The notes under the pieces: model-generated
Seen by the model: only the letters and a program-made list of their open reading frames with translations
Databases searched by the model: none
What the model was told of the DNA's origin: nothing
Part shown: positions 1 to 64,000 of the stretch, piece after piece
Layout: each line of letters begins with the position of its first letter
Numbering within the stretch: position 1 is the stretch's first letter
Position numbers and translations under genes: made by a program
From: an uncultured Pelobacter sp.
GTDB lineage: Bacteria; Desulfobacterota; Desulfuromonadia; Geobacterales; Pseudopelobacteraceae
Assembly: GCA_964601865.1 (NCBI GenBank)
Contig: CAZRPI010000001.1
Location: forward strand, 4,625-68,624
Direction: 5' to 3'
Length of the DNA: 64,000 nucleotides

Positions 1-747
1 TTCTGAAATCCGCCTGATCCTGGGATCATCAAACCATTTCGCCTTGTTCGGGCATGCCTTGACGCAGGCGCAACACCTGGTGCACAAATCTTTTGATGTT
101 TCAAGGGGGTTCTCCCTGTTGATCGCCGCGGTTGGACAGACAGAAACGCATTTCCCGCATTTGGAACAAAGGGCCTCATGCGCGGACGGCGCAATGCCTG
201 ATTGTACCTGAACGTCTTTGTAGGGGAAGTTTCCCGGCACATGGAGAAGACCGTTGGCATCGCCGGTTCCGGTCATGATTTTGTCGCGGATTGCTTTTCC
301 GAATTCATAAGCCGCCGACATGTCGTCACCGTCGGGCCGCCCCTGGGCAATTGGCAAGAGAGACGTTGAATAGGAATGTTCTCCGATAAACGCTCCGGCC
401 GCAATCGGCTTGAAACCGGTTGCAAGGGCGACATCACGCAGTTCCACAAGCGCGTCCTCGTACGCCCGGTTACCGTAGACAACGACAATCACAGCCGGTC
501 GGCCGCCACCGTTGATCCGCTGAACCCGAGAGAGCATGACGGAAGGCAGTCTTCCGGCATACACCGGGGCACCGATAATTGCCATGTTCTGAGCAAACTC
601 CACTTGCGGCTGGGAAACCGCATCAGGCGAGGCCATATCATAAATCTGCCTTATTGCCACTTGCAGCCCCCGTGCAATGCCTTCAATTACCTTCCTGGTC
701 GTTCGCGTTGGAGAGTAGTAGATTAACCCCGCCGTTTCGATATTCAT
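1..747 (-). CDS. flavodoxin-like / 2x[4Fe-4S] ferredoxin-domain protein (3' end lies beyond window start)
   Basis: Hand translation of the minus strand from ATG 745-747 gives MNIETAGLIYYSPTRTTRKVIEGIARGLQ... The distal part reads HEALCSKCGKCVSVCPTAAINRENPLETSKDLCTRCCACVKACPNKAKWF, which is two CxxCxxCxxxCP motifs. It is absent from the ORF track because there is no stop inside the window. Confidence 0.7.
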   Translation of the reverse strand, partial: MNIETAGLIYYSPTRTTRKVIEGIARGLQVAIRQIYDMASPDAVSQPQVEFAQNMAIIGAPVYAGRLPSVMLSRVQRINGGGRPAVIVVVYGNRAYEDALVELRDVALATGFKPIAAGAFIGEHSYSTSLLPIAQGRPDGDDMSAAYEFGKAIRDKIMTGTGDANGLLHVPGNFPYKDVQVQSGIAPSAHEALCSKCGKCVSVCPTAAINRENPLETSKDLCTRCCACVKACPNKAKWFDDPRIRRISE

Positions 748-868
748 TTTATTCACCATTGTATTTCCCCGCATGCCGAACCGCCCGGGCGGTCATGTTT
801 CGCGGCCGGACCAGGGTTAAGTCCCGCCGGACGGTATTATTGTAATTGCTCCCCGGGTAAGGCGTATA

Positions 869-1100
869 TCAGTCAGTCGCCCCGAACGCCGGATGGAGGG
901 AAACCGTCCCGCGCACCCGTTCATCCCCCAGTTCCATAGCCGTGACATACTCCCGGGGAATCCCCTTCGTACACCAGTTCCGGATCGTTCCCGAAACCCA
1001 GAGGCCGGTAATAGCCGGGATCTCCCACCAGCACGACCCCCTTGCCTCCCATCCCCTTCAGAATCGACAATCCCTCCCGGATAAGGTCCAATTCAAGCAA
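869..1100 (-). pseudogene. GNAT (YhbS-like) N-acetyltransferase remnant: C-terminal third only, with a frameshift
   Basis: The minus strand reads ...LIREGLSILKGMGGKGVVLVGDPGYYRPLGFGNDPELVYEG. After a +1 shift in a G4 run (plus-strand CCCC at 962-965) it continues IPREYVTAMELGDERVRGTVSLHPAFGATD*. This matches the YhbS-type C-terminus (GDPxxYxRFGF ... hPxF). There is no acetyl-CoA motif and no start codon upstream. Confidence 0.45.
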
Positions 1101-1105
1101 ACAGT

Positions 1106-1759
1106 TCAGCTTCTTCTCCGCTGGCAGTGGAGCACATACCCTCCCCAGAGCAGCGCCGCCAGCATGACAATCACGCCGCAGCCGAAGAAGACCCGGGCAA
1201 TGAGATGGTCATACCGCATCATTCCCAGATGGGTCAGGATGTTCTCCCAGTCGTGATAACCCTCAACCTCGCTTCCGGTGACCCCGCCCAGCAGCATCAG
1301 CTGACCGGCGCGGGCATCGTCGATGTAGGGAGCGCAGTCCATGAAGCTCTGACCCAGCCACCAGCAGCCGACGCTGACGGCAAAGTGGTTGCCCTTCAGG
1401 GCGAAGGAGACGGCAACGATCAGCGGTATGAGCAGCTGCCCCAGAGTTCCGCCCAGAACCTGCACGAAACGGCCAAAGGGGGAAAACAGGATGTGCCCGG
1501 CTTCGTGGAAGGGGAGGTTGATCAGGTGCATGAAAGATTCCGAGAAACCTTCGCCCCGGATCGGCGTGAGCATGAACTTCACACCCCACACCGCGAGCAC
1601 CAGCCAGACAAGCATCCTGCCGCTGCGCGCAAAGGCGCTTTCCTCGCAAGGGATATTGAGAAAAACGCCTTTCAACGGACCGGATGGCCGCGCCCTACCC
1701 TGTTCCGGTTTTTCAACAACGGGCTCATTGGGCCGTTCATGCATCTTGGCGAAGATCAC
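1106..1759 (-). CDS. integral membrane protein with HExxH (HEAGH) motif; upstream in-frame zinc-ribbon leader is interrupted by TGA
   Basis: 217-aa ORF with several hydrophobic spans and the sequence LPFHEAGHILFSPFG. The same frame continues upstream to ATG 1820-1822 as MKCPKC-TGA-YEQADNRNSCPGCGVIFAKMHE. Confidence 0.6.
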   Translation of the reverse strand: MIFAKMHERPNEPVVEKPEQGRARPSGPLKGVFLNIPCEESAFARSGRMLVWLVLAVWGVKFMLTPIRGEGFSESFMHLINLPFHEAGHILFSPFGRFVQVLGGTLGQLLIPLIVAVSFALKGNHFAVSVGCWWLGQSFMDCAPYIDDARAGQLMLLGGVTGSEVEGYHDWENILTHLGMMRYDHLIARVFFGCGVIVMLAALLWGGYVLHCQRRRS

Positions 1760-1901
1760 GCCACAACCGGGGCAGCTGTTTCGGTTGTCAGCCTGCTCGT
1801 ATCAGCATTTCGGGCATTTCATGCAGACATTTTCCTCCGGAGGTTCTCTTTCTTTCCATTTCGAATCAGATGATACCAGAAGATGGAAGGAGTGGCGCCT
1901 T

Positions 1902-3725
1902 TCAGGCCGGCTTCCGGGATTCGAGGCGGTCGGCGGAGAGTCGAACTATTGCCCGGCGCACCTCCAAAGCCGTGCTGACGGCCGGCATCGGAGGACCGAA
2001 GAGGATGTTTATCCGCCGACGCAAAGTACGGCGGGAAGGGCCGCCGGAAGCATGGTCCATGGCGCCCATGACGCAGAACGGGATGAGCGGCCAGCCCTCC
2101 TCTCTCATCAGCAGGTCGAATCCGCTCCGGGAGTCAAATGGCACTCCGTCATGGACCTGCTGTCCCTCCCCGACGACGAAAAGCATGTGAGCGTCTTCCG
2201 GGGCGGCGCGTCCCTTCCGGCTCAATTCCGACGGTTTCTCTCCGCCATTGCCGGAGAAGAGCGGGATGCAGCCGGCAAGCCGGCAGAGAACGCCCTGAAC
2301 CGAGAGGAGGCGGATTTCCCGGTTCGTGACGAAACCGACCCGGCGCCTGGTGGCAACGGCCAGGAGCATGGCATCCATCGGGGCGGCATCCCGGGATACC
2401 AGGAGCGCCGGGCAGCCGGCTGGCAGATGTTCACCGCCGTGCATGACGACGCGGCAGAACAGGCGCGTGGCGATCAGGGCAACGAAACGGGACAGGAAAC
2501 CGGGCAGCGTCCAGAAGGCGATCAATGTCAGTACCATAGTGAGTACGCCGACCAGGCTGAAACCCTGGGCGGCCGAAAGCCGCAACGGTCCGCTGAAAAA
2601 CCAGGTGGTCACGGAAGCCAGCAGAATTCCAACCCAGTTGATGAAACTGGAGGCGGCCAGCACCTCCCCCAGCCTGGCGGGTTCGGCGCGAAACTGGATG
2701 AACGTCTGCAACGGGAGGCTGAACAGACCGGCCGAAATACCGAACAGCGCCAGGAGAAGCAGGGAGGAGGGGAGCGACGGCGGGACGGCGTGCAGCATCA
2801 CGGGCGCAAAGGTCAAACCGATGGCGCCGATGGGAACGATGCCCAACTCCACCTCCCGGCCGGAGATTCGCGCCGCCAGCAGCGAGCCGCCGCCGATCCC
2901 CAGGGCCGCGGCCAGGAAGAGATAGCCGCTCTGGGCTTCGGTCAGCCCCAGCCCCTGCATGCCGAATGCGATCAGGTTGAGCTGGGCAAAGGCGCCCACG
3001 AAGAGAAAATACGCCTGTCCGATCACCGCCAGCATCAGATCGCGGTCATGGCGTATCCCCAGCAATGTCCGCAGAATCTCGTCGGGGAAAGGGGATATTC
3101 TCCGCCGGCTGTCGGCGACCGGAGTCGTCTCCATGCCGGAGGCGGCCCAGAACCCCGAGACGGCGACCAGCAGGCAGAAAAGCGCCGCCAGCCAGAAATG
3201 CCTCCCAACAACCTGCGCCAGGAGCGACGCCATTGTCGTGCCGAAGATAATCGCCAGATAGGTAAAGGATTCAACCAGCCCGTTGGCCCGGGAAAGCTGC
3301 TCGCGACCGGCCAGTTCGGGTATGACGCCATACTTGGCAGGGGCGAAAAGTGCGCTGTGGGCGGCCATCAGGAAGATCACCGGATAGAGGCCGTCGTGCC
3401 ATTCCAGCGCAAAGGCGACCACCGCCAGAGCAGTAACGGCAACCTCCATGAGCTTGACGGCCACGATGATACGCGACTTGGCCAACCTGTCCGCCAGGCA
3501 CCCGGCCGGAGCGGAAAAGAGCAGAAAGGGGAGTACAAAGGCCGCGCCTACGCCGGCGGTGATGACACCGGCCCGATCCGCCCCCCGGGCGCCGATCAGA
3601 CAGAAAATAATCAGCAGTTTGAGTATGTTGTCGTTCATCGCCCCCAGGAACTGGGTCGCGTTGAGGCGCGCAAACGACGGTGAGAGTTTCGCGGCAGTTG
3701 AAGATTCAGGCTGTACGGATGGCAA
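1902..3725 (-). CDS. MFS transporter (LplT-like) fused to a PlsC-type acyltransferase-like domain
   Basis: The N-terminal ~420 aa are polytopic: FARLNATQFLGAMNDNILKLLI..., with about 12 hydrophobic spans. The C-terminal ~190 aa align by eye to lysophospholipid acyltransferase domains. I prefer TTG 3725 as the start because it is preceded by AGGAGG plus 6 nt; the maximal ORF reaches 3815. Confidence 0.75.
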   Translation of the reverse strand: MPSVQPESSTAAKLSPSFARLNATQFLGAMNDNILKLLIIFCLIGARGADRAGVITAGVGAAFVLPFLLFSAPAGCLADRLAKSRIIVAVKLMEVAVTALAVVAFALEWHDGLYPVIFLMAAHSALFAPAKYGVIPELAGREQLSRANGLVESFTYLAIIFGTTMASLLAQVVGRHFWLAALFCLLVAVSGFWAASGMETTPVADSRRRISPFPDEILRTLLGIRHDRDLMLAVIGQAYFLFVGAFAQLNLIAFGMQGLGLTEAQSGYLFLAAALGIGGGSLLAARISGREVELGIVPIGAIGLTFAPVMLHAVPPSLPSSLLLLALFGISAGLFSLPLQTFIQFRAEPARLGEVLAASSFINWVGILLASVTTWFFSGPLRLSAAQGFSLVGVLTMVLTLIAFWTLPGFLSRFVALIATRLFCRVVMHGGEHLPAGCPALLVSRDAAPMDAMLLAVATRRRVGFVTNREIRLLSVQGVLCRLAGCIPLFSGNGGEKPSELSRKGRAAPEDAHMLFVVGEGQQVHDGVPFDSRSGFDLLMREEGWPLIPFCVMGAMDHASGGPSRRTLRRRINILFGPPMPAVSTALEVRRAIVRLSADRLESRKPA

Positions 3726-3818
3726 CAGGATCCTCCTTTTCGGCAGGCCACAACCATCGTTCCGCGGCTCGCCGGCGGAACAGCCGGGGCAAATCCGCGA
3801 CAGGGGTACAGGCAATGA

Positions 3819-3847
3819 TTGACAATGGCCTCACAAAAATATATATG
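3819..3847 (+). promoter_or_regulatory. sigma-70-like promoter TTGACA-N17-TATATG upstream of the GGDEF gene
   Basis: TTGACA at 3819-3824, a 17-nt spacer and TATATG at 3842-3847. It sits in an AT-rich divergent intergenic region. Confidence 0.3.
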
Positions 3848-3937
3848 TTTTCCGCATGAAACAATTTAAATTATTAACCGTTTCCACACCCGGGCATCCA
3901 GAAAACACACCTGAAATCGAAGTATCTCCGGAAAAGC

Positions 3938-5176
3938 ATGCATCAGGTTTACAACAAACTGCCTTCAAGGGGCAACGCATTGTTCCGTACATCAGGTAAT
4001 CCGATGCAGAAAAGCGGGATCGTCGATCGATTCGAACCCATGATGGAGCAATCCTACCTGGGCTACAAATTCGAGGATTCAAAGGGTGTCGTCATAAATG
4101 TCGGCATCGCCACGGTCTTCCTTGTCGCCGGATTATGGATCTGGGACTGGGCCCTAGATCCGGTTCACGCCGCGAATACGTTCCCCACCAGGTCGGTCAT
4201 GTGCGCGATCCTGGGCCTATATCCCCTGGCGATCATTGCGGGTCTCCGCCGCGCACTCCTGCCTTGGCTGCTCGCCGCGGTAGTCATCGCCACCGAAGCC
4301 GTTTACCTGTACCTTCTGACTCAGTTGAATGACGGGGTCATCTACGGCGGTTTCTCGGGCTTCATGTTCTGGTTCATACTGTCGGTCTTTGCCGGGCTTT
4401 CCTTCACCTTCACCGAAAGCCTGCTGCTCAATGTCGTCATCGCGTTCATGCCCAATCTGCTGGTGCATTCCGGCCTGGCGCCCCAGTTGAACCTTGTCCT
4501 GTACAACGCCCTGATCTGGCCGACCTGTTTCATCGCCATCTTCGGTAATCTTTCGCTGGACAGGCTGTACCGCCGATTGTTCAGGTACAGGGAGCGGATC
4601 GAGGCCCTGGCCAAAACCGACGGGCTTACCGGCATCACCAACAGAGCCCATTTCACCGAAACCGCCCCGGTCCTGGTTGAGCTCTGTCGCCGGCACGAAC
4701 GTCCCATCAGCGCGATCATGATTGACATCGACCATTTCAAGCAGATCAACGACATTTACGGCCATCCCGAGGGGGATGAAGTCCTCAGGCGCGTCGCGGA
4801 AATAATGGGTGGCAAGCTGCGCAACACGGATCTTCTGGCGCGTTACGGGGGTGAGGAGTTCGCCGTGATCCTGCCGGAGACATCTCCCCAAAACGCGCTG
4901 CTGGTGGCTGAAACAATACGGAGACACATCGAGGAAACGCCCATTTCCCTCGACGCGGATCGTTCGGTCAGCATCACCATCAGTGTGGGAGTTACGGGAC
5001 ACGATGTCCTGCCGGATGAGATCGGATTCGAGGAATTGCTGAAGCAGGCGGACACGCGCCTGTATGAGGCGAAACAGAGGGGAAGAAACAGGGTGGTCGC
5101 CATCAAACCCCATTATGCCGATTCACACAAGCCGGGGGGCTTGCCGGAAACCAACCTGCTGGGCCGCTTTTATTGA
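3938..5176 (+). CDS. membrane-anchored diguanylate cyclase (GGDEF domain)
   Basis: Hydrophobic N-terminal half. The C-terminal half has DGLTGITNR..., the active-site sequence RYGGEEF and an RNTD I-site 5 residues upstream. An alternative start is ATG 4003. Confidence 0.85.
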   Translation: MHQVYNKLPSRGNALFRTSGNPMQKSGIVDRFEPMMEQSYLGYKFEDSKGVVINVGIATVFLVAGLWIWDWALDPVHAANTFPTRSVMCAILGLYPLAIIAGLRRALLPWLLAAVVIATEAVYLYLLTQLNDGVIYGGFSGFMFWFILSVFAGLSFTFTESLLLNVVIAFMPNLLVHSGLAPQLNLVLYNALIWPTCFIAIFGNLSLDRLYRRLFRYRERIEALAKTDGLTGITNRAHFTETAPVLVELCRRHERPISAIMIDIDHFKQINDIYGHPEGDEVLRRVAEIMGGKLRNTDLLARYGGEEFAVILPETSPQNALLVAETIRRHIEETPISLDADRSVSITISVGVTGHDVLPDEIGFEELLKQADTRLYEAKQRGRNRVVAIKPHYADSHKPGGLPETNLLGRFY

Positions 5177-5361
5177 ACCGCGCCGCTTGCGGCCACCCAC
5201 AGTAAAAAATCCCCCCTGATTCAAAACCGCAACCCCATCCCAGACCTCATGACGAAAAAAGTTTGTGGAAAAAACGCGGAACACGTATATTTATTCTTCT
5301 GCGTCCGCGAAACAGGTCAGCTCAAGCGCCGACATCACATCCACACCCCAGAGGAATCTTC

Positions 5362-6279
5362 ATGACAGGCCAAACCCTTATCGATTCCATCGGCTCCACG
5401 CCGATGGTTGAAATCACCAGAATAAACCCGAATCCGTACGTTACCATACTGGCGAAACTGGAGGGAAACAACCCCGGCGGTTCCGTAAAAGACCGGCCGG
5501 CGCGCCGGATGATCCTGGCCGCCGAGACAAGTGGAGAACTGACCAGGGACAAGACCATTCTTGAGCCCACGTCCGGCAACACGGGCATAGCCCTCGCCAT
5601 GATCGCCGCCACCCGGGGATACCGCATCAAGCTGGTCATGCCCGCCTGCGTCAGCGTGGAACGACGGGGAGTACTGGAGGCCTACGGAGCGGAGATCGTC
5701 CTTTCTCCCGGCTGCGAGGCAACGGATGGCGCCATCAGGCTGGCCCACAAAATCCACAACGATGCGCCGGACACCTATTTCATGCCCAACCAGTACGCCA
5801 ATCCCAACAACTCTCTGGCGCACTACGAAACCACCGGCCCCGAGATATTCAACCAGACCCAGGGGCGGATCACCCACTTCGTCGCCGGCATGGGCACCGG
5901 CGGCACGCTGATGGGGGTGTCGCGTTATTTCCGGGAGAACAAACCGGAGGTGAAGATCATCGGCGTCGAACCGGTGCTGGGACACAGGATCCAGGGTCTG
6001 AAAAACATGGAGGAGGCCATCGTCCCCCCAATATACACCGAGACCGCGCTTGACAGGAAGATTGTCGTGGAAGACGACCCGGCCTTTGAGACGGCTCGCA
6101 ACCTGGCAAGCCACGAAGGCATTTTCTGCGGCATGTCGGGCGGAGCAGCCATGGCCGGCGCTCTTCGTCTCGCAAGAGAACTGACGTCGGGCGTCATCGT
6201 GGTCATTCTTCCGGATCGGGGCGACCGCTATCTCAGCACCAACCTCTTCACATCCATGTGCGCCAACTGTCCGCCATAG
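5362..6279 (+). CDS. cysteine synthase / O-acetylserine sulfhydrylase family (PLP-dependent, CysK/CysM type)
   Basis: Contains IGSTPMVEI..., KLEGNNPGGSVKDRPA (PLP lysine motif), TSGNTGIALA and GMGTGGTL. GAGGA lies 6 nt upstream of ATG 5362. Confidence 0.9.
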   Translation: MTGQTLIDSIGSTPMVEITRINPNPYVTILAKLEGNNPGGSVKDRPARRMILAAETSGELTRDKTILEPTSGNTGIALAMIAATRGYRIKLVMPACVSVERRGVLEAYGAEIVLSPGCEATDGAIRLAHKIHNDAPDTYFMPNQYANPNNSLAHYETTGPEIFNQTQGRITHFVAGMGTGGTLMGVSRYFRENKPEVKIIGVEPVLGHRIQGLKNMEEAIVPPIYTETALDRKIVVEDDPAFETARNLASHEGIFCGMSGGAAMAGALRLARELTSGVIVVILPDRGDRYLSTNLFTSMCANCPP

Positions 6280-6331
6280 CAGGGCCGGAAACCGCCAATC
6301 AGAGGGGAATCACGCGACATCCCGATACCGG

Positions 6332-6361
6332 TTGCCATTGACACCGCTCTTTGCGTATAAT
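6332..6361 (+). promoter_or_regulatory. sigma-70-like promoter TTGCCA-N18-TATAAT
   Basis: TTGCCA at 6332-6337 and a perfect TATAAT at 6356-6361, about 40 nt upstream of the 6404 ORF. Confidence 0.3.
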
Positions 6362-6403
6362 GTTGGGACAACGTCATGACCAGGTCCGATAGCAGGTATC
6401 CCC

Positions 6404-7231
6404 ATGGTCACTGCCAGCCTCACATATACGGGCTCATCGGCGGCAACAAGTTCCGGTGCGTATTACACCGATCGCCGTCGGAACGGCGGCGCCGTAACCG
6501 TTCCCGCTCAGGACGGAGCCTTACCGCCCCACCCCCTGACATCCGGCTCCGTTCCGGCCACGGACCGCCAACTCGGCATCCAGACTTCGGATACGGATAA
6601 GCGGGAATTCGTTCCCTACGGCCCGGGCGGCCGCTCTGAAGACAAGAAGCAGGCCGACGGGGCACACCCCAAAGACAAAACCCAGGTCTCCACTCCCAAA
6701 TCGGACAACAGGGACAACCCCCAGATCCAGCAGGAAATCTCCCGGCTCCAGGCCATCGACACGAAGGTCAAAGCCCACGAGGCGGCCCACAAGGCCGCCG
6801 GTGGCACCATGACCGGTCCGGCTTCCTTCACCTATACCAGAGGTCCCGACGGCAAGAGCTATGCGGTCGCCGGAGAGGTCCCCATCAGCGTCTCTCCGGG
6901 CAGGACTCCCAGGGAAACCGTGGAGAAGATGGAGCAGGTCATCCGGGCGGCCCTGGCCCCCTCGGACCCCTCGGCACAGGACCGCGCCGTTGCCGCCCAG
7001 GCGTCGGCAATCGAGCAGCAGGCGCGCCGGGAGGAAAGTTCTTCGACGGTAGCGGGCTCCGGAAGTCCAGCCACCGGTTCCGGCGGCCCAACATCGGAAA
7101 CCGGAAGCAGAACAGAGGAAACCCAGGGGGCAGGCGCCGAACACCGCCGGAGTTCATCATCACCCTACAGCGTCAATTCCTCAAGCAAAAACGGTTCCGT
7201 TTCGAGAACGCAGCTCTCACTCTACGCCTGA
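6404..7231 (+). CDS. SprA-related / putative metalloprotease CJM1_0395-family protein
   Basis: The core sequence is IQQEISRLQAIDTKVKAHEAAHKAAGG...SFTYTRGPDGKSYAVAGEVPISVSPGRTPRETVEKMEQVIRAALAPSDPSAQD, which fits the SprA-related family pattern as I remember it. The flanks are low-complexity. Confidence 0.65.
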   Translation: MVTASLTYTGSSAATSSGAYYTDRRRNGGAVTVPAQDGALPPHPLTSGSVPATDRQLGIQTSDTDKREFVPYGPGGRSEDKKQADGAHPKDKTQVSTPKSDNRDNPQIQQEISRLQAIDTKVKAHEAAHKAAGGTMTGPASFTYTRGPDGKSYAVAGEVPISVSPGRTPRETVEKMEQVIRAALAPSDPSAQDRAVAAQASAIEQQARREESSSTVAGSGSPATGSGGPTSETGSRTEETQGAGAEHRRSSSSPYSVNSSSKNGSVSRTQLSLYA

Positions 7232-7564
7232 TCCTCCATTCCCCATGGACTAATCTCAAAAAATAGTGCATATGTATACCGGCTTTTTTCCCAGGGCAGA
7301 TAGCTTCACCGGGCGCCACGGAAGGGGCTGTCATACCTAAGCCGGACAAGCCGGAACCAATCAGGAAACAATCAAAGGCAATGGCCGGATTTGAACGGAT
7401 TTACGCTGATAAGACATCTGTATTCGCATGATGAATATAATCCGTGTCAATCCGCGGCATCTGCGAGAAGCCGCGTTCTATTGCCGTTCAGGTCTGCTCA
7501 TTTATGGTAAAGACTCAAGTCGCAAGAGACTAAAGGGCGGGATTGGACGAGACATGGGGGGAGC

Positions 7565-7684
7565 ATGTTTGGCTTCAGCGCGGCTGACTGGATTTTTTGC
7601 GGTTTCATACTGGTCGTCATTGCCGTCTGCGTAAACATGAGCGCGATGATCCAGAAGAAGAAAAGCGCGGAAAACGGCAGATGA
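7565..7684 (+). CDS. possible 39-aa single-pass membrane peptide
   Basis: The peptide is MFGFSAADWIFCGFILVVIAVCVNMSAMIQKKKSAENGR, preceded by GGGGGAG 2 nt upstream. The stop overlaps a 7-bp hairpin ATGACGG-N7-CCGTCAT (7681-7701), which is followed by a T-run. There is no homology support. Confidence 0.3.
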   Translation: MFGFSAADWIFCGFILVVIAVCVNMSAMIQKKKSAENGR

Positions 7685-7835
7685 CGGCAGGCTTCCGTCA
7701 TACGGCGCTTTTTCGTGCCGGCTCGGGCCACATCCGAAAAACGGAGGTCAGACCGTCACATCATTTTGCGTACCCCCCCGCCCCTCTTCCGGTTTTTTGT
7801 TTTAGGCTTCCGCAAAATCGGCTATAGTCCAAGCC

Positions 7836-8222
7836 ATGGGCCGAATACTGCTGATAGACGACGACCGGAGTTTCACCGAATTCCTTGCCGGCTATATTCA
7901 TGACAACTACCCCCTGTTGCAGGTCGAGATCTGCAACAATCCTCTGGCTGCCCTGCAACGCATCAAGAGCGGCGGCCTCGATCTGCTGCTGATCGACCTG
8001 GAAATGCCCTCCATGGATGGTCTCAAGCTGCTGTTTTTCGCCACCAAGAGCGGCATGGACAAAAACAGGATCGTCATCCTGTCCGGCCGCGACGCCAATA
8101 CCCTGCACGAAATCTGCCCCATGGGGACCTGTCTTGCGGTTCTGAACAAATTCGAGGCTCGCCAGAAGGCGGTCCTGGACATGATATTCAAGTCACTCCA
8201 CAAAAAGGCTGGTGGCGCTTGA
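7836..8222 (+). CDS. stand-alone response-regulator receiver (CheY-like)
   Basis: Contains ILLIDDD..., LLLIDLEMPSMDG (phospho-acceptor Asp) and VILSG. Length is 128 aa. Confidence 0.85.
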   Translation: MGRILLIDDDRSFTEFLAGYIHDNYPLLQVEICNNPLAALQRIKSGGLDLLLIDLEMPSMDGLKLLFFATKSGMDKNRIVILSGRDANTLHEICPMGTCLAVLNKFEARQKAVLDMIFKSLHKKAGGA

Positions 8223-8253
8223 ACCTTCCCCACGGCCGGAAGGAGACCTATTC

Positions 8254-9054
8254 ATGCTAAGACGGACTGCTTGTCTGATAATCACCGGTCTTACGGCATT
8301 CTCCCTGAATGGCTGCCTCGTCGCGGAAAGCACCTACCTGAAAAAAGTGGAAGAGACCGACAACCTGAACAGGGAGTATGGCGACCTGAAGCTGAGATAT
8401 GAAAAGCTGACGGCCGAAAACGCCGCCCTCAAGACAGAGGTGGCCACCCTGCAGAAGGGGAGGCAGGACCTGGAACAACTGCTGAAGGCCAAAACCGATA
8501 CCCTCTCGCACAGTGTCGGTGAGTTGCGCCAGAAGATCTCCGCGCTGGAAGCCGAAAACAGCGAGCTGAGAAAGGCGAAGGAGGAAAAGGTCAGGGAGGC
8601 CGGCGACATCTACGAAAAGCTGCTTCGCGACCTGAAGAGCGAGATCGCCCAGGGTCAGGTGACCATATCGGAATTGAAGGGTAAACTGACTATCACGATG
8701 GAGGCGGCCATGCTCTTCGATTCCGGAAAGGCCGATATCAGACCGGACGGCCTGGCGGTGCTCCAGAAGATGGTTGGAACCCTGAAGGGGACCAGGGAGA
8801 GGACGATTCGTATCGAGGGTCATACGGACAACGTGGCCATAATCGGCGCCCTGAGTCGTATGTTCCCGACCAACTGGGAGCTCTCGGCCGCGCGGGCCGT
8901 CAATGTCACAAGGCACCTGCAGCGCCAGGGGATCGATCCGGCGGTCCTTTCAGCCACAGCCTACGGAGAGTACCGACCAATAGCCGACAACGGCACGAAG
9001 GAGGGGCGCAGCAGGAACCGGCGCATTGAAATCACCCTGGTGGCCAGAGACTGA
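8254..9054 (+). CDS. OmpA/MotB-domain lipoprotein with long coiled coil
   Basis: Signal peptide with lipobox FSLNGC. A heptad-rich region runs from residue ~30 to ~150. The C-terminus reads RIEGHTDNVAI...NWELSAARAVNV...RNRRIEI. GGAGA lies upstream of ATG 8254. Confidence 0.85.
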   Translation: MLRRTACLIITGLTAFSLNGCLVAESTYLKKVEETDNLNREYGDLKLRYEKLTAENAALKTEVATLQKGRQDLEQLLKAKTDTLSHSVGELRQKISALEAENSELRKAKEEKVREAGDIYEKLLRDLKSEIAQGQVTISELKGKLTITMEAAMLFDSGKADIRPDGLAVLQKMVGTLKGTRERTIRIEGHTDNVAIIGALSRMFPTNWELSAARAVNVTRHLQRQGIDPAVLSATAYGEYRPIADNGTKEGRSRNRRIEITLVARD

Positions 9055-9755
9055 TGGCAAAAAAGAAGTCCCGCCATAACCCGCCCAAACCGGCCGAATT
9101 CCGCGCCACCCCTTTCAGCGCCCTGAAGGGAGTAACCATTGCCGAGCCGTCGAAGCAACCGGCGCCGCCCAGGCCCGAGAAGAAACCGAAATCGGCCGCG
9201 GAGGACGATACCGAGCTTTTTCTGCGGGCAATGGACGATGTTACACGGCTGAACGGTTCCCCATCCCTTCCCGCCAAGACTCCGCAGCGGTCGCTACCGA
9301 CCGGCTCAGCCGGCCAGGCCACGACCGGGCGTCAGAGTGAAAAAGAGCTCATCGACGGCGAAATATTCTCCAGGGCGATAGATCAGCTCAAGCTGGACGT
9401 AACCTTCAGTGACCACACTCCGGAGAATGAAGAAATCAGGCCACTGGGTCCCAACCGTTTGCGCCAGCTGAAGCGTGGCATCGTCTCGGTTGATCGCCAA
9501 CTGGACCTGCACGGCCTGACCCGCGATGAGGCGCTGGATGCCCTGCCCCGTTTTATTCAAAAGGCGGCAGAGCATGGAGCAAAGGCGGTGCTCGTCATTA
9601 CCGGCAAGGGGAACAACTCTCCGGCGGAACCGGTATTGCAGCAGGTTGTGGTCGGGTGGTTGCGTGACGCGGGGAAGCGACTGGTTGTTGAGTTTGCTCC
9701 GGCGCCGCGGGAGATGGGGGGAAGTGGGGCTCTGGTGGTTTTTCTGAGAAGCTGA
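9054..9755 (+). CDS. Smr-domain protein
   Basis: The C-terminus reads DLHGLTRDEALDALPRFIQKAAEHGAKAVLVITGKG, a typical Smr/MutS2 C-terminal domain. The start overlaps the upstream stop (TGATG). Confidence 0.8.
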   Translation: MAKKKSRHNPPKPAEFRATPFSALKGVTIAEPSKQPAPPRPEKKPKSAAEDDTELFLRAMDDVTRLNGSPSLPAKTPQRSLPTGSAGQATTGRQSEKELIDGEIFSRAIDQLKLDVTFSDHTPENEEIRPLGPNRLRQLKRGIVSVDRQLDLHGLTRDEALDALPRFIQKAAEHGAKAVLVITGKGNNSPAEPVLQQVVVGWLRDAGKRLVVEFAPAPREMGGSGALVVFLRS

Positions 9756-9856
9756 ACTGTCTACCCCGTCCAGCCAAGCGGCAACCACCAGGAGAACGGC
9801 TTCAAAAAAAACGGGCGGCATCCGACGAAAGGAAACTGCCCGTTGCCCTTATGCCA

Positions 9857-11155
9857 TCAGAAGGGATACCCAAGGCCGACGAATACGGCCGGTCCCTCTT
9901 TTCCGATCCCCAGATCAACCCGGCCGACGATGTTGGGACGGACAACCGCGCGGAATCCGATCCCCGGATTGATCTCGAAGCTGTGGGTATCCGCCTTGTC
10001 CAGCGACTCCATTACGGCGCCCATATCCACGAACGGCGCCACCTCCCAGTCGGCGGTGACGTTGAAAATTTCCCAGCGGAAAAGCCGGATACGCTCCTCC
10101 AGGTTGCAGAGCAGGAAGCTGTTGTCGATAAAGCGGTTGCGTCCGAAACCGCGCAGGGTGGTTTCACCGCCCAGGATACTCCGCTCGAGGAACGGGACAT
10201 CGTGCCCCAGGGTCTGGTTGTACATCAACCGGAACACGCTGATATAACGGGCATTGTCAAGGGGATAATACCCTTTTACCTCAGCTTCGTAGTGACGGTA
10301 ATCCGCCTCGCTCCCCAGAGCCCTGATGCTCCCCTCCACGGAAAGCCTCACATAACCGCCGTATGTGGGAGTATCCCTGCTGTCCAGAGTGTTGTAGATT
10401 ATAGCCGCTCGCGGCGCATGGACCGTAAACCCCCCCAACCCCGGGACATCCTTCTCGGAAAACTTGTCCTTGATGTAGGGGACCTTTTTGACGGCGCCCT
10501 TCTCAATGGTGACGTTGCGGAACCTGTCGCCAACCACCAGCTGGAAATTCTTGGCGAAATTGTATCCGGCCGAAATGGTTACGCCGACCTCGTTATTGGC
10601 ATAGTTGGTTTCGTGTTTGTAGGGGCTGTTTGCCTGAAAGCCGTAGAAACGAGACGATCCGTCGGACAGCTTGAAGACGAAGGCGTTGAGTTCCAGCTTT
10701 TTGTTCATCAGGGTATTGTCACGGATCTTGAACTCGTAATCATGGTTGACCTTGGTGGATTGTGACATGTTGAACTCTATGTTGCGCTCGGGAGAAAAGT
10801 ACATGGCGCCGTACAGAGAGCCAGTGATGCCGAAACTGCTGTTCTTGTTCACCTGAGGGGCGAGGAGAGTTGCAATCTCGTCGTTCTTGTTGTGAAACAG
10901 AAACGCCGACAACGCGCCGTAGGTTATCCCTTCGTTCGGGCTTGAGCCGATTACCGGAAGGGGGACAGTTACCAGCTTGATCTTCTCGGCGCAGGTATCG
11001 CACGGCGTCAGCATCAGCTTCTCGCGGGGGATGTAATTGGTGCAACCGCCGACAAGCAGGGCCAGAAGTAAAATCAACGGCAAGACGAAGCGATACATAA
11101 GGTTTTTCAACCGTTTCTGCATACAATGTTTGAGCATAGCGGATGTATGTATCAT
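9857..11155 (-). CDS. BamA/TamA-family (surface antigen, Bac_surface_Ag) outer-membrane beta-barrel lipoprotein
   Basis: Lipobox LLVGGC, alternating beta-strand pattern and a terminal ...VFVGLGYPF. AGAGGAAG lies upstream of ATG 11155. Confidence 0.75.
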   Translation of the reverse strand: MIHTSAMLKHCMQKRLKNLMYRFVLPLILLLALLVGGCTNYIPREKLMLTPCDTCAEKIKLVTVPLPVIGSSPNEGITYGALSAFLFHNKNDEIATLLAPQVNKNSSFGITGSLYGAMYFSPERNIEFNMSQSTKVNHDYEFKIRDNTLMNKKLELNAFVFKLSDGSSRFYGFQANSPYKHETNYANNEVGVTISAGYNFAKNFQLVVGDRFRNVTIEKGAVKKVPYIKDKFSEKDVPGLGGFTVHAPRAAIIYNTLDSRDTPTYGGYVRLSVEGSIRALGSEADYRHYEAEVKGYYPLDNARYISVFRLMYNQTLGHDVPFLERSILGGETTLRGFGRNRFIDNSFLLCNLEERIRLFRWEIFNVTADWEVAPFVDMGAVMESLDKADTHSFEINPGIGFRAVVRPNIVGRVDLGIGKEGPAVFVGLGYPF

Positions 11156-11196
11156 TCAATGCTTCCTCTGTCAATAACCCTCTTTAGCGATCACGC

Positions 11197-11225
11197 TTGT
11201 TTACTTCCCATTGCTAAGATATATT
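11197..11225 (+). promoter_or_regulatory. possible sigma-70-like promoter TTGTTT-N17-TATATT
   Basis: Motif spacing was counted by hand. It lies upstream of the histidine kinase gene. Confidence 0.2.
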
Positions 11226-11266
11226 GCGGAATATCCGTTTTGATCAGCCAATGAAACAGGGTAATC

Positions 11267-12718
11267 ATGAACCTTAACACCAAACTTGTCATCATCATGC
11301 TATCTCTGCTGGTCCTTGCCTTGCTGACCCTCTTCATCCTCAACCAGTATGCCCAGAACGATCTGGTCAAAGAGATTCAGGAGAGTTCCCAGGAAATCTC
11401 AAAAGCGGTTCAGATAAGCATCGAGGATCTCACCTCCGAAGCCGAAACCTCACGCCTTAACGAGTACCTCCTCAAGGCCCGGGAAAGGGGCATCAATGAA
11501 ATCAACATCATCAACATAGAGGGCGAGATCATCGACTCGTCCGATCCGGAAAAGATCGGCAAAAGGCGCGAACTCAAGAAGCTGGAAAAGGGAATCCATG
11601 CCGCTCCGCGAACCAGCGGCAGAAGCGGCGGCCTGGCCCAGAAACCCTACGAGGTGGTTGTGCCGGTCATAGTGGGGGATGAGCACCTGGGGTACGTTCA
11701 GATCAACATGCTTCTGGACAACATCCGCGACCTGCAGCACGCCAACTTCCTCCGTCGCCTCTTTGCCACGGGCATGGTTTTCGCCTTCGGCATTGCCCTG
11801 ACCATTTTTCTGGCGCGGCGCTACACCGAACCGATCCACAACCTGGTCGAGGACTTCAAACGTGTGTCCGCCGGGGATCTATCCGTAACCATCCCGGTGG
11901 AGAGCGAGGATGAAATCGGCGAACTGGCGGTCGGCTTCAACAATATGGTTGAAAAACTTCGGGAACGGGAGGCCCTGGAAAAACGGCTCAACGAGGCCGA
12001 GCATCTCTCCCGGGTCGGCCAGCTGGCCGCGGGAATTGCCCACGAAATACGCAATCCTCTCAACTACATCAGCCTGGCTGTGGATCACCTGAAGACCGAG
12101 ATGCTCCCGGAGTGTCACGAGAGACGGGAAGAGCTTGAAGAACTGGTGGAGAAAATCAGGGAAGAGGTGCGGCGGACCAACTACATGGTGGTCAACTTCA
12201 TGAACTACGGCCGGCCGCTCAAACTTCGACGCGCCTCGGTCCCCTACGGCGATCTCCTGGCAAAGGTGCTGCCGCTCGTACAGGAACGCCTGACCGAGCA
12301 GCACATCACCGTGGAGCAGCGGTTTTCCAACGACCTGCCGCCGCTGTGGGTTGATCCGGAACTGCTCCGAAACTGCATCCTGAACTTCGTCAACAACGCG
12401 GCCCAGGCCATGCCCGACGGCGGCGTCATCACCCTGGGAGCCGCACCGGAAGCGGGGCGGATTCGCCTGACCTTCGCCGACCAGGGCAAGGGCATCGCAG
12501 CGGAAGACATCGACAAGATATTCAAGCCATATTTCACCACCAGGGATGTGGGTATTGGACTGGGACTGGCAATCACCGAACGGATCGTCAAGGAGCACGG
12601 CGGCGCCATAGATGTTGAAAGCGAGCCGGGCAAAGGTACGACCTTTGTCGTTCTCCTCCCCCTGCACCCGGAGCCGAACGGAAATTCTTCGGAACCATCC
12701 GAAACATTAAAGACTTGA
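11267..12718 (+). CDS. sensor histidine kinase (TM-sensor-TM, HAMP, HisKA, HATPase_c)
   Basis: Two hydrophobic segments, H-box AAGIAHEIRNPLN, N-box NFVNNAAQAM, and G-boxes DQGKGI and GIGLGLAI. Confidence 0.9.
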   Translation: MNLNTKLVIIMLSLLVLALLTLFILNQYAQNDLVKEIQESSQEISKAVQISIEDLTSEAETSRLNEYLLKARERGINEINIINIEGEIIDSSDPEKIGKRRELKKLEKGIHAAPRTSGRSGGLAQKPYEVVVPVIVGDEHLGYVQINMLLDNIRDLQHANFLRRLFATGMVFAFGIALTIFLARRYTEPIHNLVEDFKRVSAGDLSVTIPVESEDEIGELAVGFNNMVEKLREREALEKRLNEAEHLSRVGQLAAGIAHEIRNPLNYISLAVDHLKTEMLPECHERREELEELVEKIREEVRRTNYMVVNFMNYGRPLKLRRASVPYGDLLAKVLPLVQERLTEQHITVEQRFSNDLPPLWVDPELLRNCILNFVNNAAQAMPDGGVITLGAAPEAGRIRLTFADQGKGIAAEDIDKIFKPYFTTRDVGIGLGLAITERIVKEHGGAIDVESEPGKGTTFVVLLPLHPEPNGNSSEPSETLKT

Positions 12719-12736
12719 GAGACCGAGGCGCATCAC

Positions 12737-14134
12737 ATGAACAACCAGCGGAAAGCCGGAAGCATACTGATTGTCGACGACGAGAGGGGACAACGGGACA
12801 TCCTTAAATTGATCCTCAACAGGGAGGGGTATGAGATCGTCGATGTCCCGGGAGTGCGGGAGGCATTGGAGCAACTGGAAAGGCGCGAGTTCGACCTGAT
12901 CCTGACCGACCTGAAAATGCAGGGACAGAGCGGACTCGATCTGCTCGACAAGGTTCTGGCCGACGATCCGCAGCAATGCGTGATCCTGATGACTGCCCAT
13001 GGCTCGGTCGACTCCGCGGTCGAGGCCATGCGCAAGGGCGCCTTCGATTATCTGGAAAAACCGCTGGAACGTGACAATTTGGTATTGACTTTGCAGAGAG
13101 CATTTGAACGCATCGGCCTGGTACGCGAGAATCGGGTGCTGCAGAAGCGGGTCGCCTCGACGATGACGATTCCCAGCATCATGGGTGATCATCCCAAGAT
13201 GTGCGAAGTATTCCGGATTGTCACCAAGATCGCGGCAACCAATTCCACGGTGCTGATCGTCGGGGAATCGGGCACCGGCAAGGAACTGGTCGCCAGGGCG
13301 ATCCACGAGGGAAGCCAGCGTCGGGACAGGCCCTTCATGGCCATCAACTGCGCGGCCATACCCGAAACCCTGATTGAGAGCGAACTGTTCGGCCATGAAA
13401 AGGGGAGCTTTACCGGCGCCAATGCCCGTGAACTGGGCGTTTTCGAGGCGGCCGACGGAGGAACGGTTTTTCTGGATGAAATCGGGGAGATGAATATCTC
13501 CATGCAGGCCAAGCTGCTGCGCGCCATCCAGGAAAAGGAGATCCGCCGGGTCGGCGGCAAGGTCAACATTCCGCTGGATGTCAGGATCATCTCCGCCACC
13601 AACAAGGAACTGGAACAGGAGATAAGGCGGGGAAACTTCCGGGAGGACTTGTTCTACCGCCTCAACGTCATCCGGATCAATCTGCCCCCCCTGCGCGAAC
13701 GGGGGAACGATGTCAAAACTTTGGCAGAGTTCTTTGTCAAAAAATACAGCCAGACAGGCGGCGTCGCGGTCGTGGGGATCTCGAAGGCGGCCCTCAAGCT
13801 CCTGATGAGCTACTCCTGGCCCGGCAACGTCCGCCAGCTGGAATCGGTCATCGAGCGGGCGGCGCTGATGGCCGAGAGCAACTTTATCGAGCCCGGCGAC
13901 CTGCCGAGCGAAATAACGGCGACTTCGCTCCTGGCCGGGGGCGTTCCCTTCGACCTGCCGCCGGAGGGAATCGACATCGAGACACTGGAGAAAAACCTGA
14001 TCATCAAGGCCATGGAGCGAGCGGACTGGGTCATCGGCAAGGCGGCTCCGCTTCTGGGCATGAGTTACAAGACCCTGCAGTACCGGCTGGAAAAATTCGA
14101 TATCGAACGGCCCGAGAAAAGACACAGGGGGTGA
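12737..14134 (+). CDS. sigma-54-dependent response regulator (NtrC/AtoC family)
   Basis: Receiver domain (ILIVDDE, LILTDLKMQG). AAA+ domain with GESGTGKE, sigma-54 contact loop EKGSFTGA and ESELFGHE. C-terminal HTH. Confidence 0.92.
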   Translation: MNNQRKAGSILIVDDERGQRDILKLILNREGYEIVDVPGVREALEQLERREFDLILTDLKMQGQSGLDLLDKVLADDPQQCVILMTAHGSVDSAVEAMRKGAFDYLEKPLERDNLVLTLQRAFERIGLVRENRVLQKRVASTMTIPSIMGDHPKMCEVFRIVTKIAATNSTVLIVGESGTGKELVARAIHEGSQRRDRPFMAINCAAIPETLIESELFGHEKGSFTGANARELGVFEAADGGTVFLDEIGEMNISMQAKLLRAIQEKEIRRVGGKVNIPLDVRIISATNKELEQEIRRGNFREDLFYRLNVIRINLPPLRERGNDVKTLAEFFVKKYSQTGGVAVVGISKAALKLLMSYSWPGNVRQLESVIERAALMAESNFIEPGDLPSEITATSLLAGGVPFDLPPEGIDIETLEKNLIIKAMERADWVIGKAAPLLGMSYKTLQYRLEKFDIERPEKRHRG

Positions 14135-14323
14135 TGACTTTTCTCCGCTCCCCGTCTTTCTCCATAACCTTTTTTGGTGGCGATGCGATGCACCGGCAAG
14201 AACGCTCCGCCAGTCGAGATATTTGCGTTTCCAGCAGAATCGCGCCAACGGCTGTGACCGGTCAGACCAACCGTTTGCGGTCATGCCTCCCACAACACCA
14301 GAGAAACCGGCAAGCGGACGAAC

Positions 14324-15628
14324 ATGAACATCCTCATTATCGGCAGTGACTATTTCTCTCTCGCAACCGACCCGGCCTACAGAACCGTGGTTCTCGGCCA
14401 GCCGGACGTTCTACGTCCCCCTCCCCCCACCCTGTCGTCACTACTACACCGGCACTGCCCGGAATTTTCACCGGATATCGTTCTCTATACCGATGAGAGC
14501 AAACTCCCGACCCTGACCGGACTGGAAGACCTGGAAATCCCCCTCTTCGGCTATCTCATCGACTCCCATATCCATTACGGCTGGCACCGCGAGTTCGCCG
14601 GAATGTTCGACCATGTTTTCGTCGCGCAAAGGGACTGCTGCGACAGCATAAACCGCCACACCGGCAACTGCGGCTGGTTGCCGCTCTTTGCGGCTCCGGA
14701 GCCGGCAGTCGCAGAAGAGGTGATCCATGATGTTTCATTCGTGGGGACCCTCGACAGGGGACTGAATCCCGACCGCGTATCCTTCATCGAATCACTGGCC
14801 CGCCTGGTGCCTCTCAATGTGCATTCCGGAGCTTTTTCCCGGATCTTCAGGCAGTCGAGGATCGTACTCAATCAATCGGTCAAAACGGATATCAATTTCA
14901 GGGTATTCGAGGCGCTGGCAAGCGGAAGTCTTCTCCTTACGGATAACGTCGACAACGGCATGAATGATCTGCTTGAAGAGGGGAAGCATTTCGTCAGCTA
15001 CAGAAAAAACGATCCCGAAGACGCGGCACGGAAAATCAGATATTTCCTCGAACACGAAGAAGAACGCCAAACCATCGCCCGGGCTGGGCATGAGGCCATG
15101 GTAACGAGGCATACGAAGGATATCCGCAGACGCCAGCTCATGAACGGGATTACCTCGCTCATCTCCGAGTGGGGTGGCAAAAATCCGGGGATCAGCCGGG
15201 AGCAGAGGCGTAACGCGGCGGCAAGAACCTATCTCATCGTGGCGCGCCTTGCAACCGACCTTAGGAGAGAATGCGGAATCCAGATTCCGGGGCGGGATGG
15301 CTACGTTGATCTTGCTGAAATATGCCTGCAGCGGATCAAGGACCATGGTAACATTGAGTTCGTCGTGCGTGACCTGGCCTGGATCAGCATCCTCAGAAAC
15401 AGACGTGATGCCGCAAAAGCGGCCTTAAGCGCAGCGATGCGCATGGGCGCGGCTGATGTCGAGACCTTTATCTGCGCGGCAGATCTCGCGTCCGATCAAA
15501 GGGAGGCGAAGGAACATCTGGCCACAGCAATGAACCTCCTGCAGGGCTATAGTGAGAGCGACCCGCTTTATTATGAATCCTGCTTTGATCAGTTGCTTCT
15601 GTTGGCAAAACGTACCGGCGCAATTTAA
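14324..15628 (+). CDS. CgeB-like glycosyltransferase (DUF3880 / Glyco_trans_1_2 type)
   Basis: Contains FRVFEALASGSLLLTDNVDNGMNDLLEEGKHFVSYRKNDPEDAARKIRYFLEHEEERQTIARAGHEAMVTRHT, the signature of the CgeB-type GT-B C-terminal domain. Confidence 0.7.
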   Translation: MNILIIGSDYFSLATDPAYRTVVLGQPDVLRPPPPTLSSLLHRHCPEFSPDIVLYTDESKLPTLTGLEDLEIPLFGYLIDSHIHYGWHREFAGMFDHVFVAQRDCCDSINRHTGNCGWLPLFAAPEPAVAEEVIHDVSFVGTLDRGLNPDRVSFIESLARLVPLNVHSGAFSRIFRQSRIVLNQSVKTDINFRVFEALASGSLLLTDNVDNGMNDLLEEGKHFVSYRKNDPEDAARKIRYFLEHEEERQTIARAGHEAMVTRHTKDIRRRQLMNGITSLISEWGGKNPGISREQRRNAAARTYLIVARLATDLRRECGIQIPGRDGYVDLAEICLQRIKDHGNIEFVVRDLAWISILRNRRDAAKAALSAAMRMGAADVETFICAADLASDQREAKEHLATAMNLLQGYSESDPLYYESCFDQLLLLAKRTGAI

Positions 15629-15859
15629 TCCCGTACCATGAAACTCCGCGTCTGAGGCATGTTCATTGCTTGAATCTATAGATTTTTATTTATCTGGCCT
15701 GTTTTTGACACACAGAGAGGAATACACGGTGAAAGTCAATCATTTCTGCCGTAGCAGCAAATCGGTTGTACCATGTTATTCCAGACGACCAAATTCTTCT
15801 GTACGCAACCCATAGACTGAATTGATATTAACCCTCATCAGCGTGGAGATTATCGGCTT

Positions 15860-18628
15860 ATGATTGCTATTAATAATTGCCATGGCAAAGAACAGAAAAC
15901 TGAAATCGATCTTCCATTTATGGACAAGAACGAAATTGAAGCAATTAAAATATGCCTTGGTTTGTTTGACGGACCAATAAAAGCGCTGGAATGGGGCAGC
16001 GGGAATAGTACCCTTTTTTTCTCATCCCTGTTGCAGCCCGGAAGTTCCTGGATTGCATTGGAGCACGATGCGGCTTGGTATAAAGAGATGGAAACCAAGA
16101 TTTCAAGGCATCCATCCTCATGTGCTTCCGCCATCTTGATTCCACCAGGCAGATCATTCGACGGACTCACCGATGGTGATTTTGACACCTTTCGTGATTA
16201 TGTGTTGACCCCGGCCCGTATGGGAACTACCTTCGACTTCATTCTTGTTGATGGACGCGCCAGAACCGAATGCCTGATGATGGGATGGAAGTTACTAAAT
16301 GAAGACGGTGCAATGGTACTACATGACGCACAAAGAAGGGAATATTGCGCGGGCATCCCAAAAGACTGCTTCTCCATACGGCTTACTAATCCGAACGTGA
16401 ACGTAGAAGGCCCTATCACAATGCTGTTTATGACCAAACGGCACCATCTGGCCAAATCGCTAGAACTGAAATTACGGCACCATCTGGAAAACGATGGACT
16501 ACTCGTAACGTCAGATCTTGCCGAGATTGGCAATCATGGTTCATGGAACGGCACCTGCCCGACCAATAACAAAAACAATATTATCCCTAGTAATGCACCT
16601 CAAGCTTGCGGAAAAAATGACATGGCTCGTTTTACAGATGCAGATTCATCCAAAATCAACAATTCAACCGAACTTTACGAAAAAATTCTGTCAAACAAAA
16701 ATAAAATTTTTGATGAAATCAGGTCCAAAAGGACATTGCCACCATACGAATCTGATAATATTGCAACCAATACCAGGCGCTGTCTATTCTTAAACACCTA
16801 CTATTTGGCATTTATCGAAAATCACTATCAACAGCACCAGGAGTTGGCATCTGAATCATACGCCGTGCAAAAACAATCTCTTGTTGGCAAATGCTTTGGG
16901 GACAGCGACTTTTATTCTGCAAATCTGGCAAGAGCGGGTTGGGATACCGAGGATCTCATCATCAACTGCACTCCGTTACAGCAGGCCTGGGCTCGTGAGA
17001 ACAATTTTCATGGTGAGGGATTCAATGTCGCCATTGAGCAAGTACGGCGGGCACGCCCGGACGCAGTTTACATCCAGGATTTCGGTGTCTGTACGAAAAA
17101 CTTTATTGATGCAATCCGGCCATATACCAGGCTGATCATAGGTCAAATCGCGTCCCCGGTCCCGCCGCAGACCCATGTCCCGGGACTGGATATTATCATA
17201 TCGTCTTTTCCTCACTTCGTTGACCGTTTCCGTAAAGACGGTATCACTTCATACTATCAACCTCTGGCATTTGAACAGCGCGTACTGGATAAGGTTCCCA
17301 TTAACAATTATGAAATGCGGCCGATAGAATGTTCGTTTGTTGGTGGCTTGTCGCCGCACCACAGCAAAGGATATGGTCTGTTGGAATTCCTTGCCCGGGA
17401 AGTTCCAATTCGCTTCTGGGGTTATGGCGCCGACCGCCTGCCTGAAGATTCGGCCATAAGAGGTCGCCACCATGGTGAGGTTTGGGGCGAGGACATGTTC
17501 CGAATTCTGTCCGCCTCGAAAATCACGATCAATCGCCACATAGACGTAGCTGAAAACAATGCCAACAATATGCGGCTCTTTGAGGCCACAGGCTGCGGCG
17601 CGCTCCTGATTACCGATTACAAGGACAACCTGAGTGACCTGTTCGAAATTGGCAAAGAAGTTGTTGCATATCGTTCACCAGAGGAATGCGTTGCGCTGGT
17701 CAGGTACTACCTTGCCCACCCGGATAGGGCTGCCGCCATCGCCAAGGCAGGTCAGGAGAAGACGCTCAGGGAGCACTCCTACGGACTGCGCATGCAACAC
17801 ACTGCCGAGATACTGGAACGTCATTTGCGCTACAGACTCGAAAAGGGGACTTTGCAAGTTCCAGCGCGCATTTCCGACGGTCACCAGTTAATATCACAGG
17901 CTGAAGTTACACAGGCAATGGAAAACGCGTGGAAGGACCCGACGATTCCCTTGCAGCAACGGGCACTTGTGCAAAACCAGTTGGAGCAGATGTATCAGGG
18001 CAGGGAAATCGTTCCGTTTCAGTCCTTGGCAAGTATCCTTGCCCCATTTGTTCGCATCGGGGACTCGGTTCTGGAAATTGGCTGCGCAAGCGGTTACTAT
18101 TACGAAGTACTGGAGTACCTCCTCAAGAAACGAATTTCCTACACCGGCGTGGATTATTCGGAACCCATGATAAAGCTTGCGAAAGACTACTATCCGGCAG
18201 CAACATTTTATACGGCGGATGGCGCAAGCCTTTTCTTTGAAGACCGCCGATTTCACACCGTCATTTCCTCGGGTGTATTACTTCATGTGCCAAACTGGCG
18301 CCAGCATGTGCTGGAAACGGTGAGGGTGGCTGATACCTACATTGTAGTATCAAGGACCCCGGTTTGTCGTTCCAATCCAACCCGCTACATGAAGAAATAC
18401 GCATATGGAGTTGAAACCGTCGAACTCATATTCAACGAGGACGAAATAATTCAAGAATTTCTCCAGCATGACCTGGAGTTGATCAGCGCCATCCAACTGG
18501 AGGGAAATCCGTCCGGTGACGAATACTCGGTAACGTATCTTTTCAGACGACCCGAGAGCAGGAGGCGCCAATGCTTAGGAAGCATATCAGGCTTGCCAGA
18601 CTCCTCAGCAGAGATTCGCGAAAAATGA
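15860..18628 (+). CDS. tri-domain protein: SAM methyltransferase - CgeB-like glycosyltransferase - SAM methyltransferase
   Basis: The N-terminus has LEWGSGNSTLFF...FDFILVDGRAR...MVLHDAQRREY. The middle has MRLFEATGCGALLITDYKDNLSDLFEIGKEVVAYRSPEE...AKAGQEKTLREHSY. The C-terminus has VLEIGCASGYYY...VDYSEPMIKLAK...ISSGVLLHVPNW. Confidence 0.8.
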   Translation: MIAINNCHGKEQKTEIDLPFMDKNEIEAIKICLGLFDGPIKALEWGSGNSTLFFSSLLQPGSSWIALEHDAAWYKEMETKISRHPSSCASAILIPPGRSFDGLTDGDFDTFRDYVLTPARMGTTFDFILVDGRARTECLMMGWKLLNEDGAMVLHDAQRREYCAGIPKDCFSIRLTNPNVNVEGPITMLFMTKRHHLAKSLELKLRHHLENDGLLVTSDLAEIGNHGSWNGTCPTNNKNNIIPSNAPQACGKNDMARFTDADSSKINNSTELYEKILSNKNKIFDEIRSKRTLPPYESDNIATNTRRCLFLNTYYLAFIENHYQQHQELASESYAVQKQSLVGKCFGDSDFYSANLARAGWDTEDLIINCTPLQQAWARENNFHGEGFNVAIEQVRRARPDAVYIQDFGVCTKNFIDAIRPYTRLIIGQIASPVPPQTHVPGLDIIISSFPHFVDRFRKDGITSYYQPLAFEQRVLDKVPINNYEMRPIECSFVGGLSPHHSKGYGLLEFLAREVPIRFWGYGADRLPEDSAIRGRHHGEVWGEDMFRILSASKITINRHIDVAENNANNMRLFEATGCGALLITDYKDNLSDLFEIGKEVVAYRSPEECVALVRYYLAHPDRAAAIAKAGQEKTLREHSYGLRMQHTAEILERHLRYRLEKGTLQVPARISDGHQLISQAEVTQAMENAWKDPTIPLQQRALVQNQLEQMYQGREIVPFQSLASILAPFVRIGDSVLEIGCASGYYYEVLEYLLKKRISYTGVDYSEPMIKLAKDYYPAATFYTADGASLFFEDRRFHTVISSGVLLHVPNWRQHVLETVRVADTYIVVSRTPVCRSNPTRYMKKYAYGVETVELIFNEDEIIQEFLQHDLELISAIQLEGNPSGDEYSVTYLFRRPESRRRQCLGSISGLPDSSAEIREK

Positions 18629-18662
18629 TGCGGCAAACAACCCGTTGCGCTGGAGAAAAATA

Positions 18663-19661
18663 ATGGACTTTACAGGCGCCAATATCCTCGTCACCGGTGG
18701 CCTTGGCTTTATTGGCTCGAATCTCGCCATACATCTAGTTGAAATGGGAGCCAATGTAACCTTGGTTGACAGCCTGATTCCGGAGTATGGCGGCAATCTT
18801 TGGAACATCGAGTCAATCAAAAACAGGGTTCGAGTGAACATATCCGATGTTAGGGACGAGCACTCCATGAAGTATCTTATCCAGGGGCAGGACTACCTGT
18901 TCAATCTTGCAGGCCAGACAAGCCACGCAGATTCAATGAGCAACCCCTATCCCGATCTTGAGATAAACGCCCGTGCCCAGCTTTCCATCCTTGAAGCATG
19001 CCGGAAATACAACTCTTCCATCAAGGTTATTTTTGCCAGTACCCGCCAGATGTACGGCGCACCACAATACTTGCCGGTGGACGAAAGACACCCCCTTGCT
19101 CCGGTGGATGTCAACGGCATCAACAAGATGGCCGGGGAGTGGTACCACCTGGTTTACAACAACATCTACGGTATTCGCGCCACGGTTTTGCGGCTTACCA
19201 ACACCTATGGGCCCAGGATGCGGGTGAAAGATGCCCGCCAGACGTTTTTGGGCATCTGGATCAGACGAATCATTGAAGGCAGGCCGCTCCTTGTTTTTGG
19301 CGATGGCAAGCAGATACGTGATTTTAACTTCGTGGATGACGTAGTCGAGGTAATGCTGCTGGCGGCCAGTTCAGATGATGCAAATGGCGAGATCTTCAAT
19401 CTTGGCGCGGACGATCCGATTAATTTAAAGGACGCCGCCCAGACGTTGGTTGACATCGCGCAAACCGGTTCATTCGAGATTGTCCCATTTCCACAGGATA
19501 GAAAAGCCATCGATATCGGCGACTACTATGCCGATTACCGCAAGATAAGGGCAAAGCTCGGCTGGAAGCCGGTCGTCCCGTTTGAGGAAGGGTTGCGCAG
19601 AACGGTTGCCTACTATCGGGAGCATCATTCCCACTACTGGGAGGCGGAAAATGGCGATTGA
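18663..19661 (+). CDS. NAD-dependent epimerase/dehydratase (extended SDR)
   Basis: Contains [14 protein letters not shown] (Rossmann), NLAGQTSH and FASTRQMYG. The YxxxK position reads N-G-I-N-K. The start ATG 18663 follows GGAGAA. Confidence 0.88.
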
Positions 19662-20784
19662 GATGATTTTAGTTGCGAATCCACTCGCCCAATTCAAGGC
19701 AAGGGAAGCGGAAATCGTAAACGCCCTGGAGAGGGTCATCAGGAGCGGCAGGTATATCCTTGGAAACGAGGTCCGACTTTTTGAGGAAGAATTTGCAGCG
19801 TTTGTTGGCGCAGAACATTGCATCGGCGTCGGAAACGGTACGGATGCGATCGCGCTGGCATTGCGCGCCATGGGAGTGGCACCGGGTGATGAAGTCATAA
19901 CCGTATCGCACACAGCCGTTGCTACGGTCGCCGCCATCGAGCAGATCGGAGCAATTCCGGTTTTCGCCGATATTGATCCGACAACTCGCTGTATTGACCC
20001 TCTCGCCATTTCTCCCCTGGTAACTGACACAACCAGGGCTGTCGTTGTGGTTCACATATACGGACAGCCAGCGGATATGCCAAGAATCATGGATATAGCG
20101 TCGGCGCACAAACTGCTGGTGCTGGAAGATTGCGCCCAGGCTCATGGTGCGGCTATTGGCGGGAGGCAGGTAGGCACTTTCGGGAATGCCGCAGCGTTCA
20201 GTTTCTATCCAACCAAGAATCTTGGCGCCCTTGGCGATGGCGGAGCGGTGACGACTTCAGATCCGCATATCGCGGCGACATGCCTTGCCCTCCGGGAATA
20301 CGGCTGGCGCGAGCGTTATATATCTGCCATCCCGGGTTTCAACTCACGTCTCGATGAACTGCAGGCGGCCATCCTAAGGGTTAAGCTTCCCTACCTCCAC
20401 CAGGACAATGCCCGCCGTGCAACGATTGCCGCGCGTTACGCAAAAGTGCTTCGAGACTCCATCATCGGTTATCCCGCAACGATACCCGACTCCATCCATG
20501 CCATGCACCTTTATGTAATAGAGAGCGACCGTCGAGACGAACTATCCGGCTTCCTGGCCGCCGAAGGCGTGTGTACCGCGCGGCATTACCCCGTTCCAAT
20601 ACACCGGCAGGCCGCCTATAGAGGAAGAATCAGGGGAGCAAACGATCTGCCATTTACCGAACGATTATACGAGAGGATACTCAGTCTCCCCATGTATCCT
20701 GAGTTGAGCGATGAAATGGTCGATGTCGTCTGTAATGCATTGTACAAATGGGTCTCATCTGAAAAGGCTCAGCACAAACTCTGA
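19651..20784 (+). CDS. DegT/DnrJ/EryC1/StrS-family sugar aminotransferase
   Basis: Contains [16 protein letters not shown]..., [13 protein letters not shown]..., EDCAQAHGA and [15 protein letters not shown] (PLP Lys). The start overlaps the upstream gene by 11 nt. Confidence 0.9.
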
Positions 20785-20791
20785 AGCGGAA

Positions 20792-21850
20792 ATGTCCATG
20801 CAACGAATCTACTGTACCTATTTCGATCGAAATTATCTGATCAAAGGGCTCGCGCTTATTTCCTCGCTTATCCGACATGAGGCAATGCCATTTACCCTCT
20901 ATGTGGTTTGCCTTGACGAGATCACGAGAGTGATTCTTGATCGGCTCAACATAACCAACGTAATAACCGTTCCACTGCATGAGATCGAGTATGGCGACAT
21001 ACAGCTGGCCATTGCGCGAAGCGACAGATTGCTGATGGAATACTATTGGACCATGACCCCCACAATTATCCTGCGTTTATTGGACAGGGTTCCCAAGGGA
21101 GATGTTCTAACCTATTTGGATGCGGATCTCTTCTTCTATTCATCTCCCGAACCAATTTTCTCCGAATTTGCCGAGAATTCAATTCTGATTCACAAGCATC
21201 GCTTTACCCCCTCTTTGCAGTGGATGGATAAACATGGCATTTTTAACGTTGGATTGCTTTGTTTCCGAAATGACGGTCTGGCTCGCATTGCTCTCAAATG
21301 GTGGCGCGACCGCTGTAATGAATGGTGTTATGCACGCATAGAAGATGGAAAATTTGGTGATCAACTGTACCTCAACGACTGGCCGCAAAGATTTGATGGG
21401 GTCCACGTGCTGGAACATATCGGCGCAGGCGTCGGTCCCTGGAACCACGAGCAGTATTATTACAGCATTGACGCAAACAAACGACCGCATGTCGACAGCC
21501 TGCCACTTGTTTTTTATCATTTTCACGCCTTGTCGGTTGTTGCTCCCGAAATCATCATACCCGCAAAACACCTCAACTATCCGATGCGAGAAGAGGTTAT
21601 CAGGTACTGTGTTGCGCCTTACGTCGATTCCCTAACCCAGATGATTTCAATTGCCAGGAAGATCCTGCCCCAGTTTTCGTTCGGCCTTACAAACCTTGGG
21701 GACTTAACTAACGAGCACACCTTTGTTGCGGTCAAGGAAGCTCATGAGACATTGCGCAAGTTGGGGTTTGCCCACCCAACCATTGACCTGCAAAATGGAT
21801 GGGAGTGCCATCTCTCTGCCCAGACCACATATCCGAACTTGAACACATGA
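20792..21850 (+). CDS. putative GT-A-fold glycosyltransferase (GT8-like, DxD = DADLFF)
   Basis: Begins RIYCTYFDRNYLIKGLALISSL, then YLDADLFFYSSPEPIF. The similarity is family-level only. Confidence 0.55.
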   Translation: MSMQRIYCTYFDRNYLIKGLALISSLIRHEAMPFTLYVVCLDEITRVILDRLNITNVITVPLHEIEYGDIQLAIARSDRLLMEYYWTMTPTIILRLLDRVPKGDVLTYLDADLFFYSSPEPIFSEFAENSILIHKHRFTPSLQWMDKHGIFNVGLLCFRNDGLARIALKWWRDRCNEWCYARIEDGKFGDQLYLNDWPQRFDGVHVLEHIGAGVGPWNHEQYYYSIDANKRPHVDSLPLVFYHFHALSVVAPEIIIPAKHLNYPMREEVIRYCVAPYVDSLTQMISIARKILPQFSFGLTNLGDLTNEHTFVAVKEAHETLRKLGFAHPTIDLQNGWECHLSAQTTYPNLNT

Positions 21851-22127
21851 AAACAGCTAACTTACCCAGTTCTTTATGAAACAGTCATTGCGAAAAGACC
21901 TGACAGACTCGCAAAATGCCATGGCCACCATAACCAGTTAAAATTATGAGCATATCCCCAAACAAAGGCAAAAAGAGAGCAATCAAAATCATCATGCAGG
22001 CCAGGACTGTTTTGATAAAAGCGCGATAAATGCTTGAGCATGCCGTTGGTACTCAACCAGGAAGGGCCTGCCATGAAGGCATCGTTGATCGCAACCTTTG
22101 TATGAGGGATAGGACCGTAAGAAAAAC

Positions 22128-23051
22128 ATGTCCAGTCAAACGCAAAAAATAATTATTCTCGGGTCCTCGGGAATGTTGGGCCACACACTGTTCGCCCATC
22201 TGCTCCAACTCAGACGCTACGCCGTACTGGGCACGGTCCGGTGTGAGGAGAGGCTCCCCTTCTTCCCTCCAGCCCTGCGGGAGAGTATACGGTCCGGCAT
22301 CGACGCCGACCGCTTCGAATCCATCGAGCAGCTGTTCGAAAAAGAGCGTCCGGCAATCGTCGTCAACTGCATCGGAATCATCAAGCAGCAACCCCAGGCG
22401 CAGGAACCTGTTCCCTGCATCAGCATCAACGCCCTGCTGCCTCACCGTCTGGCCGCCCTTTGCCGGATGACGGGTACCCGGTTGATACACATCAGCACCG
22501 ATTGCATATTCAGCGGCAGAAAGGGTTTCTACAACGAACGGGACCAGAGCGATGCCGAAGACCTCTATGGCCGGACCAAACATCTTGGGGAATTGTCCGG
22601 TCCCGGCTGTATCACCCTGAGAACCTCCATCATCGGGCATGAACTGACAGGAAAACTCGGGCTCGTCGAATGGTTCCTCCGTCAGCGGGAAGGGGTCAAG
22701 GGCTATACCAATGCCATTTTCAGCGGACTGCCGACCATCGAACTTTCCAGGGTAATCGCCGACCATGTCATTCCGGACACCAGGCTGACCGGTCTTTTCC
22801 ACGTAGCCACCGATCCGATCTCAAAGCATGACCTGCTCAAACTGATCGCCGCGACATACGGGAAAGGCATCGACATCACACCCGATGCCGGTGTAAAAAT
22901 CGACAGATCGCTTGACGGCAGGATATTTTCGGAGGCTTCGGGCTACCATCCTTCACCATGGGAACAGTTGATCGCGACCATGCATGATGACTACCTCAAC
23001 GCGGAGTATTATGCCAGGCGACGGGAGAAGGCAGATGACACCATTCGATGA
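22128..23051 (+). CDS. RmlD-like NAD(P)H sugar 4-reductase (WbvR-like)
   Basis: Contains IIILGSSGMLGHTL..., NCIGI and HISTDCIFSGRKGFYNE...YGRTKHLGE (YxxxK). About 300 aa, typical of RmlD-fold reductases. Confidence 0.8.
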   Translation: MSSQTQKIIILGSSGMLGHTLFAHLLQLRRYAVLGTVRCEERLPFFPPALRESIRSGIDADRFESIEQLFEKERPAIVVNCIGIIKQQPQAQEPVPCISINALLPHRLAALCRMTGTRLIHISTDCIFSGRKGFYNERDQSDAEDLYGRTKHLGELSGPGCITLRTSIIGHELTGKLGLVEWFLRQREGVKGYTNAIFSGLPTIELSRVIADHVIPDTRLTGLFHVATDPISKHDLLKLIAATYGKGIDITPDAGVKIDRSLDGRIFSEASGYHPSPWEQLIATMHDDYLNAEYYARRREKADDTIR

Positions 23052-24099
23052 CAAAGTCGTTGTAATCACCGGAGGCACCGGCTCCCTGGGAAAGGTCCTG
23101 ACCCGCCGCCTGCTGTCCGGCACGGTCGGCACTCCCCGGAAGATCATCATTTTTTCACGGGACGAGGCCAAACAGCATTACATGCGGCTGGAATACCAGC
23201 AGAAGAAAAATGTTACGGACGAGGTTATCTACCACAACTTTGCCCAGCTGCTGGAATTTCGAATCGGTGATGTCCGCAACTACGCATCCGTGGCGTCGGT
23301 CCTCAGGCGGGCCGATATCGTGGTGAACGCCGCCGCCCTGAAACAGGTGCCATCTTGCGAGTATTTCCCGTATGAGGCGGTCATGACCAATGTGATGGGT
23401 GCGGAAAACATCGTGCGCTGCATACGGGAAAACGGACTGCCGGTGCAGACGGTGGTCGGGGTATCCACGGACAAGGCGTGCAAACCGGTCAACGTCATGG
23501 GGATGACCAAGGCCCTGCAGGAGAGGGTTTTCATCGCGGCCAATCTGCACCTGCCGGACACGCGCTTCATCTGTGTCCGCTACGGCAATGTCCTGGCATC
23601 GCGGGGGTCCGTAATTCCCCTGTTCCATGAGCAGATAAAAAACGGCGGTCCGGTCACCGTCACCACCGAGGATATGACCAGGTTTCTGCTACCGCTGGAA
23701 AGGGCCGTCGATACCATCATTGCCGCACTTGAAAGCGCCAATCCGGGAGAGACGTACGTGCCGAAGGTGCCCGCATCCCGCATGCTCGACGTTGCCAGGG
23801 CGCTCATCGGCGTCCGCCCGATTGACACGGTCATAACCGGCATCAGACCCGGAGAGAAGGTGCATGAGAGCATGGTCTCCTTCGAGGAGGGGTGGCGGAC
23901 CTTCGACCGGGGCGACTACTACGCCATCAAACCGATGCTGCCCGAACTGGTGAGGGACGAAGCGGAGGGGACGCCCCTCAACCGGGAGTACAGTTCCAGC
24001 GATTCACTCCTCTCCCCGGACGAGACCCGCGCCCTGCTGGAGCGGTACGGCCTGATGATCGGCCAGGAGATCGTGGAGGAGGGGGAATTCCTGCGATGA
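23035..24099 (+). CDS. UDP-GlcNAc 4,6-dehydratase/5(3)-epimerase of the CapE/FnlA/WbjB/WbvB type
   Basis: Contains VVVITGGTGSLGK..., IFSRDEAKQ and STDKACKPVNVMGMTKA. Met occupies the usual Tyr position (S-M-K triad), as known for CapE-type enzymes. Confidence 0.85.
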   Translation: MTPFDDKVVVITGGTGSLGKVLTRRLLSGTVGTPRKIIIFSRDEAKQHYMRLEYQQKKNVTDEVIYHNFAQLLEFRIGDVRNYASVASVLRRADIVVNAAALKQVPSCEYFPYEAVMTNVMGAENIVRCIRENGLPVQTVVGVSTDKACKPVNVMGMTKALQERVFIAANLHLPDTRFICVRYGNVLASRGSVIPLFHEQIKNGGPVTVTTEDMTRFLLPLERAVDTIIAALESANPGETYVPKVPASRMLDVARALIGVRPIDTVITGIRPGEKVHESMVSFEEGWRTFDRGDYYAIKPMLPELVRDEAEGTPLNREYSSSDSLLSPDETRALLERYGLMIGQEIVEEGEFLR

Positions 24100-25226
24100 A
24101 GGTAATCACCGTCGTTGGCACCCGCCCTGAAATAATAAAGCTCTCCCGGGTGATATCCGAGCTTGACCGGCACACCGAGCACATCCTGGTTCATACCGGC
24201 CAGAACTTCGACTACGAGCTGAACGAGATTTTCTTCCGGCAGCTCCAGGTCCGCAGACCCGATTATTTCCTGGGTGTCGCCGGAAAAACCGTTGCCGAAA
24301 CCATCGGCAACATCATTGCCCGTTCCGACGAAGTCTTTGCCAGGGAAGAACCGGATGCCATGCTGCTGCTGGGTGACACCAACAGTTCGCTCTCCGTGAT
24401 CCCCGCCAAACGGCGCAAGATTCCCATTTTTCACATGGAAGCCGGAAACCGCTGTTTCGACCTGAGGGTCCCCGAAGAGATCAACCGCAAGATCGTCGAC
24501 CACACAAGCGACATCAACCTGGTCTTTTCCGAACACGCCAGGCGCTATCTGATCGCGGAGGGAATACGCCCGGAAACCATCATCAAGACAGGCTCTCCGA
24601 TGCGTGAGGTGCTGGAGTATTACCTCCCGTCAATTGAGCGATCCCCCATACTGGAAGAGCTGCGACTCGAACCCGGCGGTTTTTTCGTCATCAGCGCGCA
24701 CCGCGAGGAAAACGTCGACAGCGAGCAGAACCTTTCGGACCTGCTGGCCTCCATTGACGCCCTGGCGGAGCATTATGGCCTACCGCTGATCGTCTCCACC
24801 CACCCCCGCACGAGAAAACGTCTCGACGAACGCGGGCTGGGCGCCGCCAACAAGCTGGTTAGCTTCCTCAAGCCGCTCGGATTCCTCGATTACGTCAAGC
24901 TGGAACTCAACGCGCGCTGTATCGTATCCGACAGCGGTACGATCACCGAAGAGGCTTCCATACTCGGCCTGCCGGCGGTCACCATCCGGCAGGCCCATGA
25001 ACGGCCGGAGGGAATGGACGAGGCCACCCTGATCATGTGCGGACTGAAGCCGGAAAGGGTACTGGAGGCGGTGGCAACGGTTGTCGCACATGCCGCGGGC
25101 GGCGGACGTCCTTTCAGAATGGCGCCTGATTACGAGGCGGACAACGTATCAAAAAAAGTTATGCGGATTATCATGAGTTATACCGATTATATAAACCGGA
25201 CGGTGTGGCGGAGGAATATGGCATAA
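24096..25226 (+). CDS. UDP-N-acetylglucosamine-type 2-epimerase, non-hydrolysing (FnlC/WbjD/WbvD-like)
   Basis: Begins MKVITVVGTRPEIIKLSRV...HTGQNFDYELNEIFF...GDTNSSLS...IPIFHMEAGNRCFD.RVPEEINRKIVDH. ATGA overlap with the upstream gene. Confidence 0.9.
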   Translation: MKVITVVGTRPEIIKLSRVISELDRHTEHILVHTGQNFDYELNEIFFRQLQVRRPDYFLGVAGKTVAETIGNIIARSDEVFAREEPDAMLLLGDTNSSLSVIPAKRRKIPIFHMEAGNRCFDLRVPEEINRKIVDHTSDINLVFSEHARRYLIAEGIRPETIIKTGSPMREVLEYYLPSIERSPILEELRLEPGGFFVISAHREENVDSEQNLSDLLASIDALAEHYGLPLIVSTHPRTRKRLDERGLGAANKLVSFLKPLGFLDYVKLELNARCIVSDSGTITEEASILGLPAVTIRQAHERPEGMDEATLIMCGLKPERVLEAVATVVAHAAGGGRPFRMAPDYEADNVSKKVMRIIMSYTDYINRTVWRRNMA

Positions 25227-26131
25227 TGAGCAATCTCAACATCAGACAGCAACTACCACCCATAACGCCCAAACCCGACCATAACTATGTGGCTTTTTTC
25301 CTCAGCCTTGCCTGCAACCTCAGATGCAACTACTGCATAAATCTGCACGACCATCTTTCCCGACCGGAACAGGCAAGACGCAACTCCATGTCCGCAGACG
25401 ACTGGATTACCGCGGCAAACCGCCTGTTATTACGCGCCGACCTGCCCCTCACGCTGCAGGGGGGCGAGCCGACCTTGCACCAGGGGTTCTACCGGATCGT
25501 CAATGAGGTCAGGCCTGAGATCAAAATGGACCTCATGACCAACCTGATGTTCGATGTTGATCGCTTCATCGCCAATGTCCCCACTTGGCGATTCACCCGG
25601 GATGCCCCTTACGCCGCCATCCGTGTCAGCTACCATCCGGGCCAGAACAACATCGACGACCTGATTGCAAAAACGCGGAAACTGGAAGACGCCGGATTCA
25701 GGATCGGACTATACGGCATCGAACACCCTGATCCCGAAATCCTGCGTCACGTCAGGGAAACTCAGGAACGCTGCCTCTCGCTTGGACTTGATTTCAGGAC
25801 AAAAGAGTACCTCGGAGAGCACTCGGGAAGGATGTACGGGACCTTCAAATATCCGGACTGCGTTAACAACTCCGAACTGAAGCGATGTCAGTGCCGGACC
25901 ACGGAGATCATTGCCGATCCGGCCGGATACGTTTACAAATGCCACGCCGATCTCTACAAAGGCCGGACACCCATCGCCCACATCCTGGACGACGCTTTTT
26001 CAGAAGAAACGATCGATGAATTCAGGGAATGTTCTTCCTACGGTGACTGCAATCCCTGTGATGTCAAGGTAAAGACCAACCGTTTCCAGATATTCGGACA
26101 TACCAGCGTGGAGATTCGCGACATTCAATGA
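25226..26131 (+). CDS. radical SAM protein (CNLRCNYC)
   Basis: CxxxCxxC at residues ~30-37, GGEPTL and a Cys-rich C-terminus (CQC...C...CSSYGDCNPC). TAATG overlap with the upstream gene. Confidence 0.8.
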   Translation: MSNLNIRQQLPPITPKPDHNYVAFFLSLACNLRCNYCINLHDHLSRPEQARRNSMSADDWITAANRLLLRADLPLTLQGGEPTLHQGFYRIVNEVRPEIKMDLMTNLMFDVDRFIANVPTWRFTRDAPYAAIRVSYHPGQNNIDDLIAKTRKLEDAGFRIGLYGIEHPDPEILRHVRETQERCLSLGLDFRTKEYLGEHSGRMYGTFKYPDCVNNSELKRCQCRTTEIIADPAGYVYKCHADLYKGRTPIAHILDDAFSEETIDEFRECSSYGDCNPCDVKVKTNRFQIFGHTSVEIRDIQ

Positions 26132-27195
26132 GAGCCTATAACTTTGACGGCCACAAACTGATCTACCATCCCGGGCGGGTTCATGAATTCCTGTCCCAGG
26201 GCGATTGTTTTCCGCTCTATATGGAAATCAGTCCCGTGGGCAGATGCAATCACCGATGCCTGTTCTGCGCCTATGACTTCATTGGATACCCGAATCGAAA
26301 GCTGGAAACCGACCTGATGCGCAAACTGTTGGAAGAGCTTGCAGCCACCGGTCTCAAAAGTGTCCTCTTCGCCGGGGAGGGTGAACCACTCCTGCACCCT
26401 GACCTGCCACACCTCGTGCAACATGCAAAAAGCAACGGAATAGATGTCGGCATCTTCACGAACGGACAGCTTCTGACCCCGGAAAAAGCGGAACGGATCA
26501 TTCCTTTCCTGACGTTCCTGCGCTTCAGCTTCAATGGCGGCACACGGGAAGTGTACGCCCGCGTCCATCAGGTTGACCCGAAAGCATACGATACCGTACT
26601 CGCGGCTCTTCACCAGGCAGTTGCCATAAAACATAAACATGGCGTGGCTACCACCATCGGCGTACAATTCGTAGTCATACCGGAAAACCTGTCGTCCCTC
26701 GTTGAAGCCGCGGCCGTGGTAAAATCGGCGGGGGCTGATTATTTTGCCATCAAACCTTTTGTGCATCAGAGTGACCGGCAAGGTTACCGGATGGATAAAC
26801 CACTCGACGCAGAACTTCTCGATGCCTGTCTGGCTGAAGTTGAAACGCTGAATAGCAAGAACTTCAAGGTCATGGCTCGAAGATCCGCCTTTTCCGAATA
26901 CGGTATCCGCCACTATTCCCACTGTTTCGGCACCTCGTTCATATCGGTAATCAATTCCGGCGGCGATGTTGCCTGCTGTCTCCCCTACTGGGATAACCCC
27001 GAATTCGTTTTCGGCAACATCCATGAGCAGTCATTTCGTGAGATCTGGCTGGGAGAACGGCGCAAAACCGTCAAAGCGCTCCTGGAGAAACGTCTCAACG
27101 TGCAGGATTGCCCCCCCAACTGCCGCCCCAATGCGATCAACGATTTTCTGTATGAGCTGAAATATCCGACCCTTGAGCACATAAACTTTATTTAA
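26128..27195 (+). CDS. radical SAM protein, paralogue group A (CNHRCLFC; C-terminus ...HINFI)
   Basis: Contains DGHKLIYHP...GRCNHRCLFCAY..., GEGEPLLHP, FTNG and C-terminal CPPNCRPNAINDFLYELKYPTLEHINFI. ATGA overlap with the upstream gene. Confidence 0.85.
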   Translation: MRAYNFDGHKLIYHPGRVHEFLSQGDCFPLYMEISPVGRCNHRCLFCAYDFIGYPNRKLETDLMRKLLEELAATGLKSVLFAGEGEPLLHPDLPHLVQHAKSNGIDVGIFTNGQLLTPEKAERIIPFLTFLRFSFNGGTREVYARVHQVDPKAYDTVLAALHQAVAIKHKHGVATTIGVQFVVIPENLSSLVEAAAVVKSAGADYFAIKPFVHQSDRQGYRMDKPLDAELLDACLAEVETLNSKNFKVMARRSAFSEYGIRHYSHCFGTSFISVINSGGDVACCLPYWDNPEFVFGNIHEQSFREIWLGERRKTVKALLEKRLNVQDCPPNCRPNAINDFLYELKYPTLEHINFI

Positions 27196-27205
27196 GGATA
27201 CGACG

Positions 27206-28159
27206 ATGCAGACAAAGATACTGATCATTAAGCTGGGTTATTCCGAAACGCTAGACCCGGAAATCGGCAAAGTCCCGAGCCTTGGTGATGTGTTGCGCAC
27301 AACACCCATTCTCTGGGCTCTGCGCGAAAAGTACCCTGACGCCCATATCAGCTGGCTGGTCTCGGAGCATGCCGAGCCGTTGCTGTATCGCAACAGCCAG
27401 ATTGACCGCCTTCTGGTCTGGGACAGCTTTGTCCCGTTTCAGTTGATGAAGGAAAAATTTGATGTACTGATAAACCTGGAAAAAATACCGGGCCTCTGCG
27501 CCCTGAGTGACATGATCGACGCCTGGGTCAAGTACGGTTTCCGCTTCGACTCTCTGTCCGGCAGCTACCACGCCTATGAAAAGGGGCTCGACTTCATAAG
27601 TTATATTGAAGGAAAGCATTCGGACAAGGCCAAAGGTTACTGGCAACAGGTGCTCATTGAAATGCTCGGCATTCCATGGAAGGGACAGGAGTATATCATC
27701 GGATACAAACCGGTGAGCACCGAAATCCATGACATCGGCCTCAACTTCGAAGTGGGCTCGAAATGGCCGGTCAAGGGGATGCCGATGGATCTCTGGCAGC
27801 GGCTGGAACAGCAACTGACTTCTCTCGGCTACAGCGTATCCTGGCAGGAGGGCCGCAAGAACCTCTTTGAATACATGGACTGGATCAATTCCTGCCGCCT
27901 GATAATATCCAATGACAGCCTGGGCCTGCACCTGGCCTTTGGCTTCCATAAAAAGGTGATCGGCCTGTTCGGCCCGACTGATCCAAGCGAGGTCTATTTC
28001 TACACCGGTGGCAAGCTGCTGCGCTCGCCATGCCAGTGCCCGGCCATGCCCTGCTTTGACGTCAAATGCCGCACCGGCCTGATGTGCATGTCGCACTTTG
28101 ATCTTGGCAAAATCATCACAGCCGTTGCGGAAATACGGGGAGAATCAAACACACCATGA
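27206..28159 (+). CDS. glycosyltransferase family 9 (heptosyltransferase-like)
   Basis: Contains KILIIKLGYSETLDPE...LGDVLRTTPILWALREKYPDAHISWLV and C-terminal ISNDSLGLHLA....VIGLFGPTDP. Confidence 0.85.
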   Translation: MQTKILIIKLGYSETLDPEIGKVPSLGDVLRTTPILWALREKYPDAHISWLVSEHAEPLLYRNSQIDRLLVWDSFVPFQLMKEKFDVLINLEKIPGLCALSDMIDAWVKYGFRFDSLSGSYHAYEKGLDFISYIEGKHSDKAKGYWQQVLIEMLGIPWKGQEYIIGYKPVSTEIHDIGLNFEVGSKWPVKGMPMDLWQRLEQQLTSLGYSVSWQEGRKNLFEYMDWINSCRLIISNDSLGLHLAFGFHKKVIGLFGPTDPSEVYFYTGGKLLRSPCQCPAMPCFDVKCRTGLMCMSHFDLGKIITAVAEIRGESNTP

Positions 28160-28938
28160 ACACACGAGAAACCGCGCTCCGCATCCGGCGCACCATAATC
28201 GAGATGGCCAATCGTTCCAAAAGCCCGCATGTCGGCTCCAGCCTCTCCTGCTCCGATATCATGGCGGTACTGTACGACGGCATCCTCAGACTGGAGCCAT
28301 GGGACGAGCGCGACATCTTCATCCTGAGCAAGGGGCACGCGGCCATGTCGCTGTACAGCACTCTGCACGCCAAAGGACTCCTGACGGCAGAGGATATCGA
28401 AGGTTACTACCTGGATAATGGCACCTTACCGGCACATCTTGATCGTCGTCCAGAAAAGGGGATAGAGGTGTCCGCAGGATCGCTGGGACACGGATTCAAC
28501 ATGGGTCTAGGCATGGCCTACGCATTCAAAAAGCAGAAGAGCTTTCGAAAAGTATTTGCGGTTATTGGCGACGGTGAAGCACAAGAGGGCTCCATCTGGG
28601 AAGGAGCCCTGTTCGCAGGCAGGTTCGGGTTGGAAAACTTCACCGCAATCATGGATAACAACAACCTTCAGGGATACGGCCGGCCAAGCGAAATCTGCGC
28701 CTTTGAACCGATGAGGGACAAGTGGATCTCGTTCGGATGGCATGCCATTGAAGTCGATGGACATGACCACGATGAGTTGCGCAACGCCCTACGGGCGGAA
28801 TCGCGCGGAAAACCAAAGATCCTGATTGCCCGCACCATCAAAGGAAAGGGAGTCTCTTTCATGGAAGACCAGCTGATCTGGCATTACTACATTGTCACCG
28901 ACGAACACAAACGGCAAGCTTTGGATGAGCTGTCATGA
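28156..28938 (+). CDS. transketolase, N-terminal (ThDP-binding) subunit
   Basis: Contains HVGSSLSCSDI..., LSKGHAA, GSLGHGFNMGLGMA and GDGEAQEGSIWEGA (ThDP motif GDG...E). 260 aa split form. Confidence 0.9.
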   Translation: MNTRETALRIRRTIIEMANRSKSPHVGSSLSCSDIMAVLYDGILRLEPWDERDIFILSKGHAAMSLYSTLHAKGLLTAEDIEGYYLDNGTLPAHLDRRPEKGIEVSAGSLGHGFNMGLGMAYAFKKQKSFRKVFAVIGDGEAQEGSIWEGALFAGRFGLENFTAIMDNNNLQGYGRPSEICAFEPMRDKWISFGWHAIEVDGHDHDELRNALRAESRGKPKILIARTIKGKGVSFMEDQLIWHYYIVTDEHKRQALDELS

Positions 28939-29855
28939 GGAACTCCTTCATCAATACCATTCTCGATGCCTGCAGACAACGGGAGGACATCTTTGTCATC
29001 AGCGGCGACGCCGGCCTGGGTGTATTTGACACCTTCAAGGAGGAATACCCTGACCGTTTCCTCAACCTGGGAGCCGCCGAACAGAACATGATCAGTTTTG
29101 CCGCCGGGATGTCCATGACCGGCTACAAGGTGCTTGTTTACAACATCATACCTTTTGTCCTTTACCGCTGCTACGAGCAGGTGCGTAACGATATCTGTTA
29201 TCAGGACCTGCCGATTATTCTGGCCGGCATCGGCAGTGGACTGACCTATTCACCCCAGGGAATGACCCACTACTCCATAGAAGATCTGAGCCTCGCCCGT
29301 ACACTCCCGAACCTGACCGTCTTGTCCCCAATTGACCCTGTTGAGGCAAGAGTGGCAGCCAATTATGCCCTATCCGCAGCCGCACCGGTATATGTCAGGC
29401 TTGCCAAGCGTGGCGAACCGGATATCCACACGACACAACAGCTTGATATAAGCGTGCCGCAACAACTGGTCACGGGCGATATTCCGGTCGCCCTTCTCTG
29501 TCATGGTTCCATTGGGGAGGAGGTTCTGCAAGCGGCCCGGATACTGTCCGAAGATGGCATCAGGCCCTTCGTGTTTTCGGTGCCAATGGTACAGCCACTC
29601 AATCGTGACACTTTACTCAGTTGCCTGAAAGGGATGCGGTCAGTGGTTTCGGTTGAAGAGCATTATCATTCCTGCGGCCTGGGCGCGGCCGTGAGGGAAA
29701 GTATCATGGACTCCTCTCTATCCTGCTCTCTCACCACCTTGGGATTACCATCCCGTTTCATCCATGAAGTCCACGACACGGCAGGAATGAGAAAACTGTT
29801 CGGGATTGATGCCGATTCGATTGCTTCTACTGTCAGATCGCAGTTGAGAGGTTGA
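28935..29855 (+). CDS. transketolase, C-terminal (pyrimidine-binding) subunit
   Basis: Contains GDAGLGVFDTFKEEYPDRFLNLGAAEQNMISFAAGM... and HYSIEDLSL.RTLPNLTVLSP.D. ATGA overlap with the N-terminal subunit. Confidence 0.9.
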   Translation: MRNSFINTILDACRQREDIFVISGDAGLGVFDTFKEEYPDRFLNLGAAEQNMISFAAGMSMTGYKVLVYNIIPFVLYRCYEQVRNDICYQDLPIILAGIGSGLTYSPQGMTHYSIEDLSLARTLPNLTVLSPIDPVEARVAANYALSAAAPVYVRLAKRGEPDIHTTQQLDISVPQQLVTGDIPVALLCHGSIGEEVLQAARILSEDGIRPFVFSVPMVQPLNRDTLLSCLKGMRSVVSVEEHYHSCGLGAAVRESIMDSSLSCSLTTLGLPSRFIHEVHDTAGMRKLFGIDADSIASTVRSQLRG

Positions 29856-29857
29856 AC

Positions 29858-30520
29858 ATGGGAAAATTAAGAAATTATTTTACGCCTCTTCATACCAGTA
29901 CGAAACGTGACTATCTCTCACGCATGTGTGATGCCAAAGTCGAGTGCATGCGAGTTGCCAAAAGATACGGGTCTGAGTTCTGGGATGGTGAGCGGCGGTA
30001 CGGATATGGAGGCTTCAAGTATGACGGCAGATGGAAACCGGTCGCCGAACGTTTAATCGAAGATTACGGACTGGCCGGGAACTGCTCGATCCTTGACATA
30101 GGTTGCGGCAAGGGATTCCTGTTGTATGAACTCCATCAGTTACTACCGGAAGCACGTATTGCCGGGTTTGATATTTCAGAGTATGCCATCAACAACGCGA
30201 AGGATGAGATCCGTCACAACATCTTCCTGCACCGGGCTCAGGATCCGCTTCCCTATAAAGATCATGAGTTCGACCTGGCTATCTCGCTTACCACCCTCCA
30301 CAATCTGCACCTGCCAGACCTGAAGGCCGCCCTGATGGAAATGGAACGGGTCGGCAGGCAGAAATATCTGGTTGTGGAGGGATACCGGAATGAGGAAGAG
30401 CTGTTTAACCTGCAGTGCTGGGCGCTGACCTGCGCCGCCTTCTTCACACCAGAGGAATGGATGTGGCTGTTTGGCCAGTTTGGTTACAGCGGGGACTACG
30501 AGTTTGTGTATTTCGACTGA
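29858..30520 (+). CDS. class I SAM-dependent methyltransferase
   Basis: Motif I is ILDIGCGKGFLL. Also GFDISEYAINNAK and DLAISLTTLHNL. Confidence 0.85.
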   Translation: MGKLRNYFTPLHTSTKRDYLSRMCDAKVECMRVAKRYGSEFWDGERRYGYGGFKYDGRWKPVAERLIEDYGLAGNCSILDIGCGKGFLLYELHQLLPEARIAGFDISEYAINNAKDEIRHNIFLHRAQDPLPYKDHEFDLAISLTTLHNLHLPDLKAALMEMERVGRQKYLVVEGYRNEEELFNLQCWALTCAAFFTPEEWMWLFGQFGYSGDYEFVYFD

Positions 30521-30538
30521 TCGTTCCAGGAGAGAGTA

Positions 30539-31609
30539 ATGGGGTTGCTCTACACCCGCATGAAAATATTCCACTTCAACGCCAAGCTTGATTCACTCCA
30601 GCCAAGTTCCGGGGGTATCCTTCCGCCGCTCAACGTACGCATCAAACCGACCAATGCCTGCAACCATAACTGCTGGTATTGCGCCTACCGTGCGGAAAAT
30701 CTGCAACTTGGACAGGATATGAACCAGAAGGATTCCATACCGCGGGACAAGATGCTGGAGATCATCGATGATCTGATGGCAATGGAAGTGAAGGCGGTTA
30801 CCTTCAGCGGCGGGGGCGACCCGTTCTGTTATCCGCACCTGTTGGAAACGGTGCAAAAACTGGCCGCAACTCCGATCAAATTTGCCGCGCTTACTAATGG
30901 TTCACGCCTGACCGGCGAAGTCGCGGAAGTTTTTGCCAAACACGCCACCTGGTTGCGAGTCTCCATGGACGGCTGGGACAACGCCAGCTACCGTGAGTAC
31001 CGCGGATGTTCCGATGGGGAGTTCACCAACATCATCCGCAATATGGAACAGTTCAAAAAAATTGGTGGGAAGTGTTATCTGGGAGTCTGTATCGTTGTTG
31101 ATAACAATAACTACGAGCATATCTACGATTTGATCCAACTCCTGCACGCAACCGGAGTCAACAGCGTCAAGGTCTCACCCTGCATCGTCAGCAACAGTTG
31201 TGACGACAATTATAACTACCACGTTCCGCTTTTTGATTCGGTAAAAGAGCAGACCCTGCGGGCACAGCAGGAGTTCACCGGGGAAGGCTTTGAACTGTAT
31301 GATGCCTACCATTACCAACTGGGAACATTTGCCAAAGATTATTCATGGTGTCCCTACCTTCAGATTGTCCCGGTCATCGGCGCCGACCTGAATATCTACT
31401 CTTGCCACGACAAGGCATACAACCTTGCGGAAGGATTGCTGGGTTCAATCACAGACACACGGTTCCGTGATTTCTGGTTCTCCGACAAGAGGCGGTTTTA
31501 CCGAATTAATCCGAGACGAGACTGCAACCATCATTGTGTTGTTGACAGCAATAATCGTATGGTTCTGGAATATCTGAATGTTGACGAAAACCATCGGGAG
31601 TTTTTGTAA
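30539..31609 (+). CDS. radical SAM protein, paralogue group A-like (CNHNCWYC; C-terminus ...HREFL)
   Basis: Contains KPTNACNHNCWYCAY, FSGGGDPF, LTNG and a C-terminal CNHHCVVDSNNRMVLEYLNVDENHREFL. AGGAGAG lies upstream of the ATG. Confidence 0.85.
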   Translation: MGLLYTRMKIFHFNAKLDSLQPSSGGILPPLNVRIKPTNACNHNCWYCAYRAENLQLGQDMNQKDSIPRDKMLEIIDDLMAMEVKAVTFSGGGDPFCYPHLLETVQKLAATPIKFAALTNGSRLTGEVAEVFAKHATWLRVSMDGWDNASYREYRGCSDGEFTNIIRNMEQFKKIGGKCYLGVCIVVDNNNYEHIYDLIQLLHATGVNSVKVSPCIVSNSCDDNYNYHVPLFDSVKEQTLRAQQEFTGEGFELYDAYHYQLGTFAKDYSWCPYLQIVPVIGADLNIYSCHDKAYNLAEGLLGSITDTRFRDFWFSDKRRFYRINPRRDCNHHCVVDSNNRMVLEYLNVDENHREFL

Positions 31610-31612
31610 TCA

Positions 31613-32491
31613 ATGAGTATGCCCCCCCAAAAAGTGCTTGTCTTCGGAAGTACCGGCAAACTTGGATCAGCTCTAACAGCTGCATTCGCAACGGCCTCGT
31701 ACATGGTCATTCCGCTTAATCGCTCCGAGTGCGATGTCAATGACCATGCTCAGGTGCATTGCAAAGTCAAACAAATACGGCCCGACATTGTTATCAACGC
31801 CATAGCCTTCAACGGCATCGACGCCTGCGAAGCAAGTCCGCAACAGGCACTGGCAATCAACACCCTTTTCCCCAAACTGCTGGCCGAACTCTCGCAAATA
31901 TATTCTTTTTTACTCGTACACATCAGCAGTGACGCGGTCTTCAGCGGCACACAGGGGGGGTATTTCAAGGAAACGAGTATCGCAGCCCCCATCAATTTGT
32001 ACGGCTTTACCAAGTTTGGCGGGGATTGTTTCGTGAGCGCCATTGCCAAACGCCATTACATTACCCGGATTTCGGTGCAGTTCGGGCCTACCCCCGGAAA
32101 GGCCCAGTTTATCGAGAAAATGCTGGAACGGATCCGGCATGGCGCAGATCATCTGCAAGTATCCGACGATATTATTGCTTCTCCCAGCTACAGCAGGGAT
32201 GTCGCTGAACGCATCAGGACCCTTGTTGATGAACGGAGTCCCTTTGGGTTGTACCACATTGCAAATGAGGGGAAGGCTTCACTTTATGAACTGGTGAAGG
32301 AACTTGTTCGAATCATGGAGTGGGGTGTTGTGGTAGTACCGGTTCCCCACAGTACATTCCCATCACAGGGTATCAAAAACACCTATACCCCCATCCGGTC
32401 GGAAAGAATTGCGCCTTTGCGCCCCTGGCGTGATGCATTGATGGCATATTGCCGGGAAGCACTGATAGACAAAGGAAGGATAGATGGCTGA
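31613..32491 (+). CDS. RmlD-family sugar 4-ketoreductase (dTDP-4-dehydrorhamnose reductase-like), second copy
   Basis: Contains VLVFGSTGKLGSAL..., VINAIAFNGID and HISSDAVFSG...YGFTKFGGD. Confidence 0.85.
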   Translation: MSMPPQKVLVFGSTGKLGSALTAAFATASYMVIPLNRSECDVNDHAQVHCKVKQIRPDIVINAIAFNGIDACEASPQQALAINTLFPKLLAELSQIYSFLLVHISSDAVFSGTQGGYFKETSIAAPINLYGFTKFGGDCFVSAIAKRHYITRISVQFGPTPGKAQFIEKMLERIRHGADHLQVSDDIIASPSYSRDVAERIRTLVDERSPFGLYHIANEGKASLYELVKELVRIMEWGVVVVPVPHSTFPSQGIKNTYTPIRSERIAPLRPWRDALMAYCREALIDKGRIDG

Positions 32492-33575
32492 TACAACATA
32501 TCGCATGGATGGACATAAGCTATACTGGCATCTCGATCGGGTCAACGACTGGATGAACGGCAAAAGGATAGCGCCGTTGCATATCGATGTCGGTTTGAGC
32601 AAGGGATGCAACATCAGATGCCATTACTGTTTCGGGGTTGTTCAGGGAAACCGCTACCAGGAAGGCAAAGAGATCTTTTTTGCGCGTGAACCGCTGTTGA
32701 ATTATGTCCGGGAGGCAGGCGAAGTCGGTGTCAGATCCATGGCAATCATAGGCGAAGCCGAACCGCTTCTCAATCCCCACGCATATGAGGCAATCATTGC
32801 CGGCAAGAAATCGGGGGTCGATATGGCGCTCGGCACCAACGGCATCCTGTTCGACACCGGAAATAGCGGGCAGAAGGCGCTGGAGCATCTTACCTGGTTG
32901 CGCTTCAATATCAGCGCAGCCTCGCAACAATCGTATCAGCGCCTTCACAACAGTCCCGACTTCGCTACCCTTTTGGAAAAAATAAGGTTCTGCCTTGACA
33001 CCAAGCGCAAAAACAATCTGCCGGTAACCATCGGATTCCAGATGGTCTTAACGCCACAGGATATAGACGAGGTGTTACCATTGACCCGTCTTGCCAAAGA
33101 ACTGGGAGTGGATTATCTGGAAATCAAACATTGCGGAGACACGGTAAAAAATGACCTGGGCATTTTCAATAAACTCGGCATGTATGATCAGTTCAGGGAA
33201 ATCCTGCTGCGGGCAGAACAGGAATCGACCGATACGTTCAGGGTTATTGTAAAATGGGGCAACATCACTCGCAAAGGGAAACGCGCCTATAACTGCTGTC
33301 TCGGCGCCCCCTTCCTGCTCTATTCCAGCGGTGACGGCAAGCTGTATCCCTGCGGCATGTTCTTTTCCTACCGTGAGCCTGAGTTCTGTCTCGGAGACCT
33401 GAACCGGCAATCATTCAAGTCAATCGTTGAAAGCGATGCGTACTGGAATACCATGAAGAAAATCCAGACTGACATCAGGGTGCATGAAGAATGCTACGCC
33501 AGCTGCAAAACCAATGCGATCAATGAGTTCTTGTACACCCTGATCAATCCTCCGCAACATATCAACTTCATCTAG
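32484..33575 (+). CDS. radical SAM protein, paralogue group A (CNIRCHYC; C-terminus ...HINFI)
   Basis: Contains DGHKLYWHL...KGCNIRCHYCFG..., GEAEPLLNP, GTNG and CYASCKTNAINEFLYTLINPPQHINFI. It is clearly paralogous to 26128-27195. Confidence 0.85.
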   Translation: MADTTYRMDGHKLYWHLDRVNDWMNGKRIAPLHIDVGLSKGCNIRCHYCFGVVQGNRYQEGKEIFFAREPLLNYVREAGEVGVRSMAIIGEAEPLLNPHAYEAIIAGKKSGVDMALGTNGILFDTGNSGQKALEHLTWLRFNISAASQQSYQRLHNSPDFATLLEKIRFCLDTKRKNNLPVTIGFQMVLTPQDIDEVLPLTRLAKELGVDYLEIKHCGDTVKNDLGIFNKLGMYDQFREILLRAEQESTDTFRVIVKWGNITRKGKRAYNCCLGAPFLLYSSGDGKLYPCGMFFSYREPEFCLGDLNRQSFKSIVESDAYWNTMKKIQTDIRVHEECYASCKTNAINEFLYTLINPPQHINFI

Positions 33576-33586
33576 GAGTATGCATA

Positions 33587-34243
33587 ATGGAAGACAAATA
33601 TATCAGCGAGCATATTGAGTACAGGGATGAAGAACGCATCCGCCTGGGAATGATGTCAAGCCATCGCTGGAGGATGGACCCCAAGGTGCTGCTGTTCTCA
33701 ATGGCCCGATATAAATTCATCGCAAAGATGCTGACAGGAAAAAATGAGGTGCTCGAAGTCGGTTGCGGAGACGGCTGGGGGGCCAACATTGTCGTGCGAG
33801 AAGTTGGCTCAATCTTATGCGTAGATATGGACCCGGTCCTGGTCAAAGAATGCGAAGAGTTGAAAACCGACGACCGGATATCCTTTGCCCGGCATGATCT
33901 GCGCAAAGCACCCGTTAAACCTGCGCGCGATGCGGTATATCTGCTTGATGTGCTGGAACATCTGGAAAAAGAGGATGAAGATATTTTTTTGAGAAACATC
34001 GCGGCATCAATAACAGCAGACGGTATCTGCATTGTGGGCATCCCCAGCCTGGAAAGTCAGGAATACGCCTCCAAGCCGAGTCGCGCCACCCATGTTAACT
34101 GCAAAAGCGGCAATGACCTGAAACAGACCCTTGAGAAATATTTCAGGAATGTCTTCCTGTTCAGCATGAACGATGAAGTTGTGCATACCGGCTTTACCAA
34201 GATGGCCCACTACCTGCTGTGTCTCTGCGTCGGAGTGCGCTAG
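33587..34243 (+). CDS. class I SAM-dependent methyltransferase
   Basis: Contains VLEVGCGDGWGANI..., AVYLLDVLEHL and GICIVGIP. Confidence 0.8.
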   Translation: MEDKYISEHIEYRDEERIRLGMMSSHRWRMDPKVLLFSMARYKFIAKMLTGKNEVLEVGCGDGWGANIVVREVGSILCVDMDPVLVKECEELKTDDRISFARHDLRKAPVKPARDAVYLLDVLEHLEKEDEDIFLRNIAASITADGICIVGIPSLESQEYASKPSRATHVNCKSGNDLKQTLEKYFRNVFLFSMNDEVVHTGFTKMAHYLLCLCVGVR

Positions 34244-34247
34244 GCCG

Positions 34248-34658
34248 ATGCACTGCGTCGCCCTGATCGTTCTGTATGATGACCGGCAGGACGTTTTGCT
34301 TCAGCACCGGACTGATGATGCTCACCTTTTCCCCGGCCACTGGGCTTTTTTCGGCGGAAGCTGTGAATCCGATGAAACACCGCTCGAAGCGGTTATCCGG
34401 GAAACGGAGGAGGAACTCTGCTACCGCCTGACTTCTCCCCGACTTGTCATGGAACAGCCGTTTTCAGTAAATGGTCTTGAATGCTTGATGTACCTGTATG
34501 TTGAGCAGCACCACGGCGATAAGAGCATGTTGCGATTGTGCGAGGGACAGGGGTGGGGATGGTTTGGAGCTGGCGAAACCGAAAAACTCCTGATGACGGA
34601 GCATGATCGTTCCGCACTGCGTGTCGCACGAAACTTTATATCCGGACAAACACAATGA
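34248..34658 (+). CDS. Nudix hydrolase
   Basis: The Nudix box is GGSCESDETPLEAVIRETEEELCY. The start ATG 34248 lies just after the upstream stop. Confidence 0.85.
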   Translation: MHCVALIVLYDDRQDVLLQHRTDDAHLFPGHWAFFGGSCESDETPLEAVIRETEEELCYRLTSPRLVMEQPFSVNGLECLMYLYVEQHHGDKSMLRLCEGQGWGWFGAGETEKLLMTEHDRSALRVARNFISGQTQ

Positions 34659-36127
34659 ACATCCACCCCCTATCAATGGATCAGCAGCAGTCTTTACGCG
34701 GCCAGCCCAAGCGGCTTCTGCTCGCCTATCCCAATATGCGCTGGCATAAAGAGGACAGCGTAACGCTCTGGAATCTTGATCCAACAGCACTCTGCCTGTT
34801 GGCTGCAACGGTCAGAGACCTGGTGGAGATCAAGATCCTTGACGCCCAGTTTCACAACCTGGACAGGGACACGTTCAAGCGACAGATTGCCGACTATCAA
34901 CCGGATTACGTCGGCCTGTCACTGCTGACCAGTGAGTATGAAGAAGCTTTGTACGGAGCTGCCCGGCTCGTTAAGGAAGTCAATCCTGATATCACGGTGA
35001 TTGCCGGTGGCGTCCATGTTACGACCATGCCTGACCATGTCATGGAGACGTGCGAGGCCATCGATTACTGCGTCATTGGCGAGGGGGAACATGTTCTGCG
35101 GGAACTGATACGCTATCTTCAGGGAACAGACGCTTTACCGAAGTCAGGCCTTGCCTATCGCAGCGGCAATGTAATCATACAGAAGCAGGCAATAGTTGAC
35201 AACCTGTCGGAACTTCCCTGGCCAGCCTACGATCTGGTCGATTTTTCCGCCTACATTCAAAAACCGCAACGGGGCTTCACCTCCAATCAACCGCCTGCAT
35301 ACCCCTATGTGCGGATGGTAACAACCCGTGGCTGCCCCTTCGGATGCACTTTCTGCCAGGTTGAAACCATAGCGGGGCGTCGGGTGAGAACCCGTGACCC
35401 GGTGGACGTCGTCAATGAGCTGGAATTCCTGAAAGAACGTTACGGCATCCGCTCCATCGTATTTGATGAAGACAACATCCTGTTGGGAGAGAACGACTAT
35501 GCACGTCGGCTTTTCCGCGAAATGAGCGACCGAAAGCTGAACCTTCCCTGGATCGCGTCGGCGTTTGCGCTCTTTCTGATAACCGATGACCTGCTTGCCC
35601 TGATGAAAGAATCGGGATGCGTCGGTATCAACGTCGCCATCGAATCGGGCAATGAGCGTGTCTTGAAGGAAATTATCCACAAACCGATAAAAAATCTTCA
35701 AGCCATACCGGACATAATCGCCAGGGTTCAGGCGCAGGGAATTTACTGCATCGCCAATTTCATAGTCGGATTTCCCGGCGAAACCTGGAATGAAATTCGT
35801 GAGACAATTGCCTTTGCGGAACAATGTGGCGCGGATTATGTCAAGATTTACGCGGCAGTGCCACTGTACAGGACCAAGCTCTATTATCTGGCAAAGGAAA
35901 AGGGATTGCTGCTCTGCAACGATGAAATCCCCAAGGTTGATTGGCGCTACGGCCAGATTACTTCCGATGAGTGGACGGCAAAGGATATCAGCATCCTCAG
36001 GGTTTACGAGTGGGATCGAATCAACTTTGCGCCCCATAAGATAAAACGTTTGATTGAAATCACCGGAGCGACCGAAGAAGAGTTAAACGCTGTGCGGAAG
36101 AACACAAGGGATAACCTAACTTGGTGA
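34655..36127 (+). CDS. B12-binding-domain radical SAM enzyme (class B, methyltransferase-like)
   Basis: N-terminal Rossmann-like LLLAYPN...GLSLLTSEY...VIAGGVHVT, then TTRGCPFGCTFCQV. 490 aa. ATGA overlap with the Nudix gene. Confidence 0.88.
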   Translation: MNIHPLSMDQQQSLRGQPKRLLLAYPNMRWHKEDSVTLWNLDPTALCLLAATVRDLVEIKILDAQFHNLDRDTFKRQIADYQPDYVGLSLLTSEYEEALYGAARLVKEVNPDITVIAGGVHVTTMPDHVMETCEAIDYCVIGEGEHVLRELIRYLQGTDALPKSGLAYRSGNVIIQKQAIVDNLSELPWPAYDLVDFSAYIQKPQRGFTSNQPPAYPYVRMVTTRGCPFGCTFCQVETIAGRRVRTRDPVDVVNELEFLKERYGIRSIVFDEDNILLGENDYARRLFREMSDRKLNLPWIASAFALFLITDDLLALMKESGCVGINVAIESGNERVLKEIIHKPIKNLQAIPDIIARVQAQGIYCIANFIVGFPGETWNEIRETIAFAEQCGADYVKIYAAVPLYRTKLYYLAKEKGLLLCNDEIPKVDWRYGQITSDEWTAKDISILRVYEWDRINFAPHKIKRLIEITGATEEELNAVRKNTRDNLTW

Positions 36128-36162
36128 TTTAACGGCACATCACACTTCAACAAGGTAATGTA

Positions 36163-37326
36163 ATGACCACACAGAATAGAGATTTCCTTACCCCGGCTCA
36201 TCCACTTTCTTCGCTAAACTTCATGTTTACGGAAAAATGCAACCTTCGGTGTGTATATTGTCCCAAATACTCAGCAACAGATACAAGTGGCCATATTTCG
36301 CAGACACTCCTTGAATATATAATTGAATACATAAAGAGCAATCATATCAAATCGGCAGGTGTTGGCTTCTATGGGGAGACCTTTTGTTTTCCAGGATGGG
36401 AGCGATATGCCGGAGAACTGGTCAATGCTGGTGTGGACATGTCAATATGCTCAAACTGGAATCACAAGCTGTCTGACAACCAAATAGGGGTGTTGAGCAG
36501 ATTCAAGCTTATCCAGTTCAGCATCGACACTACAAATCCTGACTTACTACGCACAATTCGCCCCCCAGCAGACCTTAAAACCATATTATTCAACATGCAT
36601 CTAATACGCAGCAGGACTATTCTTGATCGTGTACAGCACCCGATTTTCATGTGGTGCAGCGTATTAAGTCACAAGATAATACCCTACTTATCGGACTTTG
36701 TTGCCATGGCAATTTCCAATGGCGTGAAGCATATAAATTTCAACGAACTGGAGTATTACGAAGATTCCAGCCATGAACTCAAAAGTGTTTTTGACCTTGA
36801 AAACATGGAATTTGTTGTCGCTGCAGACGAGATTCTCAAAATGGATTTGCTGGCCAAAAGTTATGGCATTGAAATCACCTATGCGTTCAACTCATTCCTG
36901 GATGTTATCAGGACAAGGAAGCAGCAAATATTATCCGGCAGCAATGACAGCATGTCCAACACTGTCTGCAGACTACCGTTACAAGGGATTCAAGGCATTT
37001 CAAGCCACTTGACATTACCCTCAACATCTTTACCACCTCATGGCAATAATACGCATACCAGATTATGTTTGCAGCCTTGGACTACGGCTTACATCCTTGC
37101 CAATGGCACGGTCTGCAGCTGTTGCGTAAGGGGTGAGAGCATGGGGAGAATATCCGCTGATACAAATCTTGATGATATTTTGAACAACAATAAATATAGA
37201 GAGCTCAGATGGCGTCTGTTAACGGGGAATATTGTCGATAACGCCTGCCTGGCCTGTCCTGTCACGCCAATCGTTGAAAAATCAATCCTGCATGAGTCTT
37301 TGCTGCAATCCCTTATTCGCACATGA
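36163..37326 (+). CDS. radical SAM / SPASM-domain protein
   Basis: Contains FTEKCNLRCVYCPK and a C-terminal SPASM-like region CLQPWTTAYILANGTVCSCCVRG...NACLACP. Confidence 0.85.
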   Translation: MTTQNRDFLTPAHPLSSLNFMFTEKCNLRCVYCPKYSATDTSGHISQTLLEYIIEYIKSNHIKSAGVGFYGETFCFPGWERYAGELVNAGVDMSICSNWNHKLSDNQIGVLSRFKLIQFSIDTTNPDLLRTIRPPADLKTILFNMHLIRSRTILDRVQHPIFMWCSVLSHKIIPYLSDFVAMAISNGVKHINFNELEYYEDSSHELKSVFDLENMEFVVAADEILKMDLLAKSYGIEITYAFNSFLDVIRTRKQQILSGSNDSMSNTVCRLPLQGIQGISSHLTLPSTSLPPHGNNTHTRLCLQPWTTAYILANGTVCSCCVRGESMGRISADTNLDDILNNNKYRELRWRLLTGNIVDNACLACPVTPIVEKSILHESLLQSLIRT

Positions 37327-37347
37327 CTCCGAAAGAGGCCACCAATA

Positions 37348-38346
37348 ATGAAGTTCCATTTCATTACCATTGTCTGGGGACACGAGTTCGTAGACTTTTT
37401 TCTGTGGGTTACCCTTCAAAACCAACTCTCAGCAGGCAATTTGCCGGCATTTGCAGGCACCGATGCCACCTATAAAATTTACACCGATGAGCAGGATGCG
37501 AAAACGATACGAGCCTCAGAAAGCTTCCACCGCCTCAGCAGACTTTTGAAAACGGATATAATAACCATTGATCACCTGCAGCATTCAAACAAGTATGTCC
37601 GCATGACTTTTTGCCATAAATGGGCGCTGCACGATGCCTATCAGGCTAACGCGAAAATTGTGCTGCTTCCATCTGATGTCATTTATTCAAAGAATTCATT
37701 TGCCCATCTCCTGAGTGTCGCACTGCTCGACAAACCAGTAATCATGATGGCCGCGCCTCGAATTCTCAGAGAAAGCTTTATTCCTGAACTCGCGAACCTG
37801 TTTTTTTCTCAATCGGACAGAACCATCGCCGCCAATTCTCGTGAGCTACTGAGATTAGCAATGCACCATCTGCATCCCGTAGCAACCTCTTTCTTTCATA
37901 ACACTGAGAATGCTTCAACGTGGCCGTCACAACTGTTTTTCGAGGTGCCCCACAATGGTTTCATAGCTCATTGCTTCCACTTGCATCCCCTACTGATTAC
38001 ACCACGACAGGATGGCAACGACTTTAATATCACCATTGACGCAGACTATCTGTTGAAGTCCTACCCAGATGCAAATCAAATCCATATTATTGATGATTCT
38101 GACGATTTCCTTGCCGTTGAGCCCTGTCCTTCAGAATATGGTCCGACTCTATCCAATGCTCCGTATAACCTGTTTTCCATTTGTCAATGGGCATCTAGCC
38201 ATGCTGATGCACACCATCTCAATTTTGTAAGACACCCCATAAGGTATCATTATACCGACATAGATTCCAAGTGGCGTACGACGGAGAAACTGGCAATGTT
38301 GTTTGTTGATACTATCCTAAAATATACTACCGGTAAACAATACTGA
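37348..38346 (+). CDS. hypothetical protein (no recognisable motif; AT-rich)
   Basis: Uninterrupted 332-aa ORF packed tightly in the operon (21-nt gap upstream, 7-nt gap downstream). Begins MKFHFITIVWGHEFVDFF. Confidence 0.6.
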   Translation: MKFHFITIVWGHEFVDFFLWVTLQNQLSAGNLPAFAGTDATYKIYTDEQDAKTIRASESFHRLSRLLKTDIITIDHLQHSNKYVRMTFCHKWALHDAYQANAKIVLLPSDVIYSKNSFAHLLSVALLDKPVIMMAAPRILRESFIPELANLFFSQSDRTIAANSRELLRLAMHHLHPVATSFFHNTENASTWPSQLFFEVPHNGFIAHCFHLHPLLITPRQDGNDFNITIDADYLLKSYPDANQIHIIDDSDDFLAVEPCPSEYGPTLSNAPYNLFSICQWASSHADAHHLNFVRHPIRYHYTDIDSKWRTTEKLAMLFVDTILKYTTGKQY

Positions 38347-38353
38347 TAACGCC

Positions 38354-39451
38354 ATGCCGATTTTTATCAACTCACTCGATGACATAGTTGAAAATTCAGC
38401 CATTTATCTCTATGGAATTGGAGAGGGTTGTTATTCGTTTATAGACTTGTTAACGTGCAACAGACCAGATATCAATATCATCGCACTCATTGATGACAAC
38501 AAAACATCTTCATTTACTACATTTCCTGTTATAAGACCAGAAGACATAACTGATGGTAATCACTGTACCGTTTTCATAACATCTGCTTACTGGGTTGATA
38601 TTTATAAAAAACTCGATTCTATCCATATCAGAAATTACGCTGTAATCAATCCGTCTCTTTTATACCCTCATATGATCATGACTGAACCCGAATCTGACTC
38701 GTGGTCAAATCATTTTGAAGCCGTGTGCAAGCTGCTCACGACCAATGAACAACAACGCCTCTACAGACTAATCAAGAACAGCAGATCTATTTTTCCGGAT
38801 ATGCAGGAAGAACTGCATGCCTATTACAAGAGCCATCAAGACCACGAAAAAGAATACCTTGAATTCATCAACCCTATCAGTTTTTCAACGATTATTGAGG
38901 GGGGGGTCTTTGACGGATATAACACCCTTGAATTCCTAAAATTCCTGAAGCCCCCTGGTTGCATCTATGGTTTCGAACCCAACATGGACACAACAACTAA
39001 CCGTAGATTATCAGCAGAATTATTCAACAGCACAAAATTCAAGCTGTACCCATATGCCCTGTGGAATCAACGGACCATGTTGAAATTCTACAAAAACAGT
39101 CAGAACCTGCCTGGCGCAAGAATAGTACTTGAAAGTTCTAGTCTCAAAGAAGTGACGGAAGTGCCGGCAATTTCCATCGATGAGTTTGTTTACGAGAATA
39201 GGATTCCCAAAATAGACTATATCAAGCTTGATGTTGAAGGAGCCGAACTGGACGTGCTACAAGGTGCGATCAATGTGATGCAACGGGATCGCCCACAACT
39301 GGCAATATGCATCTACCACAGGAAAGAACATCTGTTCCAGATACCACTCTTTCTTGACTCTGTACTACATAATTACTGTTATTTTGTCGGGCATTATTCA
39401 CCAACTCTCTGGGATACCGTCTGGTATGCTATACCTGAAGAATTGTCGTAA
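38354..39451 (+). CDS. FkbM-family methyltransferase with N-terminal Rossmann-like extension
   Basis: The C-terminal half has IIEGGVFDGYNTLEF... and IDYIKLDVEGAELDVLQGA...RPQLAICIYHRKEH, typical of FkbM. Confidence 0.85.
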   Translation: MPIFINSLDDIVENSAIYLYGIGEGCYSFIDLLTCNRPDINIIALIDDNKTSSFTTFPVIRPEDITDGNHCTVFITSAYWVDIYKKLDSIHIRNYAVINPSLLYPHMIMTEPESDSWSNHFEAVCKLLTTNEQQRLYRLIKNSRSIFPDMQEELHAYYKSHQDHEKEYLEFINPISFSTIIEGGVFDGYNTLEFLKFLKPPGCIYGFEPNMDTTTNRRLSAELFNSTKFKLYPYALWNQRTMLKFYKNSQNLPGARIVLESSSLKEVTEVPAISIDEFVYENRIPKIDYIKLDVEGAELDVLQGAINVMQRDRPQLAICIYHRKEHLFQIPLFLDSVLHNYCYFVGHYSPTLWDTVWYAIPEELS

Positions 39452-39615
39452 TATTTAGAAACATATTCGCTGGCAGCAAGCTGTTGCCGGACTTTTGGCC
39501 GGTCTTTCATCACAGTATTTTTCACAATCATCGGATATAAAACACTTGAGCGGCAGGGTCAAGCCAGCCATATCAATGTCATTTCAACAACCAAAGAATT
39601 CAAACACAATATCTT

Positions 39616-40989
39616 ATGAACAATACATCAGTTTTTTCTGACAAGCTCAATAAGATTGGGCGCCTATTATTTCACAAAGGCAGTTATTTGGATGCAGGGG
39701 AATTTTTTCGACAGGCCACGCTGGAAAATCCGAACGACGCGTCATCCTACGCTTTTTTGGGGACAATCCATTGGCAGCAGGGACGAATAAAGGAAGCCGT
39801 TGCATACTTTGAAAGTGCTATCAAGCTAGCTGCAGACGACAAAGAAATAAATCAGATGGTTGCTGATTTTTTGGCGGCGAACAAAAATGATGGAGATGTA
39901 TCAAGATTACAGTATGTACACGTAAGGACCATACAAAAACCGCCCCAAGCAATGCAAACAAAAAAATTGCTGGCAGTTTATGATTTATCTGTTCAACCTT
40001 ATAGTATTGGTGATCTGCTAGCTTTTCAGGCAGGAACGCTCGTAAAATGTTCTCAATACGGGTTGGATAAAGTGGATTTCTGTTTTATCAGCGATCCAAA
40101 CCGTATACCTCTTGAACCTATTTTTTCAAAAATGATGTGTGAAAACAACCATCTATACAATCTTTTTACCATAATTCCAATATTACAACTAAACTCATCA
40201 ATTAGTTCGATATATATTTTAGATTCATATCAGGATCTACATTATCTCTTACATGAAAAACAGATGCAATACGAGGTCTGGCCGTCATTGCCTCAAATAG
40301 AGGCAAATATTTATATCTATTATGAAATAATACAACTACTAGACCAGTACTTTTGTAATTATAACTGTTTACCACGCCTTGCCCTTCCAGGCGCTCTCAT
40401 TGAATGGTATTCCAGATTTATTACGAGTAACATTGCCCCCATGATTCCTATAACAGTCAATCTTCGCAACAACCCCAATTTCCATGTCGAAAGAAATTCG
40501 AATATTTCGGCGTGGATTGAATTGTTTAAATATTGTAGTAACCGTTATCCCGTCAAATTTATCGTTGTCTGCAGCCTTTCTGAAGTTGTTCATGAACTTC
40601 GCAGTTGTACAAATGTTGTAATTGCAAAAGATTCATACACTTCATTAGAAAACGACTTGGCCTTGATCATGTTGTCAGCTTTTCACCTTGGTGCAGCATC
40701 TGGCCCCTCAACAATCCCGATACTTTCCGACAAACCGTACTGCATTCTGAATTGTGGTAATATTATTAATTCATTGTCTCTTTACGGCAAATCACTGATT
40801 CGGATCTCAGAGCAAGTTGCCAAATTTTCCTTTGCCAATGAACTTCAACGCATCATTCTTGTACCTGAGAGCTTAAACATTTTGATATATGAATTTGAAA
40901 AAATCTGGCGTTCTCGGGATTGGATCGACTGGTCGCCAACGTCAGTTTCACCCGGCGAGTCTCAAAACAGCCTGATCTGGTTAAAGTAA
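39616..40989 (+). CDS. TPR-repeat protein with uncharacterised C-terminal domain (possibly GT-B-like)
   Basis: N-terminal TPRs (GSYLDAGEFFRQA..NPNDASSYAFLGTIHWQQGRIKEAVAYFESAIKL). The C-terminal ~330 aa end with a pattern resembling the GT9 C-lobe (DLALIMLSAFHLGAASGPSTI). The gene is very AT-rich. Confidence 0.6.
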   Translation: MNNTSVFSDKLNKIGRLLFHKGSYLDAGEFFRQATLENPNDASSYAFLGTIHWQQGRIKEAVAYFESAIKLAADDKEINQMVADFLAANKNDGDVSRLQYVHVRTIQKPPQAMQTKKLLAVYDLSVQPYSIGDLLAFQAGTLVKCSQYGLDKVDFCFISDPNRIPLEPIFSKMMCENNHLYNLFTIIPILQLNSSISSIYILDSYQDLHYLLHEKQMQYEVWPSLPQIEANIYIYYEIIQLLDQYFCNYNCLPRLALPGALIEWYSRFITSNIAPMIPITVNLRNNPNFHVERNSNISAWIELFKYCSNRYPVKFIVVCSLSEVVHELRSCTNVVIAKDSYTSLENDLALIMLSAFHLGAASGPSTIPILSDKPYCILNCGNIINSLSLYGKSLIRISEQVAKFSFANELQRIILVPESLNILIYEFEKIWRSRDWIDWSPTSVSPGESQNSLIWLK

Positions 40990-41040
40990 AAACAAGAAAC
41001 CACCAGATTTAACAGCAACTCCGCACAGGGAACTACTGCA

Positions 41041-42036
41041 ATGACCGCAAATGAAATTGCACAAAACCTCGCCGAAATGCTCCGGCAACTAAACCCCAGG
41101 GAAATGGAAAAGTTCTTTTCCTGTCTGGCACCCCTCATTGCCTATATGGCAAAGACCGGGAGTGGCACCGACGCCTGCCTGGAGCAGGACTGCTTGCCTT
41201 TGCAGGTCCATTACTACTCGCCAATACCGGACATCAGCGACCTCAAAAAACGGGGAATCTACGAACGCATAAGCAATCTCGGCGGCATTGACTGGGACCT
41301 GAATCGACAAAGCGAAATGCTTCTCTATTTGGGGCGTCGGTTTGGCAAGGAATGCAACTGGCCGGCCCATCCGACCGCCAACCCGGATGAATTCTACACC
41401 GAGAACAACAGTTTTTCCTTCGGTTGCGCTGCGGCCCTGCATTGCCTGCTGCGCTTATCCCAACCAAAACACGTTATTGAAATCGGGTCCGGGTTTTCGT
41501 CCAGGATCATTAATGCCGCTGTTCTGCAAAACAAACAGGAGCGGGGCACCCCCTGTGAATACACCATTGTCGACCCTTATCCGGATGAAGCGCGCCTAGA
41601 AAAACTTGCGGGCATAAGCAATGTCCGCAAGCAGCGCGTTGAGACACTGCCCCTATCCTTTTTCAACTCCTTGAAAGACGGGGATATACTTTTTGTTGAT
41701 TCGGGTCATGCGGTTAAAACCGGTGGTGATGTCAACTTTCTTATTCTTGATGTGCTGCCCAGGCTAGCCCCCGGCGTTATTATCCATTTTCATGACATCC
41801 CGATGCCGTATGAATATACCGAAGTGTATCACACCAAACCTTCATTCAGGGTCTTCTGGACCGAATCATATCTGTTGCAGGCTTTTTTGGTCTTCAATTA
41901 TGAGTTCGATATCCTCTTTTCGATGGCAGCGATCACAGCCCAAAGACCTGAAGTTCTGAGAACCGCTTTCCCTATGTTTGAGCCATTACGCCATATTCTC
42001 GGCAGCAGCAGCATCTGGTTGCGTAGAAAGAAGTAA
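41041..42036 (+). CDS. class I SAM-dependent methyltransferase (Methyltransf_24-like)
   Basis: Contains VIEIGSGFSSRII..., DILFVDSGHAVKTGGDVNFL and GVIIHFHDI. Confidence 0.75.
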   Translation: MTANEIAQNLAEMLRQLNPREMEKFFSCLAPLIAYMAKTGSGTDACLEQDCLPLQVHYYSPIPDISDLKKRGIYERISNLGGIDWDLNRQSEMLLYLGRRFGKECNWPAHPTANPDEFYTENNSFSFGCAAALHCLLRLSQPKHVIEIGSGFSSRIINAAVLQNKQERGTPCEYTIVDPYPDEARLEKLAGISNVRKQRVETLPLSFFNSLKDGDILFVDSGHAVKTGGDVNFLILDVLPRLAPGVIIHFHDIPMPYEYTEVYHTKPSFRVFWTESYLLQAFLVFNYEFDILFSMAAITAQRPEVLRTAFPMFEPLRHILGSSSIWLRRKK

Positions 42037-42041
42037 TCAAC

Positions 42042-45000
42042 ATGGCTATTTCACCACCAGTTTTCTCCGTAATCGTTCCCACCTACAACCAGGCCAATTT
42101 TCTCCCGGCAGCGCTGGACAGCCTCCTTGCCCAGACCTATTCCAACTGGGAAGCGGTAATCGTCAATGACGGTTCAAGCGATGACACTCCCCGGGTCATG
42201 GAAGACTATGCCGCCCGGGATTCGCGTTTCATACTCGTTCACAAGCCGAACGGTGGCGTTGCCAGCGCCCTGAACGCGGGGCTTCGGCACGCACGTGGCG
42301 AGTGGATCTGCTGGCTTTCTTCCGATGATCTGTTTGAGCCGGACAAGCTCGCCATCCATCGCCAGGCCATCCTGGAAAATCCCCGCATCCGTTTTTTCTA
42401 CAGCCATTTCTACTACCTGAATGACGCAACCGGAGAAAAAACGGCATCCGGCCTCTGGCAACCGATTCCCGAACCGGCCTTCCAGGTTTCCCGTTTCTTT
42501 GTGTCACCCTATATCCATGGCAACAGTATTGCCGTACACCGCACGGCATTCGACAAGGTCGGCCACTTTGATGAGCAGAACCGGTGTGGCCAGGATTTCG
42601 ACATGTGGTTGCGGATCAGCGCCCAATTCGAGTCAAGATTTGTTGACAGTCGAACATGCGTCACCCGTTTTCACGAGGGACAGTCGGGCAACGTTTTCCC
42701 CGAAGCGGGTTTCTTCGACTCGTCGCGGGCCTGCGCCCTGTTTCTGAATGCCAACGACTTTTCTGGAATCTTCCCTCTTCTTGATCTGACAAGCATTGAC
42801 AATGCGCTCCTGGCTGTCCAGGAAATCCTGACTATCGCCTTCGACGGCGATGCACTCATCTACAAATGCTCCCCCACCCCGGCGTTACTGGAACGCCTCA
42901 GGGAATGGCTCGTCAAGCCGGAAAACCTACCTGTCCGGAACGCCATTACCCCATGGCTTCACCGCACGTACGACAGCATTACAACCTCGAATCTGCCTGA
43001 TTCCATCAAACAGGCAACGGCAAACCTGCTGAGAAATGACCGTTTCACCTATTCTTCCCACGATTTCATGGCGGAAACCGCCCTGTACGCCGAATGGCTG
43101 AGAAAGGCAGGAAAAAGGGGCGAAGCCGAAAAACTGGAACGCTACCTCGCCGAAACAACAAAACAGAAAAAAGACGGAAAACTGCGGATCACCGTCATCA
43201 CGCCAGGCACCGACCTGTCAGGAGGCGTCAAGGTAATTTTCGAGTACTGTAATCGTCTTGCCAAGCGGGGCCATACCATAAATCTGGCAACCATGTGTGG
43301 TGACTATCCAGGTTGGTTCAGGCTTGAGCCGACAGTAAATTTTATCAAGAGTGATTATGATCCGCAGCGCCTCATCAATGATCTGCCGGAAGCGGATGTG
43401 GTGATTGCCACGCTCTGGCTGACCGCGTACGCAGTGAACAACCTGCCGCCAGACAAGGGAGCCAAATACTATCTGGTGCAGAGTTATGAGTCGGAAACCC
43501 TGACAACGCCGGAATACGCCGATCCCACATACAAGCTTCCCCTCAGGAAGCTGGCGGTTTCCTCATGGCTGGCGCAACTCATGAGAGACCGCTTTGACGA
43601 AGAAGCGGTATTGATCAGGAACGCCTATGATTCGGAGATCTTTTATCCTGAATCTCTAATACGTCGAGATTACCCGGGCGATCAGATCCGCGTCGGCATG
43701 CTGTACTATCCGGAAGAGCGCAAGGGGGGGGCTGACGGGATAACGGCTTTTATGCTGGCCCGCGAAAAGCATCCCGACATGAAACTCATCCTCTTTGGCC
43801 ACCGCCCCACCATCCCAGTAACGTTTGACGAAATACACGAGAATATTTCCGGTGACGATGTCCGGCGATACTACAACTCGCTGGACCTGTTCATGTCCAC
43901 CAGTTGGCAGGAGGGGTTCGGACTGCCTGGCCTTGAGGCCATGGCATGCGGCATACCACTTGTTACGACCGACTCCGGTGGAGTCCGGGATTACGCCATA
44001 AATGGCGAAACCGCGCTAGTTACGCCTCCCCGCAACCCGGAAGCCATAGCGGACGCGCTCATTCGTCTGATCGACAACGGGAATCTGCGCGAACGCCTCC
44101 GTCAAAACGGACTGGCAAAAGCGGCCGAGTTTTCCTGGGACGCGTCGGTGACGGCCCTTGAAACAGTGCTGCTGGAAGAGCGAACGAAACCCGACTCATG
44201 CGGAATGCCGTTCGACGCTGACACAAACGTGCTCCGTGGTCGCCCTTCACCTTCGAAACCGATTAAAATCGCCGTTTTTTCCCTTGACGCAAAAGACCAC
44301 GCCTGCGGCCATTATCGCATCCAGGCTCCTTTCAGGGTACTTACCTGTGACGTGGAACTGTCCTGGGGAATCGAGTTCAGGGACAACACCTACCATGCCG
44401 TTCCCGGTGCGGCGGAAGCGGCTGACATCATCGTCGTGCAGCGTTTCTTCCCGCGACCGGAGACGGCGGAGGCCCTTGAGTATCTGTACTCTCTAGACAA
44501 ACCTTTAATCTTTGAAATCGATGATCTGATCATCCGGCTGCCCGAGACTAATCCTCACCGCAACTGGGGGGACCAGAGCGCGCCCCATATCCTGGAGCTT
44601 GTCCGTAAGTGTTCGGCAATAACCGTATCAACCGAGGAGTTGAAGAAATATTTTTCCCAGTACAACGCCACCGTCCACGTACTCCCCAACCTGCTTGACG
44701 AAGATCTCTGGCACAGGACCGTCCCTCCATCCGCGGGGCCGGTTGTCATAGGATACGCCGGCACCGCGACCCACGGCACCGATCTGGCCCTGCTGGAGGA
44801 TGTTCTTGGCCGGATTGCGTCACAGTACGAAAGCAGGGTCGCTTTTACGTTCATGGGGTGCGCGACCGAGAAGATTTCCCGGCTGCCCGGTTTCTCCTAT
44901 ATTCCCTTCGAAACGACCTTTGCGGCCTATGCCGGAAAACTGCAGGAAACACCCGTCGATATCATGCTGGTCCCCTTGGAGGACAACGAATTCAACCGCT

Positions 45001-47021
45001 GCAAGAGCAACGTCAAGTGGCTTGAATATTCGGCGTGCGGCATTGCCGGGATATACGCCGACCTGCCTCCGTACAATAGCTGCATAACGCAGGGAGAAAC
45101 CGGGATCCTGGTCGGAAACACGCCCCAGCAATGGTTCAGCGCCATTGACCTTCTGGTCAGGAATCCGGAACTGCGCCGCTCCATCGCCCGAAAAGCCCGC
45201 CAGAAGGTGATGTCGGACTGCACGCTCAAATCCGGGGCGCAGCGCTGGCTTGAGGTTTACCGGGACATTGCGGCAAAGGCTGGCGACAAACGGGACACCG
45301 CCCCAGCCGCGAAGCGTTCCGCCAGAGTGTCCATCATCATCCCGGCCTTCAACCAGCTCCCCTTTACCAGGCAGTGCCTTGATGGGCTCTTCGCCACGCT
45401 GCCCGACACCACTCCCTGTGAAATCATCGTGGTGGACAACGGCTCCACCGACGGAACCCCGGAGTATCTGCGCAACATGGCCGACCGGGTGACAACGGTT
45501 AGCAACCGTGAGAACCTGGGATTCGCCAGGGCATGCAACCAGGGTGCCCGGACCGCATCCGGCGACATACTGCTGTTTCTCAACAACGATACCATACCCA
45601 GGCCGGCGTGGCTCGAGGCGCTGCTTTCCCCCATCGACGGCAACGAGGCCGACATCTGCGGCGCACGCCTGCTCTACCCGGATGGCCGCTGCCAGCACGC
45701 CGGCATCGCCTTTGACGAACGGGGCCTGGGCTATCATATCTTCTGTGGTTTCCCCGGCGATGCGGCGCCGGTGGTTGAGCGCCGCCGGATGCAGGCCGTA
45801 ACCGGAGCCTGCATGGCCATACGAAAGAGCCTGTTTCATGAGCTGGGAGGATTCGACGAAGGGTTCCTCAACGGCTTCGAGGACGTGGATCTCTGCCTGC
45901 GGGCAGGAGAAGGGGGCCGACGCATTCTGTTTGTTCCCGAAAGCGTTCTGGTACACCACACCGAACGGAGCAGCGGACGCAAAGACCATGAGATTGAAAA
46001 CCTGCAGCGATTCTTCTCGCGCTGGCTGGACAGGATACGCCAGGACGACACCCCCCTCTACGCCCGTTTCGGCCTGGAAAGCCGCAGGGAACCGGATGGA
46101 AGCCTGAAGGTATACCCGGTCGACGGGAATGTGCCTCCGGTTTCCATCATCATTCCGTTATACAGCAGAGTCGAACTGACGCGGGCCTGTCTGCTAGCCC
46201 TGGAACGCTCTACTGACAGAGGCTGTTATGAACTGGTTCTGGTCGATAACGGTTCCAGTGATGGCACCAGCAATCTGCTGCGGGAATGGGAGTCAAAGGC
46301 GGTCATCATCCGCAACCCCGAGAACCGAGGCTTCGCTGCCGCCTGCAACCAGGGGGCTCGGGCTGCCCGGGGGAAATACCTGCTGTTCCTGAACAATGAT
46401 ACCGAGGTAACCGACGGCTGGCTCAAATCGCTGACAGCCATCCTGGACGATGATCCAACGGTAGCTGCCGTGGGCGCCAAACTCCTGTTTCCCGACGGCA
46501 CAGTCCAGCACGCCGGTATCATGATAGTCGATGACAGAGCAAAAGGAGATCCGCTGGTGGGGAGAAATCATCTTTCCAGTGTTCCCGGTGATCACCCTTA
46601 TGCCAACAAACTGATGCGCATGCAGGCGGTAACGGCGGCCTGTGTCCTGATACGGCGAACGGCATTCGAAGCGGTGGGAGGATTTGACGAGGGGTACTGG
46701 AATGGGTATGAGGATCTTGACCTCTGCTTCAGGTTCGGCGAACAGGAATGGAAAATCGTCTATCAACCGGCCAGCGTGATAATACATCACGAATCCAAAT
46801 CGGGACCCGAACGTTATCTGCGCGCCAAAGACAATATAAGGCGACTGCACGAGCGATGGCTTGGCAGGATAAGGCCCGACATGATCATCATGCCGGATAC
46901 GCGGGTAATCGAGGGCGCCGCTATGCTGGAAGGCCCAACCGGGACCTATGAGCCTCACACTGGTTCGCGGAGCCCCTTTCACCGAGCGTATCAGAACGCT
47001 CCAGCGGGTAAAACGGAATGA
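42042..47021 (+). CDS. 1659-aa penta-domain glycosyltransferase (GT2 - GT4 - GT-B-like - GT2 - GT2)
   Basis: Residues 6-215 hold FSVIVPTYNQ...VNDGSSDDT...SSDDLF. Residues 380-705 hold STSWQEGFGLPGLEAMACGIPLVTTDSGG. Residues 740-1075 are GT-B-like. Residues 1095-1335 hold VSIIIPAFNQ...VVDNGSTDGT...FLNNDT. Residues 1366-1610 hold VSIIIPLYSR...LVDNGSSDGT...FLNNDT. Confidence 0.9.
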   Translation: MAISPPVFSVIVPTYNQANFLPAALDSLLAQTYSNWEAVIVNDGSSDDTPRVMEDYAARDSRFILVHKPNGGVASALNAGLRHARGEWICWLSSDDLFEPDKLAIHRQAILENPRIRFFYSHFYYLNDATGEKTASGLWQPIPEPAFQVSRFFVSPYIHGNSIAVHRTAFDKVGHFDEQNRCGQDFDMWLRISAQFESRFVDSRTCVTRFHEGQSGNVFPEAGFFDSSRACALFLNANDFSGIFPLLDLTSIDNALLAVQEILTIAFDGDALIYKCSPTPALLERLREWLVKPENLPVRNAITPWLHRTYDSITTSNLPDSIKQATANLLRNDRFTYSSHDFMAETALYAEWLRKAGKRGEAEKLERYLAETTKQKKDGKLRITVITPGTDLSGGVKVIFEYCNRLAKRGHTINLATMCGDYPGWFRLEPTVNFIKSDYDPQRLINDLPEADVVIATLWLTAYAVNNLPPDKGAKYYLVQSYESETLTTPEYADPTYKLPLRKLAVSSWLAQLMRDRFDEEAVLIRNAYDSEIFYPESLIRRDYPGDQIRVGMLYYPEERKGGADGITAFMLAREKHPDMKLILFGHRPTIPVTFDEIHENISGDDVRRYYNSLDLFMSTSWQEGFGLPGLEAMACGIPLVTTDSGGVRDYAINGETALVTPPRNPEAIADALIRLIDNGNLRERLRQNGLAKAAEFSWDASVTALETVLLEERTKPDSCGMPFDADTNVLRGRPSPSKPIKIAVFSLDAKDHACGHYRIQAPFRVLTCDVELSWGIEFRDNTYHAVPGAAEAADIIVVQRFFPRPETAEALEYLYSLDKPLIFEIDDLIIRLPETNPHRNWGDQSAPHILELVRKCSAITVSTEELKKYFSQYNATVHVLPNLLDEDLWHRTVPPSAGPVVIGYAGTATHGTDLALLEDVLGRIASQYESRVAFTFMGCATEKISRLPGFSYIPFETTFAAYAGKLQETPVDIMLVPLEDNEFNRCKSNVKWLEYSACGIAGIYADLPPYNSCITQGETGILVGNTPQQWFSAIDLLVRNPELRRSIARKARQKVMSDCTLKSGAQRWLEVYRDIAAKAGDKRDTAPAAKRSARVSIIIPAFNQLPFTRQCLDGLFATLPDTTPCEIIVVDNGSTDGTPEYLRNMADRVTTVSNRENLGFARACNQGARTASGDILLFLNNDTIPRPAWLEALLSPIDGNEADICGARLLYPDGRCQHAGIAFDERGLGYHIFCGFPGDAAPVVERRRMQAVTGACMAIRKSLFHELGGFDEGFLNGFEDVDLCLRAGEGGRRILFVPESVLVHHTERSSGRKDHEIENLQRFFSRWLDRIRQDDTPLYARFGLESRREPDGSLKVYPVDGNVPPVSIIIPLYSRVELTRACLLALERSTDRGCYELVLVDNGSSDGTSNLLREWESKAVIIRNPENRGFAAACNQGARAARGKYLLFLNNDTEVTDGWLKSLTAILDDDPTVAAVGAKLLFPDGTVQHAGIMIVDDRAKGDPLVGRNHLSSVPGDHPYANKLMRMQAVTAACVLIRRTAFEAVGGFDEGYWNGYEDLDLCFRFGEQEWKIVYQPASVIIHHESKSGPERYLRAKDNIRRLHERWLGRIRPDMIIMPDTRVIEGAAMLEGPTGTYEPHTGSRSPFHRAYQNAPAGKTE

Positions 47022-49051
47022 ACTCCACCCAAACCTTTCGCCCACTCGTTTCCGCGATCGTATCCGTCTACAGGGCAGAACGCTTCATTCGGGGCTGCCT
47101 GGAGGACCTCGTCGGTCAGACGCTCTTTCAAAAGGGTCAGCTGGAAATCATCGTTATCAACAGCGGCTCTCACGAAAATGAAGGAACCATAACGGAGGAA
47201 TACACTGCCCGCTACCCTTCCCGGGTCAGGTACATCCGCACGGAAGAACGGGAGACCATCTATCGGGCCTGGAACCGTGGCATAGAAGCGGCAGGCGGCA
47301 CATATGTAACAAATGCCAATGCCGATGACCGTCATCGCCCCGATGGACTGGAGGTCATGACGACTTGTCTGGACCGGAACCCCGAAATTGCTCTGGTCTA
47401 TGCCGATTGTGATGTGACGACCGTCGAGAATGGGCGGTTTGGCGAGACGCCAATCGTTGCCCGTTTCAAATGGCCGGACTTTGACCCGGTACAGCTCTTC
47501 CGGATCTGCTATATCGGCCCCCAACCCATGTGGCGACGCTCTCTCCACAGGCGGCACGGTCTGTTCGATCCGACCTGCCGTTCCGCCGGAGACTACGAAT
47601 TCTGGCTGCGCCTGGCAGCCGCGGGTGAGCGTTTTCTCCATATTCCCGAGACCCTGGGTCTGTACCTCCAGTCTCCCGGTGGGGTAGAGCATGCCAACCA
47701 GAGACTCTCCTGGGAAGAGTCAAGCCGGGCACGAACGAAGCACTGGCCGATGTCGTGGGGGACGCTCCCTTCACCATCGGGAAATTACCTGTTCCCGGTA
47801 AGCGCCAGCAGGCAGAATGGTTCATCACCCCTGGTCTCGGTCATCATCCCCACCCGCAACCGCCCGGAATTCCTGGCCCGCGCCATTCAAAGCGTCCTGA
47901 ACCAGACCTACAAAAATATTGAAATCATCGTAATCAACGACGGTGGCATCGATGTCGGAGAACTTACCGCCCATTTCAACAGCCGGAGAAACATCCGTTA
48001 TATCAATCTGCCCACAGGAATTGAACGTTCGGCCGCCCGCAATCTCGGCATCAGGGCGGCACATGGAATCTACATTGCCTACCTGGATGACGACGACCGA
48101 TATCTTCCGGAGCACGTTGCAACACTGGTGAGGCATGCACAGGAAACGGGATGCCGCGTTGTCTACTCCGATGCCTACCGGGTCGAGCTTGACCCGTCAA
48201 CAGGCCTCCCGGATGAAACCAGACGCGACATTCCCTATTCACTCGACTTTGATCCGGTCCGACTCCATGTGGAAAACTACATTCCGATCCTCTGCCTCAT
48301 GCATGAGCGATCCTGCCTGGATGAGACCGGCATGTTCGACGAACAGCTGTCGCGACTGGAAGACTGGGACCTGTGGCTCAGGCTATCCCGGGTAGCGCGG
48401 TTTCACCACATACCCCAGGCGACCTGTGAATTTACCTGGCACCACGGAGGAAGCTCTCAGACTCTGAACAATGCCCCGCTCTTTCTCAATGCCTACAAAA
48501 CCATCTGCAAAAAGCATCCCGGCGCGGCACGGGAAAATGCATCCATACGGCTCTGGCAGCAGAGCAACATTTTCGTCAAAACATGCCAGACTTTTGAATA
48601 TCTGAAGCAGCTTCTGGAACCATCGTGCCGGGGCAACCGTGCTCTGCCATCAATTTCTCCCGAAACCATCGGAACATTGCTTACGCATGGAATTGACTCA
48701 AAAAGACTCGAATCAACCCTCTGCTGGACCAAATCATTCTTCGAGGATGAAAACCTCATCGAGTCCTGGCTTGACAGGGCGCTCACCGCGGATGAAGAAA
48801 ACCACCCGGCAAGGATGCGTTTAGTCACTTTACTTATGCGCCAGAAAAGAACCCTGACAGCTTTAGCGCATCTGGAAATACTGCACCTCCACCATCCCAC
48901 GGACATCCCGATCATCAGCGAACTGGCCAGCTTATATGCGAATTCGATGGGCAACAGGCAAAAAACCGCGGATATACTCAACAAGGGATTATGGCTGTAT
49001 CCCGGCAATGAAACTCTCCGGGATCAATTGAAAAAGATACTGAACCGGTAA
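47018..49051 (+). CDS. 677-aa double-GT2 glycosyltransferase with helical-repeat C-terminus
   Basis: Contains VSAIVSVYRAERF...NSGSHENEG...NADDRH and VSVIIPTRNRPEF...VINDGG...LDDDDRY. ATGA overlap with the upstream gene. Confidence 0.88.
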   Translation: MNSTQTFRPLVSAIVSVYRAERFIRGCLEDLVGQTLFQKGQLEIIVINSGSHENEGTITEEYTARYPSRVRYIRTEERETIYRAWNRGIEAAGGTYVTNANADDRHRPDGLEVMTTCLDRNPEIALVYADCDVTTVENGRFGETPIVARFKWPDFDPVQLFRICYIGPQPMWRRSLHRRHGLFDPTCRSAGDYEFWLRLAAAGERFLHIPETLGLYLQSPGGVEHANQRLSWEESSRARTKHWPMSWGTLPSPSGNYLFPVSASRQNGSSPLVSVIIPTRNRPEFLARAIQSVLNQTYKNIEIIVINDGGIDVGELTAHFNSRRNIRYINLPTGIERSAARNLGIRAAHGIYIAYLDDDDRYLPEHVATLVRHAQETGCRVVYSDAYRVELDPSTGLPDETRRDIPYSLDFDPVRLHVENYIPILCLMHERSCLDETGMFDEQLSRLEDWDLWLRLSRVARFHHIPQATCEFTWHHGGSSQTLNNAPLFLNAYKTICKKHPGAARENASIRLWQQSNIFVKTCQTFEYLKQLLEPSCRGNRALPSISPETIGTLLTHGIDSKRLESTLCWTKSFFEDENLIESWLDRALTADEENHPARMRLVTLLMRQKRTLTALAHLEILHLHHPTDIPIISELASLYANSMGNRQKTADILNKGLWLYPGNETLRDQLKKILNR

Positions 49052-49127
49052 AATGGTTTGATTCGCCGATGGGACTGATATACATTTCTTAGAAACACTT
49101 TTCGCACGTTCATTCTAGGAGACCGAT

Positions 49128-50204
49128 ATGAGCTATCAGATCATCCCCGCAACACTGTACGAGGCGCAGAACGCCTATAGACGCCTTCAGTATCACATGA
49201 ACATGGATGATCCGGCCACGACCATTCTGGAAATCAAAACATTCCTTAAGATGTACCCTGATGTTGCCCTTCCCTACAACGATCTCGGGGTCCTCTACAG
49301 CAGGGTGGGAGAGAAGCTGCTCGCCCTGGCCTGTTACGAGAAGGCGAACCGGATCCAGCCGGGCAACCCCACCATAGTAAAGAACCTGGCCGAGTTTTAT
49401 TTCATGGAACTCAACTGGGTTGATGACGCGATCATCATGCTGACCCAACTGCTCAACTCCTATCCCGACGACACCGACCTGCTCCACCTGTTGATCAGCA
49501 TCAGCAAGCAGGTGGGACGCGAGCAGGAGGCCCGGCTCTTCAGCCAGCATCTGGCACAACTGGAAGGGGAACCCCCTCCCATCACCGATGTTCATGTTTG
49601 CGATGCGACGACGGAGACGAATCCAACTGCTTCACTGGTTCCCGAAGAACCTGTTGTTGAGGCAGTCCCGCCTGAGGACAACCTGGAGGACATCCTGGCC
49701 AGACTCAGGCAGACACTCGGTCAGGAGCCTGCAACAGCGGTCCAGCCCCCTCCCGCATCACCGGCTGAGCTGTTCCGCTCGGCACAGGAACAGATGGCAA
49801 CGGGAGATGATGAACAGGCGGTCTCAACACTGGAACGACTCGTCACCCTGGAGCCTGGCAACGCCCTGGCCCACAACGATCTGGGGGTCCTCTACACTCG
49901 ACTGGGGAATATGGAAAAAGCAGGGGTTCATCAGGCAACCGCGGTCAGTCTCAATCCAGCCAACATAACCTTCCGGAAAAACCTGGCCGGACTCTACTAC
50001 AGCTGTCTGGGAAGAACCGACGAGGCGATCGGAATCTACACCAAACTGCTTCGGGAGTGCCCCGACGATGTGGAAGTGCTGACCGCCCTTGCCATAATTT
50101 CCGCGGCCAACCGGCTTAACGAACAGGCAAGGCTGTTTATGGGCCGCGTGTTGGAACTGGAGCCGTGGAACATCGATGCGAGGGAATTCCTTGCAGGACT
50201 TTAA
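49128..50204 (+). CDS. TPR-repeat protein
   Basis: Repeated LGVLY..G....A...Y..A..L.P.N motifs in two blocks separated by a Pro/Glu-rich linker. TAGGAG lies upstream of the ATG. Confidence 0.8.
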   Translation: MSYQIIPATLYEAQNAYRRLQYHMNMDDPATTILEIKTFLKMYPDVALPYNDLGVLYSRVGEKLLALACYEKANRIQPGNPTIVKNLAEFYFMELNWVDDAIIMLTQLLNSYPDDTDLLHLLISISKQVGREQEARLFSQHLAQLEGEPPPITDVHVCDATTETNPTASLVPEEPVVEAVPPEDNLEDILARLRQTLGQEPATAVQPPPASPAELFRSAQEQMATGDDEQAVSTLERLVTLEPGNALAHNDLGVLYTRLGNMEKAGVHQATAVSLNPANITFRKNLAGLYYSCLGRTDEAIGIYTKLLRECPDDVEVLTALAIISAANRLNEQARLFMGRVLELEPWNIDAREFLAGL

Positions 50205-53200
50205 CAGAAATTTCGTCTCCATCGTAATACCGGTACACAACCAGGTGGAATACACCATATCCTGTCTCAGGTCACTGAACGCCTCACCGCCGGACATCGG
50301 CCATGAAATCATCATCGTCGATGACGGTTCCACCGACGACACCCGGCAGTACCTCTCCCATCTCTCACGCCATGACGAACGCATCCGTGTTCTTCATCAC
50401 GGTTCGGCAACGGGTTTTGCCAGGTCTTGCAACGCGGGAGCGGCAACTGCCCGCGGCGAGCTGTTGCTGTTCCTCAACAACGACACGGAGATGCAACCGG
50501 GCTGGTTTCCCCCCCTGCACTCCCTCATCAATTCCAGTTCAGACATCGGTATTGTCGCTCCCAAGCTGATTTTCCCTGACGGCACAATCCAGCACTGCGG
50601 CAAGGTCTGGTCCGACACCGGAACCCCAGGCTCACACCCCCATCATATCTATTACCGTTTTCCGTCCGACCACCCCGCGGTAAACAAGAGCCGACCGTAC
50701 ATGATGGTGACCGGAGCCTGCATCATCATGCGAACGGCGGATTTCCGGGCAGTGGGCGGTTTCGACGAACGCTATGAAAACGGATGGGAGGACGACGACC
50801 TCTGCTATGCCATCAGTTCGGCCGGCAAACGGATCCATTACTGCCCGGAAAGCGTCGTCATCCATCACCAGAACAAAACGCTCAATGAACGGATGGATGA
50901 ACTGAAACGCCGGCTTCCGACACCTGAGCGCCTGAACGAACTGGATGCTCTCGTTGAGAGAGGGACGGCATCTCCCGAACAGATCCAACTTGCCCGGCAG
51001 GTTCAGGCGACCTTTCACGACATGGAGACCGAACTGCTCCGTCTGCGGGACAAGTTCCACCGCAACCGCGGCGTTTTTTTCGAAAAATGGGGTTCCGTCA
51101 TCAAACGCGACGCCCATATCTACTGCAGGGAGGACGGGGTGCCACTGGAAAGCGCCCTCACGGATGCCGCGGCAGGCGATTCACCTCCACCTCAGGAGAG
51201 CGACGGATGCCGGAGCGATATTCGGTCCGGTGGAGATGAAATGCCCCTGGTATCCATCATCATCCTTACCCGCAACCGGCTGGACGTAACCGGGGCGTGC
51301 ATTGCGAGCATCCGGCGCCATACTCCCGAATCCCACGAGATCATCTTCGTGGATAACGGATCGACGGACGGCACCGTACCATGGTTGCGTGACCTCAGCC
51401 TGGCGCAACCGCTATATCGCCTGATCGAAAACAGAGAAAATGCCGGCTTTTCTGCCGGGTGCAACCAGGGCATGCGCGCCGCGCGAGGCGAATTCATCCT
51501 GCTTCTGAACAACGATGTCGTAGTAACGCCGGAGTGGCTCTCCGGCATGCTCGAATGCTTCAGGGATGAAAATATCGGGATCGTTGGTCCCATGACCAAC
51601 AACATCAGCGGCCCCCAGCAATGGCCCTGGTCGAATTACGGTAAAATTGAACGGCTGGATGATTTTTCTCGTGAATTCCGACGCAACAACCGTTTTATCC
51701 GCATTCCCTGCCGCCGAGTCGTCGGCTTCTGCATGATGTTCCGGCGAGAACTGCTGGAGAAGATCGGTTTCCTGGACGAGCAGTTCGGCTCGGGCAATTT
51801 CGAGGATGACGATTACTGCATCCGCGCGGCTCTGGAAGGGTTTCGGAATCTGATTGCCGCCGACGTGTTCATCCATCACGTCGGGAGCGCTACATTTCAG
51901 GGCAACAACATCAACTACTCCGATGCACTCATGCACAACCAGCAGCTCTTCAACCGGAAGTGGAGCAGGCCGGTGACGGAGGAGTCGCTGGGGCGCAGGA
52001 TAATCCGCCTCAAGACACTTGAAAGCGCCGAGTCACTCAATCAGAGGGGGTTCGCGGATGAGGCGGTAAACCTGCTGCTCAACCAGGGTATCGGGCAGAT
52101 GCCGCAAGAGCCCCTTTTCTACCGTGCTCTGGCGAAACTCTTCCTGGATGCGGGGATGCCGGGTGAAGCCTTATCGGTGCTGCAGGAGTATCCGGTCGAA
52201 TTGCCCTCCCCGTTGCTCCTGCTCCAGTTTCAGGCGCTTCTGGCGCAGGGAAAAACGGATGAGGCCATCAGCCTGTTCCAGGAATCACCTGAGGCGACGG
52301 ACAATGGAATCGACGCCCTCCTCCTGCGGGGATACGTCATGCTGGCAAGAGGCGATCTTCACGGCGCGGCAAAAACGTTTGACCAGGCCCGGATACGTTA
52401 TCCCTCCACCGCCCGGATTTATGCGGGACTGGCCGAGGTGGCGCATCTTGCCGGCGATGACCGGCTCTGCGCGGAACTGCTGGAACGCTCTTTCCGCCTG
52501 GAGCCATCCGACATATCCATTGCAAATCAGTATCAGGCAACCCTCTCAACCGGTGACCAGTTCGCCAGGGCCGAACGCTTCCTGGCCGAGGCACGCCATT
52601 TCTGCCCCAACAGCGATACGCTGGCCTGCATCCACATCGACATCCTGCTGCGCCTGGGGCGCCATCAGGATGCGATTGAAGTCATCGAACACGCCCTGGT
52701 CTTTTTCAACTGGGGTGAAGGTTTCCTGGACGCGGCGCAATCGGTACGGGAAGGTCTGGGCCCGATTACCATTTCAGCCGGACCGGAGCGCCGGGGAAAA
52801 TCCGTCTCCCTCTGCATGATTGTGAAGAATGAAGAGAAAAATCTGCCCCGCTGCCTGAAGAGCCTGTTGCCGGTTGTGGATGAGATCGTTATTGCCGATA
52901 CCGGTTCCACGGACCATACCCGTGAGATCGCCACCATATTCGGAGCCCGCGTCATCTCTGTTCAGTGGGACGGAGACTACTCGACGGCGCGAAACGCCGC
53001 GCTCGGCGAGGCGGCTGGCGACTGGATCCTGGTGATGGACGCCGATGAGGTAATCTCGCCGCGGGATTACGGGGGCATCCGTACCCTGGTCGAGACATCT
53101 CCGGAAGGGAAGGTTGCATATTGCGTAACAAGCCGGAACTATACAAACCGGGTCGATCTTGAAAAATGGCGGGCCAACCGGGGAGAATATCCCCGGGAAG

Positions 53201-53979
53201 AGGCGGGAAGGGGGTGGATGCCGAGCGACAAGACGCGCCTTTTTCCCAACCGTCCCGACATTCGCTTCGAAAACCCCATCCATGAGATGGTCGAGCCCGC
53301 ACTGGACCGGCTGGGTATTCCCTCCATACCCGCCCCATTCGTGGTACATCACTACGGGTATCTGGACGACGAGCGGCAGCAACGCAAACTGCAGCAGTAC
53401 TACGAGCTCGGGAAACGCAAGATGGACGAGTCCGGCGATTCACCGACGGCAATCGTGGAACTTGCCATCCAGGCCGCCGCGGTGAAGAAGTACGACGAGG
53501 CCATGTCCCTCTGGCAACGGGCTCTGGCAATCGATCCGAATTCCTCCCTGGCGTATTTCAATCTCGGGCACGTCTATCTGCAGAAGGGAATGTTCCAGGA
53601 GGGGAGCGACGCAGCCCAACGGGCCATGGCACTGAAGGATAATTACCGGGAAGCGCAGGTCAACTACCTGCTCTGCCAGCTTTGCCTGGGGAACATCGAA
53701 ACATCCCTGAAAACCGTGGAGGAGTATCTGAAGGCAAATCCCGATTACCCGATTCTGCTGCTCATGCGCGGGGTTTTATCGGCTGCTGGAGGAGACTGGG
53801 AAAGAGCGACCGCTGAATTCATGCAATTGCGGAATGCTCAGGTGGAGTTTTCAAATTTCATTCATGACGTCACGAAAAAACTGATCCAGGCAGGGCAAAA
53901 GAAATATGCCGCCAACCTGGTGGCAATCGCCGGAAAGGCGGGATGCTGCGGCGAGGAGAGCATACTGCTTGTGAGCTAG
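50176..53979 (+). CDS. 1267-aa glycosyltransferase: GT2 - GT2 - TPR - GT2 - TPR
   Basis: Contains VSIVIPVHNQ...VDDGSTDDT...FLNNDT, then VSIIILTRNR...VDNGSTDGT...LLNNDV, then TPRs, then VSLCMIVKNEEKNLPRCL...IADTGSTDHT...MDADE, then TPRs. Confidence 0.88.
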   Translation: MRGNSLQDFNRNFVSIVIPVHNQVEYTISCLRSLNASPPDIGHEIIIVDDGSTDDTRQYLSHLSRHDERIRVLHHGSATGFARSCNAGAATARGELLLFLNNDTEMQPGWFPPLHSLINSSSDIGIVAPKLIFPDGTIQHCGKVWSDTGTPGSHPHHIYYRFPSDHPAVNKSRPYMMVTGACIIMRTADFRAVGGFDERYENGWEDDDLCYAISSAGKRIHYCPESVVIHHQNKTLNERMDELKRRLPTPERLNELDALVERGTASPEQIQLARQVQATFHDMETELLRLRDKFHRNRGVFFEKWGSVIKRDAHIYCREDGVPLESALTDAAAGDSPPPQESDGCRSDIRSGGDEMPLVSIIILTRNRLDVTGACIASIRRHTPESHEIIFVDNGSTDGTVPWLRDLSLAQPLYRLIENRENAGFSAGCNQGMRAARGEFILLLNNDVVVTPEWLSGMLECFRDENIGIVGPMTNNISGPQQWPWSNYGKIERLDDFSREFRRNNRFIRIPCRRVVGFCMMFRRELLEKIGFLDEQFGSGNFEDDDYCIRAALEGFRNLIAADVFIHHVGSATFQGNNINYSDALMHNQQLFNRKWSRPVTEESLGRRIIRLKTLESAESLNQRGFADEAVNLLLNQGIGQMPQEPLFYRALAKLFLDAGMPGEALSVLQEYPVELPSPLLLLQFQALLAQGKTDEAISLFQESPEATDNGIDALLLRGYVMLARGDLHGAAKTFDQARIRYPSTARIYAGLAEVAHLAGDDRLCAELLERSFRLEPSDISIANQYQATLSTGDQFARAERFLAEARHFCPNSDTLACIHIDILLRLGRHQDAIEVIEHALVFFNWGEGFLDAAQSVREGLGPITISAGPERRGKSVSLCMIVKNEEKNLPRCLKSLLPVVDEIVIADTGSTDHTREIATIFGARVISVQWDGDYSTARNAALGEAAGDWILVMDADEVISPRDYGGIRTLVETSPEGKVAYCVTSRNYTNRVDLEKWRANRGEYPREEAGRGWMPSDKTRLFPNRPDIRFENPIHEMVEPALDRLGIPSIPAPFVVHHYGYLDDERQQRKLQQYYELGKRKMDESGDSPTAIVELAIQAAAVKKYDEAMSLWQRALAIDPNSSLAYFNLGHVYLQKGMFQEGSDAAQRAMALKDNYREAQVNYLLCQLCLGNIETSLKTVEEYLKANPDYPILLLMRGVLSAAGGDWERATAEFMQLRNAQVEFSNFIHDVTKKLIQAGQKKYAANLVAIAGKAGCCGEESILLVS

Positions 53980-54026
53980 TTACACGGCGTGGAAAAAGAG
54001 GCGCTGAAAGAGACGGAACGATGCAA

Positions 54027-54407
54027 TCACTCCGGCGGCTTTGTTCGCAGGCCTGCGGCGATGCTGAAGTTGATATCGATCACGATATTCAGCTTGTCCG
54101 GATCATTGGGAAACGCGAGTACTTCAAAAAGACGTTTATCGACAAAAATGCTCAGATTCAGAATATCCTCCCGAAGCTTCTTGGGAAGCGGGTTGTCCGG
54201 CATTGACAACTCCGATTGAAAAAAACTCCACACCTTCTGATTGTAGCGTATGGCCTCATCAAGAAAGGCGTTCCGTTCCGGTGTATTCCATTTTTCCTGG
54301 CACTGTCTCAACTTCAGACCCGCCTTGGTCAGAACCGATGCCTCCAATTCCCTAGGGGACATAAACTCCTTGCTCTGCTGTTCGTATGCGGTACGGGGAT
54401 CAGACAT
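54027..54407 (-). CDS. flaF: flagellar biosynthesis regulator FlaF
   Basis: AYEQQSKEFMSPRELEASVL...NQKVWSFF...LPKKLREDILNLSIFV...IDINFSIAAGL aligns along its length with Caulobacter-type FlaF as I remember it. Confidence 0.88.
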   Translation of the reverse strand: MSDPRTAYEQQSKEFMSPRELEASVLTKAGLKLRQCQEKWNTPERNAFLDEAIRYNQKVWSFFQSELSMPDNPLPKKLREDILNLSIFVDKRLFEVLAFPNDPDKLNIVIDINFSIAAGLRTKPPE

Positions 54408-54786
54408 TGCCAGTCAACTCCTCTTCATATTCAATTAACTCCCGCGAAGTCTTGAGCGCCTGATAATACTGGCCCTCCGCAACCTGTTCCCTCAGTTTCA
54501 GCACAAGAACACCGATGCTCGGCGCAGCCCCCACAATATCATCGGCAAGCCTGAGAAAAGATTCCATATGGACTTCACGCTGTTCCTGATCAATATATAT
54601 CAATTGAATGGCAAAGTAAATGCGCCGCGCCGGAGAATCTGCGTCACCTTCCCTCATGATGTCCTTCTGGCGCAGAATGGGGACGGTATTCTCAACGAAC
54701 AGCTCGGCGCTACGATTACCGTTACGCAACACGGCATTACCGACGATCACCTTCTCATGTGCTTTCAAAACAATTTTCAACGACAT
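54400..54786 (-). CDS. flbT: flagellin translational repressor FlbT
   Basis: MSLKIVLKAHEKVIVGNAVLRNGNRSAELFVENTVPILRQKDIM...ARRIYFAIQLIYID...YYQALKTSRELIEYEEE matches the FlbT family. GAGG lies 7 nt upstream of ATG 54786. There is an 8-nt overlap with flaF. Confidence 0.9.
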   Translation of the reverse strand: MSLKIVLKAHEKVIVGNAVLRNGNRSAELFVENTVPILRQKDIMREGDADSPARRIYFAIQLIYIDQEQREVHMESFLRLADDIVGAAPSIGVLVLKLREQVAEGQYYQALKTSRELIEYEEELTGNV

Positions 54787-54796
54787 GTTCAATACC

Positions 54797-55399
54797 TCAC
54801 AACGAGGCCTGGATAGCCGACATTACGCGGGAAATGGCGTTACCCGTCGAAGAAAGTGTGTCAGCGGCGGTTTTTACCGCACGGTCGGTCGAACGATCCG
54901 ATAATGAAGGCGCGGCGACTTTCCCGTTATTCTGCGGAAACAGATCTACCCACATCCCCTGCACCCTTTCGAACACGGGAGCGGGAGGAGAAGGAACCGT
55001 CAGTTCATCGATCTGTTTTCTGATGGAGGCGTAACTCATCAGAATCTTCTTGCGCTCTTCATCCTCCAGGGAATAGGGGGGATAGTTCTTGATTATTTTA
55101 CCAAGTTCCCCGTTCATCCTGTCAACGATATCAGCGGCACGATTGAGAGCGTTTCCGGTTTCACGGATATTCCTGGCCGTTGCGTTAAGATCTTCCGCCA
55201 TGCCTTCCAGGCGCTGCATCGCATCGAGAGCCTGGCGCGAGGAAGTCGGGCCGACCGTGACCCGATCACCGCCGATCACGCCGGCTCCGGAATCGCTAGA
55301 GGCATCCTTCTGGTTGTCCGACGGCATCGGAGCAGATGGGGTAACACGCGGAGCAATGCCTGCAGTCTGCTGAACGACGCTAATGCTTTCCGTACCCAT
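54797..55399 (-). CDS. hypothetical protein in the flagellin-flbT-flaF operon
   Basis: 200-aa ORF with a strong AGGAGGTGA RBS. It has a disordered S/P-rich N-terminus, a helical core and an IIKNYPPYSLEDEERKKIL motif. I recognise no family. Confidence 0.7.
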   Translation of the reverse strand: MGTESISVVQQTAGIAPRVTPSAPMPSDNQKDASSDSGAGVIGGDRVTVGPTSSRQALDAMQRLEGMAEDLNATARNIRETGNALNRAADIVDRMNGELGKIIKNYPPYSLEDEERKKILMSYASIRKQIDELTVPSPPAPVFERVQGMWVDLFPQNNGKVAAPSLSDRSTDRAVKTAADTLSSTGNAISRVMSAIQASL

Positions 55400-55424
55400 G
55401 ATTCACCTCCTGAACACGCATGAA

Positions 55425-55452
55425 TGGGGGAAGAAATACTTCTCCCCCCATC
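55425..55452 (-). terminator. 12-bp stem / 4-nt loop hairpin directly downstream of flagellin (partial terminator or mRNA stabiliser)
   Basis: The minus strand reads AUGGGGGGAGAA-GUAU-UUCUUCCCCCAU (one G-U pair). It lies 26 nt after the flagellin stop. No U-tract follows. Confidence 0.35.
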
Positions 55453-55477
55453 CGGTACCAATAAGCCCGACTTGTTA

Positions 55478-56383
55478 CTAGAACAGCTTGAGGACTGCCT
55501 GGGCGGCCTGGGAAGCGAGGCTCAGCGAGGTGGTGCCCAGACTCTGGCGGGTCTGCAGCATCAGCATGTTGGCGCCTTCTTCGTTGGTGTCGGCCAGGGT
55601 CAGGTTGTCCGCGCCGGTCTTCAGGGTGTTGACCATGGAGTCGGTGAAGGTCTGGCGGGTCGTGACGATGCTGAGGTTGGCGGACAGTTTGGACGACTGG
55701 CTGCGCAGGGTGGAGAGGGCGTTCTCCAACTGCTTGGAGGAACTCTGGATGGCGCTGTTGCCTGTCGCAATCGTACTGTTGTCCCAAGCGGTGCCCGTGG
55801 AGAGAGCGCCGCCGATTTCCGTAGCGTTGCCGGTAGCCGAAGTGGTGCCGTACGTACTTGAAACGGTAACCGTCTGCATCGAAAGTCCGACCGCGGTGGC
55901 GGTGAAGCCCTCGATCTTCAGGGTGGCGCCGCCAGTCGTTGGCGCGAATTCGACCGTCAGGTCATCATTGGTCAGGAAGTTGGTGCCGCGGTAGCCGGAA
56001 TCGCTGGCAAGCTTGTTGATCTGCCCCATCAACTCGTTGTAGGTAACGGCGTAGTTGGCGCGGTCCGTTACGCTGGTTGAACCGAGAGCGGCCGCAGCGA
56101 TACCTTGGGCGGATTCGATCAGGGCGGTGATGGCGGTGATACCGGCATCGGCGGCATTAACGCCCTGTACGGCCTCGGACATACCGTCCTTGCGGTTGGT
56201 GAGGTCGCTAGCGCGGTTGGTGGCATTCTGGGCGGCAAAGAAGTTGGTCGGATTGTCGAGGGCCGTGTTGACCTTTTTCCCGGTGGAGAGACGGGTCTGG
56301 GTCTGGGACATCAGTTTGTTGGTGTTCTGCAGTGCGAGGAGGTTGTTCCTCATGCCTTCGCTAAGAGAGATTGCGTTTGCCAT
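55478..56383 (-). CDS. fliC: flagellin (short, 301 aa, Caulobacter/alphaproteobacterial type)
   Basis: The N-terminus is LLALQNTNKLMSQTQTRLSTGKKVNTALDNPTNFFAAQ. The C-terminus is EEGANMLMLQTRQSLGTTSLSLASQAAQAVLKLF. The central ~75 aa are Ser/Thr-rich. Confidence 0.95.
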   Translation of the reverse strand: MANAISLSEGMRNNLLALQNTNKLMSQTQTRLSTGKKVNTALDNPTNFFAAQNATNRASDLTNRKDGMSEAVQGVNAADAGITAITALIESAQGIAAAALGSTSVTDRANYAVTYNELMGQINKLASDSGYRGTNFLTNDDLTVEFAPTTGGATLKIEGFTATAVGLSMQTVTVSSTYGTTSATGNATEIGGALSTGTAWDNSTIATGNSAIQSSSKQLENALSTLRSQSSKLSANLSIVTTRQTFTDSMVNTLKTGADNLTLADTNEEGANMLMLQTRQSLGTTSLSLASQAAQAVLKLF

Positions 56384-56407
56384 GGTGTTGCTCCTTTCTG
56401 GATTTCT

Positions 56408-56423
56408 GTGGCATTCTTGCCAC
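56408..56423 (-). promoter_or_regulatory. 5'-UTR stem-loop of flagellin mRNA (candidate FlbT target)
   Basis: GUGGCA-AGAA-UGCCAC is a perfect 6-bp inverted repeat. It lies between the predicted sigma-28 -10 element and the AGGAG Shine-Dalgarno. Confidence 0.4.
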
Positions 56424-56440
56424 TACATTTGTTATTTAGA

Positions 56441-56467
56441 GTATCGGTTGAATCGGGAAGAGCTTTA
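56441..56467 (-). promoter_or_regulatory. sigma-28 (FliA) promoter of flagellin
   Basis: The minus strand reads TAAAGCTC-N11-ACCGATAC against the consensus TAAAGTTT-N11-GCCGATAA. It lies about 60 nt upstream of the ATG. Confidence 0.65.
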
Positions 56468-56497
56468 ATTTTTTTCTACTCCCCTGCACACCAATGA

Positions 56498-58417
56498 ATG
56501 AAGAGGCGTATTTCCATGCAGACCAAAGAGAACCAGGCCATCCAGCACCTCCACAGGCTTCTGGATATGGCGCGCTATCACCTTGAAGCCGGGCGGCAAG
56601 ACGAAACGGAGACACTCTGTCTTCAGGTCCTGTCCCACGAACCGCAAAACAACGAGGCACGCTACATGCTGGCCCATGTCGCGGCTTCCCGCGGCGAGCA
56701 TGCAACGGCAGCCGACACCATGATGACTCTGTGCGCCGAAACACCACACGAATCGCTGTTTCCAGATCTGTATGAATTTCATTCAAAGGCGAACCGGCTG
56801 GAATCGCTGGCGGAATTCTTCCGCAGGATGCTTGCCGCCAATCCCGGTGACCCGGCAGCCTGGTTCCACCTCGGCCGGGCCTGCCTGGCGCTGGGTTGGA
56901 AAGAACCGGCGGGGCAGGCGCTTAGGAGGGCGGCGCGCCTCAGGCCCGACGCCGCCGAATTTCACTATCTTTTATCAGTATACCACAGGGAAACGTGCCA
57001 TATGACGGCCGCCGAACTATCCCTGCGTACCGCGATCCGGCTCGACCCGCAGTCACACCACTACTGCAACCATCTGGCAAACATACTGAAGGCGACCGGC
57101 CGCGCCGAAGAGGCGTTCGCCTGGTATCGCCGTGCCCTTGAGCTCTGCCCCGGTGAAGAGGCTTACCTGTCAAACTATCTGATGAACTTTCTCTGTACGA
57201 CAACTTATTCACCTGAGTTCGTATACCGCGAGCACACCCGCTGGGCCGAGCAGTGCTGCGGCGCCGCCGGAGAGCCCTGGCGTTGTTTCGACAACGATTT
57301 GCAACCGGAACGCAGATTGCGCATCGGTTATGTCTCAAGAGACTTCTACAGCCATCCGGTGGCTTTCTTCATTGAACCGCTGCTCACCCTGCACGACCGG
57401 CGAGTCGTGGATGTCTACATCTATTCGAACGTTGACCGGGAGGACTCCGTAACGGTACAACTCCGGCAGCGCCCCTGCGCCTGGAGGGATATCAACGGAG
57501 TAAACGACCCCAATGTCTGCAGGCTGATCCGGGAGGACCGCATCGATATCCTGGTAGACCTGGGAGGCCATACCCGAAGCAACCGCCTGCCGGTATTCGC
57601 CAAAAGGCCGGCTCCGGTACAGGTTACCTGGCTGGGATACGCAAACACCACCGGCCTCCCGACCATTGATTACCGCATCACCGATGCCGTAGCCGATCCT
57701 CCGGGTTTGACCGAATCGTACCACTCCGAACGCCTGTTCCGCCTGCCGGGAAGCTTCATCTGCTATCACCCCCCACTCGATCCTCCAGATCTGTCACCGC
57801 TTCCCATGCTGGATCGGGGAAAAGCCTCATTCGTTGCCTTCAACAACTTCGCGAAACTGAACGCACACCTGCTTTTGCTGTGGGCAAAAATACTGCACAA
57901 GGCGCCCGATTCAACCCTTACGCTCAAGGATCGCGCCCTGGCGCTTGATCCCGACTTCCGGGCCGAAATTCTCGACCGCTTCGCGGAACTGGGAATAACC
58001 GCCGAGCGCCTGATCCTCAGGGACAGGACCGATACGGTGCATGCCCACCTGGAGGCATTTGCCGAAGGGGATATCGCCCTGGATTCATTCCCCTACAGCG
58101 GCACCACCACCACCTGCGAAGCCCTCTGGATGGGAGTCCCGGTTGTCACGCGCGCCGGAGCGACCCACGCCTCACGGGTGAGCGCCAGCCTGCTGACCAG
58201 CGTCGGAGTCCCCGAACTGATCGCGGAGAACGATGAAGATTATGTGGCAATTGCCGTTACCCTGGCGAATGCCCCGGAACGCATGGAGAAATACCGGCGG
58301 GAACTGCGCGGCATGATGCTCAGTTCGTCACTCATGGACCTGCAGGGGTTTGCCCTCAGGATGGAGGAGGCCTACCGCCGGATGTGGCGGGAATGGTGTC
58401 GTCAGGCCGGAGCATGA
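56498..58417 (+). CDS. TPR-repeat protein with GT41 (O-GlcNAc-transferase/SPINDLY-like) catalytic domain
   Basis: N-terminal TPRs are followed by RIGYVSRDFYSHPVAFFIEPLL..., VTWLGYANTTG and LDSFPYSGTTTTCEALWMGVPVVT. The likelier start is ATG 56516, with GAGG 9 nt upstream. Confidence 0.85.
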   Translation: MKRRISMQTKENQAIQHLHRLLDMARYHLEAGRQDETETLCLQVLSHEPQNNEARYMLAHVAASRGEHATAADTMMTLCAETPHESLFPDLYEFHSKANRLESLAEFFRRMLAANPGDPAAWFHLGRACLALGWKEPAGQALRRAARLRPDAAEFHYLLSVYHRETCHMTAAELSLRTAIRLDPQSHHYCNHLANILKATGRAEEAFAWYRRALELCPGEEAYLSNYLMNFLCTTTYSPEFVYREHTRWAEQCCGAAGEPWRCFDNDLQPERRLRIGYVSRDFYSHPVAFFIEPLLTLHDRRVVDVYIYSNVDREDSVTVQLRQRPCAWRDINGVNDPNVCRLIREDRIDILVDLGGHTRSNRLPVFAKRPAPVQVTWLGYANTTGLPTIDYRITDAVADPPGLTESYHSERLFRLPGSFICYHPPLDPPDLSPLPMLDRGKASFVAFNNFAKLNAHLLLLWAKILHKAPDSTLTLKDRALALDPDFRAEILDRFAELGITAERLILRDRTDTVHAHLEAFAEGDIALDSFPYSGTTTTCEALWMGVPVVTRAGATHASRVSASLLTSVGVPELIAENDEDYVAIAVTLANAPERMEKYRRELRGMMLSSSLMDLQGFALRMEEAYRRMWREWCRQAGA

Positions 58418-61374
58418 GACGCGCGCAGGCCCTTCAGCGCTGAAAACAGCTCTTCAAAAACCGCTTCCCACGCGCCGGGAGACGGCTGGCGGAACAGCCT
58501 CACGGTCGGATACCAGGGGGAGTCGGTCCGGCTCAGCATCCAGCGCCAGTCCGGGGAGTAGGGGAGCAGCACCCAGGTCGGCCTGCCGAGCGCCCCCGCC
58601 AGATGCGCGACGGCGCTGTCGATGCTGATGATCAGATCCATCTGGCTCATCAATGCCGCGGTCTCGGCAAAGTCGTTCAGCAGCGCGGTGTGATCCGCGA
58701 GCTTAAACCCATCCGGAGGTTCTCCAGGCGCATCATTGCCTTCAGCCACCTGCAGCGAATACCAGGACACCCCCGGGATCTCTTTCAGAACGGTAAAACA
58801 TTCCAGGCTTGCCGAACGTCGCGGGTCAGGTTTCATCCGGCCTTTCCACGCAATGCCGACCTTGAAGCAGGGGTCTTCCCGGAGATGTTCCCGCCACCAC
58901 CCGCAGCGATCGTTGTCGGGAAACAGATAGGGCACGGATGAGGGCAGGGACTCCAGGGTGACACCCATCAGATGGGGGATGGAGAGCATGGGGACCGCCC
59001 AGTCGCATGACGGCAACCGCTGTCCCGGTCTGATGATCTGCTCCACATGTGGCAAGGTTTCAAGCAGTTTGTCGAGTGGGGCGAGATTGTTGAGCAGCAA
59101 AATACGCCCCCCCTGCTCCGCCAGCGCTGGCAGGAACCGGCAGAACTGGATGGTATCCCCGAAAGCCTGCTCGGTGACAACGAGCAGGCTTTTCCCTGAA
59201 AGGGGGGAACCGTCCCACCGTGGCAACCCCCGCAGGTCAACCCGGACCGGGTTCTTTTTGCCAAAACGCGTCTCGAACTCCCGGAACCCCTCCCGGTAGT
59301 CTCCCCTTATCAACAGAACCTGCGCCAGGTTCCAGCGAACTGTCGCATCGTCCGGACGGTATTCCAGCGCCTTTTGGAAGCAGCGTTCAGCCTTCTCCAA
59401 ATGGTTCCGGGAAAGAAACACCCCTCCCAGATTCAGGTAGGAACGATAATCCCGAGGAGACAGCTCTATCGCCCTCAGGAGCGCCCGTTCGGCCTCGTCG
59501 AACCGGTTCAACATCTCGTTCGCGGCGCCAAGGTTTATCAGGGTTTCAAAATCATCCGGCCCGGTCACCAGGATTCTGCGATACCACTCGCACGCCTCAC
59601 TAACCTTCCCCGAACCATACAGGGCATCGGCAAGGAATCTCGGGAGGTCGCCTTCGTCCGGGGAAAGGGAAAGCGCGGTCAGAAACAGCGAGACCGCTTC
59701 TTCAAAGCGCTCCAGCTCATTGAACAGCAGCCCCAGGCAGCGGTAAGCCGCCAAACACTCCGGATCCAACTCAATTGCGCGCTTGAAGCACTGTTCAGCG
59801 TGATGGAAATCACCCCCCTGATAACAATTCAACCCCAGCAGCACAACCGGAAGGCTCCAATCGGAGACTTCGTCGATTATCTCCAATAGCAGCGCCCGAG
59901 ACTCATCATGGCGTTGCGCGTCAAACAGAGCCAATGCGGTCTGATACCGTTCCACCACGGAAGAGGGCAGACTGCTGGCCCGCGAGGATTGGCTTCCGGT
60001 GGGTTCTCCCAACATTCCGCCAATTGCAAGTGCCATCTCCCTTACCGGCTCCAGCCAGCTCCCGCGGGTTGTCTGGCGGAAGAGACGCATCGTGGGGTAC
60101 CAGGGGGAATCGGATCGCCGCAGCATCCAGCGCCAGTCGGAAACGTAGGGCAGGAGGACGAAGGTCGGTCTTCCCAGGGCTCCGGCCAGATGCGCCACCG
60201 ATGTATCTATCGTAATCACCAGATCAAGAAGCGCGACCAATGCCGCCGTATCGGCAAAATCCCTGATGTGGCCGGTCAGATCCACGATGCGCATTCCGGT
60301 CGGCGGGGATGCGGCTTCCCGGGATGCCTCATCCATCTGGAGGGAAAAGAAGGTGATGCCATGCAGCTCCGCCAGCGGAGCGAGATCCGCCAGACGGCAG
60401 GACCGGCGGGGATCGGGCATCCTGCGGCCGGCCCAGACAACACCGGCTTTCAGGGTCGCATAGGGCGCAAGCAGCCGTCTCCAGGCATCGAGTCGTTCCC
60501 GGGGAGGAAAAAGGTACGGTACTTCGCGCGGTATGGTTTCCGCCGTTGCGGCGAAGACTCCCGGAAGGCTCATCAGGGGCGCATGACGGTCACAGGGGGG
60601 TATGGGGGAGCCTGCGGGAATTACCTCCGAAACCGAGGGCATGGTGCGCAAAAGCTCACAGAGTGGAAGCGGCGCTTCGAGGACAAGGCGCCCGCAACGG
60701 GCCGCCACCAGAGGAAGGAAACGGACGAACTGAATCGTATCGCCAAAGGCCTGTTCGGCATGCACGAAGATCGTCTGGCCCGCGAGATGTTCACCCCGCC
60801 AGTGGGGAACGCCGAAATCCCTTAACCGCGTCGTGTACCCCTTTTTCTTCCAGCGCCAATCGAACTCCTTCCATCCCGCCTCAAACTGCCCCAGTTTCAG
60901 ATGGAGGAGCGCCTTGTTCCAGTGCGCCTCGGCGCAGGCGGAATCGCGTCTCAACGCGGCCTGATAGCATTCCATTGCCTCCCCGTGCCGCAACAGACGC
61001 TCAAACGCCATCCCCATGGGAACAAGAGGTTCAGGACTATCCGGCAAGAGGGCGGCTGCGTTGCGATAGCTCTCAATGGCTTTTTCGCAGGAGTCCTGCG
61101 CCAGCAGGGTATTGCCTCTGTTATGGTATAGCCTGGCCGAACGGGGATCAAGCTCAAGAGCGCGCCGATATACATCAAGAGCCTCGTCATAGCACTCCAG
61201 CTCATGAAGCAGCGCCCCCACATTGAGGAGAATGTCGGGGTGCTCGACATCCCGCAGCGCCTCCCGATAGCAGCTCAGCGCCTCGTGCAAGCCCCCCTTT
61301 CTGTGCAGCTGCAAGGCCTTGACAAAATGTGGATTTTCCGATGGCACGAACTTATCCATATCGCCTGCCGACAT
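58402..61374 (-). CDS. 990-aa protein made of two tandem [TPR + GT9-like glycosyltransferase] modules
   Basis: The two halves align residue by residue. Examples are EQAFGDTIQFVRFLP versus EQAFGDTIQFCRFLP, and DTSVAHLAGALGRPTFVLLPYVSDWRWMLRRSDSPWYPTMRLFRQ versus DSAVAHLAGALGRPTWVLLPYSPDWRWMLSRTDSPWYPTVRLFRQ. Confidence 0.9.
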   Translation of the reverse strand: MSAGDMDKFVPSENPHFVKALQLHRKGGLHEALSCYREALRDVEHPDILLNVGALLHELECYDEALDVYRRALELDPRSARLYHNRGNTLLAQDSCEKAIESYRNAAALLPDSPEPLVPMGMAFERLLRHGEAMECYQAALRRDSACAEAHWNKALLHLKLGQFEAGWKEFDWRWKKKGYTTRLRDFGVPHWRGEHLAGQTIFVHAEQAFGDTIQFVRFLPLVAARCGRLVLEAPLPLCELLRTMPSVSEVIPAGSPIPPCDRHAPLMSLPGVFAATAETIPREVPYLFPPRERLDAWRRLLAPYATLKAGVVWAGRRMPDPRRSCRLADLAPLAELHGITFFSLQMDEASREAASPPTGMRIVDLTGHIRDFADTAALVALLDLVITIDTSVAHLAGALGRPTFVLLPYVSDWRWMLRRSDSPWYPTMRLFRQTTRGSWLEPVREMALAIGGMLGEPTGSQSSRASSLPSSVVERYQTALALFDAQRHDESRALLLEIIDEVSDWSLPVVLLGLNCYQGGDFHHAEQCFKRAIELDPECLAAYRCLGLLFNELERFEEAVSLFLTALSLSPDEGDLPRFLADALYGSGKVSEACEWYRRILVTGPDDFETLINLGAANEMLNRFDEAERALLRAIELSPRDYRSYLNLGGVFLSRNHLEKAERCFQKALEYRPDDATVRWNLAQVLLIRGDYREGFREFETRFGKKNPVRVDLRGLPRWDGSPLSGKSLLVVTEQAFGDTIQFCRFLPALAEQGGRILLLNNLAPLDKLLETLPHVEQIIRPGQRLPSCDWAVPMLSIPHLMGVTLESLPSSVPYLFPDNDRCGWWREHLREDPCFKVGIAWKGRMKPDPRRSASLECFTVLKEIPGVSWYSLQVAEGNDAPGEPPDGFKLADHTALLNDFAETAALMSQMDLIISIDSAVAHLAGALGRPTWVLLPYSPDWRWMLSRTDSPWYPTVRLFRQPSPGAWEAVFEELFSALKGLRASHAPA

Positions 61375-61432
61375 AACTCATTTTTTTAATATTTCTCGGT
61401 TCAATTCTGATATATTCTGATAGCGGATAGCC

Positions 61433-61459
61433 TCAAGTCTTTTCAAAATTTACCGATAG
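61433..61459 (+). promoter_or_regulatory. probable sigma-28 (FliA) promoter
   Basis: TCAAGTCT-N11-ACCGATAG. This matches 6 of 8 positions in the -35 element and has the CCGATA core in the -10. It lies 58 nt upstream of ATG 61517. Confidence 0.5.
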
Positions 61460-61516
61460 AGAAAAATAGCATAAACTGCTATCTCATGACGATTTAATTC
61501 GCACGGGAGAGATGTC

Positions 61517-62722
61517 ATGGGCACATGGGATTACCTTTCAGACGGTTCAAGCGGCGCATCCAAACTATTGTCGGCCATAACCACCGCTCAGACCACCTAC
61601 CGGCAAAGCGCCGCCAACAGCGCCCTTTCCGCCGGACTGACCCAGTACCAGAACGGCAATTACAAGGCTGCCGCCGCTTCGTTCCGGCTTTCGACAGCAT
61701 TCCAGCCGGACAACACCGATGCCTATAACTATCTCGCCAAGGCCGACCTTAAGCTGGGAAAGAAAAAAGAAGCTATCAATGCCTACAAAATCTCCCTGGA
61801 GCTTGACAGCACCCAGGGAGATACCTATGTCGATCTTGCCGGCGTATACATGGATGACAAGAATTACACCGAGGCGGAAAAGGTGTTGAAACTGGGGAGC
61901 CAGAAGGATCCCACGAACGCCCTGCCGATCTATACCCTGGGACTGCTGCAGCTCAACAATCTGGACAAACCGAAGGAGGCTAAGGAATCATTCAAGAAAA
62001 CCATCAGGTTATCGCCCAACGACGGCAACGCCTATTACGGCCTGGGCGCCGCCCTGAGCAAGGAGGGCAACTATGACCAGGCCGTCACCCAGCTGAAAAA
62101 GGCCCTGTCGCTGAACAAGGATTCAGCCGCGACGATGTATGAACTGGGAAACACCTATGCGGCACTCGGAAAAACCGATGACGTAAAAACGATGATCAGC
62201 AAACTGGAGGACCTGGATACGTCCGAGGCTTCCACCATGGCAAGCAATCTGCAGATAAGCATCAACCAGCCCAAGATAGTCGGCATGAACAGCGACAAGA
62301 GCTCGTTCAACGCCTCTCTGGGAACGGTGTCGCTCCTTGCCGTTGATCCTTCCTTCGTTACTCCTTCGACGAGCAAGACATTTTCCATGACTTTCAAGTT
62401 TGATTCCGAGATGGATGCCAAATCGGTCACCAACATCGCCAACTGGACGGTGGGGCGTTCAAAGGGGGCGGTCGCGGGATTATACGACAACGGCCTTTAC
62501 CGGGCCACGGACCGGGGGGGTACGGTAGTGGCGACAAAGGTAACCTACAATCCCACAACCCACGAGGCCACGGTTTACTTTCCCATATCCCAGAACAGCG
62601 ACGGAACCGGGACTATCGACGCGAGCCACCTGACATTCACGTTCAAGGGCACCGACGCCAACGGCAAAAAAATGGACTCTTCGGCCGATCAATACAATGG
62701 CTCCGTGGGAGAGCCCTTCTAA
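61517..62722 (+). CDS. TPR-repeat protein with C-terminal beta-rich (Ig-like) domain
   Basis: Four to five TPRs (YNYLAKADLKLGKKKEAINAYKISLELD..., YYGLGAALSKEGNYDQAVTQLKKALSLN). The C-terminal ~150 aa are beta-rich. GGGAGAG RBS. Confidence 0.8.
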   Translation: MGTWDYLSDGSSGASKLLSAITTAQTTYRQSAANSALSAGLTQYQNGNYKAAAASFRLSTAFQPDNTDAYNYLAKADLKLGKKKEAINAYKISLELDSTQGDTYVDLAGVYMDDKNYTEAEKVLKLGSQKDPTNALPIYTLGLLQLNNLDKPKEAKESFKKTIRLSPNDGNAYYGLGAALSKEGNYDQAVTQLKKALSLNKDSAATMYELGNTYAALGKTDDVKTMISKLEDLDTSEASTMASNLQISINQPKIVGMNSDKSSFNASLGTVSLLAVDPSFVTPSTSKTFSMTFKFDSEMDAKSVTNIANWTVGRSKGAVAGLYDNGLYRATDRGGTVVATKVTYNPTTHEATVYFPISQNSDGTGTIDASHLTFTFKGTDANGKKMDSSADQYNGSVGEPF

Positions 62723-62790
62723 ATCCAGCCGTTATATCCGATACGGCAGATTTTATCCGCCCGTTCCGCATTTCTTTTCCCCCCCCCTAA

Positions 62791-63981
<1,191 letters not shown>

Positions 63982-64000
63982 AGCATGAACGGTGCGGAAA

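Follow-up and report, generated by a model that had tools for sequence, protein, structure and literature searches.

The window analysed here is a stretch of 64,000 nucleotides, within ~70 kb of genome examined on one contig, and it carries between positions 14324 and 62722 an island of 36 genes/ORFs (~48 kb) around a single flagellin gene (Table 1). The host is an uncultured, Geobacter/Pelobacter-like bacterium of the Desulfuromonadota, and not an alphaproteobacterium; among named relatives, a Pelobacter MAG is the nearest. Domains were called using Pfam and NCBIfam, membrane segments using a Kyte-Doolittle scan over 19 residues, and folds using predicted models (confidence given as pLDDT), while sequence and structure relatives of the enzymes were taken among solved (PDB) proteins. 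From 14324 to 53979, 29 ORFs lie head-to-tail on the forward strand with tiny or overlapping gaps, running without a break into the TPR358 and GT2x3-TPR genes, and are followed by FlaF-FlbT-200aa-fliC (reverse), TPR-GT41 (forward), TPR-GT9x2 (reverse) and TPR401 (forward). The make-up of the island is mosaic, the left ~28 kb being a variable, low-GC cassette with GC dips of 0.39–0.50 (lowest over 39616..42036) against ~0.58; such variability and drops in GC typify glycosylation islands. The kinase/regulator pair that anchors the island on the left gave NtrC/FlbD/FlgR-type NCBIfam matches, all under the equivalog cut-offs; in L130 the sugar block comes directly after a homologue of the sigma-54 regulator (80% identity), and other homologues lie near fliC in L010, L012, L018, and L029. 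The left flank (1–14323) encodes MFS/acyltransferase, GGDEF, PALP, MotB/MotD-like OmpA, Smr, and Omp85 proteins ahead of this pair, and the right flank TrxB and a CN-hydrolase, followed in relatives by TolQRA/TolB. An earlier note had assigned every island ORF to the glycosyltransferases (GTs), sugar enzymes, methyltransferases, TPR proteins, or flagellin and its regulators; this listing leaves no place for the six radical-SAM genes, the split transketolase, a NUDIX gene, and a conserved 200-aa protein without an assigned family.

Table 1 Features of the flagellin-centered island and its left anchor (window coordinates; single numbers are gene starts).
Feature	Position	Strand	Evidence and remarks
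Histidine kinase	11267-12718	+	Pfam; left anchor, with response regulator
Sigma-54-dependent response regulator	12737-14134	+	Pfam; left anchor
CgeB-like GT-B glycosyltransferase	14324-15628	+	PF13524, 82.9 bits; no TM segments
CgeB-like GT-B glycosyltransferase, 922 aa, flanking SAM-methyltransferase domains	15860-18628	+	PF13524, 126.6 bits; no TM segments
NDP-hexose 4,6-dehydratase	18645-19661	+	PF01370/PF16363; NCBIfam RmlB/LegB-like, under cut-offs
DegT/PseC-type aminotransferase	19582-20784	+	PF01041, 396.6 bits; NCBIfam PseC/DesI-like, under cut-offs
GT8-like protein, weak match	20711-21850	+	PF01501, 21.9 bits, under gathering score 24.3
RmlD-like reductase	22128-23051	+	Pfam
PseB/FnlA-type UDP-GlcNAc 4,6-dehydratase	22984-24099	+	Pfam; NCBIfam PseB 294.7, FnlA 257.6, both under cut-off
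WecB-type non-hydrolysing 2-epimerase	23892-25226	+	NCBIfam WecB, 224.5 bits (cut-off 210)
Radical-SAM sugar-tailoring cassette	25205..39451	+	
rSAM1	25205	+	Pfam
rSAM2-SPASM	26128	+	Pfam
GT9	27206	+	Pfam
Split transketolase	28156 + 28935	+	Pfam
MT1 methyltransferase	29852	+	Pfam
rSAM3-SPASM	30539	+	Pfam
RmlD2	31613	+	Pfam
rSAM4-SPASM	32484	+	Pfam
MT2 methyltransferase	33587	+	Pfam
NUDIX	34173	+	Pfam
B12-rSAM	34655	+	Pfam
rSAM6-SPASM/twitch	36163	+	Pfam
GT-A-fold orphan	37348	+	Model pLDDT 93.8
FkbM methyltransferase	38354	+	Pfam
TPR + GT-B (GT9-like fold) protein	39616-40989	+	Pfam: TPR only; model pLDDT 90.8
Methyltransf_24 protein	41041-42036	+	Pfam
Multi-GT protein, 1659 aa (GT2, GT-B/GT4, GT-B, GT2, GT2)	starts 42042, within 42042..49051	+	Pfam, whole + segments
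GT2-GT2 protein, 677 aa	starts 47018, within 42042..49051	+	Pfam, whole + segments
TPR358	49128-50204	+	Pfam; conserved flagellin-proximal pair with GT2x3-TPR
GT2x3-TPR, 1267 aa	50176-53979	+	Pfam
FlaF	54027-54407	-	PF07309; NCBIfam cut-off passed (139.6 vs 91)
FlbT	54400-54792	-	PF07378
Conserved 200-aa protein, no family assigned	54797-55399	-	ORF in flagellin operon
fliC flagellin, 301 aa	55478-56383	-	PF00669/PF00700
fliC control region	56384..56497	-	Promoter, 5'-UTR hairpin, then Shine-Dalgarno
fliC 5'-UTR hairpin GTGGCAAGAATGCCAC	56408-56423	-	Invariant; Shine-Dalgarno downstream
Sigma-28-type promoter of fliC	56441-56467	-	Alignment; conserved in L002, L004, L005
TPR + GT41 glycosyltransferase, divergent from fliC	56498-58417	+	PF13844, 191.6 bits
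TPR-GT9-TPR-GT9 protein, 990 aa	58402-61374	-	PF01075 match in each half (aa ~336-406; aa ~901-934)
TPR401 sigma-28-like promoter	61433-61459	+	Conserved in relatives
TPR401, right edge of island	61517-62722	+	Pfam: TPR only

The island encodes 19 GT domains across 11 genes, 17 of them called by Pfam and two by predicted fold only. The Pfam set comprises two CgeB-like domains (genes 14324 and 15860), one GT8-like domain (20711, a weak match under the gathering score), three GT9 domains (one in 27206, two in 58402), eight GT2 domains (three each in 42042 and 50176, two in 47018), two GT-B/GT4 domains (both in 42042), and one GT41 domain (56498), and agrees family by family with the earlier count, whose total of about 20 was a fair figure. 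The fold-only domains are the orphan of gene 37348, predicted as GT-A, and the C-terminal domain of 39616, predicted as GT-B and probably the "possible GT9" of that count; as a whole the 39616 model resembles OGT/SPY, with a catalytic domain nearest the GT9 heptosyltransferases WaaF (1psw, TMt 0.57) and WaaC, and 3tov. Four proteins fuse GT domains to TPR arrays (TPR-GT41, TPR-GT9x2, GT2x3-TPR, and TPR-GT9-like). The 42042 and 47018 proteins retain DxD-type acidic motifs in all their GT2 domains and have no TM segments. Nineteen GT domains are far above the need of any characterized flagellin glycan, and flagellin glycans also have to fit through a narrow export channel, both of which count against flagellin glycosylation as an account of the island.

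Soluble GT2/GT4 polymerases with several domains typify ABC-transporter-dependent O-antigen synthesis, and GT9 is classically an LPS heptosyltransferase family; the locus could in this respect be read as an ABC-transporter-type locus for a cell-surface polysaccharide (O-antigen, capsule, or EPS), with its lipid-primer transferase and exporter encoded elsewhere in a genome of which one contig was examined. However, none of the 36 island proteins is polytopic, each having at most one marginal hydrophobic segment (three hits in all, scores 1.68–1.79, one of them a Rossmann beta1 strand), whereas the same scan found 11 segments in the MFS-acyltransferase, six in the MASE8-GGDEF protein, and two in the histidine kinase of the flank. 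The proposal that the island proteins are soluble and lack export, polymerization, or lipid-carrier functions thus held, also when the visible flanks were searched: no Wzx, Wzy, Wzz, Wzm/Wzt, WecA/WbaP, ligase, other exporter (ABC exporters included), priming transferase, or oligosaccharyltransferase is encoded in the island or visible flanks (~70 kb, one contig), nor is a KpsMT, WaaL, or suitable polytopic protein in the window or the sequence past its right end. Together with a fliC linkage kept across phyla and with GT41 and TPR fusions, which are hallmarks of protein glycosylation, this makes a polysaccharide locus very unlikely.

The right part of the island is a conserved core. TPR358 and GT2x3-TPR, FlaF-FlbT-200aa-flagellin, TPR-GT41, TPR-GT9x2, and TPR401 are syntenic in close relatives at 64–92% protein identity; for example, the TPR358 and GT2x3-TPR pair is 67–73% identical and the TPR-GT9x2 protein 64–70% identical in L002, L004, and L005. 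TPR401 is followed by TrxB in the window and also in L002, L005, and L165; the contig of L004 stops earlier. The position of GT2x3-TPR immediately upstream of FlaF-FlbT-fliC recurs across several phyla, in ~20 loci of Desulfuromonadota, Syntrophia, Desulfobacterota, and Nitrospirota, with Geobacteraceae, Syntrophaceae, Desulfobacterales, Nitrospirae, and Thermodesulfovibrionales among the groups represented. In Trichlorobacter ammonificans, which is in culture, a minimal form of the arrangement runs fliC / TPR-GT41, methyltransferase, CgeB-like GT / TPR-GT47 / TPR / TrxB, with the TPR-GT47 protein in the slot of TPR-GT9x2. The control elements are likewise conserved: the exact 16-mer GTGGCAAGAATGCCAC of the fliC hairpin occurs once each, upstream of fliC, in L001 (same organism), L002, L003, L004, and L005, with a variant carrying a few changes, GCGGCAAGAATGCCGT, in L007, and the sigma-28-like TPR401 promoter (TCAAGT-N15-CCGATA) is kept in L002, L004, and L005.

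Within this core, the 56498 protein is a true GT41 member, which matches solved GT41 enzymes across its whole catalytic region (SPINDLY 7y4i, E = 2e-112; TtOGT 5djs, 3e-97; also human OGT and XcOGT; down to 6e-50), has, like them, TPR followed by GT-B, and retains the catalytic lysine of FNNxxK (K453, aligned with K341 of TtOGT). The solved relatives (the plant O-fucosyltransferase SPINDLY, OGT, and, at a greater distance, enzymes of the HMW1C type) are cytoplasmic transferases that modify proteins, and the 56498 protein is the prime candidate for the flagellin O-glycosyltransferase; we know of no characterized GT41 flagellin transferase. GT41 enzymes of other systems act on many substrates; in a cyanobacterium, for instance, Ogt modifies a pilin (PMC9306852). 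Most of the >7000 bacterial GT41-TPR homologues are probably not beside flagellin, and the TPR-GTs, above all GT41, might serve general O-glycosylation of various secreted or cytoplasmic proteins such as pilins, cytochrome filaments, or chemotaxis proteins, with flagellin one client or none. We regard this as improbable, given that the GT41 gene keeps its place beside fliC in L002, L004, L005, and L165, that the orthologue group stays near fliC down to 44–49% identity (divergent from it in L165, ~2 kb away in L007), and that the neighboring TPR401 gene has a sigma-28-type promoter; the fixed place beside fliC suggests a dedicated rather than multi-substrate enzyme.

The left part of the island is predicted to supply unusual sugars. 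The dehydratase 18645 and aminotransferase 19582 would yield an NDP-4-amino-4,6-dideoxyhexose-type sugar, and the trio 22128–25226 resembles an FnlABC-like route that may lead to a 2-acetamido-2,6-dideoxyhexose; the island lacks genes for a nucleotidyltransferase or a kinase that could activate a freshly assembled sugar, which counts against reading it as a flagellin glycosylation island. Methyltransf_11/25 matches lie at residues 734–876 of the 15860 protein. A homologue of the GT8-like protein (75% identical) directly precedes a GT2x2 gene in L004, and a homologue of 39616 closes an NDP-sugar operon in L164.

The radical-SAM cassette (~14 kb) holds six radical-SAM enzymes, and none of its radical-SAM, transketolase, and NUDIX proteins reached an NCBIfam cut-off. 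These enzymes probably act on sugars, because the best solved relatives of the cassette's radical-SAM enzymes are the sugar-acting BlsE, DesII, BtrN, and AprD4 (with TokK, those of rSAM2, rSAM3, and B12-rSAM) and because in the Pelobacter MAG a single polypeptide of 1365 aa joins a B12-binding radical-SAM domain to three GT2 domains, its gene lying immediately upstream of those for TPR358, GT2x3-TPR, and flagellin. Radical-SAM enzymes, a B12-dependent radical-SAM methylase, a split ThDP two-carbon transferase, SDR reductases, and several methyltransferases are shared with aminoglycoside, nucleoside, and orthosomycin pathways (GenK, AviX12, and AviB1/B2 presumably being further counterparts), although the similarity to the antibiotic-pathway radical-SAM enzymes is remote (E = 1e-6 to 1e-16) and the setting is a protein-glycosylation island rather than an antibiotic cluster. 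Most characterized SPASM enzymes are instead peptide maturases, and weak NCBIfam matches included PapB, SkfB, PqqE, and MftC types; yet all of these fall far under the family cut-offs, SDR, transketolase, GT9, and NUDIX genes are scattered among those of the radical-SAM enzymes, and intergenic gaps within 25205–39451 are at most 35 bp and therefore leave no room for a RiPP precursor gene, so that, the sugar-acting relatives and the fusion considered, action on a peptide or protein (flagellin or a RiPP precursor) is exceedingly improbable.

The cassette is a widespread, uncharacterized module: in metagenomes, 62 of 80 loci have the MT1+rSAM3 pair and ~30 of 80 the transketolase pair, and L130 and the contig with P0131 show synteny over the whole cassette. 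It may be that only the core (about 49128–62722) glycosylates flagellin, while the left block (14324–47021), cassette included, serves another glycoprotein, a soluble glycoconjugate, or a small molecule and merely shares a hypervariable locus. Consistent with this, L002, L004, and L005 lack the left block or carry a different one, and its GC content is lower, the sole tie of its variable half (14324–42036) to flagellin being its location and orientation; and the cassette is self-contained, occurs in many unrelated contigs, sometimes with added radical-SAM, kinase, and 6PGD genes, and so resembles a secondary-metabolite cluster. In many metagenome contigs it has no flagellin within 10 kb, which tells nothing either way, as fliC is 25 kb distant in the window too. 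Against it, the 29 co-oriented genes lead into TPR358/GT2x3-TPR, L130 has the cassette in the identical slot after the sigma-54 regulator, cassette-less relatives keep B12-radical-SAM domains fused to GT2 beside fliC, and the block has no PKS, NRPS, or cyclitol-pathway scaffold and no exporter. On balance, we consider such a division of function unlikely but worth keeping in mind.

Our preferred reading, to which we give a probability of roughly 60%, is that the island decorates the filament protein in the cytoplasm, because GT2x3-TPR adjoins FlaF-FlbT-flagellin in ~20 loci, the GT41 gene (its catalytic Lys conserved) is the divergent neighbor of fliC, four GT proteins carry TPR arrays, sigma-28-type promoters precede fliC and TPR401, and lipid-carrier and export machinery are absent from the island; the same evidence supports the view of the earlier note that the locus serves cytoplasmic protein glycosylation and not LPS or capsule. 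Flagellin is the likely acceptor since it is 25% Ser+Thr, with a central cluster at residues 150–240. In such a scheme, island enzymes would first convert housekeeping nucleotide sugars in the cytoplasm into the two amino sugars named above and at least one heavily tailored sugar from the radical-SAM/transketolase/methyltransferase cassette, the tailoring probably comprising C-/O-methylation, deoxygenation or epimerization, and two-carbon extension or branching. TPR-GT41, TPR-GT9x2, GT2x3-TPR, and TPR-GT9-like would then dock via their TPR arrays on unfolded or chaperone-free flagellin and begin O-linked glycans in its central stretch rich in Ser/Thr (residues ~150–240), which the remaining ~10 GT domains would lengthen by a single sugar each time. 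Finally, modified flagellin would go to FlaF and the type III export apparatus of the flagellum, with FlbT and FlaF coupling flagellin translation to export via the conserved 5'-UTR hairpin; a lipid carrier, flippase, or oligosaccharyltransferase would play no role.

Several known systems are comparable. The Pseudomonas flagellin islands (viosamine-based glycans, Fgt1/Fgt2, OrfA-N) we take to be similar in their dehydratase and aminotransferase for a 4-amino-4,6-dideoxyhexose and in their sequential cytoplasmic GTs, and Listeria GmaR, a GT2 + TPR flagellin GT, is presumably akin to the GT2-TPR fusion, both being likened by description. These systems have far fewer GTs, no radical-SAM chemistry, and belong to different lineages. 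The FlmG system of Caulobacter crescentus and Brevundimonas (PMC7591256; bioRxiv 10.1101/2022.03.25.485807) shares a soluble cytoplasmic enzyme with N-terminal TPR and C-terminal GT-B, a soluble nucleotide-sugar donor without a lipid carrier, and short flagellins (~275–300 aa) controlled by FlaF/FlbT. The comparison is one of architecture. FlmG transfers pseudaminic/legionaminic acid and is reportedly confined to Caulobacterales, whereas the window, from a Desulfuromonadota host, encodes no NeuB/PseI/LegI synthase or CMP-transferase, and the island has four TPR-GT architectures (GT41, GT9x2, GT2x3, GT9-like) and 19 GT domains. The Maf/nonulosonic-acid islands of Campylobacter, Helicobacter, Aeromonas, Shewanella, Clostridium, and Geobacillus (PMC4065374, PMC13317340, PMC5109656) share hypervariable sugar, methyltransferase, and GT genes beside flagellin and cytoplasmic O-glycosylation ahead of type III export, and Maf-1 recognizes its acceptor by a TPR domain, as proposed here for the TPR-GTs; in contrast, the present island has no MAF_flag10 domain or nonulosonic-acid pathway, and Geobacillus islands span 0.9–30.4 kb with at most five GTs. 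TPR modules have been shown experimentally to bind flagellin in FlmG and Maf-1 (PMC7591256; bioRxiv 10.1101/2023.12.03.569772), and TPR+GT2 serves as a predictor of flagellin GTs (PMC13317340). Our literature search found no paper on glycosylation of any Desulfuromonadota flagellin. With neither Maf nor an FlmG-type nonulosonic-acid pathway, the island is unusual for its size (48 kb) and radical-SAM content; cytoplasmic flagellin glycosylation, its most likely function, is a kind of system already known, of which this would be an unusually large example with six radical-SAM enzymes.

Using an ORF listing followed by Pfam and NCBIfam scans of every plausible ORF in the window, we resolved 36 genes within the island (14324-62722), 29 of which form a co-oriented run (14324-53979) where most neighbours overlap or are separated by 0-35 bp, the largest gaps measuring 232, 278 and 165 bp. 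The flagellin gene fliC lies between GT2x3-TPR (end 53979) and TPR-GT41, so that glycosyltransferase (GT) genes are contiguous with flagellin, and sugar genes cluster within the same island (a 4,6-dehydratase, DegT, a PseB/FnlA-like enzyme, WecB, two RmlD-like reductases and at least six methyltransferase domains), which are both features of flagellin glycosylation islands (FGIs). Such islands are well known, and we favor the reading, at a probability of roughly 0.6, that the whole island is an FGI, which would work by sequential cytoplasmic O-glycosylation of flagellin.

Features of the island, its flanks and related loci (positions in the window unless a locus is named).
Feature	Locus	Position	Strand	Description
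MFS-acyltransferase	window	1902-3815	-	637 aa, left flank
Receiver and OmpA-domain genes	window	7836-9054	+	left flank
Two CgeB-like GT-B transferases	window	from 14324 and 15860	+	first in run; one flanked by methyltransferase domains
4,6-dehydratase, then DegT aminotransferase	window		+	after CgeB-like pair
GT8-like protein (weak)	window	from 20711	+	after DegT aminotransferase
RmlD-like reductase, PseB/FnlA-like dehydratase, WecB 2-epimerase	window		+	after GT8-like gene
14-kb radical-SAM block	window	25205-39451	+	six radical-SAM genes, GT9, split transketolase, RmlD-like reductase, three methyltransferases, NUDIX gene, orphan
Orphan	window	37348-38346	+	332 aa, in 14-kb block
TPR protein, C-terminal domain without Pfam assignment	window	39616-40989	+	457 aa, after 14-kb block; then a further methyltransferase
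Three large multi-GT polypeptides, plus one TPR protein	window	from 42042, 47018 and 50176	+	1659, 677 and 1267 aa; end of run
FlaF, FlbT	window	54027-54792	-	convergent with 29-gene run
200-aa protein without family	window	54797-55399	-	convergent with 29-gene run
Flagellin (fliC)	window	55478-56383	-	301 aa, convergent with 29-gene run
Hairpin	window	56408-56423	-	fliC 5'-UTR
TPR-GT41	window	from 56498	+	divergent from fliC
TPR-GT9-TPR-GT9 (TPR-GT9x2)	window	from 58402	-	990 aa, beyond TPR-GT41
Sigma-28-like promoter	window	61433-61459	+	upstream of TPR401
TPR401	window	61517-62722	+	401 aa, beyond TPR-GT9x2
B12-binding/radical-SAM/three-GT2 fusion	L005	4628-8725	+	1365 aa
B12-binding/radical-SAM/three-GT2 fusion	L002	1-2353	+	1337 aa
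TPR protein with Exostosin/GT47 domain	L165	13781-16162	-	in TPR-GT9x2 slot
Second FlaF paralogue	L165	17500-17871		

The earlier note had tallied the GT domains from the sequence alone, and Pfam matches to domain-sized segments returned exactly the same composition: two CgeB-like, one GT8-like (20711, under the Pfam threshold), three GT9, eight GT2, two GT-B/GT4 and one GT41, i.e., 17 domains, with an acidic DxD-type motif kept in all eight GT2 domains. For two proteins without a Pfam GT match, models were built on alignments of the few homologues that they have, and with them the count rises to 19 GT domains, spread over 11 proteins (17 by Pfam, two by fold). The orphan at 37348, for which neither Pfam nor a PDB sequence search gave a match, was assigned by fold search instead, its model having a GT-A fold (pLDDT 93.8) that resembles SpsA, ColGalT1 and LARGE1. 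Its family is rare: of the candidates scored out of ~5.8 billion sequences, only 20 proteins reached E <= 1e-5, with W10, G11, N31, D50, D110 and H176 as invariant residues. In the TPR protein at 39616, the C-terminal 330 residues are modelled as GT-B (pLDDT 90.8) with the GT9 heptosyltransferases WaaF and WaaC as the closest structures, and the whole protein matches OGT/SPINDLY architectures. This domain also forms a stand-alone family of ~330 aa (39 homologues, mostly without TPR) that has no Pfam model. BLASTP comparisons of the same domain, as well as of TPR401, with the GT9 protein detected TPR similarity only; the C-terminal ~160 residues of TPR401 match no Pfam family, and a PDB sequence search with the GT9 domain of the 990-aa protein gave no match.

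Judged by its sequence, TPR-GT41 is a strong member of the GT41 family, with a PF13844 score of 191.6 bits (gathering score 25), matches to SPINDLY (E = 2e-112), TtOGT (3e-97), human OGT and XcOGT, and a lysine, K453, that aligns with the catalytic K341 of TtOGT, the residue mutated in the TtOGT K341M structure. The literature backs the proposed mechanism by analogy, in that FlmG and Maf-1 bind flagellin through their TPR arrays, are cytoplasmic and use soluble donors (PMC7591256; 10.1101/2022.03.25.485807; 10.1101/2023.12.03.569772), and TPR+GT2 is already a predictor of flagellin GTs in Clostridium (PMC13317340). Like FlmG, the soluble proteins at 56498 and 39616 combine an N-terminal TPR region with a C-terminal GT-B domain (GT41 in the former, GT-B by fold in the latter) and have no TM segments. 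The island would work as an FlmG system does. Unlike FlmG systems, it has no co-encoded Pse/Leg donor pathway in the island or scanned flanks (neither a NeuB/PseI/LegI synthase nor a CMP-NulO synthetase turned up when the 36 island proteins and the scanned flank proteins were assigned to families), and unlike Maf systems it has no MAF_flag10 domain, with no Pfam match to MAF_flag10/DUF115 in any scanned ORF. FlmG is described as confined to Caulobacterales (10.1101/2023.12.03.569772), the FGIs of Geobacillus span 0.9-30.4 kb with at most five GTs (PMC5109656), and our literature search found no paper on Geobacter-type flagellin glycosylation. The island is distinguished by its host lineage, its four TPR-GT architectures including GT41, its 19 GT domains and its radical-SAM cassette; apart from the radical-SAM module, it is not conceptually surprising.

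To assess synteny, we queried 83 related loci with every window protein by tblastn. In close relatives the conserved core comprises TPR358, GT2x3-TPR, FlaF-FlbT-200aa-fliC, TPR-GT41, TPR-GT9x2 and TPR401, with TrxB after TPR401 where the contig reaches far enough (L002, L005). This core is syntenic in three of these relatives (L002, L004, L005) and in cultured Trichlorobacter ammonificans (L165), while the left block of sugar genes (14324-~42036) is variable, i.e., the conserved linkage and variable content of an FGI. At OW150024.1:2914283-2936211, T. ammonificans carries a minimal version (fliC, TPR-GT41, methyltransferase, CgeB-like GT, TPR-GT47, TPR, FlaF paralogue, TrxB), in which, compared with the window, the catalytic domain has been swapped (GT9x2 to GT47, a mostly eukaryotic family) on a conserved TPR scaffold. 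GT2x3-TPR adjoins FlaF-FlbT-fliC in ~20 loci that belong to several phyla, with identities as low as 33-44%. Ser and Thr make up 25% of the window's flagellin, whose predicted mass is ~31 kDa, and they cluster densely at residues 150-240. The 200-aa protein keeps its position between FlbT and fliC in relatives, at 46-57% identity and at 29-39% in remoter loci. It matches no Pfam or NCBIfam family, and may serve as a chaperone for flagellin or, in analogy to GlfM, as an adaptor for glycosylation. Overall, the predicted glycosylation of flagellin by the island is solidly supported by computation.

The region around fliC also holds conserved regulatory sequences. Upstream of fliC lies a conserved sigma-28-type promoter (TAAAG-N-CCGATA). 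TPR401 is preceded by a sigma-28-like promoter (TCAAGT-N15-CCGATA) that is shared with L002, L004 and L005, which suggests that the stand-alone TPR401 protein is a late flagellar gene product. Within the fliC 5'-UTR we found an invariant hairpin, GTGGCAAGAATGCCAC, followed by AATCCAGAAAGGAGCAACAC (Shine-Dalgarno region). The exact hairpin 16-mer occurs once each, upstream of fliC, in L001 (same organism), L002, L003, L004 and L005, and a variant with a few changes, GCGGCAAGAATGCCGT, in L007 (44-64% protein identity). It is predicted to fold modestly (-11.1 kcal/mol, z = -2.0), and it is a candidate FlbT/FlaF translational-control site. Scans for sigma-54 promoters (34 matches vs 34 expected by chance), as well as for sigma-70 promoters and terminators across the island, remained at chance level.

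The absence of export, polymerisation and lipid-carrier genes from the island, which the earlier note had reported, was corroborated by a Kyte-Doolittle scan together with Pfam: none of the 36 proteins is polytopic and each has at most one, marginal, hydrophobic segment, while positive controls from the flanks gave 11 (MFS-acyltransferase), six (MASE8-GGDEF) and two (histidine kinase), the first two being the only polytopic flank proteins. Nor is any exporter contiguous just outside the island on either side. Apart from housekeeping genes and regulators, the left flank in the window encodes only an Omp85 protein and an OmpA protein of MotB/MotD-like type, and the right flank holds TrxB and CN-hydrolase, followed in relatives by TolQRA/TolB. 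We detected no priming phosphoglycosyl transferase, flippase or ABC exporter, polymerase, ligase or chain-length regulator of a Wzx/Wzy- or ABC-transporter-dependent pathway in the island and flanks, and an oligosaccharyltransferase (PglL/PglB) is likewise absent from the island, which has no membrane protein. To read the sugar genes and GTs as a polysaccharide locus, its exporters would have to be remote, which we regard as very improbable. The 11-TM ORF at 1902-3815, considered as a flippase, was rejected, being an LplT/Aas-like lysophospholipid transporter-acyltransferase (MFS + acyltransferase fusion) 10 kb outside the island; a 764-aa ORF on the opposite strand, without family match, is probably not a gene. 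In the same flank, a CheY-like receiver protein precedes a coiled-coil OmpA-domain protein with best matches to MotD/MotB (7836-9054), and homologues of these genes lie near flagellin loci in L008, L010, L031, L049, L064 and L069, which makes this flank motility-related too.

In L004, a 75%-identical homologue of the GT8-like gene at 20711 lies directly before the GT2x2 gene, which means that ~25 kb (22128-47018) are missing there; in the metagenome locus L130, the cassette follows a sigma-54 regulator without the genes of 14324-21850; and GC falls to 0.39-0.50 at 36-42 kb, with 0.39-0.45 for genes 36163-40989, vs ~0.58 elsewhere in the window. Taken together these observations make the island a mosaic, and the GC drop points to recent horizontal acquisition of window 36000-42000. 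A metagenome scan with rSAM3, one of the radical-SAM genes, retrieved 80 loci (49-80% identity), where the methyltransferase gene MT1 accompanies rSAM3 in 62, the transketolase pair is present in ~30, the B12-rSAM gene in 30 and polytopic ORFs in only 4, and both L130 and a 57-kb contig carrying P0131 preserve the full cassette gene order. No flagellin was found within 10 kb of cassette homologues in these metagenomes, a flank limit too short to be informative, as fliC lies 25 kb away in the window as well. A split function, in which the conserved core alone serves flagellin, would accommodate the variability of the left block, and is unlikely when set beside the single co-oriented run that joins both halves; general protein glycosylation with several clients is quite improbable.

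Our reading of the whole island as an FGI extends to the cassette. Four of its six radical-SAM genes carry SPASM/twitch domains and one is B12-dependent, and none of the six proteins reaches any NCBIfam cut-off. That these enzymes act on a peptide is scarcely credible: all NCBIfam matches to RiPP radical-SAM/SPASM maturases fall far under the cut-offs, and gaps in 25205-39451 do not exceed 35 bp, which leaves no space for a precursor-peptide gene. The best solved relatives of rSAM2 and rSAM3 are the sugar-acting BlsE, DesII and BtrN, and those of B12-rSAM are AprD4 and then TokK, likewise sugar-acting. In the Pelobacter MAG (L005), a fusion of B12-binding, radical-SAM and three GT2 domains lies directly upstream of TPR358, GT2x3-TPR and fliC, with a separate 551-aa B12-rSAM gene just upstream of it, and GCA_003575165.1 has a fusion of the same kind. 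With B12-radical-SAM and GT2 domains in one polypeptide, the link from radical-SAM to glycan would be hard-wired in relatives, and no other finding points as strongly to a radical chemistry directed at the glycan. In an Acidobacteria MAG (L164), a homologue of the GT-B domain of 39616 ends an NDP-sugar operon with transketolase, TylC3-like C-methyltransferases, an HldE-like kinase/adenylyltransferase and a nucleotidyltransferase, a context that, together with the four GT9-like domains, hints at heptose-like or chain-extended sugars. We tentatively propose, as a possibility below even odds, that the cassette (rSAM1, rSAM2, GT9, split transketolase, MT1, rSAM3, RmlD, rSAM4, MT2, NUDIX, B12-rSAM, rSAM6, GT-A orphan, FkbM) builds an undescribed class of radical-tailored, C-methylated or branched, possibly chain-extended sugar that flagellin would receive while still in the cytoplasm. 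Our literature search found no paper tying radical SAM to flagellin glycosylation, and if true this would be the first radical-SAM-dependent protein-glycan pathway.

The window proteins are singletons at 90% identity, the nearest genome being an uncultured Pelobacter MAG (GT2x3-TPR 67%, FliC 83%, FlaF 91% identity), followed by GCA_003575165.1 and then by Geobacteraceae, Syntrophaceae, Desulfobacterales and Nitrospirae MAGs. In most accounts FlaF and FlbT are flagellin regulators of alphaproteobacteria, and the alphaproteobacterial origin that they suggested was rejected because the closest genomes belong to Pelobacter and Geobacteraceae MAGs. FlaF/FlbT adjoin short flagellins in Desulfuromonadota, Syntrophia, Desulfobacterota and Nitrospirota MAGs (the window and L005-L030), and T. 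ammonificans has a second FlaF paralogue.

If the prediction holds, cytoplasmic flagellin O-glycosylation would extend to Desulfuromonadota, Nitrospirota and related anaerobes, where it is undescribed, a third architectural class of candidate flagellin GTs (TPR fused to GT41, GT9, GT2x3 or GT47) would stand beside Maf and FlmG, and a widespread radical-SAM/transketolase/methyltransferase cassette would be tied to glycan tailoring. Since T. ammonificans is cultured and carries a minimal locus, the core prediction is directly testable, and the B12-radical-SAM-GT2 fusions offer a defined entry point for enzymology. In sediments, such hypervariable islands probably shape how the flagellum is recognized by phages and predators.

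Follow-up and report, generated by a model that had tools for sequence, protein, structure and literature searches.

The window, by which we mean the whole 64,000-nt stretch of DNA that was analysed, holds a block of thirteen genes between positions 25226 and 37326, all on the + strand. The genes of the block are as follows:

25226..26131, +, rS1, a 301-aa radical-SAM protein (C30/C34/C37) with a Cys-rich C-terminal region (PF04055)
26128..27195, +, rS2, a 355-aa radical-SAM enzyme with a DesII/BlsE-like fold (Pfam Radical_SAM and SPASM)
27206..28159, +, glycosyltransferase-like protein of GT9 fold (GT-B) whose C-terminal Cys cluster is conserved (PF01075, 40.8 bits)
28156..28938, +, TKN, the N-terminal (ThDP/PP-domain) half of a split transketolase-like enzyme (PF00456, 115.9 bits)
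28935..29855, +, TKC, the pyrimidine-binding and C-terminal half of the split transketolase-like enzyme (PF02779, PF02780)
29858..30520, +, MT1, a 220-aa class I SAM methyltransferase (Methyltransf_31/25/11)
30539..31609, +, rS3, a 356-aa radical-SAM enzyme, paralogue of rS2 and rS4 (PF04055, 78.8 bits)
31613..32491, +, RmlD-type NDP-4-keto-sugar reductase-like SDR (PF04321, 196.8 bits)
32484..33575, +, rS4, a 363-aa radical-SAM enzyme, closest paralogue of rS2 (Radical_SAM and SPASM)
33587..34243, +, MT2, a class I SAM methyltransferase (Methyltransf_11/25)
34248..34658, +, Nudix hydrolase, 136 aa (PF00293, 57.1 bits)
34655..36127, +, B12rS, class B, a cobalamin-binding domain with radical SAM (PF02310, 74.9 bits; PF04055, 87.2 bits)
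36163..37326, +, rS5, a radical-SAM/SPASM protein that opens a lower-GC extension module (SPASM, 38.4 bits; Radical_SAM, 36.6 bits)

A check of the window's ORFs found all thirteen at these coordinates, and reading the junctions directly verified the head-to-tail arrangement that the first-pass annotation had described. The last upstream gene and rS1 overlap by 1 nt at 25226 (TAATG), ATGA overlaps of 4 nt lie at 26128, 28156, 28935 and 34655, the overlap at 32484 is 8 nt, and the remaining gaps are all 35 nt or less. Two starts were taken from the metagenome gene call, namely 34248 for the Nudix protein (ORF start 34173) and 29858 for MT1 (ORF start 29852). Since there was no intergenic terminator-like site within the block, and counts of promoter-like and terminator-like sites lay within about 1.3 sd of those in shuffled sequences, co-transcription is a plausible prediction. 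The first twelve genes have a GC content of 0.50-0.54, compared with 0.43 for the thirteenth (rS5; GC 0.434, GC3 0.479).

Six of the thirteen genes encode radical-SAM proteins, one of them B12-dependent, and all carry the CxxxCxxC motif. HMM searches found the radical-SAM, SPASM and B12-binding domains, in agreement with the five enzymes plus a sixth, class B enzyme counted from the letters alone, and Pfam matches likewise agreed with the interleaved GT9, split transketolase, RmlD, methyltransferase and Nudix assignments. SPASM had been assigned only to the last radical-SAM protein; in fact four of the five that are not B12-dependent carry SPASM/twitch domains. None of the six proteins reached a curated NCBIfam cutoff. 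The paralogues rS2, rS3 and rS4 each have three plus four conserved cysteines. In rS2, which has 1499 homologues at E≤1e-10, all seven are invariant among 81 sequences, and C266/C284/C328/C332 would ligate one auxiliary cluster. rS4 aligns with rS2 over its full length (27% identity, E 7e-47) and conserves Cys 42/46/49 and 272/290/337/341 as well as C217; rS3 (E 9e-26 to rS2 in BLASTP, with a sub-threshold Pfam SPASM match besides Radical_SAM) conserves Cys 41/45/48 and 271/289/329/333 together with C179 and C215. The 120 listed of the 2270 rS3 homologues are 62-82% identical to it and 349-366 aa long, most of them exactly 356. rS1 matches PF04055 weakly (32.3 bits against a Pfam cutoff of 29.5), and among 33 homologues its CxxxCxxC motif is 94% conserved, C183 91%, and C223, C239, C269, C275 and C278 97%. 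rS5 had no PDB sequence match and belongs to a smaller family of 101 clusters at E≤1e-30.

The best Foldseek matches of the AF2 model of rS2 (pLDDT 85.8) were DesII (8hzv, E 2e-16) and BlsE (7vob, 5e-14), enzymes whose substrates are sugar nucleotides and sugar nucleosides; the likeness is moderate, with TM 0.66-0.69 and 18% identity. DesII was also the sole match of rS4 in a PDB sequence search. For B12rS the top PDB sequence matches were AprD4 (6fd2, 3e-16), an aminoglycoside-sugar enzyme, and TokK, and the closest NCBIfam model was the Sden_1168 P-methyltransferase family (185 bits; cutoff 575). If these enzymes instead cross-linked or otherwise modified a peptide or protein, for example flagellin itself, SPASM domains would be expected, as they are typical of peptide maturases, and RiPP maturases do rank close behind in the rS2 Foldseek list (SkfB, SuiB and anSME, E 5e-14 to 5e-12). 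However, DesII and BlsE outrank RiPP maturases, MoaA and viperin in both sequence and fold, and RiPP-maturase NCBIfam models gave the radical-SAM proteins only 20-65 bits against cutoffs of 340-855. A precursor peptide gene cannot fit into gaps this short, a protease or exporter is absent, and the tightly linked partners are a transketolase, an RmlD-like reductase, a GT9 protein and a Nudix hydrolase. We therefore regard a maturation locus as very unlikely. Both the fold and the neighbouring genes favour sugar chemistry over RiPP or cofactor chemistry, as had been proposed from the letters.

For the split transketolase, the closest PDB entries are the Carboxydothermus split transketolase 6yak for TKN (E 1e-60) and 6yaj for TKC (E 3e-38). 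TKN retains the catalytic His residues and the GDGE and NN..Q motifs (Mg/ThDP), and TKC the Glu of AEQN and the His of TH(Y/H). In nearly all of 30 cassette homologues, however, the phosphate-binding Ser of TKC is replaced (DxxxST to DAGLGV), as are the phosphate-binding His (THAG to IGSG) and the Asp of GEDG that reads the C2-OH (to PQG/xLG). Judged from these residues, the substrate pocket appears altered: the pair keeps its cofactor and catalytic residues and has lost the canonical sugar-phosphate-binding ones. Among the other tailoring proteins, the RmlD-like reductase scored 186.5 bits against TIGR01214, below the cutoff of 224, and the Nudix protein, which reached no NCBIfam cutoff, was nearest to MutT-like proteins, unlike known NDP-sugar hydrolase types.

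PF01075 covers only the C-terminal part of the protein at 27206, and its AF2 model (pLDDT 78) confirmed a GT9 fold, with Foldseek matches to the GT9 protein 3tov, WaaC, WaaF and TibC. C278, C283, C288 and C294 are invariant in 26 close homologues and 50-90% conserved across a wider set. The 120 listed of 2220 homologues are 64-89% identical, unusually conserved for a transferase, so the protein may act inside the pathway instead of as the final transferase. The same conservation, the four C-terminal cysteines and the match to the iron-binding protein heptosyltransferase TibC would also be consistent with tailoring after assembly, in which the GT9-fold enzyme installs a first sugar (e.g. heptose from ADP-heptose) that the radical-SAM enzymes, methyltransferases and transketolase-like enzyme remodel in place on a protein, lipid carrier or polymer. 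TPR proteins alongside the cassette in Geobacteraceae, and a block that contains no sugar-1-phosphate nucleotidyltransferase, fit this as well. We nevertheless consider it unlikely: the closest fold relatives of rS2 use small nucleotide- or nucleoside-linked sugars, an RmlD-type reductase with DegT/4,6-dehydratase neighbours is what one usually sees in soluble NDP-sugar pathways, and a polymer-bound substrate would leave little sense for a Nudix hydrolase.

The block is embedded in a same-strand glycosylation island of about 40 kb that ends near a flagellin gene. Its surroundings in the window are:

18645..25226, +, six nucleotide-sugar genes (Pfam, NCBIfam): a 4,6-dehydratase-like SDR, a PseC/DesI-like aminotransferase, a weak GT8 match, an RmlD-like reductase, a PseB/FnlA-like dehydratase and a WecB-type 2-epimerase
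37348..40989, +, extension (Pfam, NCBIfam): hyp332 (without family), an FkbM methyltransferase and a 457-aa TPR protein (GC 0.39-0.45)
41041..53979, +, five assembly proteins (domain matches): a Methyltransf_24 protein, a 1659-aa GT2x3+GT1 protein, a 677-aa GT2x2 protein, a TPR protein and a 1267-aa GT2x3+TPR protein
55478..56383, -, flagellin, 301 aa (Flagellin_N and Flagellin_C; NCBIfam flagellin subfamilies each below cutoff)
56498..62722, a TPR-GT41 protein (+), a 990-aa TPR-GT9 protein (-) and a 401-aa TPR protein (+) (domain matches)

Only WecB among the upstream genes passed a curated cutoff (224.5 against 210 bits). The window shows no candidate acceptor protein other than flagellin.

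The gene order recurs in other genomes, so the arrangement is more than chance. Geotalea daltonii FRC-32, whose genome is complete, has the first twelve genes in identical order (61-89% identity), and a 1-Mb metagenome contig (L091) keeps the order from TKN through rS5, which again directly follows B12rS, and on through hyp332-FkbM-TPR (28-61% identity for this extension). A decayed, silent or wrongly assembled cluster, with a radical-SAM density that has no functional meaning, might be suspected of a metagenome contig, yet every ORF is intact with its catalytic motifs kept, the order is shared with the complete genome of an isolate and with independent assemblies, and identities of 60-90% between the proteins of different genera imply purifying selection. 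Synteny and conservation have already largely refuted this explanation, and we give it almost no weight.

The thirteen genes had been taken as one unit; across 81 loci we observed modular recombination instead, and the block is a mosaic of recurrent modules shuffled between genomes: rS1-rS2-GT9, TKN-TKC-MT1-rS3, RmlD-rS4-MT2-Nudix-B12rS, and the lower-GC rS5-hyp332-FkbM-TPR. rS1 adjoins rS2 in 24 of 46 full-length loci; MT1 (41-83% identity) is nearly always directly upstream of rS3 and in most loci behind TKC; MT2 co-occurs with rS4 and B12rS in five loci (L008, L021, L022, L090 and L091). Nor is the cassette peculiar to this locus. In a collection with a single genome for each species, a scan confirmed rS2 relatives at 516 places in several bacterial phyla and some archaea, mostly in anaerobic hosts, with 3-7 radical-SAM genes per 21 kb as the usual density. 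The cassette occurs in DPANN archaea, Methanoperedens, Omnitrophota, an anammox planctomycete and Parcubacteria. Homologues of the 401-aa TPR protein (39-42% identity) adjoin it in L003, L025, L088 and L090, lying directly upstream of rS1 in Geobacteraceae. The link to flagellin stands in this window, where 18 kb separate the cassette from the flagellin gene on the opposite strand, but no other fetched locus has a flagellin within 10 kb of the cassette.

Sugar genes accompany the cassette elsewhere too. Of the 46 full-length loci, 16 have a dehydratase-like SDR close by and 10 have a DegT aminotransferase, FnlB-like and FnlC-like genes adjoin it in L018 and L034, and in Citrifermentans bremense NDP-hexose C-methyltransferases, a CMP-NulO synthetase and NeuB lie downstream. 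Beside the G. daltonii cassette there are no counterparts of the upstream FnlABC-like and DegT genes; the entry substrate is thus not fixed by context. These neighbourhoods bear on whether the product might be a diffusible small molecule, such as an aminoglycoside-, cyclitol- or nucleoside-like secondary metabolite or a cofactor, and no surface glycan. The characterised relatives DesII, BlsE, BtrN and AprD4 all come from antibiotic pathways, MoaA and viperin are among the matches, and the Nudix protein is MutT-like. Against this, the window and the inspected Geobacteraceae loci show large multi-domain GT2/GT1/TPR proteins and NDP-sugar genes, resistance, export, PKS and NRPS genes were not found nearby in the window, and the cassette is present in DPANN archaea and Parcubacteria with small genomes. 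We think a diffusible product improbable.

The best reading is a nucleotide-sugar-type pathway for a rare modified sugar within a surface-glycosylation island that is not flagellin-specific. It is reasonably probable that this modular, widespread cassette serves the anaerobic making and tailoring of a rare, heavily modified sugar for a surface glycoconjugate, by chemistry that we infer as follows. The upstream dehydratase and aminotransferase genes would convert an NDP-hexose or UDP-HexNAc to 4-keto or 4-amino-6-deoxy intermediates, from which rS2, rS3 and rS4, with one auxiliary Fe-S cluster each, may abstract ring hydrogens, leading to redox-neutral deamination or dehydration, epimerisation, or oxidation. 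The transketolase-like ThDP enzyme, its cofactor/donor half intact and its sugar-phosphate pocket remodelled, could then join a two-carbon ketol unit to a carbonyl acceptor that bears no phosphate, making the sugar either branched or longer in its chain. The RmlD-like reductase would fix a keto group, MT1 and MT2 would add O- or N-methyl groups, and B12rS might place a C-methyl at an unactivated carbon. The Nudix hydrolase would trim or recycle a nucleotide-linked intermediate, and the GT9-fold enzyme would transfer the product. Module swapping between genomes would diversify the final sugar.

The underlying observation is thus confirmed and the earlier interpretation partly supported. The cassette has no match among characterised pathways, and full-text literature searches found no description of it, in keeping with the proposal of an undescribed pathway. 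The accompanying claim that characterised pathways never use more than one radical-SAM step goes too far for secondary-metabolite sugars, since the gentamicin and pactamycin pathways each contain several. For characterised cell-surface glycan pathways it is, to our knowledge, still a fair statement.

All thirteen open reading frames that the first-pass annotation had placed between window positions 25226 and 37326 were found, on the plus strand, and the gene content claimed for this block (six radical SAM (rSAM) enzymes, a GT9, a split transketolase (TK), an RmlD-type SDR, two methyltransferases and a Nudix hydrolase) was backed by Pfam. The gene junctions were also as described, with a 1-nt TAATG overlap at 25226, 4-nt ATGA overlaps at 26128, 28156, 28935 and 34655, and an 8-nt overlap at 32484, and the remaining gaps in the block did not exceed 35 nt.

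Genes of the block in order, each assigned by Pfam (window positions)
Start 25226, plus strand: rS1, rSAM enzyme
Start 26128, plus strand: rS2, rSAM enzyme
27206-28159, plus strand: GT9-like protein
Start 28156, plus strand: TKN, N-half of the split transketolase
28935-29855, plus strand: TKC, C-half of the split transketolase
Start 29858 (metagenome gene call), plus strand: MT1, class I methyltransferase
Start 30539, plus strand: rS3, rSAM enzyme
Start 31613, plus strand: RmlD-type SDR
Start 32484, plus strand: rS4, rSAM enzyme
Next in order, plus strand: MT2, second class I methyltransferase of the block
Start 34248 (metagenome gene call), plus strand: Nudix hydrolase
Start 34655, plus strand: B12rS, B12-binding class B rSAM enzyme
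Start 36163, plus strand: rS5, rSAM enzyme

Since a terminator scan found no intergenic terminator-like site in the block, and promoter and terminator counts there were near chance and uninformative, the predicted co-transcription of these genes is plausible. Searching the window for Rfam families and tRNA genes gave no match. The block forms the middle of a ~40-kb same-strand island (14324-53979). Upstream of it lie genes for GT1-like proteins, a 4,6-dehydratase-like SDR, a PseC/DesI-like aminotransferase, an RmlD-like reductase, a PseB/FnlA-like 4,6-dehydratase and a WecB-type 2-epimerase. Downstream follow a 332-aa protein without family (hyp332), an FkbM methyltransferase, a TPR protein and a Methyltransf_24 protein, and further on three very large multi-domain GT2/GT1/TPR proteins. 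Unusually large multi-domain enzymes are encoded at 15860-18628 (a 922-aa GT1-like/methyltransferase fusion), 42042-47021 (1659 aa, three GT2 domains and a GT1), 47018-49051 (677 aa, two GT2 domains) and 50176-53979 (1267 aa, three GT2 domains and TPR). Also upstream of the glycosylation island are a MASE8-GGDEF diguanylate cyclase (3938-5176) and a HAMP histidine kinase/sigma-54 response-regulator pair (11267-14134), which are possible candidates for island regulators. Near the start of the window a 764-aa plus-strand frame (1389-3683) overlaps a minus-strand frame (1902-3815). The latter is probably the real gene, because it encodes an MFS transporter-acyltransferase fusion and the plus-strand frame has no family match.

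We sought the closest relatives of the six rSAM proteins at the level of sequence, domain and fold. All six passed PF04055 (32.3 to 87.2 bits against a cutoff of 29.5) and carried CxxxCxxC motifs that were conserved in homologues. The narrow margin of rS1 (32.3 bits) was accompanied by conservation of its motif in 33 homologues. The SPASM domain, previously noted for the last rSAM gene only, proved to be more widely distributed, with PF13186 scoring above cutoff in rS2, rS4 and rS5 and weakly, below cutoff, in rS3. Pairwise comparison identified rS2, rS3 and rS4 as paralogues (E 7e-47 for rS2 with rS4, 9e-26 for rS2 with rS3), and rS2 and rS4 had N- and C-terminal motifs in common that were conserved across both families. 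Because each of these three proteins contains four invariant C-terminal cysteines in addition to the rSAM triad, the sequences suggest one auxiliary Fe-S cluster in each. Additional conserved cysteines are present in rS3 (C179, C215) and rS4 (C217) and lacking in rS2; by analogy with rSAM epimerases they could serve as hydrogen donors.

None of the six (0/6) reached a curated NCBIfam cutoff. The DesII family TIGR04426 (cutoff 450 bits) gave 49.4 for rS2 and 36.4 for rS4, the BlsE family TIGR04466 (cutoff 400) gave 44.1 for rS2 and 39.8 for rS3, and the best scores for viperin (NF038283, cutoff 180) and MoaA (TIGR02666, cutoff 284) were 67 and 53.5 bits, both from rS3. The best PDB sequence relatives were BlsE, DesII, MoaA and BtrN for rS2, BlsE for rS3 and DesII alone for rS4; the search returned a marginal match for rS1 and none for rS5. 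Structure prediction and structural search, which the first-pass annotation had proposed, gave a DesII/BlsE-like result for rS2 and a GT9 fold for the GT9-like protein. For the AlphaFold model of rS2 (pLDDT 85.8), the best structural match was DesII (E 2e-16, TM 0.66-0.69), with BlsE second and SkfB, SuiB, anSME, MoaA and viperin behind. Judged from this model, the predicted likeness of rS2 and rS4 to DesII is one of fold only. Sugar nucleotides or nucleosides are the substrates of the nearest relatives of these rSAM enzymes. B12rS carries an N-terminal B12-binding domain (PF02310, 74.9 bits against 32.1) fused to the rSAM core (PF04055, 87.2 bits) and is a predicted class B cobalamin-dependent enzyme. 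Its best PDB sequence matches were AprD4, TokK and TsrM-type enzymes, the first two being closest, and it reached no curated family (185 against 575 bits for Sden_1168, 69 against 500 for AprD4). In terms of sequence families, rS1 to rS5 are five predicted non-B12 rSAM families with no curated assignment, four of which repeatedly accompany the rS2 family in different phyla. We also considered whether the block might mature a RiPP or another protein. RiPP-maturase families (PapB, StsB, SkfB, SCIFF and others) scored 20-65 bits against cutoffs of 340-855, and gaps of at most 35 nt leave no space for a precursor gene, which upheld the initial view that this is not a RiPP locus. The RiPP reading was rejected on both counts, and RiPP or protein maturation taken together is very improbable.

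In the protein collection, 1499 sequences matched the rS2 family (E<=1e-10), and scanning one genome per species confirmed relatives at no fewer than 516 places. The rS3 (2270 matches) and GT9 (2220 matches) families were as large, and among the best 120 of each they were strikingly conserved, with 62-82% identity and 349-366 aa (mostly exactly 356) for rS3 and 64-89% identity for GT9. The loci that we fetched, the best 80 among genomes with rS2 and rS3 families, came from Geobacteraceae, Nitrospirota, Planctomycetota (including Candidatus Brocadia), Omnitrophota, Campylobacterota (Helicobacter valdiviensis), Desulfovibrio and Parcubacteria among the bacteria, and from DPANN and Methanoperedens among the archaea. 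Mapping the window proteins onto these loci revealed three recurrent modules, whose combination differs between genomes.

Modules recurrent in the fetched loci
Module A: rS1-rS2-GT9
Module B: TKN-TKC-MT1-rS3
Module C: RmlD-rS4-MT2-(Nudix)-B12rS

In Geotalea daltonii FRC-32, whose genome is complete, the first 12 genes all occur in window order at 61-89% identity (CP001390.1, about 741-752 kb), with a carbamoyltransferase in place of rS5 after the run. Citrifermentans bremense has modules A and B followed by NDP-hexose C-methyltransferases, an SDR, a long B12-rSAM, a CMP-nonulosonate synthetase and NeuB. The 13 genes are a mosaic of modules and do not form one unit. A silent cluster or an artefact is contradicted by this synteny and conservation, and we give that explanation almost no weight. 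Among 46 full-length loci we counted 1 to 7 rSAM genes per 21 kb (median ~4), with seven in about 15 kb in Geobacter sp. OR-1. Dense radical chemistry is thus the rule around the rS2 family and is not peculiar to the window contig.

A ~38%-identical 359-aa paralogue takes the place of rS2 in C. bremense and Geobacter sp. OR-1, whose other cassette genes show 47-77% identity to those of the window. The cassette may diversify at this position, and such replacement, combined with the exchange of modules, suggests how the final sugar could be varied. GC content was ~0.57-0.61 in most flanks, 0.50-0.54 in the first 12 block genes, and 0.39-0.45 (GC3 0.37-0.48) in rS5, hyp332, FkbM and the 457-aa TPR gene (36163-40989); the drop across the block is consistent with a horizontally acquired island, and the closest genomes to the window, itself a metagenome contig, are Geobacteraceae. 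The low GC, and the absence of rS5 beside rS2 elsewhere, had raised the possibility that rS5 is a later insertion foreign to the block. This was weakened by a 1-Mb metagenome contig (L091), which keeps the order TKN through B12rS-rS5-hyp332-FkbM-TPR, followed by large GTs. Because low GC coincides with the same four genes after B12rS in L091, rS5-hyp332-FkbM-TPR looks like a separately acquired yet recurrent extension module. The hyp332 frame (37348-38346) has no Pfam or NCBIfam match and has a 57% identical counterpart at the same position in L091.

The cassette had been read in the context of flagellin glycosylation, and the window does contain a flagellin gene, 18 kb downstream and on the opposite strand.

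55478-56383, minus strand: flagellin, 301 aa, flanked by TPR-GT41 and TPR-GT9 (990 aa) proteins

The two neighbours are candidate flagellin (protein) glycosyltransferases of TPR-GT type. Their genes, at 56498-58417 (plus strand) and 58402-61374 (minus strand), are convergent with a 16-nt overlap, and a 200-aa frame without Pfam or NCBIfam match (54797-55399, minus strand) adjoins the flagellin gene. In none of the other fetched loci did a flagellin gene lie 10 kb or less from the cassette. The flagellin context is thus local to the window. A further gene, for a 401-aa TPR protein (61517-62722), lies 25 kb from the cassette in the window, and its homologues (39-42% identity) are directly upstream of rS1 in four loci, from Geotalea daltonii, G. 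toluenoxydans, Citrifermentans bremense and a Geobacteraceae MAG (L003, L025, L088 and L090).

We then compared the split TK with canonical enzymes residue by residue. TKN keeps the ThDP/Mg motifs GDGE and NN..Q and the catalytic His residues, with equivalents of E. coli H26, H66, H100 and H261 present in the split enzyme, and TKC keeps the cofactor-activating Glu of AEQN and the His of TH(Y/H). The window TKC, like nearly all of 30 cassette homologues, has Gly, Gly and Gln/Leu where E. coli has Ser385, His461 and Asp469. We take Ser385 and His461 to bind the sugar phosphate and Asp469 (GEDG) to read the acceptor C2-OH. Because these three residues are replaced while the ThDP/Mg, His and Glu residues are kept, the split TK looks as though its donor and cofactor machinery were intact and the canonical sugar-phosphate pocket gone, and cassette TKC is classed, from its sequence, as a distinct TK-like subfamily. 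An ordinary pentose-phosphate transketolase was rejected, since the substrate residues are replaced and the genes are tightly linked to MT1 and rS3. Transfer of a C2 unit in sugar or natural-product tailoring is a plausible role by analogy. The block SDR scored 196.8 bits for the Pfam domain RmlD_sub_bind and 186.5 bits for TIGR01214 (dTDP-4-dehydrorhamnose reductase, cutoff 224); because it has the domain and falls short of the family, we classify it by sequence as a RmlD-like reductase and not an RmlD orthologue.

The GT9-like protein scored 40.8 bits for PF01075 (cutoff 22) and 44-47 bits for the WaaC, WaaF and WaaQ heptosyltransferase equivalogs of NCBIfam, whose cutoffs are 135-185. Its AlphaFold model (pLDDT 78) matched 3tov, WaaC, WaaF and TibC, that is, a GT-B/GT9 fold. 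Four C-terminal cysteines (C278, C283, C288, C294), invariant among close homologues, suggest a putative metal or Fe-S site. TibC is an iron-containing protein heptosyltransferase, and the four-Cys cluster recalls, by analogy, its metal site. Because conservation is very high and one 536-aa homologue is fused to a HAD phosphatase, a role of GT9 inside the pathway is hinted at. The same conservation, the TibC-like hint and the lack of a nucleotidyltransferase in the block would also fit tailoring on the glycan or protein after a first transfer by GT9, a possibility that we consider unlikely.

Taken as a whole, the cassette probably makes and tailors a rare, heavily modified surface-glycan sugar under anoxic conditions; for each single step our confidence is much lower than for this general statement. 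Because a dehydratase was found near 16 of the 46 loci and an aminotransferase near 10, we infer that the entry compound would be an NDP-6-deoxy-4-keto or 4-amino sugar. The DesII-like rSAMs could deaminate, dehydrate, epimerise or oxidise it without oxygen or NAD, the TK-like enzyme could put a two-carbon ketol unit on a non-phosphorylated carbonyl, and the RmlD-like reductase could reduce a keto group. MT1 and MT2 would provide O or N methylation and the class B enzyme carbon methylation, and the GT9-fold enzyme would transfer the product. A diffusible aminoglycoside- or nucleoside-like metabolite is improbable, given the GT/TPR context of the cassette and its occurrence in small-genome DPANN and Parcubacteria. 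A bolder and less likely reading is that the cassette would be a widespread, hitherto overlooked pathway by which anaerobes make sugars of a new class, C-methylated and either branched or chain-extended. Here the DesII-like rSAMs would create or move carbonyls without NAD or O2, the remodelled TK would place a two-carbon unit on a non-phosphorylated, nucleotide-linked or free sugar, and the exchange of modules would diversify surface glycans in many lineages of bacteria and archaea. If this holds, four or more functional rSAM families and one transketolase activity would be new to glycobiology.

What is already known are the superfamilies of the individual folds and the overall kind of locus, a rare-sugar tailoring cluster in a glycosylation island. 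We found no description of the cassette in full-text literature, which lay mostly outside subscription journals, so that this absence is not proof; a paper on the Kuenenia S-layer glycan makes no mention of radical SAM or a gene cluster. The altered split TK, the Cys4 GT9 and their conserved association were likewise in no curated NCBIfam family and in none of this mostly non-subscription literature. The undescribed sugar-tailoring pathway of the first-pass annotation stands as a candidate. The feature itself is real, widespread and uncharacterised. To our knowledge, surface glycans have hardly been explored in strict anaerobes and uncultured lineages, and radical-SAM sugar chemistry has so far come mainly from a handful of antibiotic pathways. 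The cassette, with 5-6 rSAM enzymes, an atypical TK and a GT9 with a putative metal site, recurs widely in bacterial phyla and in some archaea, and cultured strains of Geotalea and Citrifermentans are among its carriers. It therefore points to new sugar structures and several enzyme activities to assign, testable in available isolates. It also makes rSAM-dense glycan loci a common feature of anaerobes and not a one-contig curiosity.

Several known systems resemble parts of the cassette. Flagellin glycosylation islands are described in Campylobacter, Pseudomonas and Caulobacter (with FlmG-type TPR-glycosyltransferases), and we know of none, and found none, with rSAM enzymes or a transketolase. 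The window resembles them in its flagellin gene with flanking TPR-glycosyltransferase fusions and the long sugar-biosynthesis run nearby, and differs in that Maf and NeuB genes are absent from the window and that the cassette lacks flagellin linkage in the other fetched loci. The split transketolase of Carboxydothermus hydrogenoformans (6yaj/6yak) is likewise a two-subunit enzyme with the ThDP/Mg, His and Glu residues kept, whereas cassette TKC has the phosphate-binding Ser and His and the C2-OH-reading Asp replaced. YerE, a ThDP-dependent two-carbon branching enzyme, belongs to another ThDP enzyme lineage, and the two-component TK-like QncN/QncL differ in that the cassette has no lipoyl or ACP partner. 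B12rS resembles class B methyltransferases and AprD4 in its N-terminal B12-binding domain and rSAM core. BlsE, an rSAM decarboxylase (PMC3715490) acting as cytosylglucuronate decarboxylase, and BtrN (2-deoxy-scyllo-inosamine dehydrogenase) are likewise twitch-type rSAM enzymes of small size; each has one auxiliary cluster and works on a sugar or cyclitol ring. DesII, the TDP-4-amino-4,6-dideoxy-D-glucose ammonia-lyase of the desosamine pathway, is an rSAM enzyme on an NDP-sugar, as is proposed for rS2 and rS4, and the DesI/PseC-like aminotransferase and 4,6-dehydratase-like SDR upstream in the window extend the likeness to context. It differs in sequence (18% identity), in size (~470-490 aa) and in belonging to a macrolide-sugar pathway that has no other rSAM enzyme, whereas the window carries three paralogues in a surface-glycan island.

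Follow-up and report, generated by a model that had tools for sequence, protein, structure and literature searches.

Inside the window, by which we mean the whole 64-kb stretch of DNA analysed here, a plus-strand glycan island of about 40 kb with a flagellin gene nearby carries a transketolase encoded by two intact reading frames, TK-N and TK-C (Table 1). Read directly from the sequence, the TGA of the preceding GT9 gene is overlapped by the ATG of TK-N (CCATGAAC at 28154-28161) and the TGA of TK-N by the ATG of TK-C (TCATGAGG at 28933-28940). These ATGA overlaps couple GT9 to TK-N and TK-N to TK-C, and the 4-nt overlap between the two subunits is also found in 44 of 77 related loci. Residues 138-145 of TK-N form the motif GDGEAQEG. 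The split transketolase, its motif and its coupling had been described in a first-pass annotation and were verified, as were the neighbouring GT9, methyltransferase, radical-SAM and RmlD-like genes, which all have matches in Pfam. Radical-SAM genes outside that annotation's list start at 25205, 26128, 32484, 34655 and 36163, and CxxxCxxC is present in all six radical-SAM ORFs of the window. A PseC-like aminotransferase gene lies at 19582-20784, while a second transketolase gene, gmhA and hldE are all absent from the 64 kb.

Table 1. Genes of the split-transketolase cassette and its flanks (window coordinates)
Gene	Coordinates	Strand	Length	Matches and remarks
rSAM_A, radical-SAM	25205..26131	+	308 aa	Pfam Radical_SAM 1.5e-7; CNLRCNYC at residue 37
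rSAM_B, radical-SAM/SPASM-type	26128..27195	+	355 aa	Pfam Radical_SAM 2.6e-19, SPASM 1.2e-9
GT9-family (heptosyltransferase-type), divergent	27206..28159	+	317 aa	Pfam Glyco_transf_9 2.1e-10
TK-N, ThDP (PP-domain) subunit	28156..28938	+	260 aa	Pfam Transketolase_N 2.5e-33
TK-C, pyrimidine-binding + C-terminal domain	28935..29855	+	306 aa	Pfam Transket_pyr 4.9e-26, Transketolase_C 1.1e-15
MT220, class-I SAM methyltransferase	29852..30520	+		Methyltransf_31 1.7e-19; start TTG 29852 or ATG 29858
rSAM_C, radical-SAM	30539..31609	+	356 aa	Radical_SAM 6.8e-22
RmlD-like NDP-ketosugar reductase	31613..32491	+	292 aa	RmlD_sub_bind 5.3e-58
rSAM_D, radical-SAM/SPASM-type	32484..33575	+	363 aa	Radical_SAM 3.2e-10, SPASM 2.1e-6
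MT218, second class-I methyltransferase	33587..34243	+		Methyltransf_11 6.6e-11; recurrent accessory gene
NUDIX hydrolase, candidate nucleotide-sugar pyrophosphatase	34173..34658	+		NUDIX 2.5e-15; true start probably ATG at 34248, directly 3' of the MT218 stop
B12-binding radical-SAM enzyme	34655..36127	+		B12-binding 6.1e-21, Radical_SAM 1.9e-24; probable C-methyltransferase or tailoring enzyme

By Pfam score the pair is a true transketolase-family protein (TK-N matches Transketolase_N at 2.5e-33, versus 1.4e-6 for E1_dh and 1e-3 for TPP_enzyme_C), and it is not related to YerE or AviB1/B2, which had been named as precedents. The nearest solved structures are the two chains of the Carboxydothermus hydrogenoformans split-chain transketolase, 6YAK for TK-N (1.1e-60) and 6YAJ for TK-C (3.1e-38). 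As this housekeeping enzyme is divided at the same PP/Pyr boundary, the idea that a housekeeping transketolase is always a single protein of about 660 aa does not hold, and the split by itself proves nothing. With canonical transketolase (EC 2.2.1.1), 6YAK/6YAJ included, the family has in common the fold, the GDG...N ThDP-Mg motif, the four catalytic/donor histidines, the cofactor-activating Glu and one phosphate-site Arg. TK-N retains the equivalents of human H37, H77, H110, D155, E160, E165, N185 and H258; TK-C retains R2, E49, H112 and K158, and the equivalent of human E366 is present. The ThDP/Mg motif, catalytic histidines and cofactor glutamate are kept in all 75 family members.

The substrate side of the active site is different. 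The canonical stretches GSLGQG, LQIDG and WHG read GSLGHG, LQGYGR and WHYY in this family (its TK-N signature being SPHVG, GSLGHG, NNLQGYGR and WHYY), and three residues of TK-C are substituted, in human numbering Ser345 by G29, His416 by G100 and Asp424 by Q108. In the comparison with classical phosphate-binding residues that the first-pass annotation had proposed, both the Ser and the His of the substrate-phosphate site are Gly in 75 of 75 members, while one Arg and one Lys/Arg are still present in the anion site, which would be expected if a larger pocket still binds a phosphate or diphosphate. Position 108 (Asp424 in human, Asp477 in yeast), the residue reading the C2-OH of the acceptor, is Q, A, M or G and in none of the 75 Asp. 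All three canonical residues are retained in 6YAJ, human transketolase and E. coli TktA.

The pair occurs in 128 of 185,579 species genomes, patchily (Geobacterales, Nitrospirota, Brocadiales, Omnitrophota, Campylobacterota and others) and always in a glycan/radical-SAM cassette, in contrast to the pentose-phosphate setting of canonical transketolase. Taken with the family-wide replacement of the three residues, this upholds the earlier suggestion of a specialised enzyme of a sugar pathway; the pair falls in a large and so far uncharacterised group of transketolases that is found in sugar-decoration gene clusters, and it is not a housekeeping enzyme. We surveyed the context in 80 species genomes from many phyla, mostly anaerobic (81 loci with the window, 71 of them with enough upstream sequence for upstream counts). 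The cassette is modular: a BlsE/DesII/BtrN-like radical-SAM gene is followed by TK-N/TK-C and then by a methyltransferase plus radical-SAM module, an RmlD-like plus radical-SAM module, or, as in the window, both. On the 5' side stands either GT9 with a radical-SAM gene or an ADP-heptose operon (hldE/GSU2086/gmhA), never the two together. Genes for RmlD-like reductases, WbuC cupins, UDP-galactopyranose-mutase homologues, DegT and 4,6-dehydratase-type SDRs recur in these loci, and all are NDP-sugar-level enzymes. In none of the other 80 loci is a flagellin gene seen at a distance of up to 10 kb, and the link to flagellin that had been drawn reduces to proximity (26 kb) in the window.

The most constant upstream neighbour is rSAM_B, directly 5' of the pair in 62 of 71 loci. 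Its nearest structures are BlsE (7VOB, 6e-9), DesII (8HZV, 2.5e-8) and BtrN (4M7T, 7e-6), that is, a decarboxylase, a deaminase/dehydrogenase and a dehydrogenase, which are also the nearest solved relatives of rSAM_C and rSAM_D. The likeness is weak throughout (1e-4 to 1e-9), with curated family scores far under cut-off. We propose rSAM_B as the candidate maker of a carbonyl acceptor, although similarity at its level (1e-6 to 1e-9) would fit oxidation, dehydration, epimerisation or decarboxylation alike. For rSAM_A a PDB sequence search gave no relative; its family occurs in 39 loci, of which 34 have GT9 and none the heptose operon, and on gene content we regard it as the partner of the cassette GT9. 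The latter matches the NCBIfam heptosyltransferase I, II and III models at 1e-11 to 1e-12, all under cut-off, and 3TOV in the PDB at 1.1e-10, and its family HMM matches 42 loci, none of which has the heptose operon. The operon itself contains a GSU2086-family gene with HldC, HldA and GmhA homologues and corresponds to hldE-GSU2086-gmhA of G. sulfurreducens (PMC5585712). Its presence beside the cassette in 23 of 71 loci supports the heptose link expected earlier; for the window itself this link is indirect. In 38 of the 71 loci, the window included, there is no dedicated isomerase, kinase or nucleotidyltransferase.

Downstream, the first module (MT220 and rSAM_C) stands alone in 39 of 81 loci and the second (RmlD-like reductase and rSAM_D) in 21, and only three loci, the window among them, have both. 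The MT220 family occurs in 42 loci, mostly paired with rSAM_C, a paralogue of rSAM_B and rSAM_D that matches BlsE at 1.7e-6 and a prokaryotic viperin-family model at 1.5e-18, under its cut-off. The RmlD-like protein scores 186.5 bits against TIGR01214 (rmlD), below the cut-off of 224. It always accompanies rSAM_D (DesII, 9e-4), a fixed pairing that resembles AprD4/AprD3, the radical-SAM diol dehydratase and reductase pair. To our knowledge, none of BtrN, DesII, BlsE or AprD4/AprD3 is coupled to a ThDP enzyme. Among the accessory genes, NUDIX homologues (42-54% identity) occur in nine loci, only with the second module and often between rSAM_B and TK-N; the MT218 family is found in 10 loci and the B12-binding radical-SAM family in 20.

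A wider superfamily, at 34-38% identity, is found in archaeal and CPR glycan clusters, and 149 of its best 150 cluster representatives have the Gly-for-His signature. All sampled contexts are glycan clusters (Nitrosopumilus, Wolfebacteria, marine archaea beside AglB, Methanomassiliicoccales), and four of five have, in order, an NTP-transferase, an NDP-sugar 4,6-dehydratase, an SDR, TK-N and TK-C; in two of these four the cluster contains a DegT aminotransferase as well. This gene order is the arrangement expected for grafting of C2 units onto an NDP-ketosugar.

The most plausible explanation, to which we give a probability of about 50%, is that TK-N/TK-C is a specialised ThDP-dependent carboligase of a nucleotide-sugar rather than the pentose-phosphate pathway, adding C2 to a carbonyl of a nucleotide-heptose. 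The genes, the altered active site, the conserved cassette and its heptose and NDP-sugar settings are observed; all chemical steps, the donor, the attacked position and the final acceptor we infer as follows. The starting pool would be a heptose in nucleotide-activated form, either ADP-glycero-manno-heptose or a near derivative of it, supplied by the LPS pathway of the cell in the window organism and by the adjoining hldE/GSU2086/gmhA operon in others. rSAM_B would take a hydrogen from the sugar and, acting as a dehydrogenase or diol-dehydratase, leave a keto or aldehyde group on it. The transketolase would load a two-carbon ketol unit on ThDP, giving dihydroxyethyl-ThDP, most likely from a ketose phosphate or hydroxypyruvate. 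Against this, the donor could be pyruvate, as in DXS; TK-C scores almost equally against DXS and transketolase models. Addition to the carbonyl would then yield a C2-branched or C2-extended (nine-carbon) sugar with a new alpha-hydroxy-ketone. The finishing modules may be interchangeable, with keto reduction and deoxygenation by the RmlD-like reductase and rSAM_D, methylation and rearrangement by MT220 and rSAM_C, or, in the window, both. The end product would go to a surface glycoconjugate, in the window probably flagellin. This model leaves unexplained why GT9 with rSAM_A and the heptose operon exclude each other.

Our literature search for a precedent found only a proposal, itself unproven, for miharamycin and amipurimycin, in which split-gene transketolases would move a hydroxyacetyl unit onto a keto sugar, with 13 further Streptomyces candidates for such branching and the role of the miharamycin enzyme "still pending" (PMC12247030). 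As described there, a split transketolase in a sugar-tailoring cluster would act after a putative keto-installing enzyme, and the ketol transfer is the chemistry that we favor for the window pair. However, those are actinomycete antibiotic clusters with a nucleoside sugar and an NAD-type oxidoreductase partner, whereas the present clusters are islands for surface glycans in Gram-negative anaerobes and archaea, where the partner is a radical-SAM enzyme and there is a connection to heptose. YerE/ErwE (decarboxylase superfamily) and AviB1/B2 and the aldgarose and kibdelomycin enzymes (E1-type alpha/beta) likewise form C-C bonds to a sugar ketone in NDP-sugar pathways, attaching C2 branches to NDP-4-ketosugars to give branched LPS or antibiotic sugars. 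They are, however, of other ThDP superfamilies and decarboxylate pyruvate or other 2-oxo acids, while transketolase normally draws C2 from a ketose or hydroxypyruvate.

It is possible, though unlikely, that the pair instead builds chains at the sugar-phosphate level and makes a ketose phosphate for GmhA and HldE, either sedoheptulose-7-P as supply or a longer ketose, such as octulose-8-P from hexose-6-P or nonulose-9-P from heptose-7-P, to be isomerised, phosphorylated and nucleotide-activated later. GmhA, HldA-like and HldC-like genes lie shortly 5' of rSAM_B and the pair in 23 of 71 loci, and the conserved phosphate-site R2 and K158 are compatible with a sugar-phosphate substrate as well. 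With Gly in place of the His and Ser, the channel could be extended to take a longer sugar phosphate, and without the Asp that enforces the D-configuration at acceptor C2 a manno-configured acceptor might be allowed. A likeness exists in lincosamide octose formation, where the transaldolase LmbR is followed by LmbN isomerase, LmbP kinase, LmbK phosphatase and LmbO nucleotidyltransferase: a pentose-phosphate-type C-C enzyme beside GmhA-like and kinase/nucleotidyltransferase genes leads to a higher-carbon NDP-sugar. LmbR, however, moves C3 and not C2, more than half of the present loci lack heptose genes, and the constant partner is rSAM_B, not gmhA. A non-standard ketose phosphate would also need the dedicated enzymes that 38 of 71 loci lack, mere sedoheptulose-7-P supply leaves the rebuilt active site unexplained, and the superfamily adjoins NDP-hexose 4,6-dehydratases without sugar-phosphate enzymes. 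The earlier version of this idea, pentose to heptose for the GT9, is disfavoured by the altered phosphate pocket and by the mutual exclusion of GT9 and gmhA.

Quite improbable, and without precedent, is cleavage in the opposite direction, in which oxidation of the heptose side chain by rSAM_B would create a terminal ketol, CH2OH-C(=O)-, and the sugar would be the donor, C6-C7 leaving as ThDP-bound glycolaldehyde and an aldehyde staying for tailoring. The donor-binding histidines (H37 and H258 equivalents) are conserved, a heptose oxidised at C6 would resemble a ketose donor, and UDP-galactopyranose mutase homologues of some loci could free the needed hydroxyl; but the C2 unit would have no obvious acceptor or fate, and the dehydratase-linked relatives use 6-deoxy sugars without such a ketol. 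Very improbable, too, is supply of a glycolyl or acetyl substituent to an amino sugar from a ketose C2, with no C-C bond to the skeleton. In pathways of the quinocarcin/naphthyridinomycin type, split transketolases provide carrier proteins with glycolyl units, DegT-type aminotransferases lie near the pair in 18 of 80 loci and directly 3' of TK-C in two of five sampled superfamily contexts, and the window has its PseC-like aminotransferase. Yet the ThDP adduct would have to be oxidised with the help of a partner, and the cassette has no conserved lipoyl/E2-like protein, carrier protein or acyltransferase, which counts against this role. Finally, an ordinary pentose-phosphate transketolase, split and in the island by chance, would agree with the fold, motif and catalytic residues, with the known split housekeeping form and with the pair being the sole transketolase of the window, but is hardly credible given the three substrate-binding residues replaced in all members and kept in the housekeeping split enzyme, the restriction to radical-SAM/glycan cassettes of 128 species, and the translational coupling to the GT9 and methyltransferase genes.

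The two transketolase (TK) genes of the window, TK-N and TK-C, are intact open reading frames of 260 and 306 aa. TK-N carries GDGEAQEG at residues 138-145 and matches Transketolase_N in Pfam (2.5e-33), and TK-C matches Transket_pyr (4.9e-26) together with Transketolase_C (1.1e-15). Reading the DNA, we found ATGA overlaps of 4 nt between the GT9 gene and TK-N (28156-28159) and between TK-N and TK-C (28935-28938). Thus the genes, the ThDP motif, the couplings and the neighbours described in the first-pass annotation (GT9, class-I methyltransferase, radical SAM and RmlD-like by Pfam) were borne out by ORFs, DNA reading and domain searches, but its list of neighbours was incomplete: more radical-SAM genes surround the pair, and the stretch from 25.2 to 37.3 kb holds six radical-SAM ORFs in all, each with CxxxCxxC. 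The closest solved relatives are the split transketolase chains of Carboxydothermus hydrogenoformans, 6YAK for TK-N (1.1e-60) and 6YAJ for TK-C (3.1e-38), followed by human transketolase. Division into two polypeptides between the PP and Pyr domains, with adjoining genes, is shared with the 6YAK/6YAJ type, which is a housekeeping transketolase, so being split does not by itself point to a special role.

The substrate pocket gave a different picture. Both subunits were mapped onto human transketolase, the 4KXU numbering agreeing with the known H37, H77, H110, D155, E366, H416, D424 and R474. The GDG(X)25-30N ThDP/Mg motif is present (G138-D139-G140...N169 of TK-N, human D155...N185), the donor/catalytic histidines H25, H61, H94 and H243 (human H37, H77, H110 and H258) are invariant in 17 aligned homologues, the proton-wire glutamates E144 and E149 are retained, and the cofactor-activating E49 of TK-C (human E366) is invariant in 75/75 members of the family of aligned close relatives. 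The roles of R359, R528, H469, S386 and D477 in the yeast and E. coli enzymes are known from mutagenesis and crystallography. At the canonical phosphate site (human R318, R474, H416 and S345), TK-C keeps an arginine (R2) and a basic K158, and two phosphate-binding residues are lost, S345 being replaced by G29 and H416 by G100, with glycine at both positions in all 75 family members. The aspartate for the acceptor C2-OH (human D424, yeast D477) has become Q108; across the 75 members Q stands here in 40, A in 20, M in 8, G in 6 and a different residue in the rest, with Asp in none. Invariant in the same alignment are G29, G100, P107, H112 and Y113. In contrast, the housekeeping split chain 6YAJ, which shares the split, retains S, H and D at the positions of G29, G100 and Q108, as do human transketolase and E. 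coli TktA. Judged from this alignment, the TK pair is a member of the transketolase superfamily that lacks two defining active-site features of EC 2.2.1.1, and its predicted active site differs from that of the pentose-phosphate enzyme, the pocket being rebuilt. The two glycines, along with the retained Arg and Lys, would fit a larger anionic group, e.g. a nucleotide diphosphate. The earlier claim that a split transketolase here is not a housekeeping enzyme therefore stands in part: comparison with the classical phosphate-binding residues, which had been proposed as a check, favours it (His and Ser to Gly, Asp lost), and the rebuilt pocket, unlike the split, may be counted as evidence of a special role, but the split itself is uninformative in view of 6YAK/6YAJ.

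We then looked at what surrounds the pair elsewhere, by mapping the proteins of the window and of one Brocadiaceae locus onto 80 genome loci with the TK pair and clustering the neighbouring ORFs de novo. A gene of the rSAM_B type (radical SAM/SPASM-type) lies immediately 5' of the pair in 62 of the 71 loci with enough upstream sequence. Downstream there are two alternatives, the methyltransferase MT220 with rSAM_C (alone in 39 loci) and the RmlD-like reductase with rSAM_D (alone in 21); both modules occur together in 3 loci, among them the window and Geobacter sp. OR-1, and a NUDIX hydrolase is confined to loci with the RmlD/rSAM_D module. Upstream, GT9 is present in 38 loci, mostly with rSAM_A, and a heptose operon in 23, and the two never co-occur. 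HMM searches agree (GT9 model: 42 loci, none with the operon; HldE model: 20 loci, none with GT9). The operon comprises a GSU2086-family protein (369 bits, cut-off 250), an HldC-like adenylyltransferase, an HldA-like kinase and GmhA, and Geobacter sulfurreducens has the same hldE-GSU2086-gmhA arrangement (PMC5585712). Perhaps rSAM_A turns the housekeeping pool of ADP-L,D-heptose into the form needed by the cassette, a form that the operon would make directly; this leaves GT9 unaccounted for. On the TK-C tree the locus types (GT9 or heptose operon, and modules) are interleaved, so the swaps occurred repeatedly. The other recurrent neighbours are all nucleotide-sugar enzymes: RmlD-like reductases, WbuC-family cupins, UDP-galactopyranose mutase homologues, a small GT2, a 4,6-dehydratase-type SDR, DegT aminotransferases and B12-radical-SAM enzymes. 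A protein of ~480-500 aa without a Pfam match was also seen in five loci of the heptose-operon type; in two Campylobacterota loci without rSAM_B (L075:8249-9706 and L079:1390-2898) it is encoded directly 5' of TK-N and may be a functional stand-in for rSAM_B. In none of the 80 loci did a flagellin gene lie closer than 10 kb to the cassette, so flagellin as the target glycoconjugate cannot be generalised from the window.

De novo clustering places the radical-SAM partners rSAM_B, rSAM_C and rSAM_D in one paralogous group of 138 members from 76 loci; among solved structures, BlsE, DesII and BtrN come closest to them (E-values 6e-9 to 1e-3). None of the radical-SAM proteins matched a curated family above its cut-off, and for rSAM_A there was no solved relative by sequence and only sub-threshold family matches. 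The three paralogues look like sugar-modifying enzymes, and rSAM_B, weak as its likeness to BtrN, DesII and BlsE is, is the putative maker of a keto-sugar acceptor upstream of the TK pair.

The strongest clue to the role of the pair comes from the wider superfamily of split transketolases with Gly for His. An exhaustive HMMER search with TK-C (E<=1e-30) gave 1,225 cluster representatives at 50% identity, and the best 150 of these are 32-57% identical to the query, ~305-312 aa long and start with MR...; Gly occupies the phosphate-His position in 149 of these 150, and Asp the D477-equivalent in only 4. The window conforms to both superfamily signatures, that of TK-C (MR... start, G-x-G-x-G...G-x-[TS]-H-[HY], no Asp at the D477 position) and that of TK-N (GSLGHG, LQ-x-[YF]-G-[RK], WHY). 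Five contexts from archaea, CPR and a metagenome (L086-L091) were sampled, with members 34-38% identical to the window's TK-C and carrying both subunit signatures of its family. In four of them (Nitrosopumilus, Wolfebacteria of the CPR, a marine archaeon and Methanomassiliicoccales) an NTP-transferase, an NDP-sugar 4,6-dehydratase, an SDR, TK-N and TK-C follow one another in this order within glycan clusters; a DegT aminotransferase is present in two of the four, directly after TK-C in one, and the cluster of the marine archaeon adjoins an AglB/STT3 oligosaccharyltransferase. The fifth context holds the TK, DegT, a Polysacc_synt_2 dehydratase and a transaldolase-like gene. A nucleotide-sugar or glycan gene cluster is thus the setting in the window, in the 80 genome loci and in 5/5 of the sampled distant members. 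The RmlD-like reductase of the window was considered as an orthologue of the SDR beside the distant transketolases and rejected, the ~21% identity being generic SDR similarity. YerE-type branching enzymes are known for this arrangement, in which a ThDP enzyme comes right after a maker of NDP-4-keto-6-deoxy-sugars. The most parsimonious reading is that the window's subfamily would carry out the same kind of reaction as its dehydratase-linked relatives, with a radical-SAM enzyme in place of the NAD-dependent dehydratase and a heptose in place of the hexose.

How the steps might follow one another can be outlined. A nucleotide-heptose would be the starting sugar, on which rSAM_B would generate a keto or aldehyde group, by oxidation of the BtrN/DesII type or by diol dehydration of the AprD4 type, and TK-N/TK-C would then add a ThDP-bound C2 ketol. 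Retention of the donor histidines speaks for a ketose or hydroxypyruvate as donor, and pyruvate is also possible because TK-C scores about as well on DXS models as on transketolase models. The new alpha-hydroxy-ketone would be reduced and deoxygenated by the RmlD-like protein and rSAM_D, as an AprD3/AprD4-like pair, and/or methylated and rearranged by MT220 and rSAM_C, and the product would be transferred by a glycosyltransferase, possibly GT9 or the TPR-GT9 protein beside the flagellin gene. That the TK pair is a non-housekeeping C2 carboligase of a sugar pathway has good comparative support, and to this extent the original interpretation is supported; its pentose-to-heptose variant and the kinship with YerE/AviB are not. 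The full reading is more tentative, and we would put it at slightly better than one chance in three: rSAM_B places a carbonyl on ADP-heptose, the rebuilt transketolase makes a nine-carbon sugar of it by extension or branching, one of the two modules finishes it, all anoxically, and the whole Gly-for-His superfamily, which occurs next to NDP-sugar 4,6-dehydratases in archaea, the CPR and many further bacteria, is a major class of nucleotide-sugar C-C ligases without a characterised member.

The main alternative is that the pair builds sugar-phosphate chains, supplying S7P or making an octulose or nonulose phosphate by LmbR-like logic. However, more than half of the loci are without a dedicated isomerase, kinase or nucleotidyltransferase, the constant neighbour is rSAM_B and not gmhA, and sugar-phosphate enzymes are missing from the surroundings of the distant relatives. 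The variant proposed at first, pentose to heptose for the GT9, fares badly as well, as the phosphate pocket is altered and GT9 and gmhA are mutually exclusive neighbours. Ketol cleavage and glycolyl-group supply by the TK pair are both less likely. So is a housekeeping role, against which the patchy spread argues: a scan with one genome per species found carriers in 128 of 185,579 species, including Geobacterales, Nitrospirota, Brocadiales and other Planctomycetota, Omnitrophota, Sulfuricellaceae, Campylobacterota, Deferribacteres, Elusimicrobiota and Chloroflexota, the closest being a Geobacter MAG at 81% identity. In the protein database, TK-N homologues of 65-85% identity number in the hundreds and come from Citrifermentans, Desulfobacteraceae, Nitrospirota and Brocadiaceae. 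Searched by tblastn with E. coli TktA, the 64-kb window gave TK-N alone, so no second transketolase lies in it, and the 80 loci gave no additional match. Salvage of 5-deoxyribose from radical-SAM turnover, with chemistry of the 7-deoxysedoheptulose type, was also considered and dropped: the distant relatives share the active site and have no radical-SAM neighbours.

To our knowledge, only YerE-type and E1-type enzymes are known to form C-C bonds on nucleotide sugars with ThDP. Kinship with YerE or AviB1/B2, suggested in the first-pass annotation, is contradicted by Pfam, which places both subunits in the transketolase superfamily: TK-N scores 1e-3 on TPP_enzyme_C and 1.4e-6 on E1_dh, far behind its Transketolase_N match, and the domains of TK-C are not of YerE-type or E1-type architecture. 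Split-gene transketolases have been proposed, never shown, to move a hydroxyacetyl group to a keto sugar in miharamycin and amipurimycin biosynthesis (PMC12247030, section 2.3); according to this 2025 review, knock-outs left the substrate unrevealed, and a bioinformatic survey gave 13 further candidates, from Streptomyces only. These enzymes are likened to the window's pair by description. The present candidate set is far larger and phylogenetically wider than those 13, and is defined by a clear signature, Gly in place of the phosphate-binding His and Ser together with loss of the Asp. No paper came to light that places transketolases in flagellin or surface-glycan islands or describes a cassette of radical-SAM, transketolase and heptose genes, though the literature was searched mostly without subscription papers and absence is not proof.

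If the full reading is true, the rSAM_B/TK-N/TK-C core would be a previously unrecognised route to higher-carbon or C2-branched sugars, its nine-carbon product would be the neutral counterpart of the NeuB-made nonulosonic acids, and unrecognised branched sugars would be common in prokaryotic surface glycans; the dehydratase-linked archaeal members would imply novel branched sugars in archaeal N-glycans. The pairing with radical-SAM enzymes and the ADP-heptose link suggest that anaerobes of environmental importance (Geobacter, anammox bacteria, Nitrospirota, Campylobacterota) bear new sugars on their flagella, S-layers or LPS. Cultured carriers open to genetics exist, namely Citrifermentans bremense R1 with module 1 and Geobacter sp. 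OR-1 with both modules. A transketolase accepting ketones or aldehydes would also be of interest to biocatalysis, as a source of functionalised tertiary alcohols.

Cassette genes and other features of the window
Feature	Position	Strand	Description
Overlapping long ORFs	1389-3815	+ / minus	764 aa (+) and 637 aa (minus), no Pfam match for either
Genes upstream of the island	8212-14134		MotB-like OmpA-domain protein, Smr protein, HAMP histidine kinase, sigma-54 response regulator (FlrBC/FleSR-like)
Doubtful ORF	9851-10765		304 aa, no family match
Glycan island	14.3-54 kb	+	glycosyltransferases, SDR enzymes, aminotransferase, methyltransferases
SDR and aminotransferase	18645-20784		4,6-dehydratase-type SDR (97 bits on ADP-heptose 6-epimerase model), then PseC-like aminotransferase
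Reductase-dehydratase-epimerase trio	22128-25226		RmlD-like reductase, PseB/FnlA-like UDP-GlcNAc 4,6-dehydratase, WecB-type non-hydrolysing 2-epimerase
rSAM_A	25205-26131	+	radical SAM
rSAM_B	26128-27195	+	radical SAM
GT9	27206-28159	+	glycosyltransferase
TK-N	28156-28938	+	transketolase subunit
TK-C	28935-29855	+	transketolase subunit
MT220	29852-30520	+	methyltransferase, module 1
rSAM_C	30539-31609	+	radical SAM, module 1
RmlD-like	31613-32491	+	reductase, module 2
rSAM_D	32484-33575	+	radical SAM, module 2
Low-G+C stretch	36001-42000		G+C 0.41-0.44 (0.50-0.60 elsewhere in the window)
332-aa ORF	37348-38346		no family match
Large glycosyltransferases	42042-53979		three multi-domain proteins, 1659 aa (three GT2 + GT4), 677 aa and 1267 aa (GT2 domains + TPR), TPR proteins between
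Flagellin	55478-56383	minus	301 aa, Ser/Thr-rich centre
TPR + GT41 protein	56498-58417		O-GlcNAc-transferase-like, flanks flagellin
TPR + GT9 fusion	58402-61374	minus	990 aa, flanks flagellin

The window is a biofilm-metagenome contig, and its single plus-strand glycan island ends close to the flagellin gene, which lies ~26 kb downstream of the TK pair. The TPR-GT9 fusion beside it is a candidate heptosyl-type transferase for flagellin. Within the island, the dehydratase of the trio scores 295 and 258 bits on PseB/FnlA models, both below cut-off, and the 2-epimerase 224.5 bits, above cut-off; such a CapE/F/G- or FnlA/B/C-like grouping suggests a UDP-2-acetamido-2,6-dideoxy-L-hexose pathway. 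No NeuB homologue was found in the window. Homologues of the 4,6-dehydratase-type SDR and the PseC-like aminotransferase recur in 18 cassette loci, and in some Campylobacterota loci this SDR gene stands directly 5' of rSAM_B and the TK pair. The low-G+C stretch spans rSAM_E, the 332-aa ORF, an FkbM methyltransferase, a TPR protein and a Methyltransf_24 protein, which suggests a mosaic, horizontally acquired insert in the island. The genes at 8212-14134, upstream of the island, are consistent with a flagellar regulon context. The 304-aa ORF may not be a gene, because it lacks a family match and is overlapped by an opposite-strand ORF of 432 aa, and of the two long overlapping ORFs near the start of the window, either one or neither may be a gene.
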